Of a stretch of DNA of 64,000 nt, positions 1 through 64,000 are shown in pieces. The notes below the pieces were generated by a model. It did not search any database. It was not told the DNA's origin and saw nothing but the letters and a program-made list of their open reading frames with translations. The position numbers and the translations under genes are program-made. Source of the DNA: Scenedesmus sp. PABB004 (lineage: Eukaryota); the NCBI GenBank assembly GCA_014905635.1, contig JABVCE010000023.1:62001-126000 (forward strand). Reading direction: 5' to 3'. How positions within the stretch are numbered: the stretch's first letter is position 1; each line of letters starts with the position of its first letter.

Positions 1-353
1 AGCGCGCGCCCGCCCGCCGCCCGCGCGGCTGGGCTGGGCCGCGGGCGCCGCCCGCCGCCCGCCCGCTTGCCGCAGCCGGGCGGGCGGGCGTGCGCCGCGG
101 CAACTCAGCAACGCCAGCACCGCGTGACGAGGCAGCAAGTCTGTGATCCGAGGGTGGCGGGAGATCACAGCGCCGCCACCCCCCGTGCCCCCGTGCACCC
201 GCCACCTGCAGAGCCCCCGCGCGCGCCCCCAAAACATACGCGCACGCCCCCGCCGCCGGCAGCGGCGTGCCGCGCGCGGGCTGCGCGGTGCGCCTGCAGC
301 GCCGCCCGCGCGCGCGCGCGCGCGCGCGCCGCAGCGCTCCGCTGGCCTCTCGC

Positions 354-1441
354 TCAGGGCGCGGCCTCGATCTGGAACGAGCGCGGGCCGCCGCCCTCGC
401 AGTGGATGTCCCACATGCGGTGCAGGAGGCGCTCCAGGTCGCGCACCCAGCGCTCGGTGTCAAAGAGCGGGCAGGTGAGGCGCGTGGCCTCGAGGCGCGC
501 GCGCAGCGCGCCGCGCGCGCCCGCGTCGCTGCCGAGCGCGACCGCGCGCTCCTCGTACTCCGCCTGGCTGCCCACGACCATCTCGGCGCCCAGGCCCGAC
601 GCGTGCGCGAGGCTCGCGGCGACGCGGCTCGCCATGCGCTCCATCGGCAGCGTGACCATCGGGCAGCCGCCCCAGAGCACGTCGCAGCCGGTCGTGTGCG
701 CGTTGCAGAGCGGCGTGTCGAGGAAGACGTCGGCCAGGCCGCTGCGCCGGATGTGCAGGTCCTTGTGCGCCACGTCGGTGAAGATGATGCGCTCCGGCGA
801 CACGCCCGCCGCCGCCGCCGCCGCGCGGATGTTGGCCTCGCCGTACGGCGGGAAGCGCAGCAGCCACAGCACGCTGCAACGACGCGTGCGGCAGGGCCCG
901 GCGGCGAGCGCGGCGGCGCGTCGGCGGGCGCGCGGCTGCGCGGCTGCTGCGCCGGCGCGGCGCGCGGCGGCGCGCGCCGCGGGGCGCGCACCTGTCTGGC
1001 ACGCGGTGCAGGATGCGGCACCAGGTCGCAAAGGTGTCTGGGTCGTACTTGTACAGCTGGTTGCTGCAGCTGAAGATCACGCGGTCCTCGGGCAGCCCAA
1101 ACTCGGACCGCCGCGGCAGGCGCGACTTGTCGAGCACCTCCCTGCGCGGCGGCAGACGCGGCCGGCCGGCCGCGCGCGCGCGCCGCGTGAGCACAGCGCC
1201 GCCGGCACGCCGCGCCGCGGGGGCCAGCACGCGCCCCCGCCGCCGCCGCCGCCGCCGCGCGCGCGGCGCCGCCCGCCTTGCGCGTGCCTGTGCGCGCGCT
1301 TGTAGTCGTTGACAAAGTAGCAGTGCGGCATGAGCGCGAGCGCCTCGCTGTAGCAGTGCGCCAGCTCGGGCGGCGACACGACCGCGTCGCTGATGAGGTA
1401 CGGCAGGAACGGCGCGCCTGCGTGTGTGCGTGCGTGCGTGC

Positions 1442-1491
<50 letters not shown>

Positions 1492-4400
1492 TGATGGGGG
1501 GGGACGATGTCAGGACGAGGGTCAGGATGAGCGCGGGGCGGCGCACGCCGCGCGGGCGCGGCGCGCCAGCGGGGCGGGCGCGCGCAGCGAGGCGCAGCGC
1601 GGGCGCCGGCGTGGGCGCGGCGGCGGCGGCGCACCCGTGGTCGCGGGGAAGCCCATGTAGGAGGCCTGCACCGGCGCGGGGCGCAGCGCGAAGACCTCGT
1701 TGCGCGCGCCCTTGGTGTAGCCGTTGAGGTTGACCGCGACGTGCAGGCCGTCGGACGACATGCGGCCCGCGATGTCGCCGAGCGGCCAGCCCGACACGTC
1801 GACAAAGTGCTCGGCCTCGGCCTCGATGCGGCGCCGCCACTCGCTGCCGTCGCTCGGGCTGAGCGCGTAGCAGAACACCTCGACGCGCCCGCCCGCCGCG
1901 TGCGCGCCAAACACGCCGCCCATGAGGTGGCTCAGCGGGTGGTTGCCAAAGTCGCTCGACACGTAGCCGACGCGCAGGCGCTGCCCCGGCGCGAGGCGCG
2001 CCGCGGGCGGGTGCGGCAGCGCCGGCAGGCCCAGCCGCGCCGCGCCGAGCGCGCAGTGCTCGGCGTAGCGCACGCTGATCGCGCGCGCGAGCTCCGCGCT
2101 GAAGGGGTAGGCCATGGCGTGGAAGGGCTGCACGCTCGGCAGCCGCCCCGCGCCGAGGTCGCGGCGCACCTCGGCCTCGAGCCGCGCGAAGAGCGGCCGG
2201 CGCTCGCCCCAGTCGCACACGCACTGCAGGCTGTGCATGTAGTTGGCAAACGCCTCGGGAAGTCGGGGCGCAGCGCGAGCGCGCGGCGGTACGCCGCGAT
2301 GGCGGCGTCGTGCCGCGCGGCGTCCTTGTACGCGCTCGCGAGGTTGGCGTGGCCCTCGGGGCTCTCCGGCTGCAGCAGCACGACCTGCTCGTAGCACGCG
2401 ATCGCGCCCAGCGCCTGGCCCGTCATCTTCAGGATGCCCCCGAGGTTGTTGTACGCCACGCCCACGCGCGCCGCGACGCCCGGCGGCAGCAGCGCCGCGG
2501 GCGGGCGGCTCGCCGCCATCGCCGCGAGGCCGCCGAGCAGGCCGCCGCCCGCGGCCGCCGCCGCGACGGCCGCCGCGGCCGCGCTCGCCGCGGGCGGCGC
2601 GAGCGCGCCGCCGCCGGCGCCGGCGCCGGCGCCGACGGGCGGCGCGAGCGCCGCGAGCTGCGCCGCCTGCGCCGCCTTGCTGTACTGGAGCTGGATGCAG
2701 GTGCTGTAGCACGCGATCGCCTCGTCGTAGCGCCCCGCCTCGCGCAGCGCGTTGCCGAGGTTGTTGTGCGCCTCGGGGAAGGCCGGCTCGATCGCGAGCG
2801 CCGAGCGGTAGGTCGACACCGCGGCGTCGAGCTTGCCCTGCTCGTACAGGACGCCCGCGAGGTTGCCGTGCGCGAGCGCGCAGCCCGGGCGCAGCCGCAC
2901 GACGGCGTCGAAGCACGCCTCCGCCTCGGGGCGGCGCTTCAGCTCCTTGAGCACCACGCCCATGCCCGTGAACGCGTCCGCGTAGCACGGCCGCAGGCGC
3001 ACCGCCTCCTGGTAGCACGAGAGCGCCTGGCGGCGGCGGCGGCGGCGCGCGGCGCGACGGCGGGCGGGCGGGCGGTGAGCGCGGCGCGCGCGTGGGGGCA
3101 CACGGGCAGCGCACCGCCGGGCCGCGCGGCCGCGCCGCGCGCCTGCATGTGCTCGCCGCCCTCGCGCAGCAGGTCGCCGAGGCCGCGCCACGCCGGCGCG
3201 TACGCGACGTCCAGGCGCAGCGCCTCGAGGTAGCACTGCTGCGCGGCGGGGCGGCCGAGCGCGCCCTGCGCGCGCCAGAGGTCGCCCAGGTTGTTGTGCA
3301 CGTCCACGAGCGCCGGGTTGACGCGCAGCGCCTGCGCGGCGGGGGACAGGGGCTTGAGAGTGCCATGCCGCGCCCGCTGCGCCGCGCTGCCGCCCTTCCG
3401 CCGCCGCCCCTCCGCCGCCGCCCCGCCGCGCCTGCATGTAGCAGTCCATGGCCTCCGGTATGAGTCCCTTTTGCACGAGCGCGCTCGCCATGTTGTTGTA
3501 GGCGTCGGTGAAGTAGGGCTTGAGCCGCAGCGCGCTCTGGTAGTACACGATGGCCATGTCGACGTTGCCGAGCTGCTGCAGCGCGTTGGCGAGGTTGGCG
3601 TGTGCCTCGGCGAGGCTCGGGTCGATGAGGATTGCGCGGTCGTTGTGCGCGATGCACTGCGCGTAGTCCTGCAGCTGGTAGCACGCCGCGCCGAGCAGCA
3701 GCAGCACGTCGGCGCGCCCCGGCAGCGAGGCGGACACCTGCGGCAGCGGCGGCGCCAGCGGGCGCGTCGGCGGGGCGCCGCGCGGCCGCTGCGCGCTGCT
3801 GTCGAGCCCGCCGGCGGCGCCTGCTCCCGCTGGTGGCGCTGCCGCCGGCGCGGCCGCGGCCGCCGGCGCCGCTGGCGCCCGCGACCGCCGCCTCCCCGCC
3901 CCGCGCGCTCGCAGCTCCCGCCGCCTCCTTCCTGCCGCCCACTGCCGCCCGCCTGCAGCCCGCCGCCTGCCGCCCGCCCGCACGCGGCTGCGCTGCGCCG
4001 GGCCCGCGCGCCCGCCCGCGCACGCACCGGCTGGCAGAGCGCGAGCGCGCGCACGTAGTTGCCGGCGCGGTACGCCTCGGTCGCCTCCTTCAGCAGCGCC
4101 TCCAGGCTCGGCGCGACGTCCGCGCCTGCGCGCGGGGCGGGGGCGGGGGCAGGGGGGGGGGGGGCACGCGTCGTGGGCCGCCGCCCGCGCGCGCTGCTGC
4201 CGCCGCCGCCGCGCGCCGCCGCCGCTGCCGGCGGCGCACGCTGCCGCCTGCGCGCCGCCGCGCCGCCGGCCCGCCGCTGCAGCTGGCGGCGCCGGGGGGC
4301 TCCCCACCTGCGCTGGGCGCCAGGGAGACGGCCTGCAGGTGCGGGAAGAGCTGCCCCGCATCGCCGCCCAGCGCCGCGGAGAGCGGCATCGGGAAGCTCG

Positions 4401-4618
4401 CCAGCCCCGCGTGCGCGAAGGCGCTCGCCTGCGGGCGGACGGGCAGCCGCGCGCCGGGGGTCGCGGTGGGCGCTGCGCGTGAGCGAGCATGCCGCTGGCC
4501 CGCAACGCGCGCCCCCGCCCGCTGCCGCCGCCCGCACCTGCGCGCCGGCCGTGCGCTCATCGAGCATCAGCCCCAGCGGCAGCCCCGGCAGCAGCTGAAT
4601 GGGAGCGGCGAGCGCCAT
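354..4618 (-). CDS. OGT: O-GlcNAc transferase (SECRET AGENT/OGT-type; TPR repeats + GT41 catalytic domain), 9 exons
   Basis: Spliced exons give TPRs (AEAHANLANAL, TDAYNNMASAL, EAHNNLGNAL) followed by RLRVGYVSSDFGNHPLSHLM, NLNGYTKGARNEVFALRPAPVQASYMGFPATTGA, NQLYKYDP and DVFLDTPLCNAHTTGCDVLW. 8 introns, 3 with GC donors (3431, 3142, 1287). One apparent 1-nt deletion at 2257-2259. Confidence 0.95.
1426..1490. repeat. (GTGC)n/(GT)n microsatellite in an OGT intron, reading (CA)n on the sense strand next to the 3' splice site
   Basis: Directly visible. Confidence 0.95.
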
Positions 4619-5085
4619 CGCGCCGGCCGCGCCTCAGCCCGCCCGCCGGCGCGCTCCCGGCGAGAGGCGCCGCCTCGACACGCGCGCCTGGCCTATGCGG
4701 CCGCGGCGGGGCTGGCGCGGGCGCGCCGCATGTGCGCGGATTTTGTGCGCCCCGCTCGCGCTGCCTGCGCGCCGCGGTCTCCACCCGGACCCGGTTCGCG
4801 CGGTGTGACCACGAGCGGGGCGGCGCGGCCTCGCTGCGGCGTGGGTTGCAGCAGGGGTTAGCGGCGCACCGCCGTCGCACGACGTCCCGTGCCGGCGCCG
4901 CCACGCCCCTCGCCGCCGGCCGCCGCCGCCTGGCCGCCGCCGCCTGGCCGCCGCTCGCACGCTCAGGCCGTGCGCCGCGCACGCCGCCGCGCCGCGCCGC
5001 GTGTGCGCCGCGCACGCTGAGGCCGCGCCGCGCCGCGCCGCCCGCTCGCTTTCCACTCGAAAGTACGCTCCACCCCAAAAACACG

Positions 5086-5392
5086 TCACAGCAGGATGAG
5101 CCCGACCTCGCCCGGCTGCAGCGGCGCGGCCGCGAGGCGCCAGTTGTAGAGGTAGTACTGGAGCGCGCCGTCGCCGAGCCCAAACTTGAGGTCCTTCAGC
5201 ACGCTCGCGTTGGCGGCGAGGTCGAGGGCGTTGAACACGTCGTAGCCCTTGCCCGCAGCGAGCGTCATCGCGTCGCCCATGAGCGCCGCCAGCGGCGTCG
5301 GCCCCGGCACTGGGCGTGAACACGCGCGCGCGCGGGCGCGGGCGCGGGCGGGCGGTGGGGAGGGGGGGAGGGTGTGCACGCGCGCAGGAGAG

Positions 5393-5428
<36 letters not shown>

Positions 5429-5927
5429 GCGGCGGGTGCACACACCGGTGTAGAAGCTGTACGCCGCGCGCAGCTCGGTGTGCTCCGGGTGGCCCAGGAT
5501 GCTGCTGGGCAGCGTGTAGAAGCTGACCACGCTCACCACGCCGCCGCGCGCCGCGCCGCCGTCGACGACGTACGTGTCGATCACGTACGGCCGCGGCAGG
5601 AACCTGCGGCGCCGCGGCGGCAGGCGCCGCGGCGGCGCGCGACATGACGTGACGTGGGCCCGCGCGGCGCGGCGGCCGGCGGCGCGCGCGCGGTGTGGGT
5701 GTGTCGCGTCGGCCGCACCAGTGCGCGACCTCTGGCTCGTCAAAGTGCTGCGTGAGCTTGAACTGGGCCAGGTGGCCGTTCAGCAGCGCGGTGACGGCGG
5801 GGACGTCGCCGCGCTCCATCGGGCGCAGCCCCGGCGTCGCCGGCGTGGGCGGCAGGCGGTAGAGCTTGATGGTCCGCGCCATGGTCATGCGCGGCTGCGC
5901 GGTTGGAGGGCGTTTGGAGGGCGTGTA

Positions 5928-6026
<99 letters not shown>

Positions 6027-6249
6027 AAGGGGGCGGGGTGTCGAGGGCCACGGTGCGAGCGCGCGCGGCAGCACACACACGCGGCGGCGGCGCGCCTGCA
6101 GGGAGGAGAAGCCCACGTCGATGAGCTTTTTGGGGTTGAGGCTGCGGTGCCAGTAGCGGCAGCTCGCCACGGGGCGCGGCAGCACCACGCCCGCCGTGTA
6201 CGCCGCCTGCCAGATGTCCTGCAGGTTCACGCGCCGCGTGATCTCCTGC

Positions 6250-6282
<33 letters not shown>

Positions 6283-7654
6283 TTGGGCGGGCAGCGGGGC
6301 GCGCGGGCCGGCGGCGGCGCGCCTCCCCGGCTCGCGCGCACCTTGATGAGCACCGGCGCGAGGCGTTTGCTGCGCAGCTTCTTGAGCACGCACAGGAAGT
6401 TGATCTCCACCGCGCGCACCGCCGCGCCGTTGGCCTGGCGAGCCGCGGCGCCGGCGCCGGCGCCGCGTGAGCCGCCGCGCGCCGCGCGGCGCCGCGCTGC
6501 ACGGCGCGCGCGTGTGCGGGCCCACGCGCGCGGGTTGCTTTGGCTGTGGTCCTGTGGGCCCGCCCACCCGTATGCTGGCTGGTATCGCGCTAATGAAGGC
6601 GACGAGCTTGCCGCTGCTCTTGACGCGCACGCCGACGTGCCAGTCCTTCCTGCGCGCGGCGCGGCGCGGCGCGGCTCGCCGCCGCGGCCTGCCGCCGCGC
6701 CGCGCCGCCGCGGCCCGCCGCCGGCGCGGCCTGCCGCCGCGCCGCGCCGCGCCGCGCCTGTGCCCCGGCGGCAGCAGCGCCCACTGCAGGAAGGCCGGCG
6801 AGTAGCTGAAGCGGAACATCGCGTCATCGTCCTCCACGTAGTTGGCGTGCAGCAGCGTAAACACCTGGACACCGCGCGCGGCGGCGGCGGCGCAAACGGC
6901 GCGGACGCTCGGCGGTGAGTGCGTGCGCGGGCGAGCGCCGAGGCGCGCGGCGGCGGCGCGCGGCGCCCCCGCAACGCACCTCGGCCACCTCCTTTTCGTC
7001 GCTGATGTTCACCTCGCACCACGTGAAGCTGCGGCGGGGGGGCAGCAGCGCGGCAGCGCGGCGGCTGAGCACGCCGCCGCAGGCGGCGCCGCCGCCGAGC
7101 ACACGCCGCCGAGCGCGGCCGCACCTGTCGGGCAGGCTGTACGGCTGCTGCCGCACGTCCGCCACCGTCTTGAGCGCGTCGATGGGCCCGTCCTCGCCCG
7201 CCTGCGGCGCCGCCGTGGGAGCGGGCGCGGGGGGTCTGCGGCGCCGCGCCAGTGCCGGGCAGCCGCACGCGCGGCCTGCCTGCGCCGCCGCTGCGCGCAC
7301 CGCGCTGCCGTCCTCCGTGAACTGCATCACGGGCTGCGTCTCCCAGAAGTCGTACTTCTCCTTGGCGTCCTTCCTGCGCCCCCGCGCCGCCGCGCCCATC
7401 GCCGCCAGCCTGCGCCCGGCGGGCGGCAGCAGCGTCGTCGGCGCGGGCCCCCCTGCCGCGAGCCCCCGCCGCACGCCAACGCCGCACAGACGCTCGCGCA
7501 GTGCCGGGCGCCCGCACCGGTCCATCAGGGCCGCCAGCGGCGGCGCCCCGCTCGCGCTGGGCTGCGCGAGCTGCTGCTCCTGCTGCTGCGGCGCCGCCGC
7601 GGGCTGCCCTTGCGACGAGGAGGCGCCCTCCGCGGCGGGCGCGTCGTCCGCCAT
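5086..7654 (-). CDS. NMT: Glycylpeptide N-myristoyltransferase, 11 exons
   Basis: Motifs [87 protein letters not shown] and [16 protein letters not shown], ending GLILL*. 10 introns, with GC donors at 6757 and 6095. Confidence 0.97.
5393..5426. repeat. 34-nt poly-C run (poly-G on the NMT sense strand) in the last NMT intron
   Basis: Directly visible. Confidence 0.9.
5933..6025. repeat. (GT)n microsatellite of about 46 units in an NMT intron
   Basis: Directly visible. Confidence 0.95.
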
Positions 7655-7909
7655 GCCGACAGCGGTTGATCACGGCGGCGCAGGCGGGGCGGGGCTCGCC
7701 GGTCGCCGCCGGCTGCGGCGGGCTGATGGTCTGCGCGCCGGCGCGCCGGGGGCGCGTGCCTGCTGGCGGCGGGGCGCGGGAGGGGCAAAAGCCAGGCGGA
7801 GCGCCGCACGACCGAGCCGGCGCTGAGCGCCGCGGCGGTCGGCTGCGGTTCTCTGCGCCAACGCCCTGCGCCGCCGTCGCACGTGCCACCGCGGGGGCCG
7901 CCGCAGTGC

Positions 7910-7914
7910 TTACA
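7910..7914 (-). promoter_or_regulatory. Putative TGTAA polyadenylation signal of the MYB gene
   Basis: TTACA on + about 900 nt downstream of the MYB stop; TGTAA is the known chlorophyte poly(A) signal. Confidence 0.45.
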
Positions 7915-8814
7915 GCCGCGCCGCCGCCGCGGCGCAGGAGCTCAAAATGCACCCGGGCGCCAGAATGCGGCGCGCGGGCCCGCCGGGGTTGGGGGCGGCG
8001 GTGCTGTGCGGCCGGCGCGCGCCCAGAGCGCGGAGCGCGCTGCGGCGGCGCGCGCGGCCAGGCATGGGGGGTGCGCGCGCCGCGCGGCGCGCCGGCAGCT
8101 GTGCCGCCGCGAGGCGCGCACAGCCGGCGCGCAGCAGCAGCCCTGCGCACATGTGCGCCCGCCACCGGCAGTCTCGGCCGAGACTGCAATACGCGTCGCG
8201 CGTGCCGCCGCCGCCGCCGCGCGAGCGGGCGGGCCGTCGGTGGGGTCCGAGGGGCAGTGCTGGCACGCACAGGCATGCCCGGCGCGATGCACACCGCACT
8301 GTGCCGCGACCCTCGCGACGCGCAACACCCATCAGCATGCACAGGAAGGGCCGCCGCCGCGCGCGCCAGCCTGCTGAGCGCGCCAAATGCCTGTGCCTCT
8401 GTACAGAGCGGGGGACCAACACTCATATAGGGAGGGGGCCCGCCGCGCGTAATCCACCACGCCCGACCCGCCCCCCGCCCGCCCGCCCAGCTAGCTACCC
8501 AGCCGGTGCGCCGCGTGCGGCGGCAGAGGGCCGCGCGCACGCCGTGGCGCCCGCCTCCCCGCCCGCCTCGTCCGCCCGCGGGGCCCGCCGCGCCCGGCCG
8601 CGGCGGCCGGCGCGCCCCGCGTCCGAGCCCGCCACGCGCCCCCCAGCGCTCCTCTTGCGCGGTCGCCCGTTCGTGTGCCAGCGCCCGCCACGCTGCGAGC
8701 GTTCGGGGGCGCGGCGCGCCCTGGCCGTCCGTTCTTGACTGTCCGTTTGGTGCCGCCGGGTGCCGGCTTGCGCGTGCTTGCGCGTACATTCAACGCCGTG
8801 CTGCTGCTGCGGTC

Positions 8815-9710
8815 TCACAGGTCGGGCATGAGGGCATCGACCATGCAGCCGTCCAGCAGCTGCCCCGGCGTGAGCACGCTGGGCGAGCTCTGCAGCTCCG
8901 CCTTGAGCGCGGCGAGGCTGCCGGAGCCGCAGCCGAGGCCGCCGGAGCCGAGGCCGCCGGAGCCCAGGCTCGCCAGCCCCGCCGCCCACGCGCCGCCGGC
9001 CGAGCCGCCCACGCGCGTCGCGACGGGCGGCAGGCGCGGAAGGTCGGCGTCGCCGGGGTGGTGCGCCGCCGGCGCGGGCGCGCGCTCGCCGCCGGCGCCG
9101 GGCATGCCGCCCGCGGGCGTCGGCGCCGGCGCGGGCGCGCCGCTCGGCTCGGGGATGGTCACGCCGAGCTGCTCCGGCAGCGGGCCCTGCCCGCTGCCCA
9201 GCCGCGTCTGCAGGCTGTGCACCTGCTGCATCAGCTTCAGGTTCTCGTGCTGCAGCTGCGCGCAGAGCAGGTGCACGTGCTGCGGCTGCTGCCCCGGCGC
9301 CGCGCCGCCGGCCGAGGCGGGGCGCGACCCGGGCAGCGAGCCGGGCCCCGACCAGCCCCAGGCGCCGCCGGCGGCGTCGGGACCAGCGCCTGCGGGTCCC
9401 GGCGCGCCGCCGGGCTGCGGCCCCAGCGCCCCCGCGGTCGCGCTGGCCGAGCGCGGCGGCAGCGGCAGGCCCGACGGGTGGCCCGCGGCGGCCTGGCCGC
9501 CGGCCGCGTCGCCGCCAGCGGCGGCGCCGGGCTCCTCCTGCCACGCGCCGCTCGGCCAGGTGCTGCTGCGCGCGAGCCCGCGCGGTGTGAGCCCGCCGCC
9601 GTGCGCGCCGCCGCCGCCATCCAGCAGGCCGCCCGCCGACGCGGCGTGGTGGGCGTGCGCGGCGGCGCCGAGGTCGGCGGGGTTGTACGCCGAGCTCGCC
9701 GTGTTGCGCG

Positions 9711-9741
<31 letters not shown>

Positions 9742-12168
9742 GTGCGCCGCCGCCGCCGCCGCCTGGCTGTCGGGCGAGGCGATGAGCCGCGTCATGTGGC
9801 TGTCGCTCAGCACGTCGTCGCCGTCCTCGAAGATCTGCTCCAGCATCTGCTGCAGCATCGCGCTGTCGTTGCTGCGCATGTCCTGCAAGATCGTGCCCGC
9901 GAGCGCGGGGCTGTCCGGCAGCGCCAGCCCCGCACCCGCCAGGCCCGGCGCGCCGCCGCCGCCGGCGCCGGCGGCGCCGCCGCCGCGCGGGCCGGCGCCG
10001 CCGGCGGCCGCCCAGGTGCTGCCGGGGAAGGGCAGCGGCAGCGCGCTGCAGCCGCCGCCCTCCGTGCCGGGCTCGGCCTTGGGCAGCACCGCGCCGCGGC
10101 CGCCGCCGACCGCGAGGTTGGCCATCGCCGCAAACGGCGAGCTCGGCCCGCCGCCGTCGTCGAGCCCGTGCCACGCGCTGAAGCTCGGCGTGCGGCCGTC
10201 GCCGAGCAGGCCGCCGGGCAGGCCCGGCACGACGGCGCCGGCGTGCACGCCGCCGACGCGGCCGTAGCCGCCGCCGCCGCCGAGCGCGGGGCTGCCCTCA
10301 TCCATGACCGCGAGCCCCAGCAGCGCCTCGCCGCCGCGGCCGCCCAGCGTGGGCGTGCCGACGGCGCGCCCCGGGGCGGGCCCATGACGCCGCCGCCGCC
10401 GCCGAGGCCGCCCGGCGCCGCGCCCGGCATGCTGCCCAGCAGCGGCGAGCCGGGGACGCCCGGCCCCAGCGCGCCCGGGTGGACCACGGCGGTCGGGGAG
10501 TAGGAGGCAGACAGGATGTGGTGCTGCCCGCTCAGCACCGCCGGCGACGCCGCCGCGCGCCGCCGCTTGGACAGCGGCGGGCTCTGCGCGCGAGGCGAGG
10601 GCAGGCGAGGAAGAGGGGGAGGGGGGGGGGGGTGAGCGGGCGCGCGGCGGCGCGGCACGCGCGCGCACGGCGGCGCGAGGGGGCCGCGCCGCACCTGGCC
10701 CGCGACGTCGGCGCAGTCGCCGCCGCGCCTGCGGCGGTCGTGGTGGTGCGTCGCAGCGCTGGCGGGGCTGCCGCTCAGCGGCTGGTCGGTGACGTCGGAC
10801 GCCCAGGCCGAGCCGGCGGACGACGTCGACGCCGCGCGCATGCTCGACGGCGACCCGCTGGCGGCGGGGATACCCGGCCGCCCCCGCACGGGGCCGCCAG
10901 CGTGCTCGGGCTTGATCTCCAGCAGCTCCTCCAGGCTCACGTTGACCTCCAGGAACCTGCGCCGCCGCGGGCGGCAGGGGAGCGCCGGGCGGGTGAGCAA
11001 ATATGAGCGCGGCCGCGCGCTGCAGGCGCCCGCGCGCGCGGCCTGGTCCGCGCCGCGCCGCTGCCAGCTGCGTCGCGCCGCCGCCCGGGCGCGCACGCGC
11101 CTGTTGCGTATCTCGGGCAGGCGCGCGCCCCACTTGAGGTTGCCCACGAACAGGTTCTTCACCGCGCGGTTGGTGCGGCCCGGCAGCAGCATGGAGATGG
11201 CCTTCCAGTTGTTGCCGTATCGGTGCTGCGCCTGCGCGGCGCGCGGCGCGGCAGCCCGGCGGGCGGGCGGGCTGAGCGGGCGTCCCGCGGGCGCCCGCCG
11301 GGGGTGCCCGCCCGCTGCCCGCGCCGCCGCTGGCCCGCGTCCAGCGCAGCTGCTCGGCGGGGGTGCCGCCGCTGCCGGGTCGGCGCACGCAGCGAAGCTG
11401 GCGGCCGGCTGCCGGCCAGGCCGCGCCGCGAGCTCCCCGCCCGCCGGCAGCGCCCGGCCCATTCGCGGCCGCCGCGACCGCACCTGCACCACCACCGCCA
11501 CCTCCCACTCGGTGAAGGGGCTCTTGCGCGGGTGCTCGATCTCGGGGCTGAGGAAGTTGCGCCACCTGCGGCGCGGCCGGGCGCCGGACGCAACGTCGGC
11601 GCCCGGCTGCGCGGCGCGCTGCCGCCGCCGCCGCCGCCGCCGCGGGAGCCCCGGCCCCTGCTGCGGGAGTCCGGCCCGGCCGCGGGCCAGGCTTGCGGAG
11701 CCTCTGCGGGGCGCCTGACGCCCGCCGGCGCGCGCGGCGCGGCTGCCAGCGTCGCCGGCGCTGCTCCGCAGGTACAGCTGCCGCCGCGAGCCCGCGGCGC
11801 CCGCGCGGCGTCAGGCGCGTGAGACGTGGCGCACCTGTCGCTGCAGCTCTTGCTGCTGCGCCCCGGGACGTCGTTGGCGACCGTGGCCCAGGCGCGGTCG
11901 CCAAACTTGGCCACCGCCTGGCGCAGCAGCTCATCCTCCTGCAGCGAGATGCCGCGTGGCAGCGCAGGGTGGCGCGTGGGTCACGACGCGCAGCTGCGCG
12001 CGCCCTCGCGGGGCGCCCACGCGCCGCCGGGCGCGCGCAACTGCATCGCACTCGGCAGTCCCGGCCCCCGCGCGCGCCGGGTCCCTGACGCGGCTGGTCC
12101 GGCCCCGGGCTGCCGAGACGCACCTGCTCCGTCCAGGCCGACCGGCTCTGCGCGCTCGTAAAGTGCAT
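8815..12168 (-). CDS. R2R3-type MYB transcription factor with a long low-complexity C-terminus, 6 exons
   Basis: Spliced N-terminus WTEQ|EDELLRQAVAKFGDRAWATVANDVPGRSSKSCSDR|WRNFLSPEI..KSPFTEWE..|AQHRYGNNWKAISMLLPGRTNRAVKN has MYB repeat tryptophan spacing. GC donor at 11100. Apparent 1-nt deletion near 10373. Confidence 0.88.
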
Positions 12169-12661
12169 GGCGCCCAGCGCGCCCCGGCGACGCTCCCCGG
12201 GCGCCGGCTCACGCCTCCATGCAGCGCTGCGAGCCGCGGGGAGCGCTTTCGTCGCTCAGCGGGCCGCTCGCGCCGTCTAGCGGCCCCCTGCTGACGCACG
12301 CGACCCCGCGGTTGTGTCGATGCCACGACCACGGCGCGCCCCGCGCGCTGCGGGCTGGCGCTGCGGTCTGGCGCGTCGGAGGTGCTGGGTGGGGTGTGGG
12401 TGCGTGGGAGGGAGGGGTGGGCGGTCTGTCGGGGCCCGCTCCGCGAGGGGCCGGGCGAGAGAGGGCGAGCAGCTGGTCAGGTGACCCAGGTTTAGCCCTC
12501 GAGCAGCACGCAGCGCGATGGGCGCGTGAGACGGCGCTGGCGACGCCCAAGCGAGCTGGCGCCGCGGCGGGGCACGGGGCTGGGCGCGAGAGGTCCGGGG
12601 AGCGACGGCGACGGCGGCGCGCGAGCGCCCAGCGGCGGCCGCTCAGCGCCTGCTCCCTTGT

Positions 12662-12666
12662 TTACA
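12662..12666 (-). promoter_or_regulatory. Putative TGTAA polyadenylation signal of the CCDC6-like gene
   Basis: TTACA on + about 280 nt past the stop at 12944. Confidence 0.6.
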
Positions 12667-12943
12667 AGCATGGCGCACCGCCGCCTGGTCAGTTAGGAAG
12701 CCGAAACCGAGAGCGCGCGCGGCCAGCGCAGCCAGCGCTGGGGCGCCCCGACGCCGCCGGCAGCAATCGTCGTCGCCCGCAGCCCCCCAAGCCCCTGCAC
12801 ACCGACCGACCCGTGCCGCAGGGCCTGCACGCCCCCCCCCCTCCCTCATCGCGAGTGCAGCCGCACCTTGGGCCCCACGCAACGCCGCGGGCCAGCGGGC
12901 GAGCGTACCAATGATTTGAATGCTGAAAGCGCCGCGGCGTCCA

Positions 12944-15168
12944 CTACGTGGTGGGCGCGGCCAGCTGCCCCGGCGACGGCGACGGCGGCACCGGCGACGA
13001 CGTCTGCTGCGACTGCTGCGACTGCTGCTGTGACTGCTGCGACTGCTGCGGCTGCTGCGCAGCGGCGACGGCGCCCGCGCCCGCGCTGGCGCTCAGCGGC
13101 CGGTCGCGGGAGCGGCCGCCCGAGCCGGGGCCGCCCAGCTTGGCGGCCATCAGCTCCGCGCCGCTCAGCCGGCCCAGGCTGCCGCTCGCGGACGACGGCG
13201 ACGGCAGGCTGCCCGCGCCGGCGGCGATGGCGAGGCCGTGCCCGCCGCTGTGCGTGCGCATGCTGTTCCAGGACCGCCGGCTGAGGTCGCCGCTGCCCGC
13301 GCGGCTGGCGCTGCGGCTGTAGGACGCCCAGTTCCTGCGCCAGCCGCGGCGGCAGGACGTTTGGGGGGGGGGGGGGGCGGTCAGCAGGGGGGTGGGGCAA
13401 GCGGCGCCGCGGCGCGCCGCCGCGCCAGCGCAGGCGCGGGCCGGCGCGGGGCGCACTCTGGCGGCAGCTCGTGCGGCGCGAGGCCCATGTCGCGCAGCGT
13501 CAGGCCGCGGCCCTCGAGCTTGGCCTCCAGCGCCTTGTAGCTGCTCGTGAGCGCCTCGAGCTGGCGCTGCAGGCGGTTGACGATGTTCTGTGCGCCGCGC
13601 GGCGCGCGGCGCGGGCGTCAGCGCAGGCGCGCGCGCGCGGGCGTGCGCCGCCGCCGCCGCCGCCGCCATGCCACCGCCACGCCGCCGCCGCCGCCGCCAC
13701 GCCCCCGCCATGCCGCAGCCGCCGCCGCCGCACCTCCTCCTCCATCTCCATCGCCGCCTCGAGCTGCACCTTGTCGCGGTTGAGCCGGTCCACCGCGCCG
13801 CTGAGCTCGTGCACGGCGCGCTGCAGCTCCGCGCGCTCGCGCTGCAGGCCGCCCTTCTCGGCGCCCAGCTTCTCCAGCTGCTTCTGCAGCTTGTTCATGA
13901 TGTACTCCTGGCGGGAGTGAGGGAGGTGTGAGGTGCGAGTGAGGAGCGAGTGAGGAGTGAGCGAGGAGCGCAGCAGCACTGCAGTACTGCGCCGCAGCAG
14001 GCAAGCCGGACGGCAGGGCGGCGCCGCGCGCAGGGGCGCGCGCAGGCGCGGTGCGGCCGCGCCGCGCGCCTGCTCCGCCTCGAGCTGGTTCTCCAGGTCC
14101 ACCTTCTCCTTGTGCAGCTTGGCCTTCTCGCCCGACAGCTGCTCCAGCTGCGCGCGCGGCGCGGTGCAGCACGGCGCGGGCCCGCCGCGCGTCGGGCGCC
14201 GCGCGACCGCGGCGGTCGCCGCCGCCGCCGGGGCGCGCGTCTGTGCGTGCGTGCGCGCGGCGCGCGCCGCGTGCGCGCCTGCTTGCAGAGCTTGTTGACC
14301 ACATACTCCTGCTCCGTCTCGAGCCGGCTCTCCAGGTCCACCTTCTCCTTGATGAGCTGGCGCCCGCCGGGGCGGCGCGGGCCAGGGCGGGGCGCACGGC
14401 GGCGGCGGCGCGCGCAGCGCGGTCGGCGGCGCCGCGCCCGCGGCGCTCGGCCTGCACGCGGCCCGCGGCGCTCTGCCTGCGCGCGGCCGCGCGTGCCGCG
14501 CGCGCGCGCGCCCCGCACCTTTTCCAGCTTCTTCTGCAGCGTGTTGGTCAGAAACTCCTCCTCCTGCTCCACCTGCAGCGCGCAGCGCGCAGACAGCAGA
14601 CAGCAGAGCGCCGCGTCAGCCGCGGCCACGCGGGGGCCCTCCCGCCGCGCAACGCTGCGCCTGGCGCCGCGGCCGCGCCCGCCGCCGGCGCGGCGGTCAC
14701 CTCCGTCGCGAGCTGCTGCTTCTCCTTCTTGAGCTGCTCCAGGCGCTTCATGAGCTTGTTGGTGATGTACTCCTCCTCCTGCTCCACCTGCGATTGCTGC
14801 GGCCGCGCGCGGGGCCGGGCGGCGGGCGCGGGTGCGGGCGCGCGCCGGCAGCGGCGCGCCGGCAGCAGCGGCGCGCGCCGCGGCCGCCCCGCGGCGCCCC
14901 GCGCGCGCGCCCGGCGCCGCACCACCGCCAGGTTTTGCTCCCGCGTGCGCCTCAGCTCCTCGCTTAGCGCGCCGGAGACCTTCTTCTCCTTGTCCAGCTG
15001 CGCGGCGCGGGCGCGGCGCGGGCAGCAGCGGCGTCGGCGGCGCGCCCGCGCGCCGCCCGCGCGGCCGCGCCGCCCGCCCTGCCGTCTGCGCACCGCGGCC
15101 TGGAGCCTGGTGGCCTCCGCCACCAGCTCCTCGCGGCTCATGCGCTCCAGGGCGCACGCGTCGAGCAT
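12944..15168 (-). CDS. CCDC6/DUF2046-like coiled-coil protein, 9 exons
   Basis: Repeated units VEQEEEYITNKLMKRLEQLKKEK, VEQEEEFLTNTLQKKLEK, EQEYVVNKLCKQ, EQEYIMNKLQKQ and EEENIVNRLQRQ are typical of the CCDC6 family. GC donors at 14278 and 14069. Confidence 0.85.
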
Positions 15169-15621
15169 CTCGACAGCTCGGCCGCGCCGAGTGTTGCGCG
15201 GCGGGCGGGCGGCAAGAAGCCCAACGTGCCTGCTCCGGACGCTTGCGAGCGAGTGCCGGGCGGGCGCTGGGCACGGACGGGTGCCGCTCGCCGAACCGCA
15301 GGCCGCGCAAGCCCCTCGCGCACGCTCCCGCGCCACCGCCTGCTCGCGCGGCGTCCCGGCCCGCCCACGACTTCGGCATCGGCACGTGCACCGCCACGAC
15401 CCCCACGCGAGCGCGTGCCGCGCCAGGAGCCCAGCCCCTTTTCTCCGCGCCGCCCGATCCGGGCGGCCCGCACGCGCGGGGCGCGCACCCCCTCGGCGCC
15501 GGCGCCGGCGCCGCGCCCGCGCGGCGGCGGCGCGCGCCCGCGCGGCGGCGGCGCGCGCGCGAGCAGCAGCGGCAGCGCCGCTCCGGCGGTCGTCACGGCG
15601 CGGCGCGGGCCGGGCGGCGCC

Positions 15622-16431
15622 ATGCTGGAGGAGCTGCGGCGCCTGCTGGGCGCGGCGTACGGCCGGCTGCAGGCCTACCTGCTCACCGCGCCGGGCGGCA
15701 ACCTCGGGCTCACGGGCGTGCTCGGGCTCGCGGCGCTGCTCTGGGCGGCGTGGCAGCTGCGCCGCCCGCGCCCGCCCGGCGGCGGCCCCGCGCGCGGCGG
15801 CGCGGGCGGCGCCGCGCCGCGGGCCCCCAGCGGGCGCCTCGCGGGCGGTGGCAGCAGCGCCGCGGCGGCCGCGGCGGCCGCGGCGGCCAAGGCCGCCGGC
15901 GGCGGCGCGCCCGCGCCGCCGCCCGCGGCGGGGCCGCCGAGCCTGGAGCGCGCGGTGCGCGTCAAGCTCGCGGGCGTGCGGCGCGTGACGATCTCCGCGC
16001 TCGGCCCGCTCACCGCGGAGTGGTCGCCCGGCGAGCTGTGCGAGGGCGCGAGCCTGAGGCCCGAGGCCGCCGAGCTGCTGCGCCGCGTCGCGGGCGCGGC
16101 CGAGCTGTACGTGATCGCGCAGGTGCGCGACGACGTCGGCCAGGCCGCGCTCACGGCCGCGCTCGAGGCGGCGGGCCTGCTCGGCGGCGGCCCGGGGCAG
16201 CTGCGCCCGCACCGGCTGCTCTTCTGCGGCACGCTCGACGGCAAGGTCTCCATGGTGCGCCAGCTCGAGCCTGACCTGCACATTGACGGCAGCGCCAAGA
16301 CCGTGTCCGACCTGCAGCGCTTCATGCCCGCGCTGCTGCACATACCCGCGCCCGGCGAGGCGCCCGCGGCGCGCGGCGCGGCCAACGTCGCGACGAGCGG
16401 CAGCCTCGCCGAGTTCTTCGCGCCCGCGTGA
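15622..16431 (+). CDS. PEX22: Plant-type peroxin 22, single exon
   Basis: N-terminal TM segment (GLTGVLGLAALLWAAW), RRVTIS, LYVIAQVRDD and HRLLFCGTLDGKVSMVRQLEPDLHID match the plant PEX22 signature. Confidence 0.8.
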   Translation: MLEELRRLLGAAYGRLQAYLLTAPGGNLGLTGVLGLAALLWAAWQLRRPRPPGGGPARGGAGGAAPRAPSGRLAGGGSSAAAAAAAAAAKAAGGGAPAPPPAAGPPSLERAVRVKLAGVRRVTISALGPLTAEWSPGELCEGASLRPEAAELLRRVAGAAELYVIAQVRDDVGQAALTAALEAAGLLGGGPGQLRPHRLLFCGTLDGKVSMVRQLEPDLHIDGSAKTVSDLQRFMPALLHIPAPGEAPAARGAANVATSGSLAEFFAPA

Positions 16432-16949
16432 GACGGTCGGCGCACCATGGAGACCTTGGTGCGCGCGCCGGCGGGCGGGCGGGCGGCGCCGGGGCGGCGG
16501 GCCGCCGCCGGCGTCGGGGCCCCGCGCGCGCGCGCGCACGAGCGGCGCCCGACGAGCACGGCGGCGCGGGTGCGTGCGTGCGCGGTGGAGGGGCTCCCCC
16601 AATGACCGGGTAACCGCGAGAGAAGGCATCGGCCACGGACCGGGCGCGGCGACCGTCACGTCGGCAGCGCGCGTTCAAGCGAGCCCCAACCGCGCGGCGC
16701 CGCCCCCCGCCGCCAACGCGCCCGGCGGCCCGACACACCCTCCGCCGCAGCTTCCGCGCGCCGCACGCCCCAGCTGTCGGCGTTTGGCGCCGCGGACGAC
16801 AACGCCCGCCGCCGAGCGCGCGTGCCCCGCCCCCAGGCCGCCCCGAGCGCGCCGGCGTGCGCCCCGCGGCGGAGCCCCGCGGCCGCACCGCGCCTGACCC
16901 GCCGGGCCGGGCCGGCTGACCGCGCGAGCAGCAGCAGCGGCGCGCCGCG

Positions 16950-18481
16950 ATGGCCGCCGCGCAGGAGGCCTACTTTGTGGGCCGCAGCGAGCTGCTGGCC
17001 TGGATCAACTCCACGCTCTCGCTGCGGCTGGGCAAGGTGGAGGAGGTGCGCGCCGCGCCGCGCCGCGCGGCGCGCCGCATCGCGCAGCGGTTGCCGAGCG
17101 CGCCGCTCCCCCCGCCGCGCCGCGCGCCAGACCGCCAACGGCGCGGTGGCGTGCCAGCTGCTGGACGCGCTGTACCCCGGCAGCGTGCCGATGAAGAAGG
17201 TCGACTTCAACGCCAAGAACGACTACGACTGCATCGCCAACTACAAGGTCCTGCAGGACGTCTTTAACAAGCTCGGCGTCGACAAGGCGCGGCGTGGCGG
17301 CGGCAGCAGCGGCAGCAGCGGCAGCGCGCGGCGGGCCCGGGCAGCCGCGCACCGCGCGCCGCGCCGCGCGCGCGCGCCGCCCGACGGCCGCGCGCGCGCG
17401 CGCGTTGCGCAGCACGTGGAGGTCGCCAAGCTCGTCAAGGGCCGGCCGCTGGACAACACGGAGTTCATGCAGTGGTTCAAGGCCTACTGGGACACCGCGA
17501 CGGGCGGGCAGCCCATCGACGACTACGACCCCGTCGCGCGTCGCGCGCTCTGCAAGACCGGCGCCGTGCGCGGCGCGGGCGGCGCCGCGCCCGCGCCGCG
17601 CGCCGCGCCTGCGGGTGCGCGCCGCGCGCGGCCCCCGGCGGGCGGGAGGGGCGGCGCGCCGCCGCACGCGCGCGCCGACGCGCCCGCCGCGCCGCGCCGC
17701 CGCGCGGCAGGCGCCGGCGCGGGCGCGCTGCAGCGCCGCATCGCGGGCGCGCCCAGCTACGCGGCCAAGTCGCCGGCGCCCGCGCCGGCGGGGGGCCGCG
17801 GCGCCGCGGGCGCCGCCGCCGCGGCCGGGGGCAGCCGCAAGAAGCTCATCGGCGCCGCCGGCAGCGGCCGCGCGAGCGCCACCAACGACGCCGACACCAT
17901 CGAGCGCCTCCAGGAGGAGGTGGGCGTGCTGGGCGCGCGCCGCGCCCCTCCCCCCGGCAGCGTCCTGCCGCGTCCCCGCCCCTCCCGCCCCGCCCCGACG
18001 CGCGCCGCCGCTGCGGCCGCCGCCGCGGCGCAGGTCGCGAGCTGGCGGTCGTCCGCTGAGACAGCGGCCAAAGAAAAGGACTTTTACTACAGCAAGCTGC
18101 GCGCGATCGAGCTGCTCTGCAACACGCCCGGCATCGCCGGCTCGCCGGTGCGCGGCGCGCCGGCGGCGGCCGCCGCCGCGGGGCCACAGCCCGCGTGCGG
18201 CGCCGCCGCTCACGCCGCGCCGCCGCCGCCGCGGCCGCCGCCGCCAGGTGGCCAAGGCGGTCGAGGACATTCTATATGCGGCCACGCAGGAGGAGGGCGA
18301 GGCCAGCCTCGCGGCGGCCATCGCGGAGCTCGAGGCGGCCGAGGCCGCCGGCGCGTGTGGCGCCGAGGCCGACGCCGACGCCGGCGCGGCGGCGCCGCCG
18401 CTCGCGGCCGAGGGCAGCGACGAGGGCAGCCAGCCCGCGCCGGCGCCGCTGCTGCCCGAGGCGGCCGTGCCGGTGTGCTGA
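16950..18481 (+). CDS. EB1: Microtubule end-binding protein EB1 (CH + EBH domains), 6 exons
   Basis: AYFVGRSELLAWIN, GAVACQLLD, VPMKKVDFNAK, NYKVLQDVFNKLGVDK|HVEVAKLVKGRPLDNTEFMQW and EKDFYYSKLRAIELLC. GC donor at 17287. Confidence 0.96.
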
Positions 18482-18723
18482 GGGGGGCGGGCCTGGGGGG
18501 GCGTGACCCACGTGACTGACCGGTGGCGGGTGCGGTGGGGACAGCGGCCTGGCAGGCAGACCAGTTGCGGCCACGGCAGCGGCGGGCTGGCGGTGCACAG
18601 GAGGACGCGCCGGCAGTGAGTGACTGGGCCGGCGGCGCGCCTGCACAGAGTCCCGGCAGACGACGAAGGGGGGGGGCTCTTCTCTCGCCTCGGCGTGCGA
18701 GCGGGGCGGCGTGCGTTCCTTTG

Positions 18724-18728
18724 TTACA
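18724..18728 (-). promoter_or_regulatory. Putative TGTAA polyadenylation signal
   Basis: TTACA on + about 110 nt past the stop at 18839. Confidence 0.6.
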
Positions 18729-18838
18729 CGCGAGGCGGGCTGCCGTGACCGCGGACGCCGCATGCGCGCCGCCGAGCCCCCAGCAGAGCCCCTGCCGCGC
18801 AAGTGCTGCCAAGCCATGGGAAGAAGACAAGAGGCCCG

Positions 18839-20143
18839 TCACAGGCCCGGACCGCCGTCGCTGTCGCGGCCGGGCAGCTGCTCCACGCTGGCGCGCACGC
18901 GCGGCAGCTCGCGCCGCAGCCCCGGCAGCTCCAGCGGCGGCGTCGCCGCGCCGCGGCTGCCCTTGGGCTGCCGCCAGAGGACGTAGCCCCGGGGAGGGTA
19001 GCGCCACGCGACCCCGCGCAGCGTGGCGCGCAGCCGGCGCAGCCGCGCCGCGGCCGCCTGCCAGCGCTGCTGCCCGCCCGCGAGCGCGCCGCGCACCTCG
19101 CCGTCGGCGGCGGCGGCGGCCGCCGCCGCCGCGGCGGCGCTGCGCGCGAACAGCGCGCGCCGCGCGCCGGCCTGCCGGATCTCCGCGACGCGCAGCACGA
19201 GCGGCAGCTGCTCCCGCCGCGCCGCGCCCGCGAGCGCCTGCATCGTGTCCAGCAGCGGCTCAAACTGGGCCGAGTATGCGGCATAGTCATCGTCGCTGTA
19301 CGCCGCGGCCTTGAGCTGCAGGGCGTGCAGGCGCTTGCGCGCCGCGCCGACCGCGCTCTGCAGGTCGGACAGGCCCGCCTCGGCCGCGTCGAGCTCCGCG
19401 GGGCTCACAAAGCCGCCCTCGCTCGACAGCGCCTGGATTGCGGCGCGGCGCGGCGCGCGCGCGGCTGAGGGGCGGCGCCGGCCGGCGCGCCGCCCGCGCG
19501 CGCGCGCGCCCCGGCCGGCCTCGGGGCACGGCCGCGCCCAGGGGCCCCTGCCGCCGCCGCCACACGCGCGCGCGCGGCGCAGCCTCACTCACGTCGTCCA
19601 GCAGCGCCTCCAGCCGCTGCTGCTGCCACTCCAGCTCCGCGAGCGCCGCGCGGAGGGCCTTTTCGACGACGCCGCGCTGCGCGAGCGTGGCCTGCATCGT
19701 GCCCGCCCGCATCTCCCTGTATATGTGGCACGCCGGCGCCGGCAGCACGTAGCACAGGTGCACGAGCGCCTGCCGCGGCGCGCGCGCGCGCGCGGGGAGG
19801 GCGGGCGGCGCGGCGTCGCGTGCGCGGCGACGGCGGCCCCGGCACAGCCATGCTGTGCGCCCGCAAGGCGCGCGCCCGGCCCCCCGCGGCGCGCAAGCGC
19901 ACCTGCTCGTGCCACGGCCGCGCCTGCTCCGACAGGAGACCCCAAAACTGCCGCGGCACGACCTGGCGCGCCGGCGGCAGCACGCCCGGCGCCGCGAGGC
20001 CCGTGGGACTGGCCGCCGCGCTGGCGGCGGCGGCGCCGGCGCGCTCCGCCGCCCGCGCGGCGGCGGCCGCCGCGCGCGCCGCCACGGTCGGCGCCACCGC
20101 CGTGGGCACCACTGCGTACGCGGGGCCCGCGGGCGCGCGCGGC

Positions 20144-20179
<36 letters not shown>

Positions 20180-20634
20180 GGCTGGTCTCGCAAGCGCTGC
20201 CGCCGCTGCGGCGCCCGCTGCTGCCACTCCTGCTCCCGCTCCCGCTGCTGCTGCTCCAGCCACGCCTGCCGCTGCCACTGCTGCTGCAGGTGCTGCTGCT
20301 CTCGCTGCCAGCGCACCGCGCCGGCTGCGTGCCGCTCGGCAGCGGCGGCGCCCGCGTGCGCCGGCCGCTGCTGCGGCGGCTGCACCGGCTGGCCCTGGCC
20401 CTGGCCCTGGCGCGTCTCCTCCGCTGGTTCGTCCCGGGGCGACTGCGGCCGCGGCGCGCGCCGGCGTGAACGCGCCGCGAGGTAGCCGGCTTGGCGCTCG
20501 GGCGCTGCGACGCCCGCCACCGCGGCGCTGCGCGTGCTGCGGCCGGGGCGCTGCGCCGGGGCGCTTGAACCCGGGGCCGTCATGGGCCGAGAACAGCCCC
20601 GCGCGCCCGGCGGCCGCGCATTGCGCAGCAGCAT
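18839..20634 (-). CDS. Hypothetical protein (Gln/Ala-rich N-terminus, helical/coiled-coil C-terminus), about 3 exons; start uncertain (ATG 20634 or 20583)
   Basis: Coding-like exons (..QFWGLLSEQARPWHEQ | ALVHLCYVLP..EALLDD | ALSSEGGFVS..GPGL*) joined by GT-AG introns, with a downstream TGTAA. No family recognised. Confidence 0.6.
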
Positions 20635-21352
20635 GCGCGTGTGCAGCCGGGCGTGCCCTGCCGCTGCCTGCGGGAGGAAGCTCCGGGCGTGAGGTGCTCC
20701 GCAGTGGCCTTGCCAGCAGGGGGTGCTGCTGCTCGGCCGGCGGCGCTGCCACCGCGTCGGCGCGGCGGCGGCGCGGGGCGGCGCGGGGGCGGCGTGTGTG
20801 GCTAAACGCTGGGCGAGGTGGGTCTGAGCTCTGGGCGACGGGGCGGCGCCTGCGGCGCTCGGCGACGACAGCGCTGCGCGCCGTGAACCTCGGGGCACGG
20901 CGGCGGGGCACTGCGCGGGGTGCGCGGCAGCGCGAGGGGGGAGCTGCCGGTCAGCTTGCCAGCGAGATTGGGCACTGCCTGGCCGCCCCTGGACGCGGAT
21001 GCCCCCTGGACCAGCAGGTCACCGAGCCCGCCGCCGTTGCGTGCCGGTGCCGCGTGCGAGCAGGCGAGCGCGCCTTCTCGCTCGGGGTCGCGCCCGGCTG
21101 CGTGGAACGCTTGAAGGTTGACGGGCGGACGGCAGACGCAGTTGCTGTTATCGTCGTTCCCTGAGTTGAGTGAGCGCGGCTGCGGGCGTACACCCCGGAA
21201 GCTGGCCACGCTTCGCACCGGTAACGCTGCTGACTCTGGATTCCTTAGGAGCAGCGCGGGGACAGCTGGCGCTCTGGCTGTTGCTAGATCGACAGCAGCC
21301 AGCCCCGCCGGCCAGCCCTCGGTGCTCTGCGGCGCCGCACGGCCCCGGCGCG

Positions 21353-24300
21353 ATGGCGTGTAGGGCTCTGTACACACTGGCGCTGCTGCTGATGGCAGCT
21401 AGCAGCGCTTCGGCCGCAGGTGCGCGCGCGGGGAGCGGCTGGCTCGGCGGGAGCCGCCCCGCGCCGCGCGCGCGTGCAGCAGCAGCCCGCCCGGCGCTCG
21501 CCCGGAGCTGACCCCAGCTCCAGCTGCTAGACGAACGCCTCCAACCGCAGCGGCGAGCTCACTCTACCCGCGCCGCCCGCCAACAGCCGCCGCAGCAGAC
21601 GCGTGCGCGCCGGAGGCGCTCCCCGCCCGCACCGCCGGCCCGCCGCGCTTGCCCCCGCTCGCGCCGGGGGTGCGGCCCAACTTTATGGTCATCCTGACCG
21701 ACGACCAGGGCTGGGACGACATCGGCCTGCACCACGCGAGCGGCCTGCTGTCGACGCCCAACATCGACCGCCTCATCCAGCGCGGCGTGATGTTCAACAA
21801 CTACTACGTCACGCCCCAGGCGAGCTGCGGCGCATGATGCCCGCACCAAGGCTCGCGGCGCGGCGCGCGCGGGCCCCGAGCTGCGTGCCTGACGCGCCGG
21901 CCGCCGCCGCCGCCGCCGCCACGCAGTGCGCGCAGTCGCGCGCCGCGCTGCTCACGGGCCGCTCGTTCGTGCGCACGGGCACGATGCTGGTGCGGCCGGC
22001 GCGCCGCTGCCCCTGCCGCCGCTGCCGCCGCCGCCGCCGCACTGCCGCGCCAGCGCGCCGCGCCACGCCGTGCCGCGCCAACGCGCCGCGCCGCTGTGCC
22101 GCCGCCGCCGCAGGTGCACGGCGGGTACGACTTCATCAACAGCGCCGAGGCGACCGCCGGCAACGTGATGAAGGACGCGGGATACGACACCGCCCACTTT
22201 GGGAAATGGTGCGGGGGGCACGCGCGTGCGTCCTCGCCTGCCGCCGCTGGCAGCTCCGCGCAGGCGCGTGGCCGGGGGCGCGCCACCGCCAAACCCCGCC
22301 CGCGCGCCGCCGATCCCCGGCCGCGCCGCGCAGGCACAACGCGGACGTGGCGGGGTACGAGCCCTGGTTCACGGGCTTTGACGAGAGCTTCAGCGCGCCG
22401 GGCATGAACGCCGGGCCCGCGCGCCACAACGGCCTCTACATTAACAGCACCGGCGTCGGCGAGGAGGCGCTGCTGTCCAACATTCTCGACTACCTGCGCC
22501 CGGTGCGCACCCCGGCGCACCCCCAGCGCCCGCCGGCGGCGAGCAGCGGCCCGCGGCCCGCGCGCGCGCGCGCCGCCCGCGCCGAGCCCCGCCCGCGCCG
22601 CCGCCGGCCGCCCCGCGCGCCGCCGCAGCGCGCCGCCGCGGCCGCCGCGGGCGAGCTGCACACGCCGTTCTTCGCCTACTGGGCGCCCAACGGTGCGCGC
22701 GCCCGCCTGGCAGCTGCCTGCGCCGCGCCGCCGCGTGCGCACGCGCGCCAGCCCACGCGCGCGCCGCCGCCGTCGCCGCGCCGCCGCCGCCGCCGCCGCC
22801 GCAGCGATCCACTTTGCGCGCGAGAACGCGCACGGCACGCGCGTGCGCGTCTACCCGGCCGAGTACCGCGCCCTCTACAACGGCCCCAAATACGCCGGCA
22901 TCGCGCAGGGCACCCTCGACGTGCGCGCCGCGCCGCGCCGCGCCGCCGGGGCCGGGGCGCGCCGCGCCGCGCCGCCGCTCGCGCTCGCCCACGCCGACGC
23001 CGCCCCCTCCCTCCCGCGCCGTGCCGTGCCGTGCCGTGCCGTGCCGTGTGTGCGGCGCGCAGACGTGGGGCATGATCAGCTACCTCGACGCGGTGCTGGG
23101 GCAGTTCTTCGACTTCCTCGACGCCAACCCCGCGCTCGCGGCGACCACGTACGTGCTGCTCAGCAGCGACAACGGCCCCGCGCTGCTCGGCGACGAGGAG
23201 CGCGGCGCGGCGCGCCTGGTGCGGCGGGCGCCGTGGACGCCGCGGATGCCGCGGGCGCGCGGGCGCGTGGGCGCGGCCGGCGCGGCCTGTTAGTTGACCC
23301 CGCCCCGCCGCGCCGGCGCCGCGCGGCGCCGCCAGACGCGCATGCCGAGCGGGGCGCAGGGCGTCAAGCACTCGCTCGGCGAGGGCGGGATCCTCAACTT
23401 CATGGCCGTCACCGGCCCAGGTGTGCCCGCGGGCGCGGTCGATGGCACGCTGCTCGACGTCACCGACGTCCTGCCCACCGTCGCCGCGCTCGCCGGCATC
23501 CCGGCCAACGGCACCGACCACCTGCCCTGGGACGGGCTGAGCTTTGCAAACCTGCTGATCGACGCCGGCGCCGGGACGGCCGGCGCCGGGACGGCCGCCG
23601 CGGCCGCGGCGCGCCCCGCGTCGCACGCGCGCCTCGCCGCCGCGGCGCAGTCGCTCCCGGCGCCGGCGCAGCAGCAGCAGCCGCAGCAGCAGGCGCGGGG
23701 CGACGGCGACGCCGCGACGGCGGCGCGCGCCGCGCTGGCCACGTCCGCGCAGCGCGACCGCATGCTGTTCAAGCTCAGCCCTCACTGCTGGGACGCTGAC
23801 GCCGTGCCGGTGCTGGGCCCGGACCGGTGCGGCGCGCGGCGCGGCGCAGCCTGCCGCGTGCGGGCCCAGCCTCAACGCGAGGGCCGCGCGGCCTCTGCGC
23901 GCGCGCTCACGCGCCGCCGCCGCCGCCGCCGCCGCGTCCAGGGAGATCGTGCGCCCGCAGCCGCTGCTCGACTACGACACCGGCGGCGTGCCCAACGTCG
24001 TGTACGCGGCGATGCTCCCGGGGCTGCGCCGGCACAACCCCGGCTTTGAACCCTGCATCGCCGTGCGCTACAAGGACTGGAAGTGGCTCGGCTCGACCAA
24101 CAAGGTCTACCGGTGCGCCCCGCAGCCTGCGCCGCAGCGCGCGAGCCGCACGCACTGCGACGCAGCACGCGCCGAGCAGGCCCGCGCGGGGCCCGCGCGG
24201 GGCCTGCGTGCGCCGCGGCGCCCACGTCCGCCGCCGCCGCCGCCGCCCGCGCGCCACCGCAGGCTCGCCGGCGGGTCTCACATTGAGCTCTCCTGCAACG

Positions 24301-25631
24301 AGGTCCCCGAGCCGCGCGCGACGGAGCTGCGCGCGCTCATGCGCGGCGCGGCGCGCGAGTGGTGGGCCTCGGTCGTGGCGGAGCCGCACTCCTTCACCAA
24401 GCCCACCTTCTACCTCGGCCTCTCCAACACCAGCGTCACTAACATCCTCGCCTCGGGCGCGCACGAGCGCACGCCCGGGTCGGTCAAGCTGTTCCAGAAC
24501 GGCGCCGAGGGCTTCCGCGCGCCCGGCGACCGCGCCTGCTTCAGCACGCAGGCGCGGCGGCGGCGGCGCCCGACGCGCGCGCGCGCTTGCGGCGGCCTCC
24601 CCGCCGCCCGCCGCCCGGCGCGGCGCGCCACTCGCCCGAGACACCCCGCACACATACACACACCGCCGCGGCCGCCGGCGCGCAGGTGATGGAGCACGGG
24701 CGGTACGAGGTGACGCTCATCTACGTCTCCAACCACAACGCCACGGTGCGCTTCAGCGTGGGGACCTTTGCCGACATCGCGTCCGGCGCCGCGCCGTCGA
24801 TCACGGGCGAGCTGCCCGCGCAGCGCGACGTCATGGCGGGCGTCACGTTTGGCAAGCTCGACCTCCACGCCTCGCGCACGCGCATGACGGAGGCCTGCAT
24901 CGTGCGTGGGCGCGCCGCGCCTGCGGCGCACGGCCCCCGCGCCCGCGCAAGCCCGCGCGCCCGCGCAAGCCCGCGGCCCGCGCCTGCGCGCCCACGCGCG
25001 CTGACGCCGCCCCGCGCCCCCGCCCTTGCGTCGTCCGCGCGGCGCGCAGGAGCTGGTGAAGAACTCGAGCCCCGACAACGCGCCCGTGTTCAGGGCCCTC
25101 GCGGTCATCCGCATGGCGCGCAAGGCCTCGCCCGAGGACCGCGCCGCCGCGGCGGCCGCGGTCGACGCGGTGAGCATGGACGCGCTGCCGCGCCGCGTCA
25201 CGACCGAGGCGGTGCGCGGCAAGCTCATCGCGCGCAAGTATAACAGCATGGCTGGCGTGCTGGAGGCGCAGACGCAGCGCGAGCGCACGCGCGTGCAGGC
25301 GGCCGACGCGCACGCGCGCGCCGCGGCGCCCGCGCGTGCCGTGCACACGCGCCCCGCGGCCGCGCGCGCGCCCGCCGCGGACGCGGCGGCGCCCCCCGCC
25401 GACGACCGCGTCGCGGCGGCGCTTCGCCTCGAGGCGGGGGCGCTGCAGCGGGCGCACCGCCGCCCTGCCGTGGGCGCGCGGCGCGAGGCGGCGCTCAGCG
25501 CGGCCGACCTGCCCGCGCTGGCGGCGCAGTACCGCTGGCCCGCGGGGCAGGGCGGGCCGCTGGAGAGCATGTGGAGTCCTTACCATAGCGAGGGCATCGA
25601 CGCGTGCGACGCCTGCCGCCCGCCCGTGTGA
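21353..25631 (+). CDS. Secreted formylglycine-dependent (S1) sulfatase with a C-terminal beta-rich domain, 13 exons
   Basis: Signal peptide (MACRALYTLALLLMAASSASA), RPNFMVILTDDQGWDDIG, TPNIDRL, CAQSRAALLTGR, GYDTAHFGKWH, SSDNGP, KHSLGEGG and DVLPTVAALAG. GC donors at 21820 and 24552. Confidence 0.92.
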
Positions 25632-25804
25632 GAGAGGCGCGTGGCGGCGCGCGCCGCCATGGTTGATCCAGCTTCATTCCACTTATCGCTGCTGCTGCAC
25701 GAGGGCGGGTTAAAAGGAAGAAGGGGGCCGGCGCCGCCGGCCCGCCGCCCCCGCGCGGCGGGCGGCGCCGCGCCGCCCCCGAGGAGGGAGGGCTTTGCGC
25801 ACCT

Positions 25805-25805
<1 letters not shown>

Positions 25806-25852
<47 letters not shown>
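25806..25852. repeat. (GGC)n trinucleotide repeat, intergenic or 3' UTR
   Basis: Directly visible. Confidence 0.9.
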
Positions 25853-25853
<1 letters not shown>

Positions 25854-26290
25854 TCTGCGACGGACGCAGTAGCTACTTACTCACAGCGCCGATCAGTCAT
25901 AACGCCAGCAGCTCATTTCCCCCAGCGGCGGTGCTGCGGAGCGTGGCCGGCGAGTGCGGCGGCGGCGACGCGGGGCGCGAGGCGCGGCTGCTGCGAAGAT
26001 GCAGTTCGCACGGCTTTTCTTGGCACACTCATTCGACGCTGAGCGGGCAGCGCACCCACGCTGCTCCTCCCCCCTGCACAAGGGGGGCGCGGCGGGGCGG
26101 CACGAGGGGCGGCACACCCCTGTGGGACCGGGGGTCTCACTCACGCGTCCCAGAACGAGGAGGGGTGACGCACTGGGGTTTTCAAAGGTTTCCTAACGTC
26201 GAGCAGCACCGCCCACGACGCTGCAGCCGCGCCGGCGGTGCGCCGAAGGGCCTGGCGCGCAGCAGCCGTCGGGGGGCAGAGCAGCGCTGA

Positions 26291-26295
26291 TTACA
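26291..26295 (-). promoter_or_regulatory. Putative TGTAA polyadenylation signal of the PIP5K gene
   Basis: TTACA on + about 300 nt past the stop at 26600. Confidence 0.6.
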
Positions 26296-26599
26296 GCACG
26301 ACCGCGAGTTCAGTGACGCGTGGACCGGCCAGCGTCCCGCCGCGCGCTGGCCGCCGGCGCATGCTCGCAGCGCCCGGGCGCAGCCCCGCAGCCAGCCCCC
26401 TCGCCTCCCCGAGCGATCGCGCCGCGCGCGCGCGCGCAGCCGCCCCCCGCCGCCGCCCCGCCATCAAGGGGCGGGCCAGGGGGCCCGCCGCCGCGGCCGC
26501 CTGCCTCCACGCCGCCGCCGCTGGGTCACGCTGTCTGACTTAGACAGGGAGGACCGTCTCCTCCTTCAACTGAGAGACAGAAAGCGCTGGGCACCGTTC

Positions 26600-29500
26600 T
26601 CAGGCAGGGAAGACGGTCTCCATGAAGCGCGTGAAGCGCTGCGCGTAGTACCGCGGCGGCGCGGCGCTGATGGACGCCGCGGGCGCGGTGAGGCGCTTGG
26701 CGAGCACCTCAAGCTTCTTCGCGAGGCTGAAGCGGCGCAGCACGCCGACAAGGCCCAGGTACAACACCACGGGCTGCCCGCCCGGCGCGCCCTCGGCGCC
26801 CTCGGCGGCGGCGCCGGCGCGCTGCGAAGCGGCGAGGGGGCGGGCGGGAGGCGGGTGAGGCGGGGCGGCGGCGGGGCGGCAGGGCGCGGGGCGCGGGGCG
26901 CGGGGCGCGGGGCGCAGGGCGCGGCCGGCGCCGTACCGAGAGGGACGCGGCCATGGGCACGGCGACCGCAGGCACGGGCTGCCCCTGCGCCGCGCCCGCC
27001 GGCGGGGGCGCGCCGCCCGCCTCGTCGCTGTCGCGCCCCAGCGCGGGCTCGCCGCCGCCGCCGCGCTCCGCGCGCAGCGCCAGCAGCGCAGTTGGGGTGA
27101 GCCTGCGGCCAGGGCGGGGAGGGGCTGAGGCGGCGGCGGTGGCGCGGCCCCAAACGCGCGCTGCGGCGGCACGCCCCGGCCGCAGCGCCGACCCCGGCCG
27201 GCACACTCACAGCGACTGCGCCGCGGCCGCGCCGGCCCTGCCGCCCGACGGGGCGCCCAGCCCCGCCAGCAAGCGCGCGCGGCCCAGCTCCAGCAGCGCG
27301 CTCGCCAGCCGCTGCTCCAGGCCCAGAGCCGGCAGCGCCGCTTCGAGCCGCGCCACGGCGGCGGCCAGGTCTGCGGGCGGCGCGCGCGGCGGCGCGCGTC
27401 GGCCCCCGGGTCACGAGCCTCGCGCACGCGCGCACCCCACCCGCCGGCGCGCCCCGTGGCCGCCACCGGCGCACCCTGCTCCGTGGAGTGCCGCCGGAAG
27501 TTGCCGCCACCCGGCTGCGCCGCCGCCGCGGCCGCCGCGCCAGCGGCGCCGCCTTGGTGCACGCCGAGCAGCAGCGAGTAGTCCATGGCGCCGCACGACG
27601 CCAGCAGCTCGGCGTCGGCGCCCAGCTGCGCCACCAGCGCCGCGCCGGCGCCGCGGTCGAGGCGGAACGCGGTGTGCAGGTCGAGGTCCTTCAGCAGCGC
27701 CGCGCCGTCGGCCTGCGGCGCGCGCCGTGAGGGGAGGGGAGCGCGGCGAGCGCGCGCGCGTGCGCGACCGGCGCGGCGCCGGGGCCCGCATACCTCGGCC
27801 GCCTCGCTGCCCACGCTGCGCCCCGCAGTGGAGCCCTTGAGGTCGAAGCGCCGCTGCAGCGGCAGGCTGCCAAGCACGTTGGCCATCACAACGAACCGCA
27901 CCTGGCGGCGGCGGCGCGCCGCGCGGGCCGCGCCGGGCCGCTCAGCGCAGCGCCGCCGGCTCGCGCGCCGGCTCGCGGGCCGCGCCGGCTCGCCGGGCGC
28001 CGGCTGGCCCGCGCCGCGGCCGCCGCACCTTGCGCCCGCCCTTGCCCGGCGCGCCGACGCGGTGCAGGCCGTACACGCGCGGCAGCAGGCTGCCCGGGTG
28101 CTTGGCGATGTGCGCCGCGTACTGCGGCAGCATCTCCATGAGCAGCCGGGCCTCGGCGCGCGTCACAGACTTGACCAGCAGGCGCTGCGCGGCGCTGCCA
28201 AACAGCAGCGCGCCGGCGCGGCCGCCCGGCGGCGCGAGCAGGCGCAGCCCCGCGCCGCCGCAGAGCTCCGACACGTACGCCGCCTGCGCGAGGCCGCCGA
28301 CCTCACGCAGCATCCTGGGCACGCGCGCGCGGCGGCGGCGGCGGCGGCGGCGGGCGTGGCGGGCTGAGCTGGCAGCGTGCGCGGGCGCACGGGGGCGCGC
28401 GGGCCGCCGCCCGCGCGGGCGGGGTCGCCCGCCCCATGCCGCGCACCTGAACACCTCTGGCGCATAGTCTTTCCACACAAAGTCTGCCGCCGCGTGCACG
28501 GGCGTGACCTGGGTGCCGCCGCGCGGGAACGCCTGCGGGGGCGCGCGTGCGCGCGTGGGGCGCGGCGCGCGCGTCAGCGGCCCGGGAGGTTGGAGCGGGG
28601 GTGCTTCTGCGGGCGCACCCCGCCGGTCCGCCCGCCCTGCCTGGGTGTGCGTGGCGTCGTAGTCAGCCAGCTGCAGCGTCTCGTGGCTGGGCGGGTCCAG
28701 CGAGCGCGCCGTGACGGACCACCTGCGCGCCGCGGGCGCGCGCGCAGCGGGCGGCGGTGACCGCAGGGGCTCGCTCCCCGAGGCGTGCCCGGCCGGCCGC
28801 GGCGGCGCGCCCGCGCGGCGCCGCGCGGCGCGCCTGATGCCCAGCTGGAGCTGCACGGCGAGGTCAAACGCGCTGTGGCCGTTTACCACGACCTCTCCCA
28901 ACGGCATGACGAGCTGCGCCCGCGCCGCCTTGCCCGGCGGCCCGCCGTCGCCGCCGCTGCTCTGCCGCGGCGCGGGGCGGTTGGGCGCCTGGCTGAACGC
29001 GGCCGCGACCGCCGCCAGGCTGCGGCCCTTGAGGCTGTGCTGGTGCACCAGCTTGCCGTCCCGGTACTCCTGCGCGCGGCGGCGGCGGCCCGCGAGGCGC
29101 CGCACCGCGTGGGCCGGCCGGCGCGGGCGCGGCCGCCGCGGCGCCCCGCCCCGCTGCTGCCGCGGCGCCCTGCCGCGCTGCTGCGCCAGCGCCGCGCTGC
29201 TGCTGGCGCCGCACCTTGACGTAGACTGCGTCGCTCTGCAGCGCCGCCATCCCGGGCTGCTGCGCGTGCGCCGGCAGCTGCCGCGCCGACAGCTTGTCGA
29301 ACGAGCGGCCGCCCGGCCCGCCCAGCGCCTTGCCGGGCGCCGGCGAGTCGGGGCCGCCGGCCTCCCAGGCCTCCCCCGGCGCCGCGACCTCGGCCGCGGC
29401 CTCGTCGGGCAGCGCGGCCGCCGCCGCCGCCGCGTCGGCAAACGCGCTGCGCCCACCGAACGACGAGCCGGCGCCGGCGCCGGCGCCGGCGCCGGCGCCC

Positions 29501-30604
29501 GCGCCGCGGCTGCTGACGCTGCCGGCGTCGCCGCCGCCGCGCGGCGGCGCGCTGCTGGCGGGGCGGTACACGCCCAGTCCGTGCTTCTTGCCCGCGCGCC
29601 AGAAGCCGGAGTAGGTGGAGCCGTCGCGGAAGGTGAACACGCCGACGCCGTCCTCCTGCCCGTCCTGCGCGGTGCGGCGGCGGCGTGCGCGGCGTGCGCG
29701 GCGTCGCGGGGGCAGTGGCGCCGGCGCCGCGCGGCGCGGGCCGCCCCCGCCGCCCCGCCGCCGCGGCACGGGCCGCACCTTCCACTCGCCGTCGTAGCGC
29801 TCGCCCGTCTTCCACACAAACGTGCCCGCGCCGCTCATGCGCCCGCCCGCCCAGGCGCCGTCGTACTCGTTGAAGTCGACCCACACGTAGCGCCCGGGGC
29901 CGTGCGGCTTGCCGCGCGCCCAGGTGCCCTCGTAGACGTCCCCGTTCGCATACACCTTGCGCCCAAGGCCGGCCTTGAGGTCCGCCTGCCAGCCGCCCTG
30001 GTAGCGGCTGCCGTCGGGCGCCTCGAACGCGCCCACGCCGTGCATGCAGCCCTCGCGCCACTGGCCTGCGCGGCGCGGCCGCGCGCGGCGCGGCCTCGAC
30101 CGCGCCGCGCGGCGCCGCCGCCCGCGCGCGCGCTGCGCTGCGCGGCCGAGCGCCAGGCGCGCCGCGCACCCCGGTAGCTGGCGCCGCTGCTCCACAGGTA
30201 CTTGCCGCTGCCGTGCTTGGCGCCGGCCTGCGCACGGCGCCGGCCGGCGGCGGACCGGTGGTGATTGATGCAGGGGCGCGCCCGGGCGCGGCTGCCCGGC
30301 TGCCGGCCAGCGCGCGGCGCGCCCCGGCCGGCCGCGCGCCTTCCAGCCGCCCTCGTAGCAGCTGCCGTCTGCCCACTCATACTTGCCCTCGCCCTCGGGC
30401 TGCGTGCGGCGGCCGGGCGGGGCCCGGTGCGCGGTCAGGCGCCGCCCAGCGCGCGCGGCGCGACCGCACGCGTGCGCGCGCGCTGCTCGCCCTCCCACTC
30501 ACCAGGCCGTTGGCCCAGCCGCCGACGTACTTGTCGCCGTTGGCAAACTTGCGCTGCTTCACGCGCGGCGCCGCTGGCGGCGCCGCGCCGCCGGGCGCGG
30601 CCAT
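26600..30604 (-). CDS. MORN-repeat phosphatidylinositol-4-phosphate 5-kinase-like protein (plant subfamily B architecture), 14 exons
   Basis: About 8 MORN repeats (YVGGWANGLPEGEGKYEWADG..YEGTWARGKPHGPGRYVW), then LQLGIR, FVWKDYAPEVFR, LLVKSV, FVVMANV, RRFDLKGST, LKDLD, MDYSLLLGVH and ISAAPPRYYAQRF. GC donors at 30339, 28833 and 28640. Confidence 0.92.
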
Positions 30605-31174
30605 CGCGCGCGCGGCGCGCGCTGCTCAGCAGCCCGCGCCTGCCGGTGGGCGGGCGAGTGGCGGGAGTCGGGTCGGCGGGTGGCGGCCCGCCGGCACCGG
30701 GCTCGCCCGCGGCGTGCGGGCAAAGCTCGCAGCAGCGGCGCAGCCCGCGTCGGCCGCCGCGGTGCTCGCTGCGCCGCCAGCACGCGGCTGGCGATGCCCA
30801 CCACTCAGGTGCTCGGTGTCGGCATTGCGCCGCTGCGTGCCGCGGCCCCCAGCGCTCGGTGCGGGCCCGTGCGAGCGACGGTTGTGGAGCGGGTGGTTGC
30901 CGAGCTGCTGCCGAGCGCACGCCGGAGCGCGCTCCCCTGATCAATTAGGCCGCCGCGGAGCGCCGGGCGCGGCCGGCCGGCGGCGGCGCCGCGGTTGAGC
31001 GCTTGCGCCGCCGCGCCGCCGCGTGCCACCGCGCCTGCCGCGCCAATTCGCGGCCAGAGCGCCCTTTCCGTCCCATAAACCTGGTGTTCGGCGCCGCTGC
31101 GGACGGCTCCTGCGGAACGTGTGGCCCGCGCGCGCGACAGCAGCAGCGCCGACCTCCGACGACGCGCGGCGGCG

Positions 31175-31320
31175 CAGCCCCAGCTCGCGGGGGCGAGCCC
31201 CAGAGCTCACGAAATCGCACGTCCCAGCCCCAGCTCGTGGCGAGCCCCAGAGCTCACAAAGCTCGCGTCCCAGCCCCAGCTCGTGGCGAGCCCCAGAGCT
31301 CGCGTCCCAGCCCAGCCCCA
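31175..31320. repeat. Three imperfect ~45-bp tandem repeats (core CAGCCCCAGCTCG..GGCGAGCCCCAGAGCTC) upstream of the SDR start
   Basis: Copies begin near 31175, 31225 and 31271. Confidence 0.85.
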
Positions 31321-31332
31321 CCACCCGGAGCC

Positions 31333-32669
31333 ATGGCGGCGCCCGGGCCATACGTGACTGAGGGTCCCACCGGCGAGGTGGCGCAGTCGGGCCTGCTCCC
31401 ACACCTGCTCGGGCGGCCCGGCCCGAGCGGCTTTGGCAGCGCCACGACGGCGGACGAGGTCATCCCCGCCGACTGGCAGGGCAGCGGCAAGGTCGTCGTC
31501 ATCACCGGCTGCAACACCGGGCTCGGCAAGGAGGCTGCGCGCGCCTTGGCGGCGCGCGGCGCGGAGGTCGTGATGGCCGTCCGCGACCCGTCGCGCGGCG
31601 AGGCGGCGGCCGCGGACATCCGCGCCGCGCACCCGGGCGCCAAGCTGACCGTGATGGCGTGCGACCTGTCGAGCCTCGCGTCGGTCAAGGCCTTTGCCGC
31701 CGCGTACGCCGCGACCGGCCGGCCCATCCACGTGCTCATGCTCAACGCTGGTATCATGGCCTGCCCCTTCACGCTCACGACCGACGGCCACGAGGCGCGT
31801 GCCCGCGCGCGCCTCCGCGCCGCGCCCGCGCCCGCGCCGTCGCCGGCAGCGGCGCGCGCCGAGCCGCCCGCCCCGCGCCGCGCCGCCCTGCGCCGCGTCG
31901 CGCCCTGCTGCTGCTGCTCGCGGCGCGCAGATGCAGTTTGCGACGAACCACCTCGGCCACTTTGCGCTCGTGAAGCACCTCACGCCGGTGCTGCTCGCGG
32001 GCGCGGCGGCGGCGGGCGAGCCCGCGCGCGTCGTCGTGCTCAGCAGCGCCGCGCACTTCAACCCCGTTCGCAAGGAGCTCGGTGGGCCCATTAGGTGGGA
32101 CGCCATCGACAGCCCCGACGGCTACGACGTCTGGCAGGCCTACGTGAGCAGCTGCCCACACGCAGGCGGCGCCGCGCCGCGCTGCGGCATCAAAGGGGGG
32201 GGGGGAGGGGGGGGGGCAGCTCGGCGCAGCGCGGGGCCGCCGCGCGGGGGGTGCCCCGGGCGCCGAGCGGCCGCGTCGCCGCGCGTCACCGCAGGGCCAG
32301 TCCAAGCTCTGCAACGTGCTCTTCGCGCGCGAGCTCCACCGCCGCGTCACGGCGGCGGGGCAGCCGATCGTCGCGGTCGCGTGCCACCCCGGAGTGATCA
32401 TGACCGAGCTTGGCCGCCACTTTGAGAAGACGCTCCACCCCGCCGTGCGCAAGGTGCTCCAGTTTGCCCTGTCCTGGGCGTTCAAGAGCGTCCCGCAGGG
32501 CGCGGCGACGCAGGTCTTCCTCGCGACGCAGCCCAGCGTGGCCGCGCGCGGCGGGGAGTACTTCGCCGACTGCAACCTCATGCCCAGCACCGCCGCCAGC
32601 CACGACGGCGCGGCCGGCGCGCGGCTGTGGGAGCTGAGCGAGGCCATGCTCGCGGCCGCGGAGGCGTGA
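31333..32669 (+). CDS. Short-chain dehydrogenase/reductase, Tic32/retinol-dehydrogenase-like, 3 exons
   Basis: GPSGFGSATTADEV, TGCNTGLG (Rossmann), LNAGIMACP, DGHE|MQFATNHLGHF, Y|GQSK (YxxxK), HPGVIMTELGR and KSVPQGAAT. GC donor at 31795. Confidence 0.95.
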
Positions 32670-32920
32670 GCGGGCGTGAGGCGAGGGCTCGCGGCCGCGG
32701 CGTGAGGCGCAGCGCAGCGTCGCGACGGGTCAAACCTGAGTAAAGCCCGCGCGCGAGCCCGCGAGCCCCCTGTCGCTCGCCCGGCACGCTAGCGGCTCGA
32801 ATCGATCTGCTGCACGCTCGCGAGCGGGATCAGCGGCCTGCAGGGCCCGCCGCCGGCCGCGGCGCTGGCTGCTGCGCGTGCGCCGCGGGCAGCACGCAGG
32901 TCTGGCGCCGCCAACGCGCC

Positions 32921-35900
32921 ATGGAGCCGGCCGGCGTGCTCCGCCTGGCCGTGCTGGGCGTGCGGGCGCAGGTGCTTCAGCGCGCGGCCGCCGCCGCTCG
33001 CGCGCTGCCGGCGCCGCGCCCCGCGCTCACACGGCACCGGTCTGCCGCGCGCAGCGGCCGCGGCGCTACCACCTCGGCTTCCAGCTGACGCCACCGGGCG
33101 CCTCGCCGGCCGCGGCGCCGCACGCCGCCGGCGCGGCGCGCACGGAGACGGCTGCGCTGAGCGCCGCGCCCGACTTTGCAAGCCGCGCCTTCGTGCTGCC
33201 GCTGCCCGCGGCGCCAGATGGCGGCGCCGCCGGCCAGGGCTCGGCGCTCCTGGCGGTCGCGCTCTACGCGGCGCCGGCGCCGGACGAGCCGGCCGGCCCC
33301 GTCGTCGCCGGTTCGCGGCCGCTGCCCGCGCGCCGCGCCGGCGCTGACTGCTCGGCGGGCTGCTGAGGCGGCCGGCGCCGCCGCCGCCGCCGCCGCCGCG
33401 CCGCAGGGCGGGAGGTGGACCGCCTGGTCGCCTCTGGCGCCCTCGACCTGGGCGCGGGTGGGCTGCCGGCGCGCCTGGCCGCCGGCGAGCGCGTGGTGGT
33501 GCCGCTCGCGCTGTCGGACACCGGCACGCAGCAGCGCCAGCAGTCGCCGCTGCCCGCCGGCCTGGGCGGGCAGGCACGCCGCGCGCGCTGCGCGCTGCCG
33601 CAGGCGGCCGCCCGCGTCAGGCCGGCGTGCGCTGAGCCGCGCCCGCGCCGCGCCCACAGGCGGCGCAGCTGGAGAGCAGGCGCAGCGGCGCGGCTGGCAA
33701 CCTGTACAGCGGCGGCGCGGAGCCGCAGGTGGTGCTGGAGCTGATGCTGCTGGACGTGCAGGCGCCGGGCGCCGCCGGCAGCGGACCCGTGGAGCCTCAA
33801 TTGCGCGAGCACCCGGACGGCGCCGCGGACAGCGGCTGGGGTGACGTGGCGGCGGCAGCCGACGCAGCCGAGGCAGCCGAGGCGGCGGCGGCGGCAGCGA
33901 TGATAGCGGCGGCTGGGCCGTCGGTGGCGCTGTCTGTGCTGGTGTCTGCGGCGTCCAACCTGCCGCTGGTGCCCGGGTGCGCGGCGGCGCCGCAGCTCGG
34001 CGGCGCTCCACCCTGCCGTCTGACTGCTGGCTGCCCCCCGCGCCCCTCCAACATCCGCAGGCTCGCAGGCGGGGCGCCGGTGCCACCCGCAGCCTTCGTG
34101 CTGTTGAGCTCCCGCGCTGGCGGTAGCGGCGGCCAGGCGGCGTCGCGCGTGGCGCCGCCAGGCCAGAGCCCCGTCTGGAGCCAGCTGCTGGAGCTCGTGC
34201 TCGCGGAGCAGGAGCTGGCGCACGAGCGGCTGGCGGTGTCGGTGCTGCAGCAGGGCAGCCGGCGTGTGCTCGCGCAGGGCGGTGTGCCGCTAGCAGGGCT
34301 CATCCCGGGCCAGCCCTACAGCCTCGCGGTCGCGCTCTCTGGCGGAGCGGTGGTCCACCTCACGCTGGTGCTGGGCCTCGGCGCCAAGACGCAGCTCGAG
34401 GCGCTGCAGAGCGCCGGCGCGGCGGCCGCGGCGGCGGGCCCCGGCGGGCTGCGCCTCGCGCAGCTGCGGCTGACCGGCAGCCGGCGACCGCTGCGGGAGC
34501 TCGCGCCGCAGCAGGGCAGCGCCGCCGAGGTGTGGGCGGTGTGGCGCACCAGCCCCGGCGAGCCCAGCGCCGCGCCGGCGCGGCTGCACGCGCCGCTCGA
34601 CGGCCGCGTCGGCGCCGAGCACGGCGCGGCGGCGGCGCTGCGCGCCATCAACGGCCGCACGGGGCTGCTGTCGGCGTCGGTGTTTGGCGGCAGCGTTGAC
34701 GACGGCGACGACACCGTCGTCGCGGCGCTGCCGCTGCAGGCGCTGCAGCAGGGGGGCGCGGAGGCGCTGTGGCCGGACGAGCACGCGGTGCTGCTGCCAG
34801 TCTGGGGCAGCAGCCCGTGCGCGGCGACGCTGGACCTGGTGCTCCAAGCTTACCCCCAGGGCCCCAGCCCCGGCGGCGGCAACGGCGGCGCGCTGCCGCC
34901 GCCGGTGTGCTTTGCCTGCCTGCGCGTGCCGGCGGGGGTGCTGGCGGCGCAGCTGTCGGGGCGGCGCTGTGCTCTATCGGACCTGCCGCTGCAGCTGCAG
35001 CCGGCGGCGGCGCCGGGCGGCAGGGCGGTGGCCGGCAGCAGCGCCTCGCTCGACGCAGTGGCGTGGGACGTGTCCGCGTATCTGGGTCACCTGCGCCGCG
35101 CCGTGCAGCAGCAGGCAGAGGTGGCGGTCGTGGAGCAGGCAGCGCAGCAGGCAGCGCAGCAGGCAGCGCAGCAGGCAGCGCAGCAGGCGGCGCGCAGGCA
35201 GGGGGCCGGCCGGTCTGCACCGGCCCCAACGCCGCCGGCCAGGGCAGGGGCTCGGCAGCAGCGGCCGGCCGGCAGCGGCGCGCTGGCCACGCTGGTGACC
35301 GACGCACTCGCCCGGCAGCAGGCGCTGGAGCGCCTGCAGCGCGCCCTCGACGTGGCAGACAGCCGGCGTGACGCGGCGGCGTGCCGCGCGGGAGAGCTGC
35401 AGGAGCAGAACGGGTGCGGCGCCAGCGGCACTGGCGGCCGGCCTTCCGGCGAGCCGCCGCTGGGCTGCACGCGCTGACATGCGCCGCCGCCGCACTGCCA
35501 CCGCACGGCCGGCCGCAGCCGCCTCACGGCCGACCTGCAGCACCTGCGTCAGCTTCTGCACGACGAGAAGGAGGCGTCCGCCGCTGCGCTCGACGCCGGT
35601 GGCCTGCCCGCAGGTGCCAGCGGCGCGAGCCGCGAGGAGCTGCTGCAGTCGATGGGCGCCACCGCCGCTGCGCGCGCGCGAGAGCGTGCCAGAAACACGG
35701 AGCTCGTGCACCGCCTGCACCAGCTGCATGCGGAGCAGGTGCGTGCGGGGCTCGGGCGCAGCTGCGGCAAGCGCTGGCGGCGCGGGGGGTGGGACGCGCG
35801 CTGAGCCGCGCCCGGCGGCGGCTGCTGCGGCCGCCGCTGCCGCAGGTGGACGTGCTGGAGCTGCAGAAGCGCTACGCCGAGCTGCAGGAGGCGCACTACT

Positions 35901-37742
35901 TGCAGGTGTGGCAACATCAAGGGATGCCAGCGCCACGCAGCTGCCACCTCACACCTGCTCCCTCCCCACCCTGCCTCCGCAGAGCCAGCTGCTGGTGGAG
36001 CAGGAGGGCGCGGCGGCGGCCGTTGCCAGCCTCAAGGCGGCGCTCCGCGAGCAGCAGGGCGTCATCACTAAGCAGGAGCAGCTGCTGGGCGCAGCAGGTG
36101 CGCGCAAGGGGCCCCGTGTGCTGCCGGCCCGCCGAGCGCGCGCAGCCGCTGACCTGCCCCTCCGACTCCTTGCGGCCGCCCCTCCCCTCCCTGCCTGACA
36201 GCCGCGCGGTCGAAAGAGCTGGAGGGCTGGCGCAGCAGCGCCGAGGCGCTGCAGCTTGAGGTGGCACGGCTCAGGGAGGAGCTGGCACGCCTGGCCGGCG
36301 CGCGGCCCGCGGACGAGCTGGCGGAGCTCGCCAGCAGGGCAGCTGCAGTGCAGGCGGCGGCAGAGGCGGCGGCCGCGGCGGCGGCGGAGCGCGACAGCGC
36401 AGCGGCCGCTGCTGCGTCCGAGTGTGAGCGCGGCTGGCGCTGCTCTGGGGCGCGGCGCGGCCGCGGGCGGCGGCAGCGGGTGCGAGCCGCTGCTGCGGGC
36501 GCGCGCCTCAACGCCGCAGCCGCCGCCGCGCCGCCGGCAGTCGAGGCGGCGCTGGCGTCCAAGGAGTCGGAGCGGCTGGCGGCGCAGATGCGCTGCGACA
36601 GGGCGGAGGTCTCCGCCGCCGCGGCGCAGAACGAGCTGCTCGACATGACCAAGCGGTGCGGTGCAGGATCTCGCCAGACCTTGCGGGCTGGGGGGGGGGG
36701 GGGGCAGCGTGGTACGCCGGCGCGGTGAGGCCACAGCCAAAGGTCCGCCGCGCGCCGGTCCGCCGCCCGCGCGCGCAGGTTTGCGCGGGAGCTGGCGGCG
36801 CTCAAGACGCGGCTCGCGGAGAAGGACGCGCAGCTGCTGGGCGGCTTCGGCAGCCTTGCCAGCCTGTACCTGGGCGAGCTGCCGCCGCCAGCAGCGAGCC
36901 CCGGCCTGCACACGGCGAGCTGGGGCGCGTCGCCGGCGGGCTGGCGCGCCGCGGACGGCGCGCCCGGCGCCGGCTGGGAGGGAGGGCTCGCGCCCGGCGC
37001 GCCGGGCGACGGCGGCGGGGCGCTGCAGCTGGACGCCGGCCTGCTTGCGGCGGCACCGCCTGGTGCCCTGGTCGGCAGCCGACGGCCCAGCGCAGGCAGG
37101 GCGGGCTCGCCGAGGCTGCAGCCGTTGGCCGGCGGCGGCGGCGGCGGCGGTGCCGTCGGCGCTGCCGGGAGCCCCAAGCAGGCCCTGGCGGCAGGGCGCA
37201 TGCAGCAGCAGCAGGAGCAGGAGCAGGAGCAGCAGCAGGAGCAGCAGCAGCAGCCAAGCCGACCTGGCTCGGCCCTCGCCGCGCAGCGCACCAGCGCAGA
37301 CGGCAGCCGGCAGCTGAGCGGCGCCCGCGGCTGGCAGCGCCCGTCTGGCAGCGCCACGCCTCCTCCGGGCGGCGCGCGCAGCCCGGGGCCGCCGCAGGTG
37401 CTCAGCGGGGGTGCCCTCGCGACGCCGGCCGAGGCAGCCAGCCCCGGCGCCTGGCACGCCGCCGGCGCCAGCTCCGGCCGGCAGCCAGAGTGGCATCGCC
37501 CAGGCTCGGGGCCGCCGTCAGCGCGAGCCAGGGGCGAGGGGGTCGACTCAGAGGAGCTGCTGGCGGCCTGGCAGCAGCAGGTGCAGCCCCGGCCTTCGCT
37601 GACCGAAGGCCAGGGCCGGCTGGTGCCGTCATCGCAGCGGCCGACGCGCACGCCGCCGGGCCCGTCGCCGCAGCCGCAGCCGCCGCAGCCACCGCTCCCG
37701 GCCGTGCGCTCGGGCCTGCGCAAGTGGTTTGGCGGCGGCTGA
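32921..37742 (+). CDS. C2-domain/coiled-coil protein, CCDC33-like, about 11 exons
   Basis: C2-like segments (LSVLVSAASNLP..SRVAPPGQSPVWSQLLEL) and coiled coils (KRYAELQEAHYLQ, REQQGVITKQEQLL, ELLDMTKR|FARELAALKTRLAEKDAQL) are reminiscent of CCDC33. Family assignment is from recalled motifs only. Confidence 0.55.
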
Positions 37743-38104
37743 GAGGGGCGTGTGAAGGCGGCACGCCGCTGGTCCCGCCGCGGGGAGCTGCAAATCATCC
37801 AGCGCGAGCTCGGGAAATGCGGAACTTGATCGTTTCTGGCTCCATCGCTGCAGCAGAGCCTGGTACTCGCGCCGACTGGCCGCGCGACCAGCGGCCTCCC
37901 CGCAGCGTACCCCGACACCCCCCTGGCCCGCCCGCCCGCTCGCCATTCATTCCTTGACACCATCCCATCTGTTCCAGCCGCATGGCACGCGTCCGCGCTG
38001 ATCCAGCCAGCAGCGCGTAGAGGCAGGCTGGCGCGAGCCTGGCCGGCTCAGCCCGGGGCCGCAGTAGGCTGGCAGAGCCCGCCAGGCAGCTCGCACAGCA
38101 CCGC

Positions 38105-39655
38105 ATGACGCGTGGAGGCAGCGCCCGTGGCTCCGCGGAGCGCCGGGGGTTGCGCGCCTGGCTGGTGCCGCTGCTGCTGGCCACGGCGGCAGGGGCCGCG
38201 TCACAGCCGGGGGACCGCTACCCGTCGCTGCTGCGACCTCTGCCGCCAGAGGGCGCCGCGCAGCCGCCGCGCCGCGGCGACGCGCTGCCCGGTGCGCCGC
38301 GCCGCGATGCGCTGGCCTGGGCGGCCGGCCGGCCGGCCGTCGCCGCAGCTCACGCGCCCCCGTGCCCGCCGCAGGCGCCGGGGCGCCGCAGCTCGCCGAG
38401 GTGGACACCGAGCTGCTGCGCACGCAGCCGCCGCGCCTGCTGCTGGCCCTTCCAGGCGTCGGCGGCGGGGGCCTGCGCGTGCTGCGGCGCGGCGACGTCG
38501 GCCCCGGGCCATCCGCGCCGCCCGGCGCGGCGCCGGCGGCGGCCGGCGACGCCGCGGCGTGGGACGAGGCGCTGCCGGCGGCGTGGGTGGGCGAGGCGCT
38601 GCACGCGCGGCGCGGCCTGAGCGCGGTCGTGCTGACGCTGGACGCGGCCGGCACGGTGCGGGGGTCCATTCGCTTCTGGGACGCCGCCGCCAGGGGCGTG
38701 CGCTCCTTCACGGTGAGCCGCCGGCGCAGCCGGGGAGGGGGTCCAAGGGCATGGGCAAGGGTTTCCGGGAAGGGGGCACAGCGCTCGGGCGATGCGCAAG
38801 GCGGGCCGCAGCCGCCGCCGCTGAGCGTGCCGCGCCGTGCCGCGACGCAGGTGCTGCCGGCGGACGGCCCGGGCGCCGGCGGGGCGGGGCCGCGCCCGCG
38901 GGCCGCGTACGTGGTCCAGGAGTTCAGGGAGCTGCACGCGCTCAGCCGGGAGCCGACTGCGCAGACAGGCGCGCTCTCGCTGGGCGGCCTGGCCGGCCTG
39001 CCCCCGCTCGGCGGCACCTGCCCCGCGTGCGAGCGGAGCAAGGCGGGCGGCGGGCGGGGCGTCGGCGCCAGCGCGCAGGCAGCGGGCTCAGGGGAGCTGC
39101 AGGAGGTGCTGGCAGTGGAGCGCGTCCGTGACGTCGAGGGAGCGGGGCAGCAGCCGCAGCCGCAGCCGCAGCCGCAGCGCCAGCAGGGCGGCGGCCGCCG
39201 GCTGCGGCAGGACGCGGCCGCGCCGGCGACGCAGCAAGACGTCCTCGTGGTGTTCACGCGCGCCGCGGCGGCCGACGCCGGCGGCACCGCGGCGCTGGCG
39301 AGCAAGGTCGCCGAGAACGTGGCGCGCGCCAACCTCGCGTACGCCGACTCTGGCATCCGCCTGCAGCTCGTCGCGGTGGGGTTCCGCCAGGTGCGGGGGA
39401 GCGGCCAACGCAGCGCCCAGCGCGCCACCAGGGAGCGCCGCGCCTGCTCTGCCTGGCTGACCGCGCGCTGCCACGTGCGCGCGCCCCGCCGCGGCAGTGG
39501 AACTACAGCGAGGCGGGCAAGGCCGACGAGGATATCCTGGCGGACGCGATCGCCAGCCCCACGCTGCGCGCGTGGCGGTCCAAGGTGCGCCGCGCCGCGC
39601 GCCGGCCCGGAGCCAGGTCGCGCGTCTCGCCTGGCGCCCGTCGACCCCTTGACAC

Positions 39656-39737
<82 letters not shown>

Positions 39738-41149
39738 AGCTCGGGGCCGACCTGGTGTCGGTCTTTGACGGCGCCAGCTTCCCCGCGCCGGGCGGCGGCG
39801 CGTACTGCGGCGTCGCCAGCCTCGGCGGCGGGCCGGCGCGCGCGTTCAGCGTCGTGCACGGCGGCCGCTGCCGCGACGGCTTCAGCTTTGCGCACGAGAT
39901 CGGGCACAACCAGGGCTGCAGCCACTCGCGCGACGGCGCGGAGACGTACCGCGTGGGCCAGCAGGCGGGGCCGTACGCCTGGGGCTGGCGCCGGTACGGC
40001 GGCGCCGCACGGCGGCACCACGCGGCGGCGCCGCGCCGAGGGCGGCAGTCGCGCAGCGCGCCCGACCATCGCCGACAAAACCGCCGCCGCCGCCGCCACT
40101 GCCCGTGGGCGTGCGCCCTGTGTGGCCGGCCGACCGCCAGGTGCGACCTGGAGCCCGGCCTGGCGTTCCACACCATCATGGCCTACTACTGCCCCGAGCT
40201 CGCGGCCATCAACCACCAGGTCGGGTTGTTCTCAAACCCCGCCGTCGAGGCGCGGCCCGGCGTGCCGTCCGGCGACGCCGCCGACGGGCACTGCGCTCGC
40301 GCGATCGGGGAGACCGCCGCGGCGGTCGCGGCGTACGCGCCGCGCGGCGGCGCGCCGCACGCCGCGGCCACGCGCACAGCCGTCAACACCACCTGGCTGC
40401 GGCTCAGCGGCTGCGACGGCACGCCCGGGTCGCTCGTGTGCCCGCCGGGCACCACGGTGGGCCTGCTGGCCATCCGCTTCGGGCGCTGGGACCCGGCGGC
40501 CTGCGGCGGCGGCGGCGACCAGGGCGGGGCGGCGCTGGCGTCCAAGGTGTATGTCTATGACGCCTCGCCCCGCGCCGCGCCGGCGCTCACGCTCGCGGCC
40601 GACCTGGCGGCCGCCATCGGGGAGGACCCCGCCGCCATCGGGGAGGACCCCGCCGCCGCCGCCGCGGGGCTGGCCAGCCAGTACTCGGTCACGTTTGCCT
40701 GCAGCTCAGGTGGGTGCAGGCGCGGGGCCGGCTTCAAGCCCGCGCCAGAAAAGGAGAGCGGCGGCAGGTCTGGCCTGGCCTGGCGGGCCTCGCACGCGCG
40801 CGCGCGCGCGCGCTAGCGCGGCGCCGAGACGCGCCGCCCGCCCGCCCGCCGCGCAGCGCCACTGGCCATGTCTGTGATCGCCGGCTGCGACGGCGCCGCG
40901 GCGCGGCTCGTGTGCCCGCCGGGCACGCGGCTGCACGCAGCCGCGCTGCTGAAGCTCGGGCGGTGGGGGCCGACGAGCGACTACTGCGGCTCCGTGGCCG
41001 CGGGCACGCCGCCGGTGGCCAAGACCTACGCGCTGCGCCTGCCGGCCGCGCGCACGGCAAAGCTGCCGGCGTCGTGGGCGCCGCTGGTGGGGGACGACCC
41101 GGCGCCGGGGCTGCCCAAGCACTGGGAGCTGTTCTATGCCTGCGTGTGA
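38105..41149 (+). CDS. Secreted metzincin metallopeptidase (reprolysin-like/peptidyl-Asp type) with two C-terminal SUEL-lectin-like repeats, 7 exons
   Basis: Signal-like WLVPLLLATAAGA, DVLVVFT..ANLAYADSGI, GADLV, YCGVA, zinc motif HEIGHNQGCSH, Met-turn TIMAY and FSNP. Confidence 0.85.
39661..39737. repeat. (CCCGCG)12 hexamer repeat forming the 3' end of a metallopeptidase intron
   Basis: Directly visible; it runs into the acceptor AG at 39738-39739. Confidence 0.95.
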
Positions 41150-41380
41150 CCACGCGCGTGAGGGGAGGAGGGGGGCGCGGCACGCCCTCGGCAGGGGGGC
41201 ATTGGTTGCCCCGAGGAAGGGGCCGGCGGCCGCGAGGCCGGCAAGACGCGGCGGGGCGGGTTAACTCGCCGGAGAGAGCCCCCCGCGCGGTGCGGGCCCA
41301 ACCGCGCGGTGAGTGACGACCGCAGCACGCACTCGCGCTCGCACAGGCTCGCGAGAGACGTTCCACGCGGGGCCGCGAGG

Positions 41381-42721
41381 TCACGAGACGTTCCACGCGG
41401 GGCCCGCGAGGTCGCCCGGCACCTTGTGGTCCCCCGGCACCGGCCGCGCCTCGTAGACCGCCTCCACAGCGCGGCGCTGGCGCTGCGGGCGGCGCGGCGC
41501 AGCGCGGCGCGCGTGGGCGTGGGCGGTCAACTCTGCTGAAGCGAGCGAGCAGCGGCGACGCGGCGGGGGCGCGGCGGGCGGGCGCGCGCCCCCTCACCTC
41601 TGAGAACTCCCCCTTCAGGCCGACAAAGAGCAGCTCAGACTGCTCCGACCCAAAGGTGGACGGGAAGTGCAGGTCCAGGCTGTGCACGCCGTTGAAGCGG
41701 GCGACCCTGCGGCGGGCAAGCGCGCGTGGGCGCCGCCGTCGCGGCGGGCACTGCGCCGGGGGCGGGGCGGGCTGCGCGGGCACGCAGCCGCGGCGGCGGG
41801 GCTCACTGCGTGGGGTACTCCAGCGTCCCGTTGGCGTTGACCTCCTGAAGGTCCCACTCCTGCGCGGCGGGCCGCGGCGCGGGCGCGCGCCTCGGCGGCG
41901 GCGCAGCTGCGGACAGCGGCGGCGGCGGCGCGGCGCGGCGGCGGCGCAGCTGCGGACAGCGGCGGCGGCGGCGCGGCGCGGCGGCGGCGCCGCGCCTGCG
42001 TGGGCTGCATGCTGGCGATCGCAGCAAAGTCCAGGTCATCACGGTTGATGAACCTGCCGCGCAAAAAGGCAGCCGCGGTCGCCGTCACCGCGCGCGGAGC
42101 GGTCGGGCGGCCGGGCGCGGCCGCCCAGGCGGCGCCGCGCGCCGCGCGCTGCTCACGCGCGCATGCGGCTGGGCGCGGCGCCGCCGGCGCCGCCGATGAT
42201 GCAGATGGCCTTCAGCTTGGCCGCGCCGTCAAAGCTGCGGCGCGTGGCGGGCGGGGCGCGTGGCGACGAGCTCGCGGCGGCGGCGGCGGCGGCGCTGCGG
42301 GGCGGCGGCGGCGCTGCGGGGCGGCGGCGGCGCTGCGGGGCGCGCACGGGATGTGCAGCAGCAGCTCGCAGTCGTCCGGGTCGCTGCGCAGCGGCACCGC
42401 GGGCGGCTCCAGCGGCGCGACGCGCGCGGCCCACGCGCGGAAGACGTGCCTGCAGCTGCCCTCCACGTCCTCGTTGAGGCAGCGCACCTGGCGGCGGCGG
42501 CGGCGACGCGCGCGCGGCGGGGGCGCTCGGGCGGCGCCGGCGCCGCTGCCGCCGGTGCCGCTGCTGCCGCCGCCGGTGCCGCTGCTGCCGCCGCCGGTGC
42601 CGCTGCGCCGCTGCGCGCGCACGTGCGCCAGGTCGATGTGCCTGTACAGCGAGTAGGCCGGCCCGCAGTCGGCCGCCTCGCAGTCGTGGTCGTGCGCGCA
42701 GCAGGCGCCGGCGGGCGGCAT
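41381..42721 (-). CDS. PITH-domain protein (PITHD1-like), 7 exons
   Basis: CAHDHDC..YSLYRHIDL, CLNE, LRSDPDDCELLLHIP|FDGAAKLKAICIIG, FINRDDLDF, EWDL, LEYPT, RFNGVHSL, FVGLKGEF and YEARPVPGDHKV. GC donor at 41995. Confidence 0.92.
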
Positions 42722-43119
42722 CAGCGTTGACAGCGGGGCCGCGCGCTGCTCGGGCGCTCGGGCGTGCCGCGCGCTGCTGTTCGGGCGCTGCTGCCGCCGG
42801 GGTGTGCGCTTATCGGGCGGCTGCTTCCGGCGCTGGCGATGATCGTAGTAGTATGATGTCGCTGCGGCGCCCGATGCGAGCGTGGAGTGGGCGTGCGCCG
42901 CCGGGGGAGCGCAGCACGGGGCCGCGTCGTTCGCGGCAGCGGCGTAGCGGCGAACCGCCGGCGCGCTGTAACACGGCACCATGCGCGCGCCCTCCTTGCA
43001 GGGTTACTTCTGCGAGCAAGCTCCCGCAGCAGCCCCGCCCCCGCGCACGCGCCGGCGAAGCTGCTGCCGCTGCCCGCGCTCGCCGCCGCCGCTGCCGGCC
43101 CGCGCCAGGGGCGCGGACG

Positions 43120-43770
43120 ATGCGGCTCAAGCTGGAGTTCAGGTTGGCGCTCGTCGACCGCGCTGCCGCGGCGGCTGCGCCGCCGACCGCTCGTGCGCAG
43201 CAGCAGCGCACGCCCGCGCCCGCTCCCGCCACGCCGCCGCAGCGGCGGCTTGGAGCTGCTGTTCGGAGGGCTCAAGGAGCACGAGGTGGAGGTCCCCGCC
43301 GACGGCCAGGTGAGCTCGGCCGCCGGCGCGGATGCGGCGCCCCGCGCCGCGCGACCGGCGCGCACCGCGCCCACCCTCCGCGCCGCGCGCCGCGCCCGCC
43401 GCAGCTCACGGTCGGCCAGCTGCTGCCCTGGACGCGCGACGCGCTGCTGCAGGAGCGGCCGGAGCTGTTCATGAAGGGGGACTCCGTGTGAGCAGCCGCG
43501 CGGCAGGCGCGGCGCCGCAGCGCCCGCCCGCCCCCGCGCTCAGCGCTGCGCCGTGCGCCCCGGCGCGCGCAGGCGCCCCGGCATCCTGGTGCTGATCAAC
43601 GAGTGCGACTGGGAGCTCAGGTGCGGCGCGGCGCGGCGTGGGGCGGTCGCGCGCTGCGGGCGCCGGTCGCGCTGCCGACCCCCGCGCCCGGCCCGCGCAG
43701 CGGCACGCTGGACGCGCCGCTGCAGGAGGGCGACACCGTGCTGTTCATCTCCACCCTGCACGGCGGCTGA
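43120..43770 (+). CDS. URM1: Ubiquitin-related modifier 1, 5 exons
   Basis: [57 protein letters not shown]. Confidence 0.97.
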
Positions 43771-44058
43771 GCGGCGGCGGGCCCCAGCACCCGCACCACA
43801 CGCCGCCAACCGCACGCGGCCGCGCAGCCGCCGCCGCCGCGGCGCCGACGCGCGCCCCCGCGGTGCCGCCCCCCCTGCAGCGCACGCGCGATGGTCGCCC
43901 GACGGAATGCCAGCCCGCCCGCTGAGCTGGCCCGCCGCGCGCCACCGCCGGCCGGCGCCCCGCCGCCCGCACGAGGCGCGGTGCGCCGCAGCTGACCGCG
44001 CGTGCGGCGGCAGACGGGTAATCGTCACCAGCACGCTCGGCGCCTGAACACGAATCGT

Positions 44059-44063
44059 TTACA
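44059..44063 (-). promoter_or_regulatory. Putative TGTAA polyadenylation signal of the V-ATPase c gene
   Basis: TTACA on + about 400 nt past the stop at 44461. Confidence 0.6.
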
Positions 44064-44460
44064 GACGCGTCCCCCCACGCGGCCGCCCGCGCGCCGCCCA
44101 GCCCAGTCCGGTGCAGCGCCCCGCGTGCGGGTCGCGCGAGTATGCGGAAGAACACGCAGCACCCGCCCGCCCGCCCCTGCGCCCGCCCCGCCTGCCCGCC
44201 CCGCCCACCCGCCCCGCCCACCCGCAGCACGAGGGGCCGTGCTGGTCGCGATTGCCCCGCCCCCCTGCCGACCGACCCGCCCGCACGCATCGTAAACGCA
44301 GGGCGCGCGGCGCTCGCACGAGCTCGCCGCGGCCCGCACACCGCCGCCGCCGCCGCCGCGGCTGCTGCTGCAGCCCGCCCCGCGGCGCGTCAAACAGCGC
44401 CGGGGCCGCGGCGGCGGCGCGCCGCCGCCCACCGACCGCGGCGCCGAGACGCGGGGCGCC

Positions 44461-45589
44461 TCAGGGCGCCGCCGCGCTGCCCGCCTTGGACGACAGGATG
44501 ATGCCGACTGCGGCGCGCGGGGCGGGGCGGGGTGGGCCGTGTGGCGCGGCGCCCGCGCGAGCCCAGCTCGCGGCTGCCCCCCTGCGTGCTGCGCGCCGCG
44601 TGCCGCCCGGCTCGGCCGCGGGCGCAGCAGCGCGCACCGATGAGGCCGTACAGCGCCAGCGCCTCGGCGAAAATGAGGATAAGGATCATGCCGACAAAGA
44701 GCTTGGGCTGCTGCGCGTTGGCCCTGCACGGCGCGGCGGGCGGGCGCCGCAAGCAAACGCGGCCGGGCGTCGGCGGCGGGGTGCGCGCGCGGCGCGTGGC
44801 CGCCGCGGGCGCAGGGCGCGGGGCGCGCGGGCCGCTGCGCACCGCACGCCGGCGTCGCCGACGATGCCGATCGCCATGCCCGCCGCCAGGCCCGCGAGGC
44901 CGCACGACAGGCCGGACGCTAGGTGCGCGAAGCCGTCAAACAGGGTGTACTTGCCGGGCGTGACTGCGGGCGGGGTGGGCGCGCGCGCGCGGGGTGAGCG
45001 GCGCGCGCCGGCCGCGGCCGAGCAGGAGCAGCGGGAGCGCCGCCGGCGCGCGCGGGCCGCCGCGGCGCGGCGGCCGCCCGCTGGCGCCCGCGGCGGCGGG
45101 TACGGCCGCTCCCGGGTGCGCACCTCCCGTGCTGATGATCACGGCGATGATCAGGCCGTAGATGCCGAGCACGCCCGCCATGACCACGGGAACGATGGAC
45201 TTCATGACCAGCTCGGGCCGCATCACGCCCATGGAGGCGATGCCGACGCCGCTCTTTGCTGTGCCGTAGGCCGCGCCCATGCCTGCGCGCCCGCCCGGCA
45301 GCCGGGCGCAGCGCAGAGATCAGCGCGCCCCGCCCGGGCGCGCCCGGCCCGCCAGCCGCCCCGCGGCGCGCCGGTTCGGTGGCCCGCCGTCCCCTCCACC
45401 CGGGGAGCCGAGCCACGCCGCGCTGGCGCCCCGCTGCGCGCGCCGGGCCCCGCTTTCCTGGCGCGCGAGCCCCGGCGCGCGCCCGCGCCAGCCCCGGCCC
45501 GCCCCACGCTGCCCGCACGCACAGCTGAACACCAGCGCGCTGGCGGCGCCGATGAAGCCGAAGAACGGCGCGGTGTCCTGGGACTCCAT
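44461..45589 (-). CDS. VHA-c: V-type H+-ATPase 16 kDa proteolipid subunit c, 5 exons
   Basis: [98 protein letters not shown], with the catalytic Glu present. Confidence 0.98.
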
Positions 45590-46139
45590 CTCAGCCGCTG
45601 ATGAGCGAGCGCGCGCGGCGAGCGGCGGGGGGCGCACCAGCTGCGCTCGCGTGGACGTGGAGGCGAGGGCGCGGCGCAAGTGTGGGGCGGGTCACCGGCG
45701 GCAGGGAGGCCGACGCGGCGCGGCCGCGGCGGCGCGGCGCCGGCGCCGCTGCGCCGCTAGGGCTTGAGCTGCGCGGCGGCGCGCGATCGCCGGCGGCGCT
45801 CCCGCGAGCGGCGGGTCGCTCTCAGATACGCGCACGCGCGCGTGGCCGCGCGCCGGGAAAGGGGGGCTCGCTCTTCCGGCGCGGCGCCCGGGCTCCGCCG
45901 AGCGCGCGGGCGCCCGACGCGGCGCACGGCGACGAGCCGGGGGTTGTGTTAAGACCGCCGCCCCTCGCGCTGCTGCGGCAGGCGCGCTGCACACCACTCC
46001 CGTCTAAACGCACGCTCGGGCCTGACCGTCCAGCAATCGGAGCGGTGACCGCAGCCGCAGCCGCCGGCGGCAGCGCCGCGACGCGTGGGCAGGGCGCTCG
46101 CCGCCATGCTCAGCTCTGAGCCGCTCAAGCCGTAGCTCC

Positions 46140-49100
46140 ATGCTCTCGGGAGCCGCGCTGGCGGGCGCGCTGGCGGCGGGCGCGGCGCGGGGCGGGCCTG
46201 GGGCCGTCGCATCAGCGGCGCTCGCCGCTGCCGCCGGCCTGAGCACCAGCGCGGGGCCATGGGCGGCCACAGCGCAGCTCAGCCGCGCGCGCACCCAAGG
46301 TGCGTCGTCCGCGCCCTGGGCGCCGAGCGGGGGCCGGCTGCCCGGCGCGCTGCGGCCGCATCTCAGCCGCTGCTGCGGCCGCCGCCGCCGCCGCCGCGCA
46401 GGCGACCTGCCCAAGGTGCCCACGCTGCCGCAGCGCTCGGTGCTGCTGCGCAAGCTGGTGGCGCTGGAGCGCGCGCTGACGCCGCAGGCGGCGGCGCAGG
46501 CGGCCGGGGCGGTGCCGGGCGAGGCGCAGCAGCGGCGCGCGGCGCGCCGCACGGCGGCGCGGGCGTACCTGGCTGCCGTGCAGGCGGCGGCGGCGCGCCA
46601 GGACGTGCCGGCGCTGCTGGCGCACCTGGAGGCGGCGGCGGCAGCGGGGCGCGCGGACGGCCCCGCCGGCGCCGCGGGGGCCGGCGGCGGCGGCGCCGCG
46701 CTCGCGCCGCTGCCGGCGGCGGCCAGCGCGTCGCTGCTGTCGGGCGCGGCGGCGGCGGCGGCGCGGGGGCTGGCGGACGCGAGCGGGCGGCCGGAGCACG
46801 CGCAGGCGTTCCTGGAGCTCGCAGTCGACCGCCGCCTGCTGGCGCCGCCGCAGCTGCAGCGCGCGCTGCACGCTGTGCTGGCGGCCTACGCCGCGCGCGG
46901 CGACCACCGCGGCGCGCTGGCCGCGGCGTCGCGCTTCTACGACACCGGCGCGGGCGGCAGCCTGCTGCCGCCCGGGGCGCGCCCCAGCAGCTGCACGCTG
47001 GCGCTGCTGCTGCACTCGGCGGCGGCGACGCGCGAGCCGGACCTGCTGCTGGGCGCCTGGAAGTACTTCTGGGGCCAGGCGGCGCTCCCGCCGCCGGTCG
47101 TGCTGCACGCGCTGGTGCACGGCGCGGTCACGTGCGACCTCGCCGCGACGCGCGGCGGCGGCGGCGGACACGGCGTTGCCGCCGCGCCCGGCGGCGCGAG
47201 CGTGAGCGCCACGCTCTTTGAGCGCGACAGCTCGACCGCGGAGGTGCTGACGGACATCGCGCACAGCCTGCAGCAGCAGCACAGCGCGGCGCTCGCGGCG
47301 CACCGGCAGCAGCTGCTGCTGCTGCAGCAGTCGGAGCGGCAGGCGGCCGCGGCGACCGCCGCGGCGACCACGCAGCAGCGGGGCCCACCGGGCAGGCGGC
47401 GGTGGGGCGGCGGCGGTGAGGAGCAGCAGCTCGCGCAGCAGCAGCAGCAGCAGCTCCAGCAGCCGCCGCCGCCTCAGCCGCCCGCGCCGCGGCTGGCGGC
47501 GCCGCTGCTGCACGCCTGCCAGGCCAGCGTGCTGCTCGGGCTCTCTGCCAGCGCGGCGGACGTGGACCTGCTGCTCCTGAGCCAGCTCTTCCAGCCGGGG
47601 GGCCTGCCGCTGGCCGACCTGCTCCCGCTCAGCAGGCAGCTGGCGCAGCAGGAGCGGCAGCGGGAGCGGCAGCCGGGGCGCGTGCCGCTCGAGCAGGAGC
47701 TGGCGCCGCTGGCCGCGCTGCAGCGCCTGGACGGCGCGTCGTTGCCGCGCTTCCCGCCGCCGCTGCGCGCCGACGTGGCGCGCGCCGCGGTGGCGGCGTA
47801 TGCGCGGCACGGCGCGCTGGCGCGCGCCGCGGCGGTCGCGCACGCCGCCGCGGTGGGCAACCCGCGCGACTTGCAGCAGGTCCACCTGCTCATACGCAGC
47901 CAGGCCGCTGCGGGGCAGCTCCTGCCCGCGCTGGTGGCGATGACCAAGCTGCGGGAGCACCTCTGGCAGGCCACCACGCCCACCGCGCAGGCGGCGATGC
48001 TGCGGTGAGCCCGGCGGCCGCGCCGCCGCGCGCGTCCCCGCGGCCCCGCCTCGCGCGCCGCCCGCGGCGGCGGCGGCCCCGCGCCCCGAGGCCCACCCGC
48101 CCCGCCCGCCGCCCGCCGCCGCCCGCCCGCCCGCCCGCCCGCCGCGCCCCGCCCGCGCCGCCCGCCGCCGCCCGCCCGCGCCCGCCCGCCCGCCCGCCCG
48201 CCCGCCGCGCCGCCCGCCCGCCCGCCGCCCGCCGCCGCCGCGCGCCGCGCCGCCCGCGCCGCGCCGCGCCGCGCAGGGCGCTCGCGCGCGGCGGCGCGGG
48301 GCCGCCCCTCGGCGCCGCGCCCAGCCCGAGCCGGCTCATGAGCATTTTCCGGCAGCACTGCACGCCGCACCCCAAGACCTGGGGCGCGCTGCTGCAGGGC
48401 ATGGCGCTCGCGGGCGACCGCGGGCACCGCCTGCTGGCCGTGCTGCGCAGCGCGGTCGCGCAGCCGTACGGCTTCATGGCCATGGCCCGCTTCGCCCCCG
48501 ACGCGGTCGACCGCGGCCGCTCGCGCCTGCTGGCGCAGCTCTTCCGCGGCGTCCTCGCCGCGCCGCCGGGCCACGGCGAGCGCCTCGCCGCGGCGGCGGC
48601 GGCGGTCGCCGCGGCCGCGGCGGCGGGCGGCGGCGCGGCCGACGCGCGCCTGCGCGCCGCGCTCGCGCCGCCGGGCACGGGCGGCGGCGCGACGCTCGCG
48701 CTCGCGCCGCCGGCGGCGCCGCGCGGGGCACAGCAGCCGCTGCCGCTGGCGCAGCAGCGCCCGCTGCCGGGCGTGCGCCTGGCGGAGCAGCCGGTGCACC
48801 TGCGCACCCAGGTGGTGCTCGTGCTGGGCGTGCTGGAGGTGCTCGGCGCGTGGGGCGTGCGCCTGCGGCACGACGCGGCGCTCGCGGCGGCGCTGCAGGT
48901 GCTGCGCTACTGCTCCGACACCGACGACGCCCGCCAGTCTGGTGAGAGGCAGCCCGCGCGCGCGCCGCCTGGCGGCGAGGGACGGGGGAGAGCGGGGGAG
49001 GCGGACGGCCCGCCGCCGCGCTGTCGCCGCTCGCCGCCGACCCGCCCGCCCGCCCGCCCGCCCGCCCGCGCGTCGTGCCGCCAGCAGGCCTGCTGGTGGC

Positions 49101-49605
49101 GGTGCTGCGGTCGTCGCTCGGCCTGGGCGTGCGCCCGGGGCGCGCGAGCCTGCGCGCGCTGCTGTCGTGCTGCGCCGACCTGGAGTCGCGGCCGGGCCGC
49201 GCGCCACTGGGCCTGGCGGCGGGCCCCGGGTTTGAGCTGCCGGGCCACGGCTACGTTGACCTCGGCCGCGTGCTCCGCGCCGCTCAGGAGGCGCTGGACG
49301 AGGAGCAGCAGCAGGAGCAGCAGGAGCAGGGGCAGCAGCGCGGCGGCGGTGCGCCGCCGACCGCGGCGGGCGCGCCGCCGACCGCGGCGGGCGTGCCGAG
49401 CGCGCAGCAGCTGGCGGGCGAGCTGCTGCGGGGGTGGGTGTTTGCGGCGACCTTTGACTGGGCAGACTGCGTGATGGAGCACGGCCCCGCCTGGGCGCTG
49501 CGCGGCGGCAGCGGCGCGCCGGGCGGCGGCGGCGGCGGGGGCAGCGCCGAGGGCGCCGCAGAGTCGTCAGAGTCGTCGTCGGCAGCGGCGGCGGCGGTCG
49601 CGTAG
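46140..49605 (+). CDS. Hypothetical helical-repeat protein with degenerate PPR-like motifs, possibly organellar, about 4 exons
   Basis: Ala/Leu-rich helical segments such as LHAVLAAYAARGD, PHPKTWGALLQGMA and GVRPGRASLRALLSCC, with a transit-peptide-like N-terminus. Donors at about 46300, 48005 and 48942. Confidence 0.5.
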
Positions 49606-49782
49606 GGCACCTGCCATCATCTGGGTGCGTTACGCGATGCTCTCCCTCCCTGCCGCAATGCGCGGGCAATCCCCTCGGCCCCCGCCCCGTCGCGCTCAAT
49701 GCTCCCACAACCGATCCGGTGTGATGCGACAGCTGGCGCACAGGCGCCGCCACCCCGCCGCCGCCCGCCCCGTCCCGGGGCC

Positions 49783-50771
49783 TCACGCCACGCCGTAGAC
49801 CTCCTGGCGCGCCCACGCCAGCTGGCCGTCCCCGGACGGTAGCAAAGCAGCCAGCGCGCCGCGGCCACGGGCGGCCCGCCGCCGGCGGCGCCAGGCATGA
49901 GCGCGCCGGCCTCAATCACGGCATGCCGGCCCGCCGCCAGGCAGGCGGCGAGGTCGGCCGGCGCGCGTGTGTAGCCGCCGCTCGAGTACCAGCGCTCGGT
50001 GGCGCCGCCGCCGCCGGCCCCGCGCGGCGTCAGGTCGGCCCAGGTGCAGCGCGGCACGTCGCGGCGCAGCAGGTGGCCGCCCGCGTCGTCGTAGCTGAAC
50101 TCCACAGCCACGCCGGGCAGGTCGCCGCGCTCCAGCCGCGTGAGCAGCGCGCTGCGGCGCGGCGGGCGGGCGCCGGGCGCCCTCGGCGGCGGCGGGCAGG
50201 CCGGCGCGCGCGCCCGTGCTGGCCGGCCGGCGCGCCCCAGCGCGCACGCACTCTGCGCCGTCCCCGCCGGCCGGGGGCGGCGCCGTGCGCTCGCCGCCCG
50301 GCCGCAGCTCCGCCTCCAGGTCGGTCAGCATCGTCAGCCGCAGGCTGGTGTGGTGCACGTGCTCCAGCGGCGCGGCGCCGCCGGCGCCAGGCGGGACCGA
50401 CCACTGCAGGTTCCAGCCCCAGCGCCGCCCCACGCCCGGCACGAGCGAGGGGTGCTGCGCACGCACGCGCGTGCGGCAGCGGCGGGGCGTCCGCGGCGCG
50501 CAGCGTCAACGGGGCGTGCCGCGCCCTGCGCGCTGCGGCTATGTGCTGCAGCGCCTGGCCTCGGCGGCGCCGCGCGCCCACCTTGATGTATAGGTTGGCA
50601 ATGAACGGCGGCTGCGGGCTCGCCGCGCCGCCGCCGCCCCGGGCGCCGTGAGCGCCGCCGGCAGGCGCGCGGGCGCCATCGCAAAGCCGTTTGCGTCGGC
50701 CGCCCACAGGCGCAGCGCGGCCGCGGGGCTCTGCCCCGCGGCGCCCTCCGGCCCGGGCAGGCACGGCTGCA

Positions 50772-50810
<39 letters not shown>

Positions 50811-51496
50811 TTGCGGCGGCGTGGCCGCCGGCGCGCGCATGCCGTGCCCGGCCTGGGGCGCGCCGTGCTGCGCCTGCTGCGCCGCGCTGCGCCGCGCTGC
50901 GCCTGCTGCGCACGCTCACGCTGAAGAACGGGTCGCCCACACTGAACTGGTTGGTCGCCCGCAGCACCTCGCCGCCCCCGCCGCCGCCGCCGCCGCCGCC
51001 GTCGCGCGCGCCGCCGCTGCCGCACTCGGCGATGGGCGTGGGGGCCGCGTCGCGCGCCTCCATCACGTGCACCGTGAGCGCGCCGCCGCCGGGCGAGGGC
51101 GCAAAGGCGTAGGCGCTCTGGCCCGTGTGCACGAGCGCCCACTCGCCGTCGCCCCCAGGCGGCGGCGCCCAGCGCTCCCAGCGGCCGCCGTAGCCGGCCA
51201 CGCCGCTGCGGCAGCGGTCGGCCGCAATCGGCGGTCGGCCGGCCGGCAGCGACGGGCGGCCGCGGCAGCGACGGGCGGCGGCGTGCGGCCGTGGTCTTCG
51301 CCGCGCACCTCCCGGGAAGCTCAGGCATGTTCAGTGATGAGGCGTCAAACGTCTCCTGCGCCGTGACGGCGCGCGGCGCGGCGGCGGCGACGGCGCGCGC
51401 GAGCCGCGGGCGGCAGCGCTGCGCGCGCGCCACCGCGGCGCCGCAGCGCCCGCCCGCGCGCGTGCTTGGTCTGGTAGCTACTGGGGCGGGCGCCAT
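49783..51496 (-). CDS. Hypothetical protein with a chloroplast-transit-like N-terminus and beta-rich domain (weak DUF3598-like resemblance), 5 exons, two apparent 1-nt deletions
   Basis: Exons MAPAPVATR.. | GVAGYGGRWERW.. | PCLPG..FIANLYIK | HPSLVPGVGRRWGWNLQW.. | ..IEAGALMP..RWLLCYRPGDGQLAWARQEVYGVA*. This reading needs one extra base at 50637-50640 and at 49830-49833. Confidence 0.5.
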
Positions 51497-51717
51497 GGCG
51501 CGGGGGTGTGGCGCGGCAGGGGCGCGGGCTGTCTGCGCCGTCGCGCGCCGCTTGCCGCGCAAACGCTCGAACCGCGGCGGCCGCAGAGCCCGCCCCGCGA
51601 TGCTCTACGCGTCAGCGTGCATTCCCCTCGGAACGCGCTCCCCCGATCCGCGCCGCGACGCCCGGACTCGAACTCGAAACGCCTGCAGCAGCCCGGCAAC
51701 GCGTCCAGCACTCCGAC

Positions 51718-52779
51718 ATGGCCCTGCCCGCCCACCCGGCCGCGCCCGCCGCGGTGCGCAGCGCAGACGCACACGGCAGTGCCGGCGGCGGGCAGCGGCG
51801 GCGGCGCGGGCAGCGGCGGACGCTGCTGACGCGCAGCGCCGCCCGCGCGGCGCGCGCAGGGCCTGCGGGGGCGGCGCGCCAGTCCCCTGTCGCAGCTGCG
51901 GGCGCAGGGCCTGCTGGCCGCGGCGCGGCCGCGGCCGCTGCCCCGGCGCGCCGCGCTGCCGGCGCGCGCCGAGGGCGGCAGCGGCGCTGGCGCGCCCGCG
52001 TCCGCCGCGAGCGCGCCGGCGGCGGGCTTCCGCGGCACCGCGGTCGTCGTCGGCGCGGGGCCGGCCGGCGCGACCGCGGCGATGTTCCTCGCGGACGCGG
52101 GCTTCCGGTGCGCGCCGGCGCGAGTGCGCCGCCCGGCGCGCGAGGGCTGGCTATCCCCAGGTCTCGCCCCGAGCCCGCGCGCCCGCGCGCCGCAGGGTGC
52201 ACGTGCTGGAGCGGCGGGGCCACCCGGGGCGCGTCGAGGCGGACAGGCGGCGCACGTACCTGATCGGCCTGGGTGCGCGCGGCGCGGCGCGACGCGGCGC
52301 GGCGGGGCCCGAGGGCGCGTCGCGACCCGCCGCCGCTGACGACAACGGCGACGCCGCGGGCGCGCAGGCGAGCGGGGGCTGCGCGCGCTGGACGCGCTGG
52401 GGCTGTCGGTGCCGCTCGACGTGGGGCGGCCGATGCGGGGCAGCGTGTACGCCTACAAGAGCGGGCAGCGCGTGGAGGACCCCTTCACGCCAGACACCCG
52501 CATCGGTGCGGCCTGGGGCGCGGCCCGCGGCGCGTGTGGCTCGGCGCGAGCCGCGGCCCGGCCGCCGCGCGCCCACCGCGCCGCCGCCGGCGCCGCCGCC
52601 GCCGCCGCTGCGCCGCGCGCAGTCGGCGTGGACCGGCAGGGCCTCGCCGCGTTCCTCGTCGCGGCGGCTGCGGCGCGGCACCCCGACGCTGTCAGCTTCC
52701 ACTGGGGCGCCGCGCCGGACGCGATCGACCTGTGCGCCAGGACGCTGACGTGGACGCGCGGTGGCGCGCCCGACGGCGC

Positions 52780-52810
<31 letters not shown>

Positions 52811-54679
52811 GGCCAGCAGGACTCCGCGGCGGTGGACGACGGCGGCGGCGGCGGCGGCGACGGCGGCACGCTGGCGTACGACCTGCTGGTCGGCGCCGAC
52901 GGCGCGGGCAGCGCCGTGCGCGGCGCGATGCTCGGTGCGCTGCCGGGCATGTCGGTGACGCGGCTGCGCTCGCCCGTGGCCGAGCTGGAGTACAAGGCCT
53001 TCCATGGCCTGCCCTGGAACGACGACATCGCCGCGCTGCTCCCGCGCTACGCGCCGCCCCCGCCGCCGCGCGGGCAGGAGGGCGCTGACACCGCCGCCGC
53101 CGCCGCCGGGTGCGCGCGCGGGCCCGCGGCGCGTCGCCCCGGGCGCATGCAGTGGCAGCAGCCGCGCCGCGCCGCGCCGAGGCGCCGCGCCGCGGCCGCG
53201 CAGGCCCGCCAACGCGTGCGGCGGGGCGGACCCGGGCATGACCTTTTTCGCGTTCAACAACCCCCAGCCGGGGCGGCCCAGCCCGGGCAGCATCACGCTC
53301 TACCTCAACGCAGGCAGGGCTCAGCAGCAGGGCTCAGCAGGGCTCAGCGGCAGGGCTTAGGGGCTCCAGGGTTTGGGGCCGCGCCGAGCCGGCGGCGGGG
53401 CGCCGCCTCCTGCGCCGCGCCGCGACGCCGCCCCGCGCGCGCGCGGGCCGCACGCCCGCGCCGCCGCCGCCGCCGCCGCCGCCGCAGCCGGCACCTGGAG
53501 CGGCACGGTCTATCAGCCGCCCGGCCGCTACGCGGCCATGGCCGGCGACGCTGCGGCGCACGAGGCGGCGGTGCGCGAGTTCACGCCGCCGGGGTTCCCC
53601 GAGGCCTGGGTGCCAGCGATGGCGCGCCAGATGGCGAGCATCGGCCCCAGCAGGCGCGCGCGGGGCGGGTCGCAGGCGCGCACGGGGCGGGCGGGGGCCT
53701 GGCCGGCGCCGGCGGCGGGCGGGGCGGGGCGCCGCGCGCCGCGCTGGCGCGACCCAGCCCGCCGCCGCCGCCGCCGCTGCCGCCGCCGCTGCCGCGCCGG
53801 GCGCGCAGAATCAACCCCATGCAGCTGGTCAGCCAGCTGGCGGCGCCGCAGCTGGGCGTCGTCCTGCTGGGCGACGCGGGTGGGCGGCCCGGCCGCTGAG
53901 GCGCGGCGCGGCGCGGCCCGCGGCGCGGCCCGTGGCGCGGCGCCCTCACGCGGCGCCGCCGACGCCGACGCTGCGCCGCGCGCGCGCGGGCAGGCCACAA
54001 CGTGACGCCGCAGATGGGTCAGGGCTGCAACAGCGCCCTGGAGGACGCCGCGCTGCTGGGTGACGCGCTGCGCCGCGCCGACTACGACACCGCGGCCGCG
54101 CTCGAGAGCTTCCAGCGCCGCCGCATGCCGCAGGTGGGCGCGGGGGCCGGCGGCCGCCGCTCCGCCGCGCCGCGCGGCGCCGCGAGGGTGCTGCTCGTGC
54201 CCGCTGCTCGCACGCGGCGGCGCGCAGGTGCACGCGCTGCAGCGCATGGAGGAGGAGAACAGCTGGGTGCGGCGCCCCGCCGACCTGCTGCGCGACCCGC
54301 CGGCCAAGACCCTGGCGCGCGTGGTGCGCGGGCGGGCGCCGCCGCCGCGTGGCCCGGCCGCCGTGCACGGCCGGCCTGCCCCGGCAGCGCGCGCGCGCGA
54401 TCTGCCGCCGCAATGCGCCGCCGCACTGCACCGCCGCTGCAGGCGTGGGTGAGCTTCTTCTGCTTGCTGCCGCTGGCGCGGCTGGTGCCGGGCCTGCGAC
54501 GGGCTGTGCACGCGAGCCTGTTTCAGACCATCATGTCAACGACTGTAGGCTACGACCGGCTGCACGCCGCGATCCGCGCCGCGCCGGCGGCGCTCGCGGC
54601 GCTCGTGTGGGCGCTGGTCAGCGCCGGGGGCTGGCTGGCCGCGCGCGCGTGGGCGCTGGCCGCGGCGGCGCTCGCGTGA
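51718..54679 (+). CDS. FAD-dependent monooxygenase (group A; kynurenine 3-monooxygenase-like), 11 exons
   Basis: VVVGAGPAG, VHVLERR, YDLLVGADGAGSAVR, VVLLGDAGHNVTPQMGQGCNSALEDA and a C-terminal hydrophobic segment. GC donors at 53314 and 53654. Confidence 0.9.
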
Positions 54680-54739
54680 CGCGCCGCGGCGGCGCTGCGC
54701 GGGGGCGAGCGCGGGACGCGCGGCGGCGCGTGTGAAATC

Positions 54740-54841
54740 GGGGCCGTGCACTGCGTGCCAGCCCGCCAGCTGGCGCTGCGCAGCTCGCCCGCCGCGCTGC
54801 TCGCGGCACGCCGCGCTGGGCGCCGCCGCCGGGGCCGTTCG
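54740..54841 (+). repeat. Left copy of a ~100-bp inverted repeat (partner at 60458-60561)
   Basis: 54751-54801 is identical to the reverse complement of 60500-60550; the flanks align with few mismatches or indels. Confidence 0.93.
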
Positions 54842-54928
54842 CCCGCGGCCGCCGGCAGCAGCTGGCAGTGTGCTGGGCAGCGGCCCTGCGCGAGCTGTTG
54901 TTGTTCTTGCTGAGGGAGATGGACGTTT

Positions 54929-54962
54929 AACACTGGTAACACTGGTAACACACTGGTAACAC
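54929..54962 (+). repeat. Three tandem copies of (A)ACACTGGTA
   Basis: AACACTGGTAACACTGGTAACACACTGGTAACAC is directly visible. Confidence 0.85.
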
Positions 54963-56870
54963 CACCAGATGTGCAGAGTGCGCTGTGCGCTGGCAGGCCT
55001 CTGCGGCCGCAGCGTGTCCTCGCCAGAGACCAGGGCTGCAGTGTGCAGGGTGCAGGAGGGGGGGGGGGGGGGTCGCGCGCGCGCGTCAGGCCTGGCCGCG
55101 CGCCCCCCGTGGTTGGTTTGTATTCGTCGTCGTCGGAAGATGCATCGCGCTGCGTGTGACGGGTGTTGTTCGGTCACGCCGGCCAGTCAGCCAGCAGCAG
55201 CCCCTCTCAAGGGCCGCGTGCGCAAGGGGACGCCGCGTGCGCAAGGGGACGCGCAAGGGGACGGAGGCCGCCGCCGCGCTGGGCAGGCACAACAACAACA
55301 CGCGCGTTCTCAAGCGAGGTGCATGCAGTGCGGTCCGCATAAATCGCACGCTCCTCCGTACTCGCGGCGCCGCCTCCGCTCCGCCCGCGACGGACGCGCG
55401 CGTCAACAACAACAACCATCCCGCCTCGACGGCGACGAGCAGGGGGTGGGGGGAGGGGGACGGGCGCCCCCTCCCCGCTTATTCGGCGCCGGCCATCGAC
55501 GGCGCGTGGTCGCGGGGGCCCCAGCCCCGTGCACACAGAGAGCGGAGAGAGACCATGCACCGCACCCCGCGGCACCCGCAGCAGGAGCAGAGGAGACGCA
55601 GCAGGAGCAGAAGAAGAAACACACACAGCGACCACCCAGCCTGCGACGCCCCGGAGGGAGGGCCTGTTGCCGCCGCCGCCGCCCCAACAAAAAAGGGCGA
55701 GCCCGCAACTCGGCCGCCCAAAGGGGTGATCACAGCGTGCATGATCGAGGTGGGGTTGAGGAGGTTAGGATTGAAATGCGCGAAATCCGCTGCTGCTCCT
55801 TATTCGGCAGCAGCGCGGCGCGTGAGGCGCGCGCGGCGTGGCTTGTAGACGCACAGCTGCCCCCGAGGGGCGCCTCCCGTCGCGTGCCGCAGCGGCGCGC
55901 CCCTCGATCGCCCCTTGATCGCCCCTTGATCAAAACAGCAGCGTTCGCGTGCGAGCGGCTGATTTCAATACTCGTACTCGAGCGTGTGGTGTGCCACGAA
56001 GTGATGAGCCGCCGGCAACGTGGCTGCACCCCGGCGTGTGTGTACGCCAACGCCAACGCAAGCGGAGCCCAAAGGCAAGTGGAGCCCAAACCCAGGCGTG
56101 GCAGTAGTGCGCGCCGCGCCGCGGCGGCGTGCGCGCCAGTCCTGCGCGCGCACGCTGGCCGGGCGCTGGCGGGCTGCCGCGCCCCGTGCGCGGCTGCGCA
56201 CGCCTTGGACGCGCATAACTCGGCACACATCGGCAGGCCCTGCGGCCGGCACTGCGGGCCCCTTTTGGGCAGATTCGGAAGGGCACACGCCCGACTGCTC
56301 GGAGCTCAGAACTCAGAGCTAAGAGCTCAAGAGCGCGCGCACGCTGAGCAATCGCTCCTACACGCACACGGCTGGGCGCTTGCACACGGATGAGGGGGCA
56401 CACTTGAGTGGAGTGCTGTGGAAGGCATAGGTGCTGGTGCGGCTGCTTGGCTGCAGCACACGCGCAGCACTTGTGAGGGGACGGCAGGCCAAGTGAGCCG
56501 CGCCCGGCGGCTCACGGCGCAACGCCGCGAGAGCTATGAGAGTGCACCGCGGCCGGCGGCGTGGTGCACCGGCTGCGCGCGCCCGCCGCGCGGCGGGAGA
56601 GGGGGCGAGAGGTGGTGGCAAGTGAGCGGGAAAAGGTGGGTGGGCGGTGGCGCCAGCCGCGACGACCACGAGTGGGTGGCAGTGCGCAGGCAAGCACAGC
56701 TCGCGGGGTGCTGCTGGTCGCACTCACAAACGGCACTCACAAACGGCAGTCAATCGGCACAGTGCTCAGCAAACTGGGAAGCATATGCGCCCCCTGGCGC
56801 CCCGCTAACCCCTCCGAAGGAGTGCAGACGCGCCGGGCCGCCCGAAAGTGCGCCAAACCGCTGTCACGGG

Positions 56871-59759
56871 TCACACCAACGGCAGGAGCTGCATCAGCTC
56901 GTTTTGGAGGTCCATCTGCATCTGCTGCACCTGCATGAGCTGCTGCAGCTTGCCCTGCAGCTGCGTCTGCAGCTGCGTCGCGGCCGCGGGGTCAGAGCCT
57001 GGGCTGGGCTGCACGCTGAGCTGCTGCTGCTGCTGCCCCGGCGCAGCGAGCAGAGGCAGCTGCCCCGATGAGCCGCCGCCGCTGCCAGTGGCACTGCCGC
57101 CCACCAGCACAAGGCCGGGCTGATCCAGGTGGCTAAAGCTGCCGTGGGCCTGGGCGAAGCTGCCCTGCGCCGGGGTGAAGCTGCCCTGCGCCGGGGTGAA
57201 GCTGCCCGCGCCCTGGGCCTGGGTGAAGCTGCCCCCGCCCTGCACCTGGGTGAAGCTGCCCCCGCCCTGGGCCTGCGTGAAGCTGCCCGCGCCCTGGGCC
57301 TGCGTGAAGCTGCCCCCGCCCTGGCCCTGCGTGAAGCTGCCCGCGCCCTGGGCCTGCGTGAAGCTGCCCGCGCCCTGCGGCGCCAGCTGCAGCTCGCCGG
57401 CACCGGCGCCGGCGCCGCCGCCCGCGCCCAGCTGCTGCAGCAGGGCCTCAATGTCTTGGATTTGCTGCTCCAGCGCGCGCGCCTCGTGCAGCTGGCGCAG
57501 CTGGTGCGCCTGCAGCTGCTGCGACAGCGCCTCCTCGTCGGGGGCCGCGTCCTCTGGGATTGGGCAGCTGATGCTGCTGGCAGCCAGCGTTATTCCGGCG
57601 TGCCCGCCCCCGTCGTGGCCGAGCGGCAGCGCGCTGCTGCTGGCGCCGCCGCGGCCCAGGCCCGCGGCCAGCAGGCCCTGCTGCTGCATGCGCCCCGGCC
57701 CGCCCAGGCCCAGCGCCGCCTGGCCGGCTGGCGGCAGCGGCTGCTGCTCGCCGCCGAGGCCCTGCAGCTGCTGCAGGCTGAAGGTGTTGCGGCTGGTGAA
57801 CGACATGCCGCTCGGCGCCACCCCCGCGCCGGCGCCGCTGCCGGGCGCGCCAAACGCCTGCGCGGCCTGCAGCGCCTGCGACAGGTTGGAGCGGGCGCTG
57901 CTGCGCTCGACGCTGAAGCGGCTGTCGCCGCTGAGGCGGCTGTCCACGCTGTGCCGGCTCCGGCTGCCGCTCCAGGCGCTGCTGGTGCTGGTGCTCATGC
58001 TGCTGCTGGCCTGGCTCTGCCCCAGCTGCAGCTGGGTCAGCAGCGACTGCAGCTGCGCGCTGTCCAGGTTGTGGCCGCCCACGACGGCCATGCCCTGGCG
58101 GCCAGTGCTGAAGCTGCCCTGCTGCGTCGAGAAGCTGCCGCCGCCGCCGCCGCCCGGCGGGCCGGTGAAGGACTGCAGGAACGAGCCGGCGCGGCTGCCC
58201 ACCACGCTCTCCTCGCCCGTCCACCAGACGTCGCCCTCGGCAAAGCTGTCGACGCGCCGCAGCCCCGGCCGGTAGCTCTCGCCCGACGGCCGGCTCAGGG
58301 GGTTGCTGGCGGCGCCGAGGAACTCGTGCCCTGGCCGGCCCACGCTGCCGCTGGCGCCGCCGGTGGGGCTGCGGCCGCGGCTGATGGCGAGGCCCTGCAG
58401 CAGCTGGAGCTGGCTCGCGGTCAGCGGCTGCTGCGAGTGGCGCGGCAGCGGCGGCGGCGAGGCGACCGAGCCCCGCCCCGCCGCCTGGTGCGCCTGGTGC
58501 GCCTGGTGCGCCTGGTGCGCCTGGTGCGCCTGGTGCGCCTGGTGCGCCTGGTGCGCCTGCTGGCCGCCAGCGTCCACCGGCGCGCAGTGGTGCCACACGG
58601 TCGCGGCGGGCACGCTCTCGTCTTCATTGATGAGGCAGAGCGTGGCGACGGGCGGGCTCCTGCCGGCAGCCCACGCCGCCGCGTCGCCCGGCTGCGCCAG
58701 CCCGGCGGCGGCGGCGGCGCCCGCGGCGCTCGCGGCCTGGTAGAGGTCCGGCCCGGGGCTGGCCAGCGAGGTGGAGAGCTCGTTGGGCGCCGACCCCACC
58801 GGCGTCCGGCCGGCGGCCAGCGCGGCAGCGGCGCTGCCCATGCCGGGGCGCAGGCGCGGCGCCACCATCGGAAGCGGCTCGCTGCGCGACAGCATGTTGG
58901 CGCTGCGCTGCTGCTGCCACCGCTGCTGCTCATGGTGCTGCTGCCACTGCGCCACAATGCCGTCCGCCAGGCTGGGCATGCCCGCCGGCGTGCTGCCCAG
59001 CGACGCGCCCAGCGACGCGCCCGCCAGCGCCGCCTCGAGCTCGCCCCCCGGGCTCGCGCCGGCAACGCCGCGCGGCCCGGGCCCGCTGGCGCTGCCGAAC
59101 CGCGGAACCGCCACCGCCGCGCTGCCGCCTTGCTGCGCCTCGCGCGGGCCGCCGCCGGCGCCGCCGGGCATGCTGCTCGGGCGGCCGGGGCTGCCCGCCG
59201 CCAGGCCGCCGGCGCCGCCGGCGCCGCCCAGCCCGCCGTCGCCCGGGCCGCTGCTGGCAGCGCGGTGCGGCCGGTGGAGGAGCGCGTGCTGCGTCGCCGG
59301 ACCGCTGAAGCTCTGGCAGCTGCGCGCCGACTCGAGGCTGCGCCGCCGAAGCTGCTGCGGCGGCAGCGAGTGCTGCGACAGCGCGTGCTGCGGCGCGGGC
59401 GGCGGCGTGCCGCCGCTGCTGCTGCGCCGCGGCGCGCGCAGCACGCCATCTGGCGGCGCGGCCGGCGGCGGGCTGCCCGCGCTCGCCGGGCGCGGCGGCT
59501 GGTGCTGCTGCTGCTCCGCCGGCCCGCGCGCCGGTGACGGCGGCGCGCTCGCCGCGCCGCCCGGCGCGTCGGCTCCGTCGTCAGCCGCGGCGGCGGCGGC
59601 CTTGGCCCTGCGCGAGCGCCGTCGGTGGGCGAAGCGGCCCACCCGGGTGCTCGCTGATTTCGCTGCTGCCACGGCCTGCGTGACGACCGCCGGCAGGAAG
59701 ACGCCCGTGCCCTGCAGCGGCGGGCGCTGTCCCGACCCGGAGCCGCCGGCCTCGGCCAT
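56871..59759 (-). CDS. Hypothetical intrinsically disordered Gly/Ala/Ser/Gln-rich protein (about 962 aa) with an N-terminal GTGVFLP motif and no coding intron
   Basis: Uninterrupted ORF with coding-like composition from ATG 59759. It contains QAH and GxGSFTQAQ repeats and ends in a helical segment LQQLMQVQQMQMDLQNELMQLLPLV*. Confidence 0.75.
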   Translation of the reverse strand: MAEAGGSGSGQRPPLQGTGVFLPAVVTQAVAAAKSASTRVGRFAHRRRSRRAKAAAAAADDGADAPGGAASAPPSPARGPAEQQQHQPPRPASAGSPPPAAPPDGVLRAPRRSSSGGTPPPAPQHALSQHSLPPQQLRRRSLESARSCQSFSGPATQHALLHRPHRAASSGPGDGGLGGAGGAGGLAAGSPGRPSSMPGGAGGGPREAQQGGSAAVAVPRFGSASGPGPRGVAGASPGGELEAALAGASLGASLGSTPAGMPSLADGIVAQWQQHHEQQRWQQQRSANMLSRSEPLPMVAPRLRPGMGSAAAALAAGRTPVGSAPNELSTSLASPGPDLYQAASAAGAAAAAGLAQPGDAAAWAAGRSPPVATLCLINEDESVPAATVWHHCAPVDAGGQQAHQAHQAHQAHQAHQAHQAHQAHQAAGRGSVASPPPLPRHSQQPLTASQLQLLQGLAISRGRSPTGGASGSVGRPGHEFLGAASNPLSRPSGESYRPGLRRVDSFAEGDVWWTGEESVVGSRAGSFLQSFTGPPGGGGGGSFSTQQGSFSTGRQGMAVVGGHNLDSAQLQSLLTQLQLGQSQASSSMSTSTSSAWSGSRSRHSVDSRLSGDSRFSVERSSARSNLSQALQAAQAFGAPGSGAGAGVAPSGMSFTSRNTFSLQQLQGLGGEQQPLPPAGQAALGLGGPGRMQQQGLLAAGLGRGGASSSALPLGHDGGGHAGITLAASSISCPIPEDAAPDEEALSQQLQAHQLRQLHEARALEQQIQDIEALLQQLGAGGGAGAGAGELQLAPQGAGSFTQAQGAGSFTQGQGGGSFTQAQGAGSFTQAQGGGSFTQVQGGGSFTQAQGAGSFTPAQGSFTPAQGSFAQAHGSFSHLDQPGLVLVGGSATGSGGGSSGQLPLLAAPGQQQQQLSVQPSPGSDPAAATQLQTQLQGKLQQLMQVQQMQMDLQNELMQLLPLV

Positions 59760-59761
59760 GC

Positions 59762-59879
59762 CTGCGGCGCGAGGCGCGCAAGGGTGAGGCATGGGGCGCG
59801 TGCCCGGCACAGCGCCGCGGCCAGGGCGTCCCAGGCTCTGGCGCCGCGGCGATCGGCGCCCCAGCTCGTTGCCGCTCAC
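59762..59879 (-). other. Putative 5'-UTR intron of the disordered-protein gene
   Basis: CAG|GTGAG donor at 59879 and CCGCAG acceptor two bases before the ATG. Confidence 0.55.
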
Positions 59880-60040
59880 CTGGCGCCCCAGCGGCCGCGC
59901 AGGGCCGGGGGGCCGCCCGCGAGGGCCGAGGCGGTGGGTAGGTGGCCCCCTCGCTCCTCGCCCGCGCCCACGCCGCTCAGACGATGTTTTACTCGCCGCG
60001 CCCGTCTCCTAGACGCTGCCGGGACGCGATTGCCGGCGAA

Positions 60041-60050
60041 TTTATATAAA
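60041..60050. promoter_or_regulatory. Palindromic TATA box TTTATATAAA
   Basis: A rare pure A/T stretch in very GC-rich DNA, about 160 nt upstream of the putative 5'-UTR donor. Confidence 0.6.
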
Positions 60051-60457
60051 ATGGCGACGGCGTTGCTCCTCGCCGCCGCACGCGCCCAGTCGCAGCTGCC
60101 CCTTCGCGCCCTGTCTCAGATCGCGGTGGGCGCGCTGTGTGTCGCCACCCACGGCCGCGGGCGGCGGCCGTGGGTGGCGACAGGAGCGGCGCGACCTACG
60201 CGCGCAGTCTGGTGACCTTCCCGCAGCGCCTCCCTGGCGCGGCGCGGCCACCGCGGACGGCGCGCCCCGCAAGTTGCCACAGCTTCCCGGGTCGCCGCCG
60301 CCGCGCCGCGGTCGGGGCTGCGCGCGAGGGCAGCTCGCAGTGAGAACATCCGCGTCTTGGCTACGGGCTTGGCTGTGCATTGGGCCGTCGATAAGTGAGC
60401 TCCCCCACGTGATCGGCACCGCCGCGCAGCACGCCGCGTGCGGCGAGCGCGCGCGAA

Positions 60458-60561
60458 CGAACGGCGGCGGCGGCGCCCAGCGCGGCCCGGTGTGCCGCAA
60501 GCAGCGCGGCGGGCGAGCTGCGCAGCGCCAGCTGGCGGGCTGGCACGCAGCGCACGGACCC
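60458..60561 (-). repeat. Right copy of the ~100-bp inverted repeat (partner at 54740-54841)
   Basis: See left copy. Confidence 0.93.
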
Positions 60562-60692
60562 TAGCCCCGGCGCTCCGCAGCCGGGCGGCCAAGGGCGCGG
60601 CGTGCCGCGGCGGCCGCCCAAAGTCGGCCCGCGCAGCGTGCACCGATTGCACGCGCGGCGCCGCGCCGCGCCGCCCGCGCCCGCCCCGGACA

Positions 60693-63600
60693 TCATCGCC
60701 TGCCCGCCGAGGGCCCGGCCGCCAGCAGCCCGGCCGCCGCGCAGGCGGCCGCGAGCGCCCAGCGCGCCGGCGCGCGCGCCGCGCCGGCGGCGCCGTTGCT
60801 CGCGCCCGCGCTCGCGCGGCGCGCCGCGATGCTGCTCGGCCGCGCGCCGCCGCCGCCGGCAGCGCCGCCCGGCGGCGCCGCCGCGACCTGCAGCGCCGCG
60901 AGCGCCCAGTTGGCCTCGCCCTTGACGCAGCTCGCGTCGACCGCGCTGTCGGGGCGCGTCGTGCCAAAGGTGCCGGTGAGGATGTTGGTCTTCATGTAAC
61001 ACTTGCCCAGGCTCGTGACCACGTACTGGCACGCAGGCTCGGCGGCGCACTGGCCCTTGCAGAACACGACCGCGCCCGCGCCCGTGGTGATGGTGATGTA
61101 GTCGACCATGCGCACGCCGTCGCCCGCAAAGTCATAGTTCTTGATGCAGTACATCCCGCCCGCGTCTGCGGCGTGTGCGTGTGTGCGTGTGTGCGAGTGG
61201 GGAGAGGCGGGCAGGGGCCGGCGGTGTCGGCGGCGCTCGCGCACGAGAGGCGGCGCGCGGCGGAGCGGCGAGCACGCGCGCGGGCCGGCGGCGCCGCACC
61301 GGGGTTGCCAAACTTGTTCCAGTCGGCGGCGCTCGCGAAGCAGAGGCCGTACGTGCCCGGGTCGGCGAGCGACGTGTTGAACTGCGCGCGGCGGCGGCGG
61401 CGGTGGCGTCGGCGGCGCGGCGCGCGGCCCCGCCGCCGGGGCAGGGGCGGCGGCAGCGAGGCGGCGCGGCGGCGGTCGCGGCCGGGCTCACGTTGACGCT
61501 CTTGAGCAGCGTGCACGCGCCGGTCTCGCCCATCGAGTAGGCCACGCACGCGCCGCCCTCCTCGTCGCACTTGGCCGCGCACTGGGTGAGGCCCTCGTCG
61601 CCCATGGGCACCTGGACCTTTTTGAGCGCCGCGCCGCCGACGTTGTACTGCTTGATGCAGCGGTACGCCTTGGCGCTGCCGTTGAGCCCGACCGGCGCGA
61701 TCGCGGCGACGCTCGGCGTCTCGACGCCCGTGTTGACCTCGGGCGACGGCAGCGCGTAGTCGAGCTGCCCGCCAAAGGTGACCCACGCGTCCTGGCCGTT
61801 GAAGCAGGTGAGGTCGACGTCGGTCGACGGCCCCGTGCTGCCGTAGAGGCCGCCGAGCGCGTGCATTTTGAGGTAGCACGTCGACGTCGCGCCCGCGGCG
61901 GGGGCCTTTTTTAGCAAGTAGTACTGGCACCCCACCGTGCCCTTGCACGTCGTCGCGCACATGCTCGGCGTCATGCCAGCGATCTCGGTGTTGGCCGTCT
62001 GCGGGCGCGGCGCGGCGGACGCGCGGGCGCGCGGCGCGGCGGCGTGAGCGGGCGGGCGCGAGCGGGGCGCGTGAGCGGCGGCGCAAGCGCGCGGCGCGGC
62101 CCGCGCGCGCGCGCGCGCGCCTGCACGGGCGCCTCGGCGTCGCCCGAGCCCGCGGGGTCGCCCTTGAGGTCGTAGCCGCGCAGGCAGAAGAAGCCGCTGC
62201 CCACCAGCTGGGCTGCACGGCGGCGGCGGCGCCGCGGCGCGCGGTGTCGCCGCGCGCGCGCCGCGCGCGTCCCCGCGCGACCACCCCTCCCGCGCTGCCG
62301 CCGCCGCGCTGCGCCGCCCGCGCACACCCTAGACCCGCCGCACCGTTGCGCGCGCCAAAGTCGAGCCAGTCGCTCGCGCTCTTCATGCACAGCCCATCCA
62401 TGGTCGCGTCGGCGGCGCTGCTGTTGGTGTTGAACTCCTTCATGAGGAAGCACTTCTTGCCGGTCTGGCCAAAGCCGGCGCAGGCGCTCGAGAGCGCGTT
62501 GCACGCGACCGCGCACGCGGTCACGCCCTCGTCGCCGGCGGGGACCTCCTTCTGGCTGTGGATCTTGCCGCCGACGTTGTACTGCCGCAGGCAGTAGTAC
62601 CGCACCGCCTGCTGCACGACCGCGTCGTCGACCGCGGGCTCGGGCTGGGGGTTGTCCGCGAGCGCGTCGCTCACGTTGCGCGGCCGCGGCGCGTCGCCGG
62701 CCGCGGCCGCGGGCGCGGCCGCGGCGGCAGGCGCGGGCGCCGCCGCATCCGCCGCCGCCGCGGCCGGGTCCGCCTCCGCGGGCGCCGCCGCGGCCGCCGC
62801 GCCGGCGGGGAGCTTGTCGACCAGGTTGAAGACCACCTTTGCGGTGATCACCTGGTCCGCCTCGGGCTGCAGGCTCGCGACGCTGTTCACCTCGGCCGTG
62901 CCCTTGAGCATGGTCACCTGCACGTTGAGCGTGTGCTTGCCCTGCGCGGCCGCGAGAACGCGGGCGCGCACGGCGTCGGCGGGCGGCGTCGGCGGGCGGC
63001 GCCGGGGAGCAGCCGCCGCCGGGGCTGCTCGCGCAGCCCCTCCCTCCCTCCCTCGGTCCGCGCGGCGCAGCCCGCGGCCCGCGCGGCCGGTGCCGGCGCC
63101 GCACCGGCGCGAGCGTGTCGAGCGTGGTGAGGCTGATGTAGGGCGGGCCGGCCAGCGGCATGGTCGCCTTCTTGTCGATGCCGCCGTCGATGTTGTACGT
63201 CACGTCGTACCCCGCCGGCGCCGCGACGGTGGTCAGGCACGTCGCGAGCAGCTGCTTCCCGCCGCCGCCGCCGCCGCCGAGGGGGCGAGCGCGGCGCCGC
63301 CGAAGCCGGCGCCGCCGGCCCAGCCGAGCGCGGCGCCGAGCAGCGCGCCGCCCGCCTGCGCCAGGCGGCGGCGCCCCGCCTTGCCGGGCAGGCAGTCGGC
63401 GGGCACGCACTCGCGCTTGCTGAACAGCGGGTGCTCCGGCTGCACGTACAGCTTGGGCGTGGGCTTGGCCGCGAGCGTGACGGTGTTGAGCGAGCTCGTG
63501 TCCTCGTTGCCCGCCGCCACCTGCGCCTTGCGCGTCCACGCGTCGGGCACGTTGGCGGTGTCCGGGGGGAAAAAGTTGACGGTCAGCGCGGGGCACGCTG

Positions 63601-63911
63601 CGTGCGCCGCGCGGCACGCCGCTGCGGGGCGCCGGCGGCGGCGGCGGCGGCGGCGGGCGGGCGGCGGTTGGCGCACGTGCCGCGCCGCGCGCCTGCTGCT
63701 GCCGCCGGCGCCGCGGGCAGGCGCGCCGCGCCCTGCGCTGTGCCCCCCGGCGTGGTGGGGGGACGGTGGGCTGCGCCCGGCCGCGCGCGGTCGCGGCGTC
63801 ACCGGCCGTGCGCCGCTGCTGCTGCTGCGCGGTGCGCGGCGCCGCCGGCTCGCGCCGCGGCCGCCGCCGGCACGCAGCCCCCGAAAGCTGGACTGCCAGG
63901 TCGGGCTGCAT
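60693..63911 (-). CDS. Cys-rich extracellular protein with four PAN/apple-like domains and a possible GPI-anchor signal; 5' end uncertain and may lie outside the window
   Basis: Four modules start YYCLRQYNVGG, FFCLRGYDLKGD, YRCIKQYNVGG and MYCIKNYDFAGD, each with a CxxxC..C..CYLK-type pattern. Hydrophobic tail WALAAACAAAGLLAA. GC donors at 63379 and 62120. Confidence 0.7.
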
Positions 63912-64000
63912 CTGGCTGCCCCGCGATGGCCGCTGGCGCCGGGCTGCGTGCGCTCGGGCCCCCCTGCCGCCCGGTGTGTCGCGCCGCGCCGCTCGCCAGC

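Follow-up and report, generated by a model that had tools for sequence, protein, structure and literature searches.

Results

The window, by which we mean the whole 64,000-nt stretch of Scenedesmus sp. PABB004 DNA analyzed here, carries genes for an SEC-type O-GlcNAc transferase (OGT) with a TPR region, N-myristoyltransferase (NMT), the CH-domain protein EB1, a sulfatase, a MORN-PIP5K protein, and a short-chain dehydrogenase, together with Myb-domain, DUF2046 coiled-coil, PITH-domain, FAD-monooxygenase-like, and PAN-domain genes and a gene without a Pfam match. The G+C content of the window is 79% overall and 76.5–82.5% across all 4-kb bins. A preliminary description of this DNA listed 21 coordinates as the first bases of introns with a GC donor. 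At each of the 21, exonic AG followed by GC was read on one strand (7 on the plus strand and 14 on the minus strand; Table 1). The share of about 18% claimed for GC donors was reproduced: 20–21 GC donors stand beside 95 GT donors, giving approximately 17–18%, a value that describes one 64-kb window and gene models built without transcripts. The donors had also been described as always following exonic AG and usually reading GCGCG. Exonic AG preceded all 21 GC donors vs 36 of the 95 GT donors (Fisher p = 3e-8), and GCGCG was found in 15 of the 21.

The excised GC-AG pieces are 86–201 nt long and have the composition of introns. Their median length is 126 nt vs 122 nt for GT introns. The acceptors of the GC introns, chosen by the parser or by homology, all end in AG, mostly as (C or G)CAG/, and resemble those of the GT introns. 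The donor cores are GCGCG, GCACG, GCAGG, or GCGAG, and none resembles a U12 donor consensus of the /ATATCC kind. Judged by donor sequence, on which this test rests, the 21 GC donors are of the U2 type and not the U12 type.

Table 1. GC-AG introns of the window and the evidence for each. A slash in the donor column separates exon from intron; "splice-blind end" is the distance to the exon end predicted by an HMM ignorant of splice sites.
Feature	Position	Strand	Donor	Evidence
OGT (O-GlcNAc transferase, SEC-type) intron	1142..1287	-	CAG/GCACGC	homologues contiguous across junction (tblastn); best GT-AG -37
OGT TPR-region intron	3027..3142	-	CAG/GCGCGC	no frame-compatible GT-AG pair; regained by parser
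OGT TPR-region intron	3332..3431	-	CAG/GCGCGG	no GT-AG pair
N-myristoyltransferase intron	5895..6095	-	CAG/GCGCGC	-1.0 from best of 1762; best GT-AG -13.4 (7 homologues)
N-myristoyltransferase intron	6650..6757	-	CAG/GCGCGG	-0.6 from best; best GT-AG -58
Myb-domain gene intron	10957..11100	-	CAG/GCGCGT	parser only; best in-phase GT 5 nats worse
DUF2046 coiled-coil gene intron	13908..14069	-	CAG/GCGCGC	splice-blind end <=1 nt; parser; GT 20 nats worse
DUF2046 gene intron	14148..14278	-	CAG/GCGCGC	splice-blind end <=1 nt; parser; GT 12 nats worse
EB1 gene (CH domain) intron	17287..17412	+	AAG/GCGCGG	structure 2qjz_A, residues 79/80
Sulfatase gene intron, just before active-site exon	21820..21926	+	CAG/GCGAGC	top of 1187 pairs; best GT-AG -23
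Sulfatase gene intron	24552..24685	+	CAG/GCGCGG	top of 1766 pairs; no GT-AG candidate
MORN-PIP5K linker intron	28533..28640	-	CAG/GCAGGG	parser only; no in-phase GT alternative
MORN-PIP5K linker intron	28723..28833	-	CAG/GCGCGC	splice-blind end <=3 nt; parser; GT 18 nats worse
PIP5K gene intron inside MORN repeat	30228..30339	-	AAG/GCGCGC	exact 23-residue MORN register across junction; no GT alternative
Short-chain dehydrogenase gene intron	31795..31930	+	GAG/GCGCGT	3rd5_A residues 109/110; no GT alternative
Intron in gene without Pfam match	33574..33659	+	CAG/GCACGC	splice-blind end <=1 nt; parser; GT 10.5 nats worse
PITH-domain gene intron	41860..41995	-	CAG/GCGCGG	regained by parser; no GT alternative
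FAD-monooxygenase-like gene intron	53314..53487	+	CAG/GCAGGG	parser only; no GT alternative, no homology pin
FAD-monooxygenase-like gene intron	53654..53808	+	CAG/GCGCGC	splice-blind end <=1 nt; parser; GT 15 nats worse
PAN-domain gene intron	61999..62120	-	CAG/GCGCGC	splice-blind end <=1 nt; parser; GT 7 nats worse
PAN-domain gene, possible intron (ambiguous)	63255..63379	-	AAG/GCGGGG	parser prefers AG/GC at 63355

Eleven sites (1287, 3142, 3431, 6095, 6757, 17287, 21820, 24552, 30339, 31795, and 41995) were pinned without a splice model, by collinearity with homologous proteins or solved structures or by the register of an internal repeat; two of these pins are weak (E = 0.13 at 41995 and E = 0.16 at 31795). 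In the junction scans, all donor/acceptor pairs within ±36 nt were considered, whatever their dinucleotides, and the spliced peptide was scored against homologues. The GC-AG pair was at or near the top, and the best GT-AG pair was far lower or nonexistent. GT controls gave the reverse outcome. The top-scoring pair at 1287 (1283/1138) is a 4-nt slide of 1287/1142, is also GC-AG, and gives an equal intron length. The GC-AG pair at 3142 was 11.4 under the best non-canonical pairs on the average of 7 homologues and 5.3 under in another scan, and the spliced product is collinear with a transcript-derived homologue (P0003). The pair at 3431 scored no more than 1.7 below the leading one among 1667 pairs and was the best in another scan. 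The gap at positions 68–73 of the Pfam NMT profile matches in length the six codons leading up to 6757, and the residues that flank the intron at 21820 are contiguous in homologues. Regarding the structures, the exons flanking 17287 meet exactly on 2qjz_A, the upstream one reaching residue 79 and the downstream one starting at the counterpart of residue 80. At 31795, residue 109 of 3rd5_A is the last one covered by the upstream exon, and downstream residues 2–38 align, weakly, to 111–138. The exon upstream of 41995 ends at position 106 of the PITH profile, and its distance from the exon that begins at position 127 of the profile agrees to within one residue.

Ten of the 21 sites are without a pin independent of coding statistics, and nine sites without a homology pin were regained by the parser (11100, 14069, 14278, 28640, 28833, 33574, 53314, 53654, and 62120). 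The PIP5K exon had no homologues at E <= 1e-8; therefore, 28640 and 28833 stay unpinned, the former also because its region is not conserved. Pfam coordinates were uninformative at 14069 because the coiled coil slips, and Pfam and PDB searches with the small exons of the FAD-monooxygenase-like, DUF2046, PAN, and unnamed genes gave no usable coordinates. The splice-blind frames of the exons flanking 53314 agree with the phase of that intron.

The claim that reading frames need a GC-AG intron at every one of the 21 coordinates was upheld for 20 by the pins and the parser, while 63379 is ambiguous. The stretch 63255..63379 contains no GT, and its G+C at one codon phase remains at 98%, as a coding read-through would also show. 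Together with read-through, an assembly error of 1 nt near 63258 would explain this frame change too. The assembly has at least one 1-nt frameshift, in a conserved OGT exon near 2258, so some frame changes may be errors and not introns, possibly including 63379. To the extent that sequence and homology can tell, the observation of GC donors is confirmed, and we infer that the listed introns are spliced, with the collinearity of the spliced products and homologues at 11 sites as indirect support.

The window was also parsed by exon chaining with a length prior, with GG, GA, CG, and CC as control dinucleotides. With pooled matrices, the parse score was 4052 when GC was allowed and 3665 with GT only, the controls giving 3772–3838; 22 of the 47 GC donors followed AG vs 1–4 of the 18–31 control-dinucleotide donors. 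Matrices trained on GT donors only scored 4050.5 with GC and 3839 without it (controls, 3819–3889), and the parser regained 19 of the 21 listed sites; at 1287, it chose 1299 instead. Over both parses, the sites after AG numbered 19–22 for GC and 1–5 for the controls, and allowing GC gained 211–387 log-odds units vs at most 173 for the controls. When the same acceptor was kept, seven of the 21 sites had no in-phase GT within 45 nt, and the best GT at the others was 5–20 nats worse.

We rejected 27 extra GC donors of the parser, which mostly lacked exonic AG. Since their number is about that of the control-dinucleotide noise, the parser alone is noisy. An extra donor in the 2258 region opened a false 53-nt "intron" that bridged the frameshift, and another at 32664 spanned a stop codon that apparently ends the dehydrogenase gene. 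A nucleotide-level splice HMM with retraining ran to 240 "introns", many of 1–28 nt, and was discarded. Hard EM with one donor per gap gave 28 GC donors among 87 with errors in both directions (4054 for 4027 and 1299 for 1287), and its output was used for starting matrices only.

A codon-usage HMM ignorant of splice sites predicted 112 exons. Of the 21 GC sites, 15 had the 3' end of such an exon no more than 4 nt away, and the remaining six sites adjoin exons that this HMM missed or shortened. The two strands together contain 81 copies of AGGCGCG, of which 12 lie within 4 nt of a splice-blind exon end vs 0.64 expected (p = 2e-12), whereas only 4 of the 951 occurrences of [CGT]GGCGCG lie at such ends (7.5 expected). 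The enrichment at splice-blind exon ends thus depends on exonic AG.

In separate profiles of the two classes, proposed in the preliminary description, GT donors read G/GTGCG(C or G) and GC donors read CAG/GCGCG(C or G). The frequencies of -3C, -2A, and -1G were 0.81, 1.00, and 1.00 in GC donors and 0.53, 0.44, and 0.82 in GT donors. The local donor consensus is (C)AG/G-Y-G-C-G, common to both classes, and exonic AG is invariant only in the GC class, which requires it in this window. Matches to the canonical CAG/GTAAGT numbered 5.14 of 9 in GC donors and 5.05 of 9 in GT donors; the C at +2 is offset by the invariant exonic (C)AG, and the two classes therefore match equally. Both differ from GTAAGT at +3, +4, and +6, and the conserved paired positions are -2, -1, +1, and +5. 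Since the shift to +3G, +4C, and +5G is also present in GT donors, it is not peculiar to GC introns.

Three OGT loci from metagenomes with 68–71% G+C (L005, L006, and L007) contain AG/GCGCG donors at homologue positions of approximately 169, 507, 648, and 706. OGT loci at 50–64% G+C have GT at shared positions (L003 at 169, after an identical exonic TACCAG, and L001 at 647). GC donors numbered 0 of 13 in L001, 0 of 5 in L003, and 1 of 9, a doubtful case, in L002. The intron at 1287 of the window (homologue position 775) has GT in L006. This comparison of shared intron positions in lower-GC relatives, an idea of the preliminary description, revealed that GC donors track G+C in related OGT loci. 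Rfam at the gathering threshold gave no snRNA match within the window or the 7 related loci. A freshwater metagenome DNA run contained 0.07 of the words of the window.

Discussion

We consider the 21 sites to be, with a probability of about 0.85, ordinary U2-type GC-AG introns that occur at an unusually high rate through compensation at a canonical U1 and an AT-to-GC bias. The change from T to C at +2, a position that the spliceosome may dispense with if the site is otherwise strong, would be tolerated only where the exon supplies C at -3, A at -2, and G at -1. This match on the exon side would keep the total complementarity to the canonical U1 5' end equal to that of GT donors. A strong AT-to-GC substitution bias, whether by mutation or biased gene conversion, would then lead to the high rate of GC donors, and this may be the simplest account. 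The canonical U1 5' arm, for comparison, is ACUUACCUG. We infer that the U1 5' end of the window organism is canonical and that substitution bias is the cause.

The preliminary description had proposed that donor recognition itself shifted. Its consensus of exonic AG plus G-Y-G-C-G stood; its suggestion of a changed U1 or U6 found no support in this form. A changed spliceosome, in which a variant U1 5' arm, U6 ACAGAGA box, or U1C/U5 contacts read G-Y-G-C-G with exonic AG, would suit the departure of both donor classes from GTAAGT at +3, +4, and +6, and base modification or U1 snRNP proteins were left as possible causes of high GC-AG frequencies by Iwata and Gotoh (PMC3033335). We nevertheless judge it very unlikely. 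The equal consensus match of GC and GT donors (5.14 vs 5.05) is what ordinary compensation predicts, and because the shift is common to GT donors, a changed U1 or U6 is not needed to read the GC donors. Moreover, the positions that are conserved are the paired ones (-2, -1, +1, and +5), and Aureococcus and Micromonas pusilla, two algae with 22–40% GC-AG introns, have a putative U1 5' end of canonical sequence, AUACUUACCUG (PMC3033335). We have equally strong doubts about the broader proposal that recognition moved in the GC-rich chlorophyte lineage, such that (C)AG/GYGCG would be read via changes in the U1 5' arm, U6 ACAGAGA, U1C, or Prp8, T and C at +2 would be nearly equivalent given exonic AG, and GC donors would be selected.

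A regulatory role, in which GC donors would be kept deliberately weak to control intron retention or alternative splicing instead of being a neutral by-product of composition, is very unlikely. Alternatively spliced human, nematode, and Arabidopsis genes are enriched in GC donors (PMC2490688), and Emiliania, with a majority of GC donors, has much intron retention (PMC4028052). However, the window offers no evidence on regulation; the introns interrupt regions of housekeeping genes (OGT, NMT, and EB1) that encode conserved domains, where retention would break the protein, and their lengths, acceptors, and site strength, as consensus matches, are those of GT introns. The least probable reading, to which we give very little weight, is that many GC donors are mapping artefacts, the true donors being nearby GT sites or the frames being broken by assembly indels. 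GC dinucleotides are ubiquitous at 79% G+C (27,640 on both strands of the window), the parser yields 18–31 false "donors" with any control dinucleotide, and the real 1-nt OGT frameshift near 2258 was bridged by a false GC "intron" of 53 nt, to which 63379 may be similar. Against this reading, homology or repeat register fixes eleven sites, at which GT alternatives are much worse or absent, exonic AG is a precondition of the enrichment at splice-blind exon ends, controls give 1–5 sites after AG vs 19–22 for GC, and the removed pieces of 86–201 nt have an intron-like composition.

The compensation for +2C agrees with what is known of GC-AG introns elsewhere. U2-type GC-AG introns constitute approximately 1% in animals and plants (PMC2490688, PMC7072748), and the rest of their donor site is nearer to the consensus than in GT donors, offsetting the C at +2 (PMC2490688). 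The window introns are similar in that +2C is compensated and acceptors and lengths are those of GT-AG introns; however, their rate is approximately 15–20 times higher. In the window, the compensation is on the exon side (C-3, A-2, and G-1), and +3 to +6 read GCG(C or G) as in the local GT donors, not AAGT. The local rule, with an obligatory exonic AG and a GCG core common with GT donors, is in keeping with compensation at a canonical U1, not with new machinery.

Abundant GC-AG introns in GC-rich algae have already been published, and the window adds another lineage. Iwata and Gotoh (2011) reported frequencies of 39.6% in Aureococcus anophagefferens, 22.2% in Micromonas pusilla, and 7.7% in Chlorella sp. 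(PMC3033335), and they likewise took up the question of U1. The window shares with this set, which includes green algae, a high G+C content, a GC-AG share of many percent, and an AG acceptor. It differs in that its lineage is related to Sphaeropleales (Chlorophyceae) and that its G+C content is 79% vs 66–70%. The strict exonic-AG rule and GCGCG core shown here were not seen in the passages of PMC3033335 consulted. In Emiliania huxleyi, GC donors account for approximately 56–60%, 9 GC junctions were verified by RT-PCR, and the authors attributed GC donors to genome G+C (Feldmesser et al. 2014, PMC4028052); pelagophytes have 14–17% GC-AG introns (bioRxiv 10.1101/2024.10.30.620910). These are also GC-rich algae in which GC donors are common and gene predictors that assume GT err. 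However, Emiliania is a haptophyte and pelagophytes are stramenopiles, whereas the window is from a green alga, and its GC donors are a minority (approximately 18%) predicted from sequence and not an RT-PCR-verified majority. The literature searched contained no published GC-AG rate for Sphaeropleales.

The present results add a chlorophycean lineage, with a G+C content beyond published cases, to the series that links genome G+C with GC-AG frequency. Why some GC-rich algae, but not their close relatives, have many GC-AG introns is a puzzle dating from 2011 and is not new here. Predictors that assume GT would mis-model approximately one in six introns in the window organism and its GC-rich relatives, with the result that the OGT, NMT, EB1, and sulfatase genes, among other conserved ones, would be broken. 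In our parses, banning GC donors cost 211–387 log-odds units.

Identification of GC donors

At all 21 positions proposed as GC donors in the preliminary description, an exonic AG is followed by GC (7 on the forward strand and 14 on the reverse). Since the window contains 27,640 GC dinucleotides, the question becomes whether these particular sites are donors. We concluded that they are backed by four independent lines of evidence, namely, their position at exon ends, homology, a controlled gene parse, and the lack of a GT alternative, and the original observation is confirmed at the level of predicted donors.

Exons were called with a codon-usage HMM that has no knowledge of splice sites (112 exons), and for 15 of the 21 sites the 3' end of a called exon was no more than 4 nt away. 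Of the 81 copies of AGGCGCG on both strands, 12 were as close as this to such an exon end, compared with an expectation of 0.64 (p = 2e-12). When the base at -2 was not A, 4 of 951 copies of the core were at exon ends (7.5 expected); for GGTGCG, the figure was 28 of 155 (1.2 expected). When the acceptor was fixed, 7 of the 21 sites had no in-phase GT within 45 nt, and the best GT at the other sites was 5-20 nats worse, despite the prior advantage credited to GT.

Junctions in the O-GlcNAc transferase (OGT), N-myristoyltransferase (NMT), and sulfatase genes were scanned by testing all donor/acceptor pairs up to 36 nt to either side, irrespective of dinucleotide, and the spliced peptides were aligned with homologues and scored. 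Ten GT introns of the same three genes were scanned likewise as controls. In nine of these, GT-AG scored 0 to -15 relative to the best pair, with the leading GC-AG pair 7-32 units below GT-AG; the tenth, in a region of low conservation around 4027, gave -22.7 for GT-AG and -33.6 for GC-AG. Besides the ten controls, the scan covered another gap of the NMT gene at about 7156. In total, 11 of the 21 sites were pinned without a splice model.

Junctions pinned by homology and other features of the window (a slash in AG/GC marks the exon/intron boundary; scores in scan units)
Position (strand)	Gene	Observation	Best GT-AG pair
1287	OGT, 7 homologues	GC-AG best; top pair a 4-nt slide (1283/1138) of equal length	-37
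3142	OGT, 7 homologues	GC-AG -11.4 from best (-5.3 in second scan); spliced product exactly collinear with transcript-derived homologue P0003	none
3431	OGT, 7 homologues	GC-AG -1.7 from best	none
6095	NMT, 7 homologues	GC-AG -1.0	-13.4
6757	NMT, 7 homologues	GC-AG -0.6	-58
17287	EB1	Residue 79 of 2qjz_A ends upstream exon, residue 80 starts downstream exon	
21820/21926	Sulfatase, 4 homologues	GC-AG first of 1187 candidates	-23
24552/24685	Sulfatase, 4 homologues	GC-AG first of 1766 candidates	none
30339	MORN	Perfect 23-residue repeat register kept across junction in spliced product	
31795	Dehydrogenase	Junction between residues 109 and 110 of 3rd5_A; second-exon match weak (E = 0.16)	
41995	PITH	Exon end at profile position 106, spacing to next matched exon within one residue; weak (E = 0.13)	
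366-7659 (-)	OGT and NMT	Adjoining genes	
1418-1492	OGT	Long (GTGC)n/(GT)n microsatellite within GT-AG intron 1418-1634	
2250-2265 (-)	OGT	1-nt frameshift at about 2258 in highly conserved exon	
21927-21989 (+)	Sulfatase	Active-site motif C-A-Q-S-R	
52625-53050 (+)	FAD monooxygenase-like	Largest exon; glutamine run, then glycine run	
63255-63260 (-)	PAN-domain	Splice-blind HMM links two exons with 1-nt offset at 63258	

The gene parser chained exons by combining coding log-odds with splice-site matrices for donors and acceptors and a prior on intron length. With GT donors only, it scored 3665 with first-pass matrices and 3839 with matrices trained on GT donors only. When GC was also allowed, the scores were 4052 (47 GC donors, 22 after exonic AG) and 4050.5 (43 GC donors, 19 after exonic AG), respectively. 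When GG, GA, CC, or CG was allowed instead, they reached 3772-3838 (18-31 "donors", 1-4 after exonic AG) and 3819-3889 (1-5 after exonic AG). Under both matrix settings, 19 of the 21 sites were recovered; the parser chose 1299 for 1287 and 63355 for 63379. Its 27 extra GC donors were at the level of control noise and mostly lacked exonic AG, and were not counted; one of them spans a frameshift and another overruns an apparent dehydrogenase stop codon.

A second AG/GC is present at 63355, and there is no GT in the stretch around 63379. Site 63379 is ambiguous because the change of frame could just as well come from a 1-nt frameshift near 63258. The offset at 63258 falls in a Gly/Ala-rich, (GGC)n-like stretch and may be a second assembly frameshift. 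At the OGT frameshift, the homologues are uninterrupted and a C seems to be missing from a run of C; either the assembly has an indel here or the lesion is genuine. A 53-nt "intron" called by the parser at 2224-2276 bridges this frameshift and was rejected as false.

The usual sulfatase motif is C-x-P-x-R, with P where the gene in the window has Q. All four full-length sulfatase homologues examined have C-(A or S)-Q-(S or T)-R at the same place, and Q seems to be a trait of the subfamily and not an error.

Rate and anatomy of the GC donors

The preliminary estimate of 21 GC-AG introns among about 118 held, with 20-21 GC and 95 GT donors (17-18%) as modelled in one 64-kb window. The claim that GC donors always follow exonic AG was also borne out (21 of 21 versus 36 of 95 GT donors; Fisher p = 3e-8). 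At exon positions -3, -2, and -1, the bases C, A, and G had frequencies of 0.53, 0.44, and 0.82 in GT donors (n=95) and 0.81, 1.00, and 1.00 in GC donors (n=21). At intron positions +3, +4, and +5, the frequencies of G, C, and G were 0.95, 0.74, and 0.95 in GT donors and 0.81, 0.81, and 1.00 in GC donors. Median intron lengths were 126 nt for GC and 122 nt for GT. Matches to the textbook CAG/GTAAGT averaged 5.14 of 9 in GC donors and 5.05 in GT donors; therefore, the pair lost at +2 is offset on the exon side in GC donors. PMC2490688 likewise describes compensation for C at +2 in GC donors, through a closer fit of their remaining positions to the consensus.

Orthologous introns in related OGT loci

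The introns of ten metagenome loci encoding related OGTs were placed on the homologue P0003. Three of these loci (L005, L006, and L007; 68-71% G+C) are clearly one lineage.

Donors of OGT introns by position on P0003
Position	L005/L006/L007	Lower-G+C loci	Window
~169	AG/GCG or AG/GCA	L003 (51% G+C): GT after the same exonic TACCAG	
~507	AG/GCGCG	No intron mapped	
~648	AG/GCGCG	L001 (64% G+C): GT at 647	
~706	AG/GCGCG	No intron mapped	
732	GT	GT	GT
775	L006: GT	No intron mapped	Intron 1287

GC donors accounted for 0 of 13 mapped OGT introns in L001, 0 of 5 in L003, and 1 of 9, a doubtful case, in L002. Thus, in this one gene, GT and GC alternate at shared positions and the GC donors are in the GC-rich genomes; the preliminary description had proposed such a comparison of orthologous introns for GT-to-GC shifts. 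The three GC-rich loci represent a second GC-rich chlorophyte lineage, with AG/GCGCG donors in at least 3-6 OGT introns; therefore, the trait is not limited to the organism of the window.

Origin of the GC donors

We favour, with a probability of roughly 85%, an explanation in which these are ordinary U2-type GC-AG introns, GC donors are tolerated solely next to an exonic CAG, and a strong genomic drift towards G+C has multiplied them. The preliminary description had instead proposed that a changed U1 or U6 reads the donors. However, the anatomy of the sites is explicable without such a change, and since the unusual core at +3 to +5 is common to GT and GC donors, it is not a property of the GC introns. 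According to PMC3033335, the share of GC-AG introns is 39.6% in Aureococcus, 22.2% in Micromonas pusilla (a green alga), and 7.7% in Chlorella sp., and putative U1 RNAs of Aureococcus and M. pusilla have the canonical 5' AUACUUACCUG. In these closest published parallels, a changed U1 or U6 was sought and not found, and we regard this mechanism as very improbable.

Among other parallels, a curated set from Emiliania huxleyi has approximately 56% GC donors, with nine GC junctions verified by RT-PCR (PMC4028052), and pelagophytes have 14-17% (bioRxiv 10.1101/2024.10.30.620910). The correlation between genome G+C and splice-site G+C across kingdoms is described as weak in PMC7072748. In the literature covered by our search, no paper gave a GC-AG rate for Sphaeropleales. 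The present results are useful for the annotation of this genome and its relatives; their general interest is modest.

Composition and gene content

G+C is 76.5-82.5% in each 4-kb bin of the 64-kb window and averages 86% in introns. These values for the window are well over the 66-70% of published GC-AG-rich algae and the values quoted for Sphaeropleales, most of which are near 56%, although Monoraphidium and a single strain of Scenedesmus exceed 70% (PMC12571836). If the window is typical, the nuclear genome is exceptionally GC-rich for a eukaryote.

Intron-rich eukaryotic genes are tightly packed across the window. A Pfam scan of the 112 splice-blind exons, one at a time, named SEC-type OGT, NMT, Myb, DUF2046, Pex22-like, EB1, sulfatase, MORN-PIP5K, short-chain dehydrogenase, reprolysin-like protease, PITH, Urm1, V-ATPase subunit c, FAD monooxygenase-like, and PAN-domain genes. 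Rfam gave no match within the 64-kb window. The top homologues of an OGT exon were from Tetradesmus obliquus (86% identity), Monoraphidium, and Raphidocelis. The best T. obliquus homologues of OGT and NMT are OEZ86_014614 and OEZ86_014613; because these locus tags are adjacent, the gene order is conserved. Together, these relationships place the source of the window as a green alga related to Sphaeropleales. The glutamine and glycine runs in the FAD monooxygenase-like exon are flanked by segments with weak matches to the FAD-binding domain.
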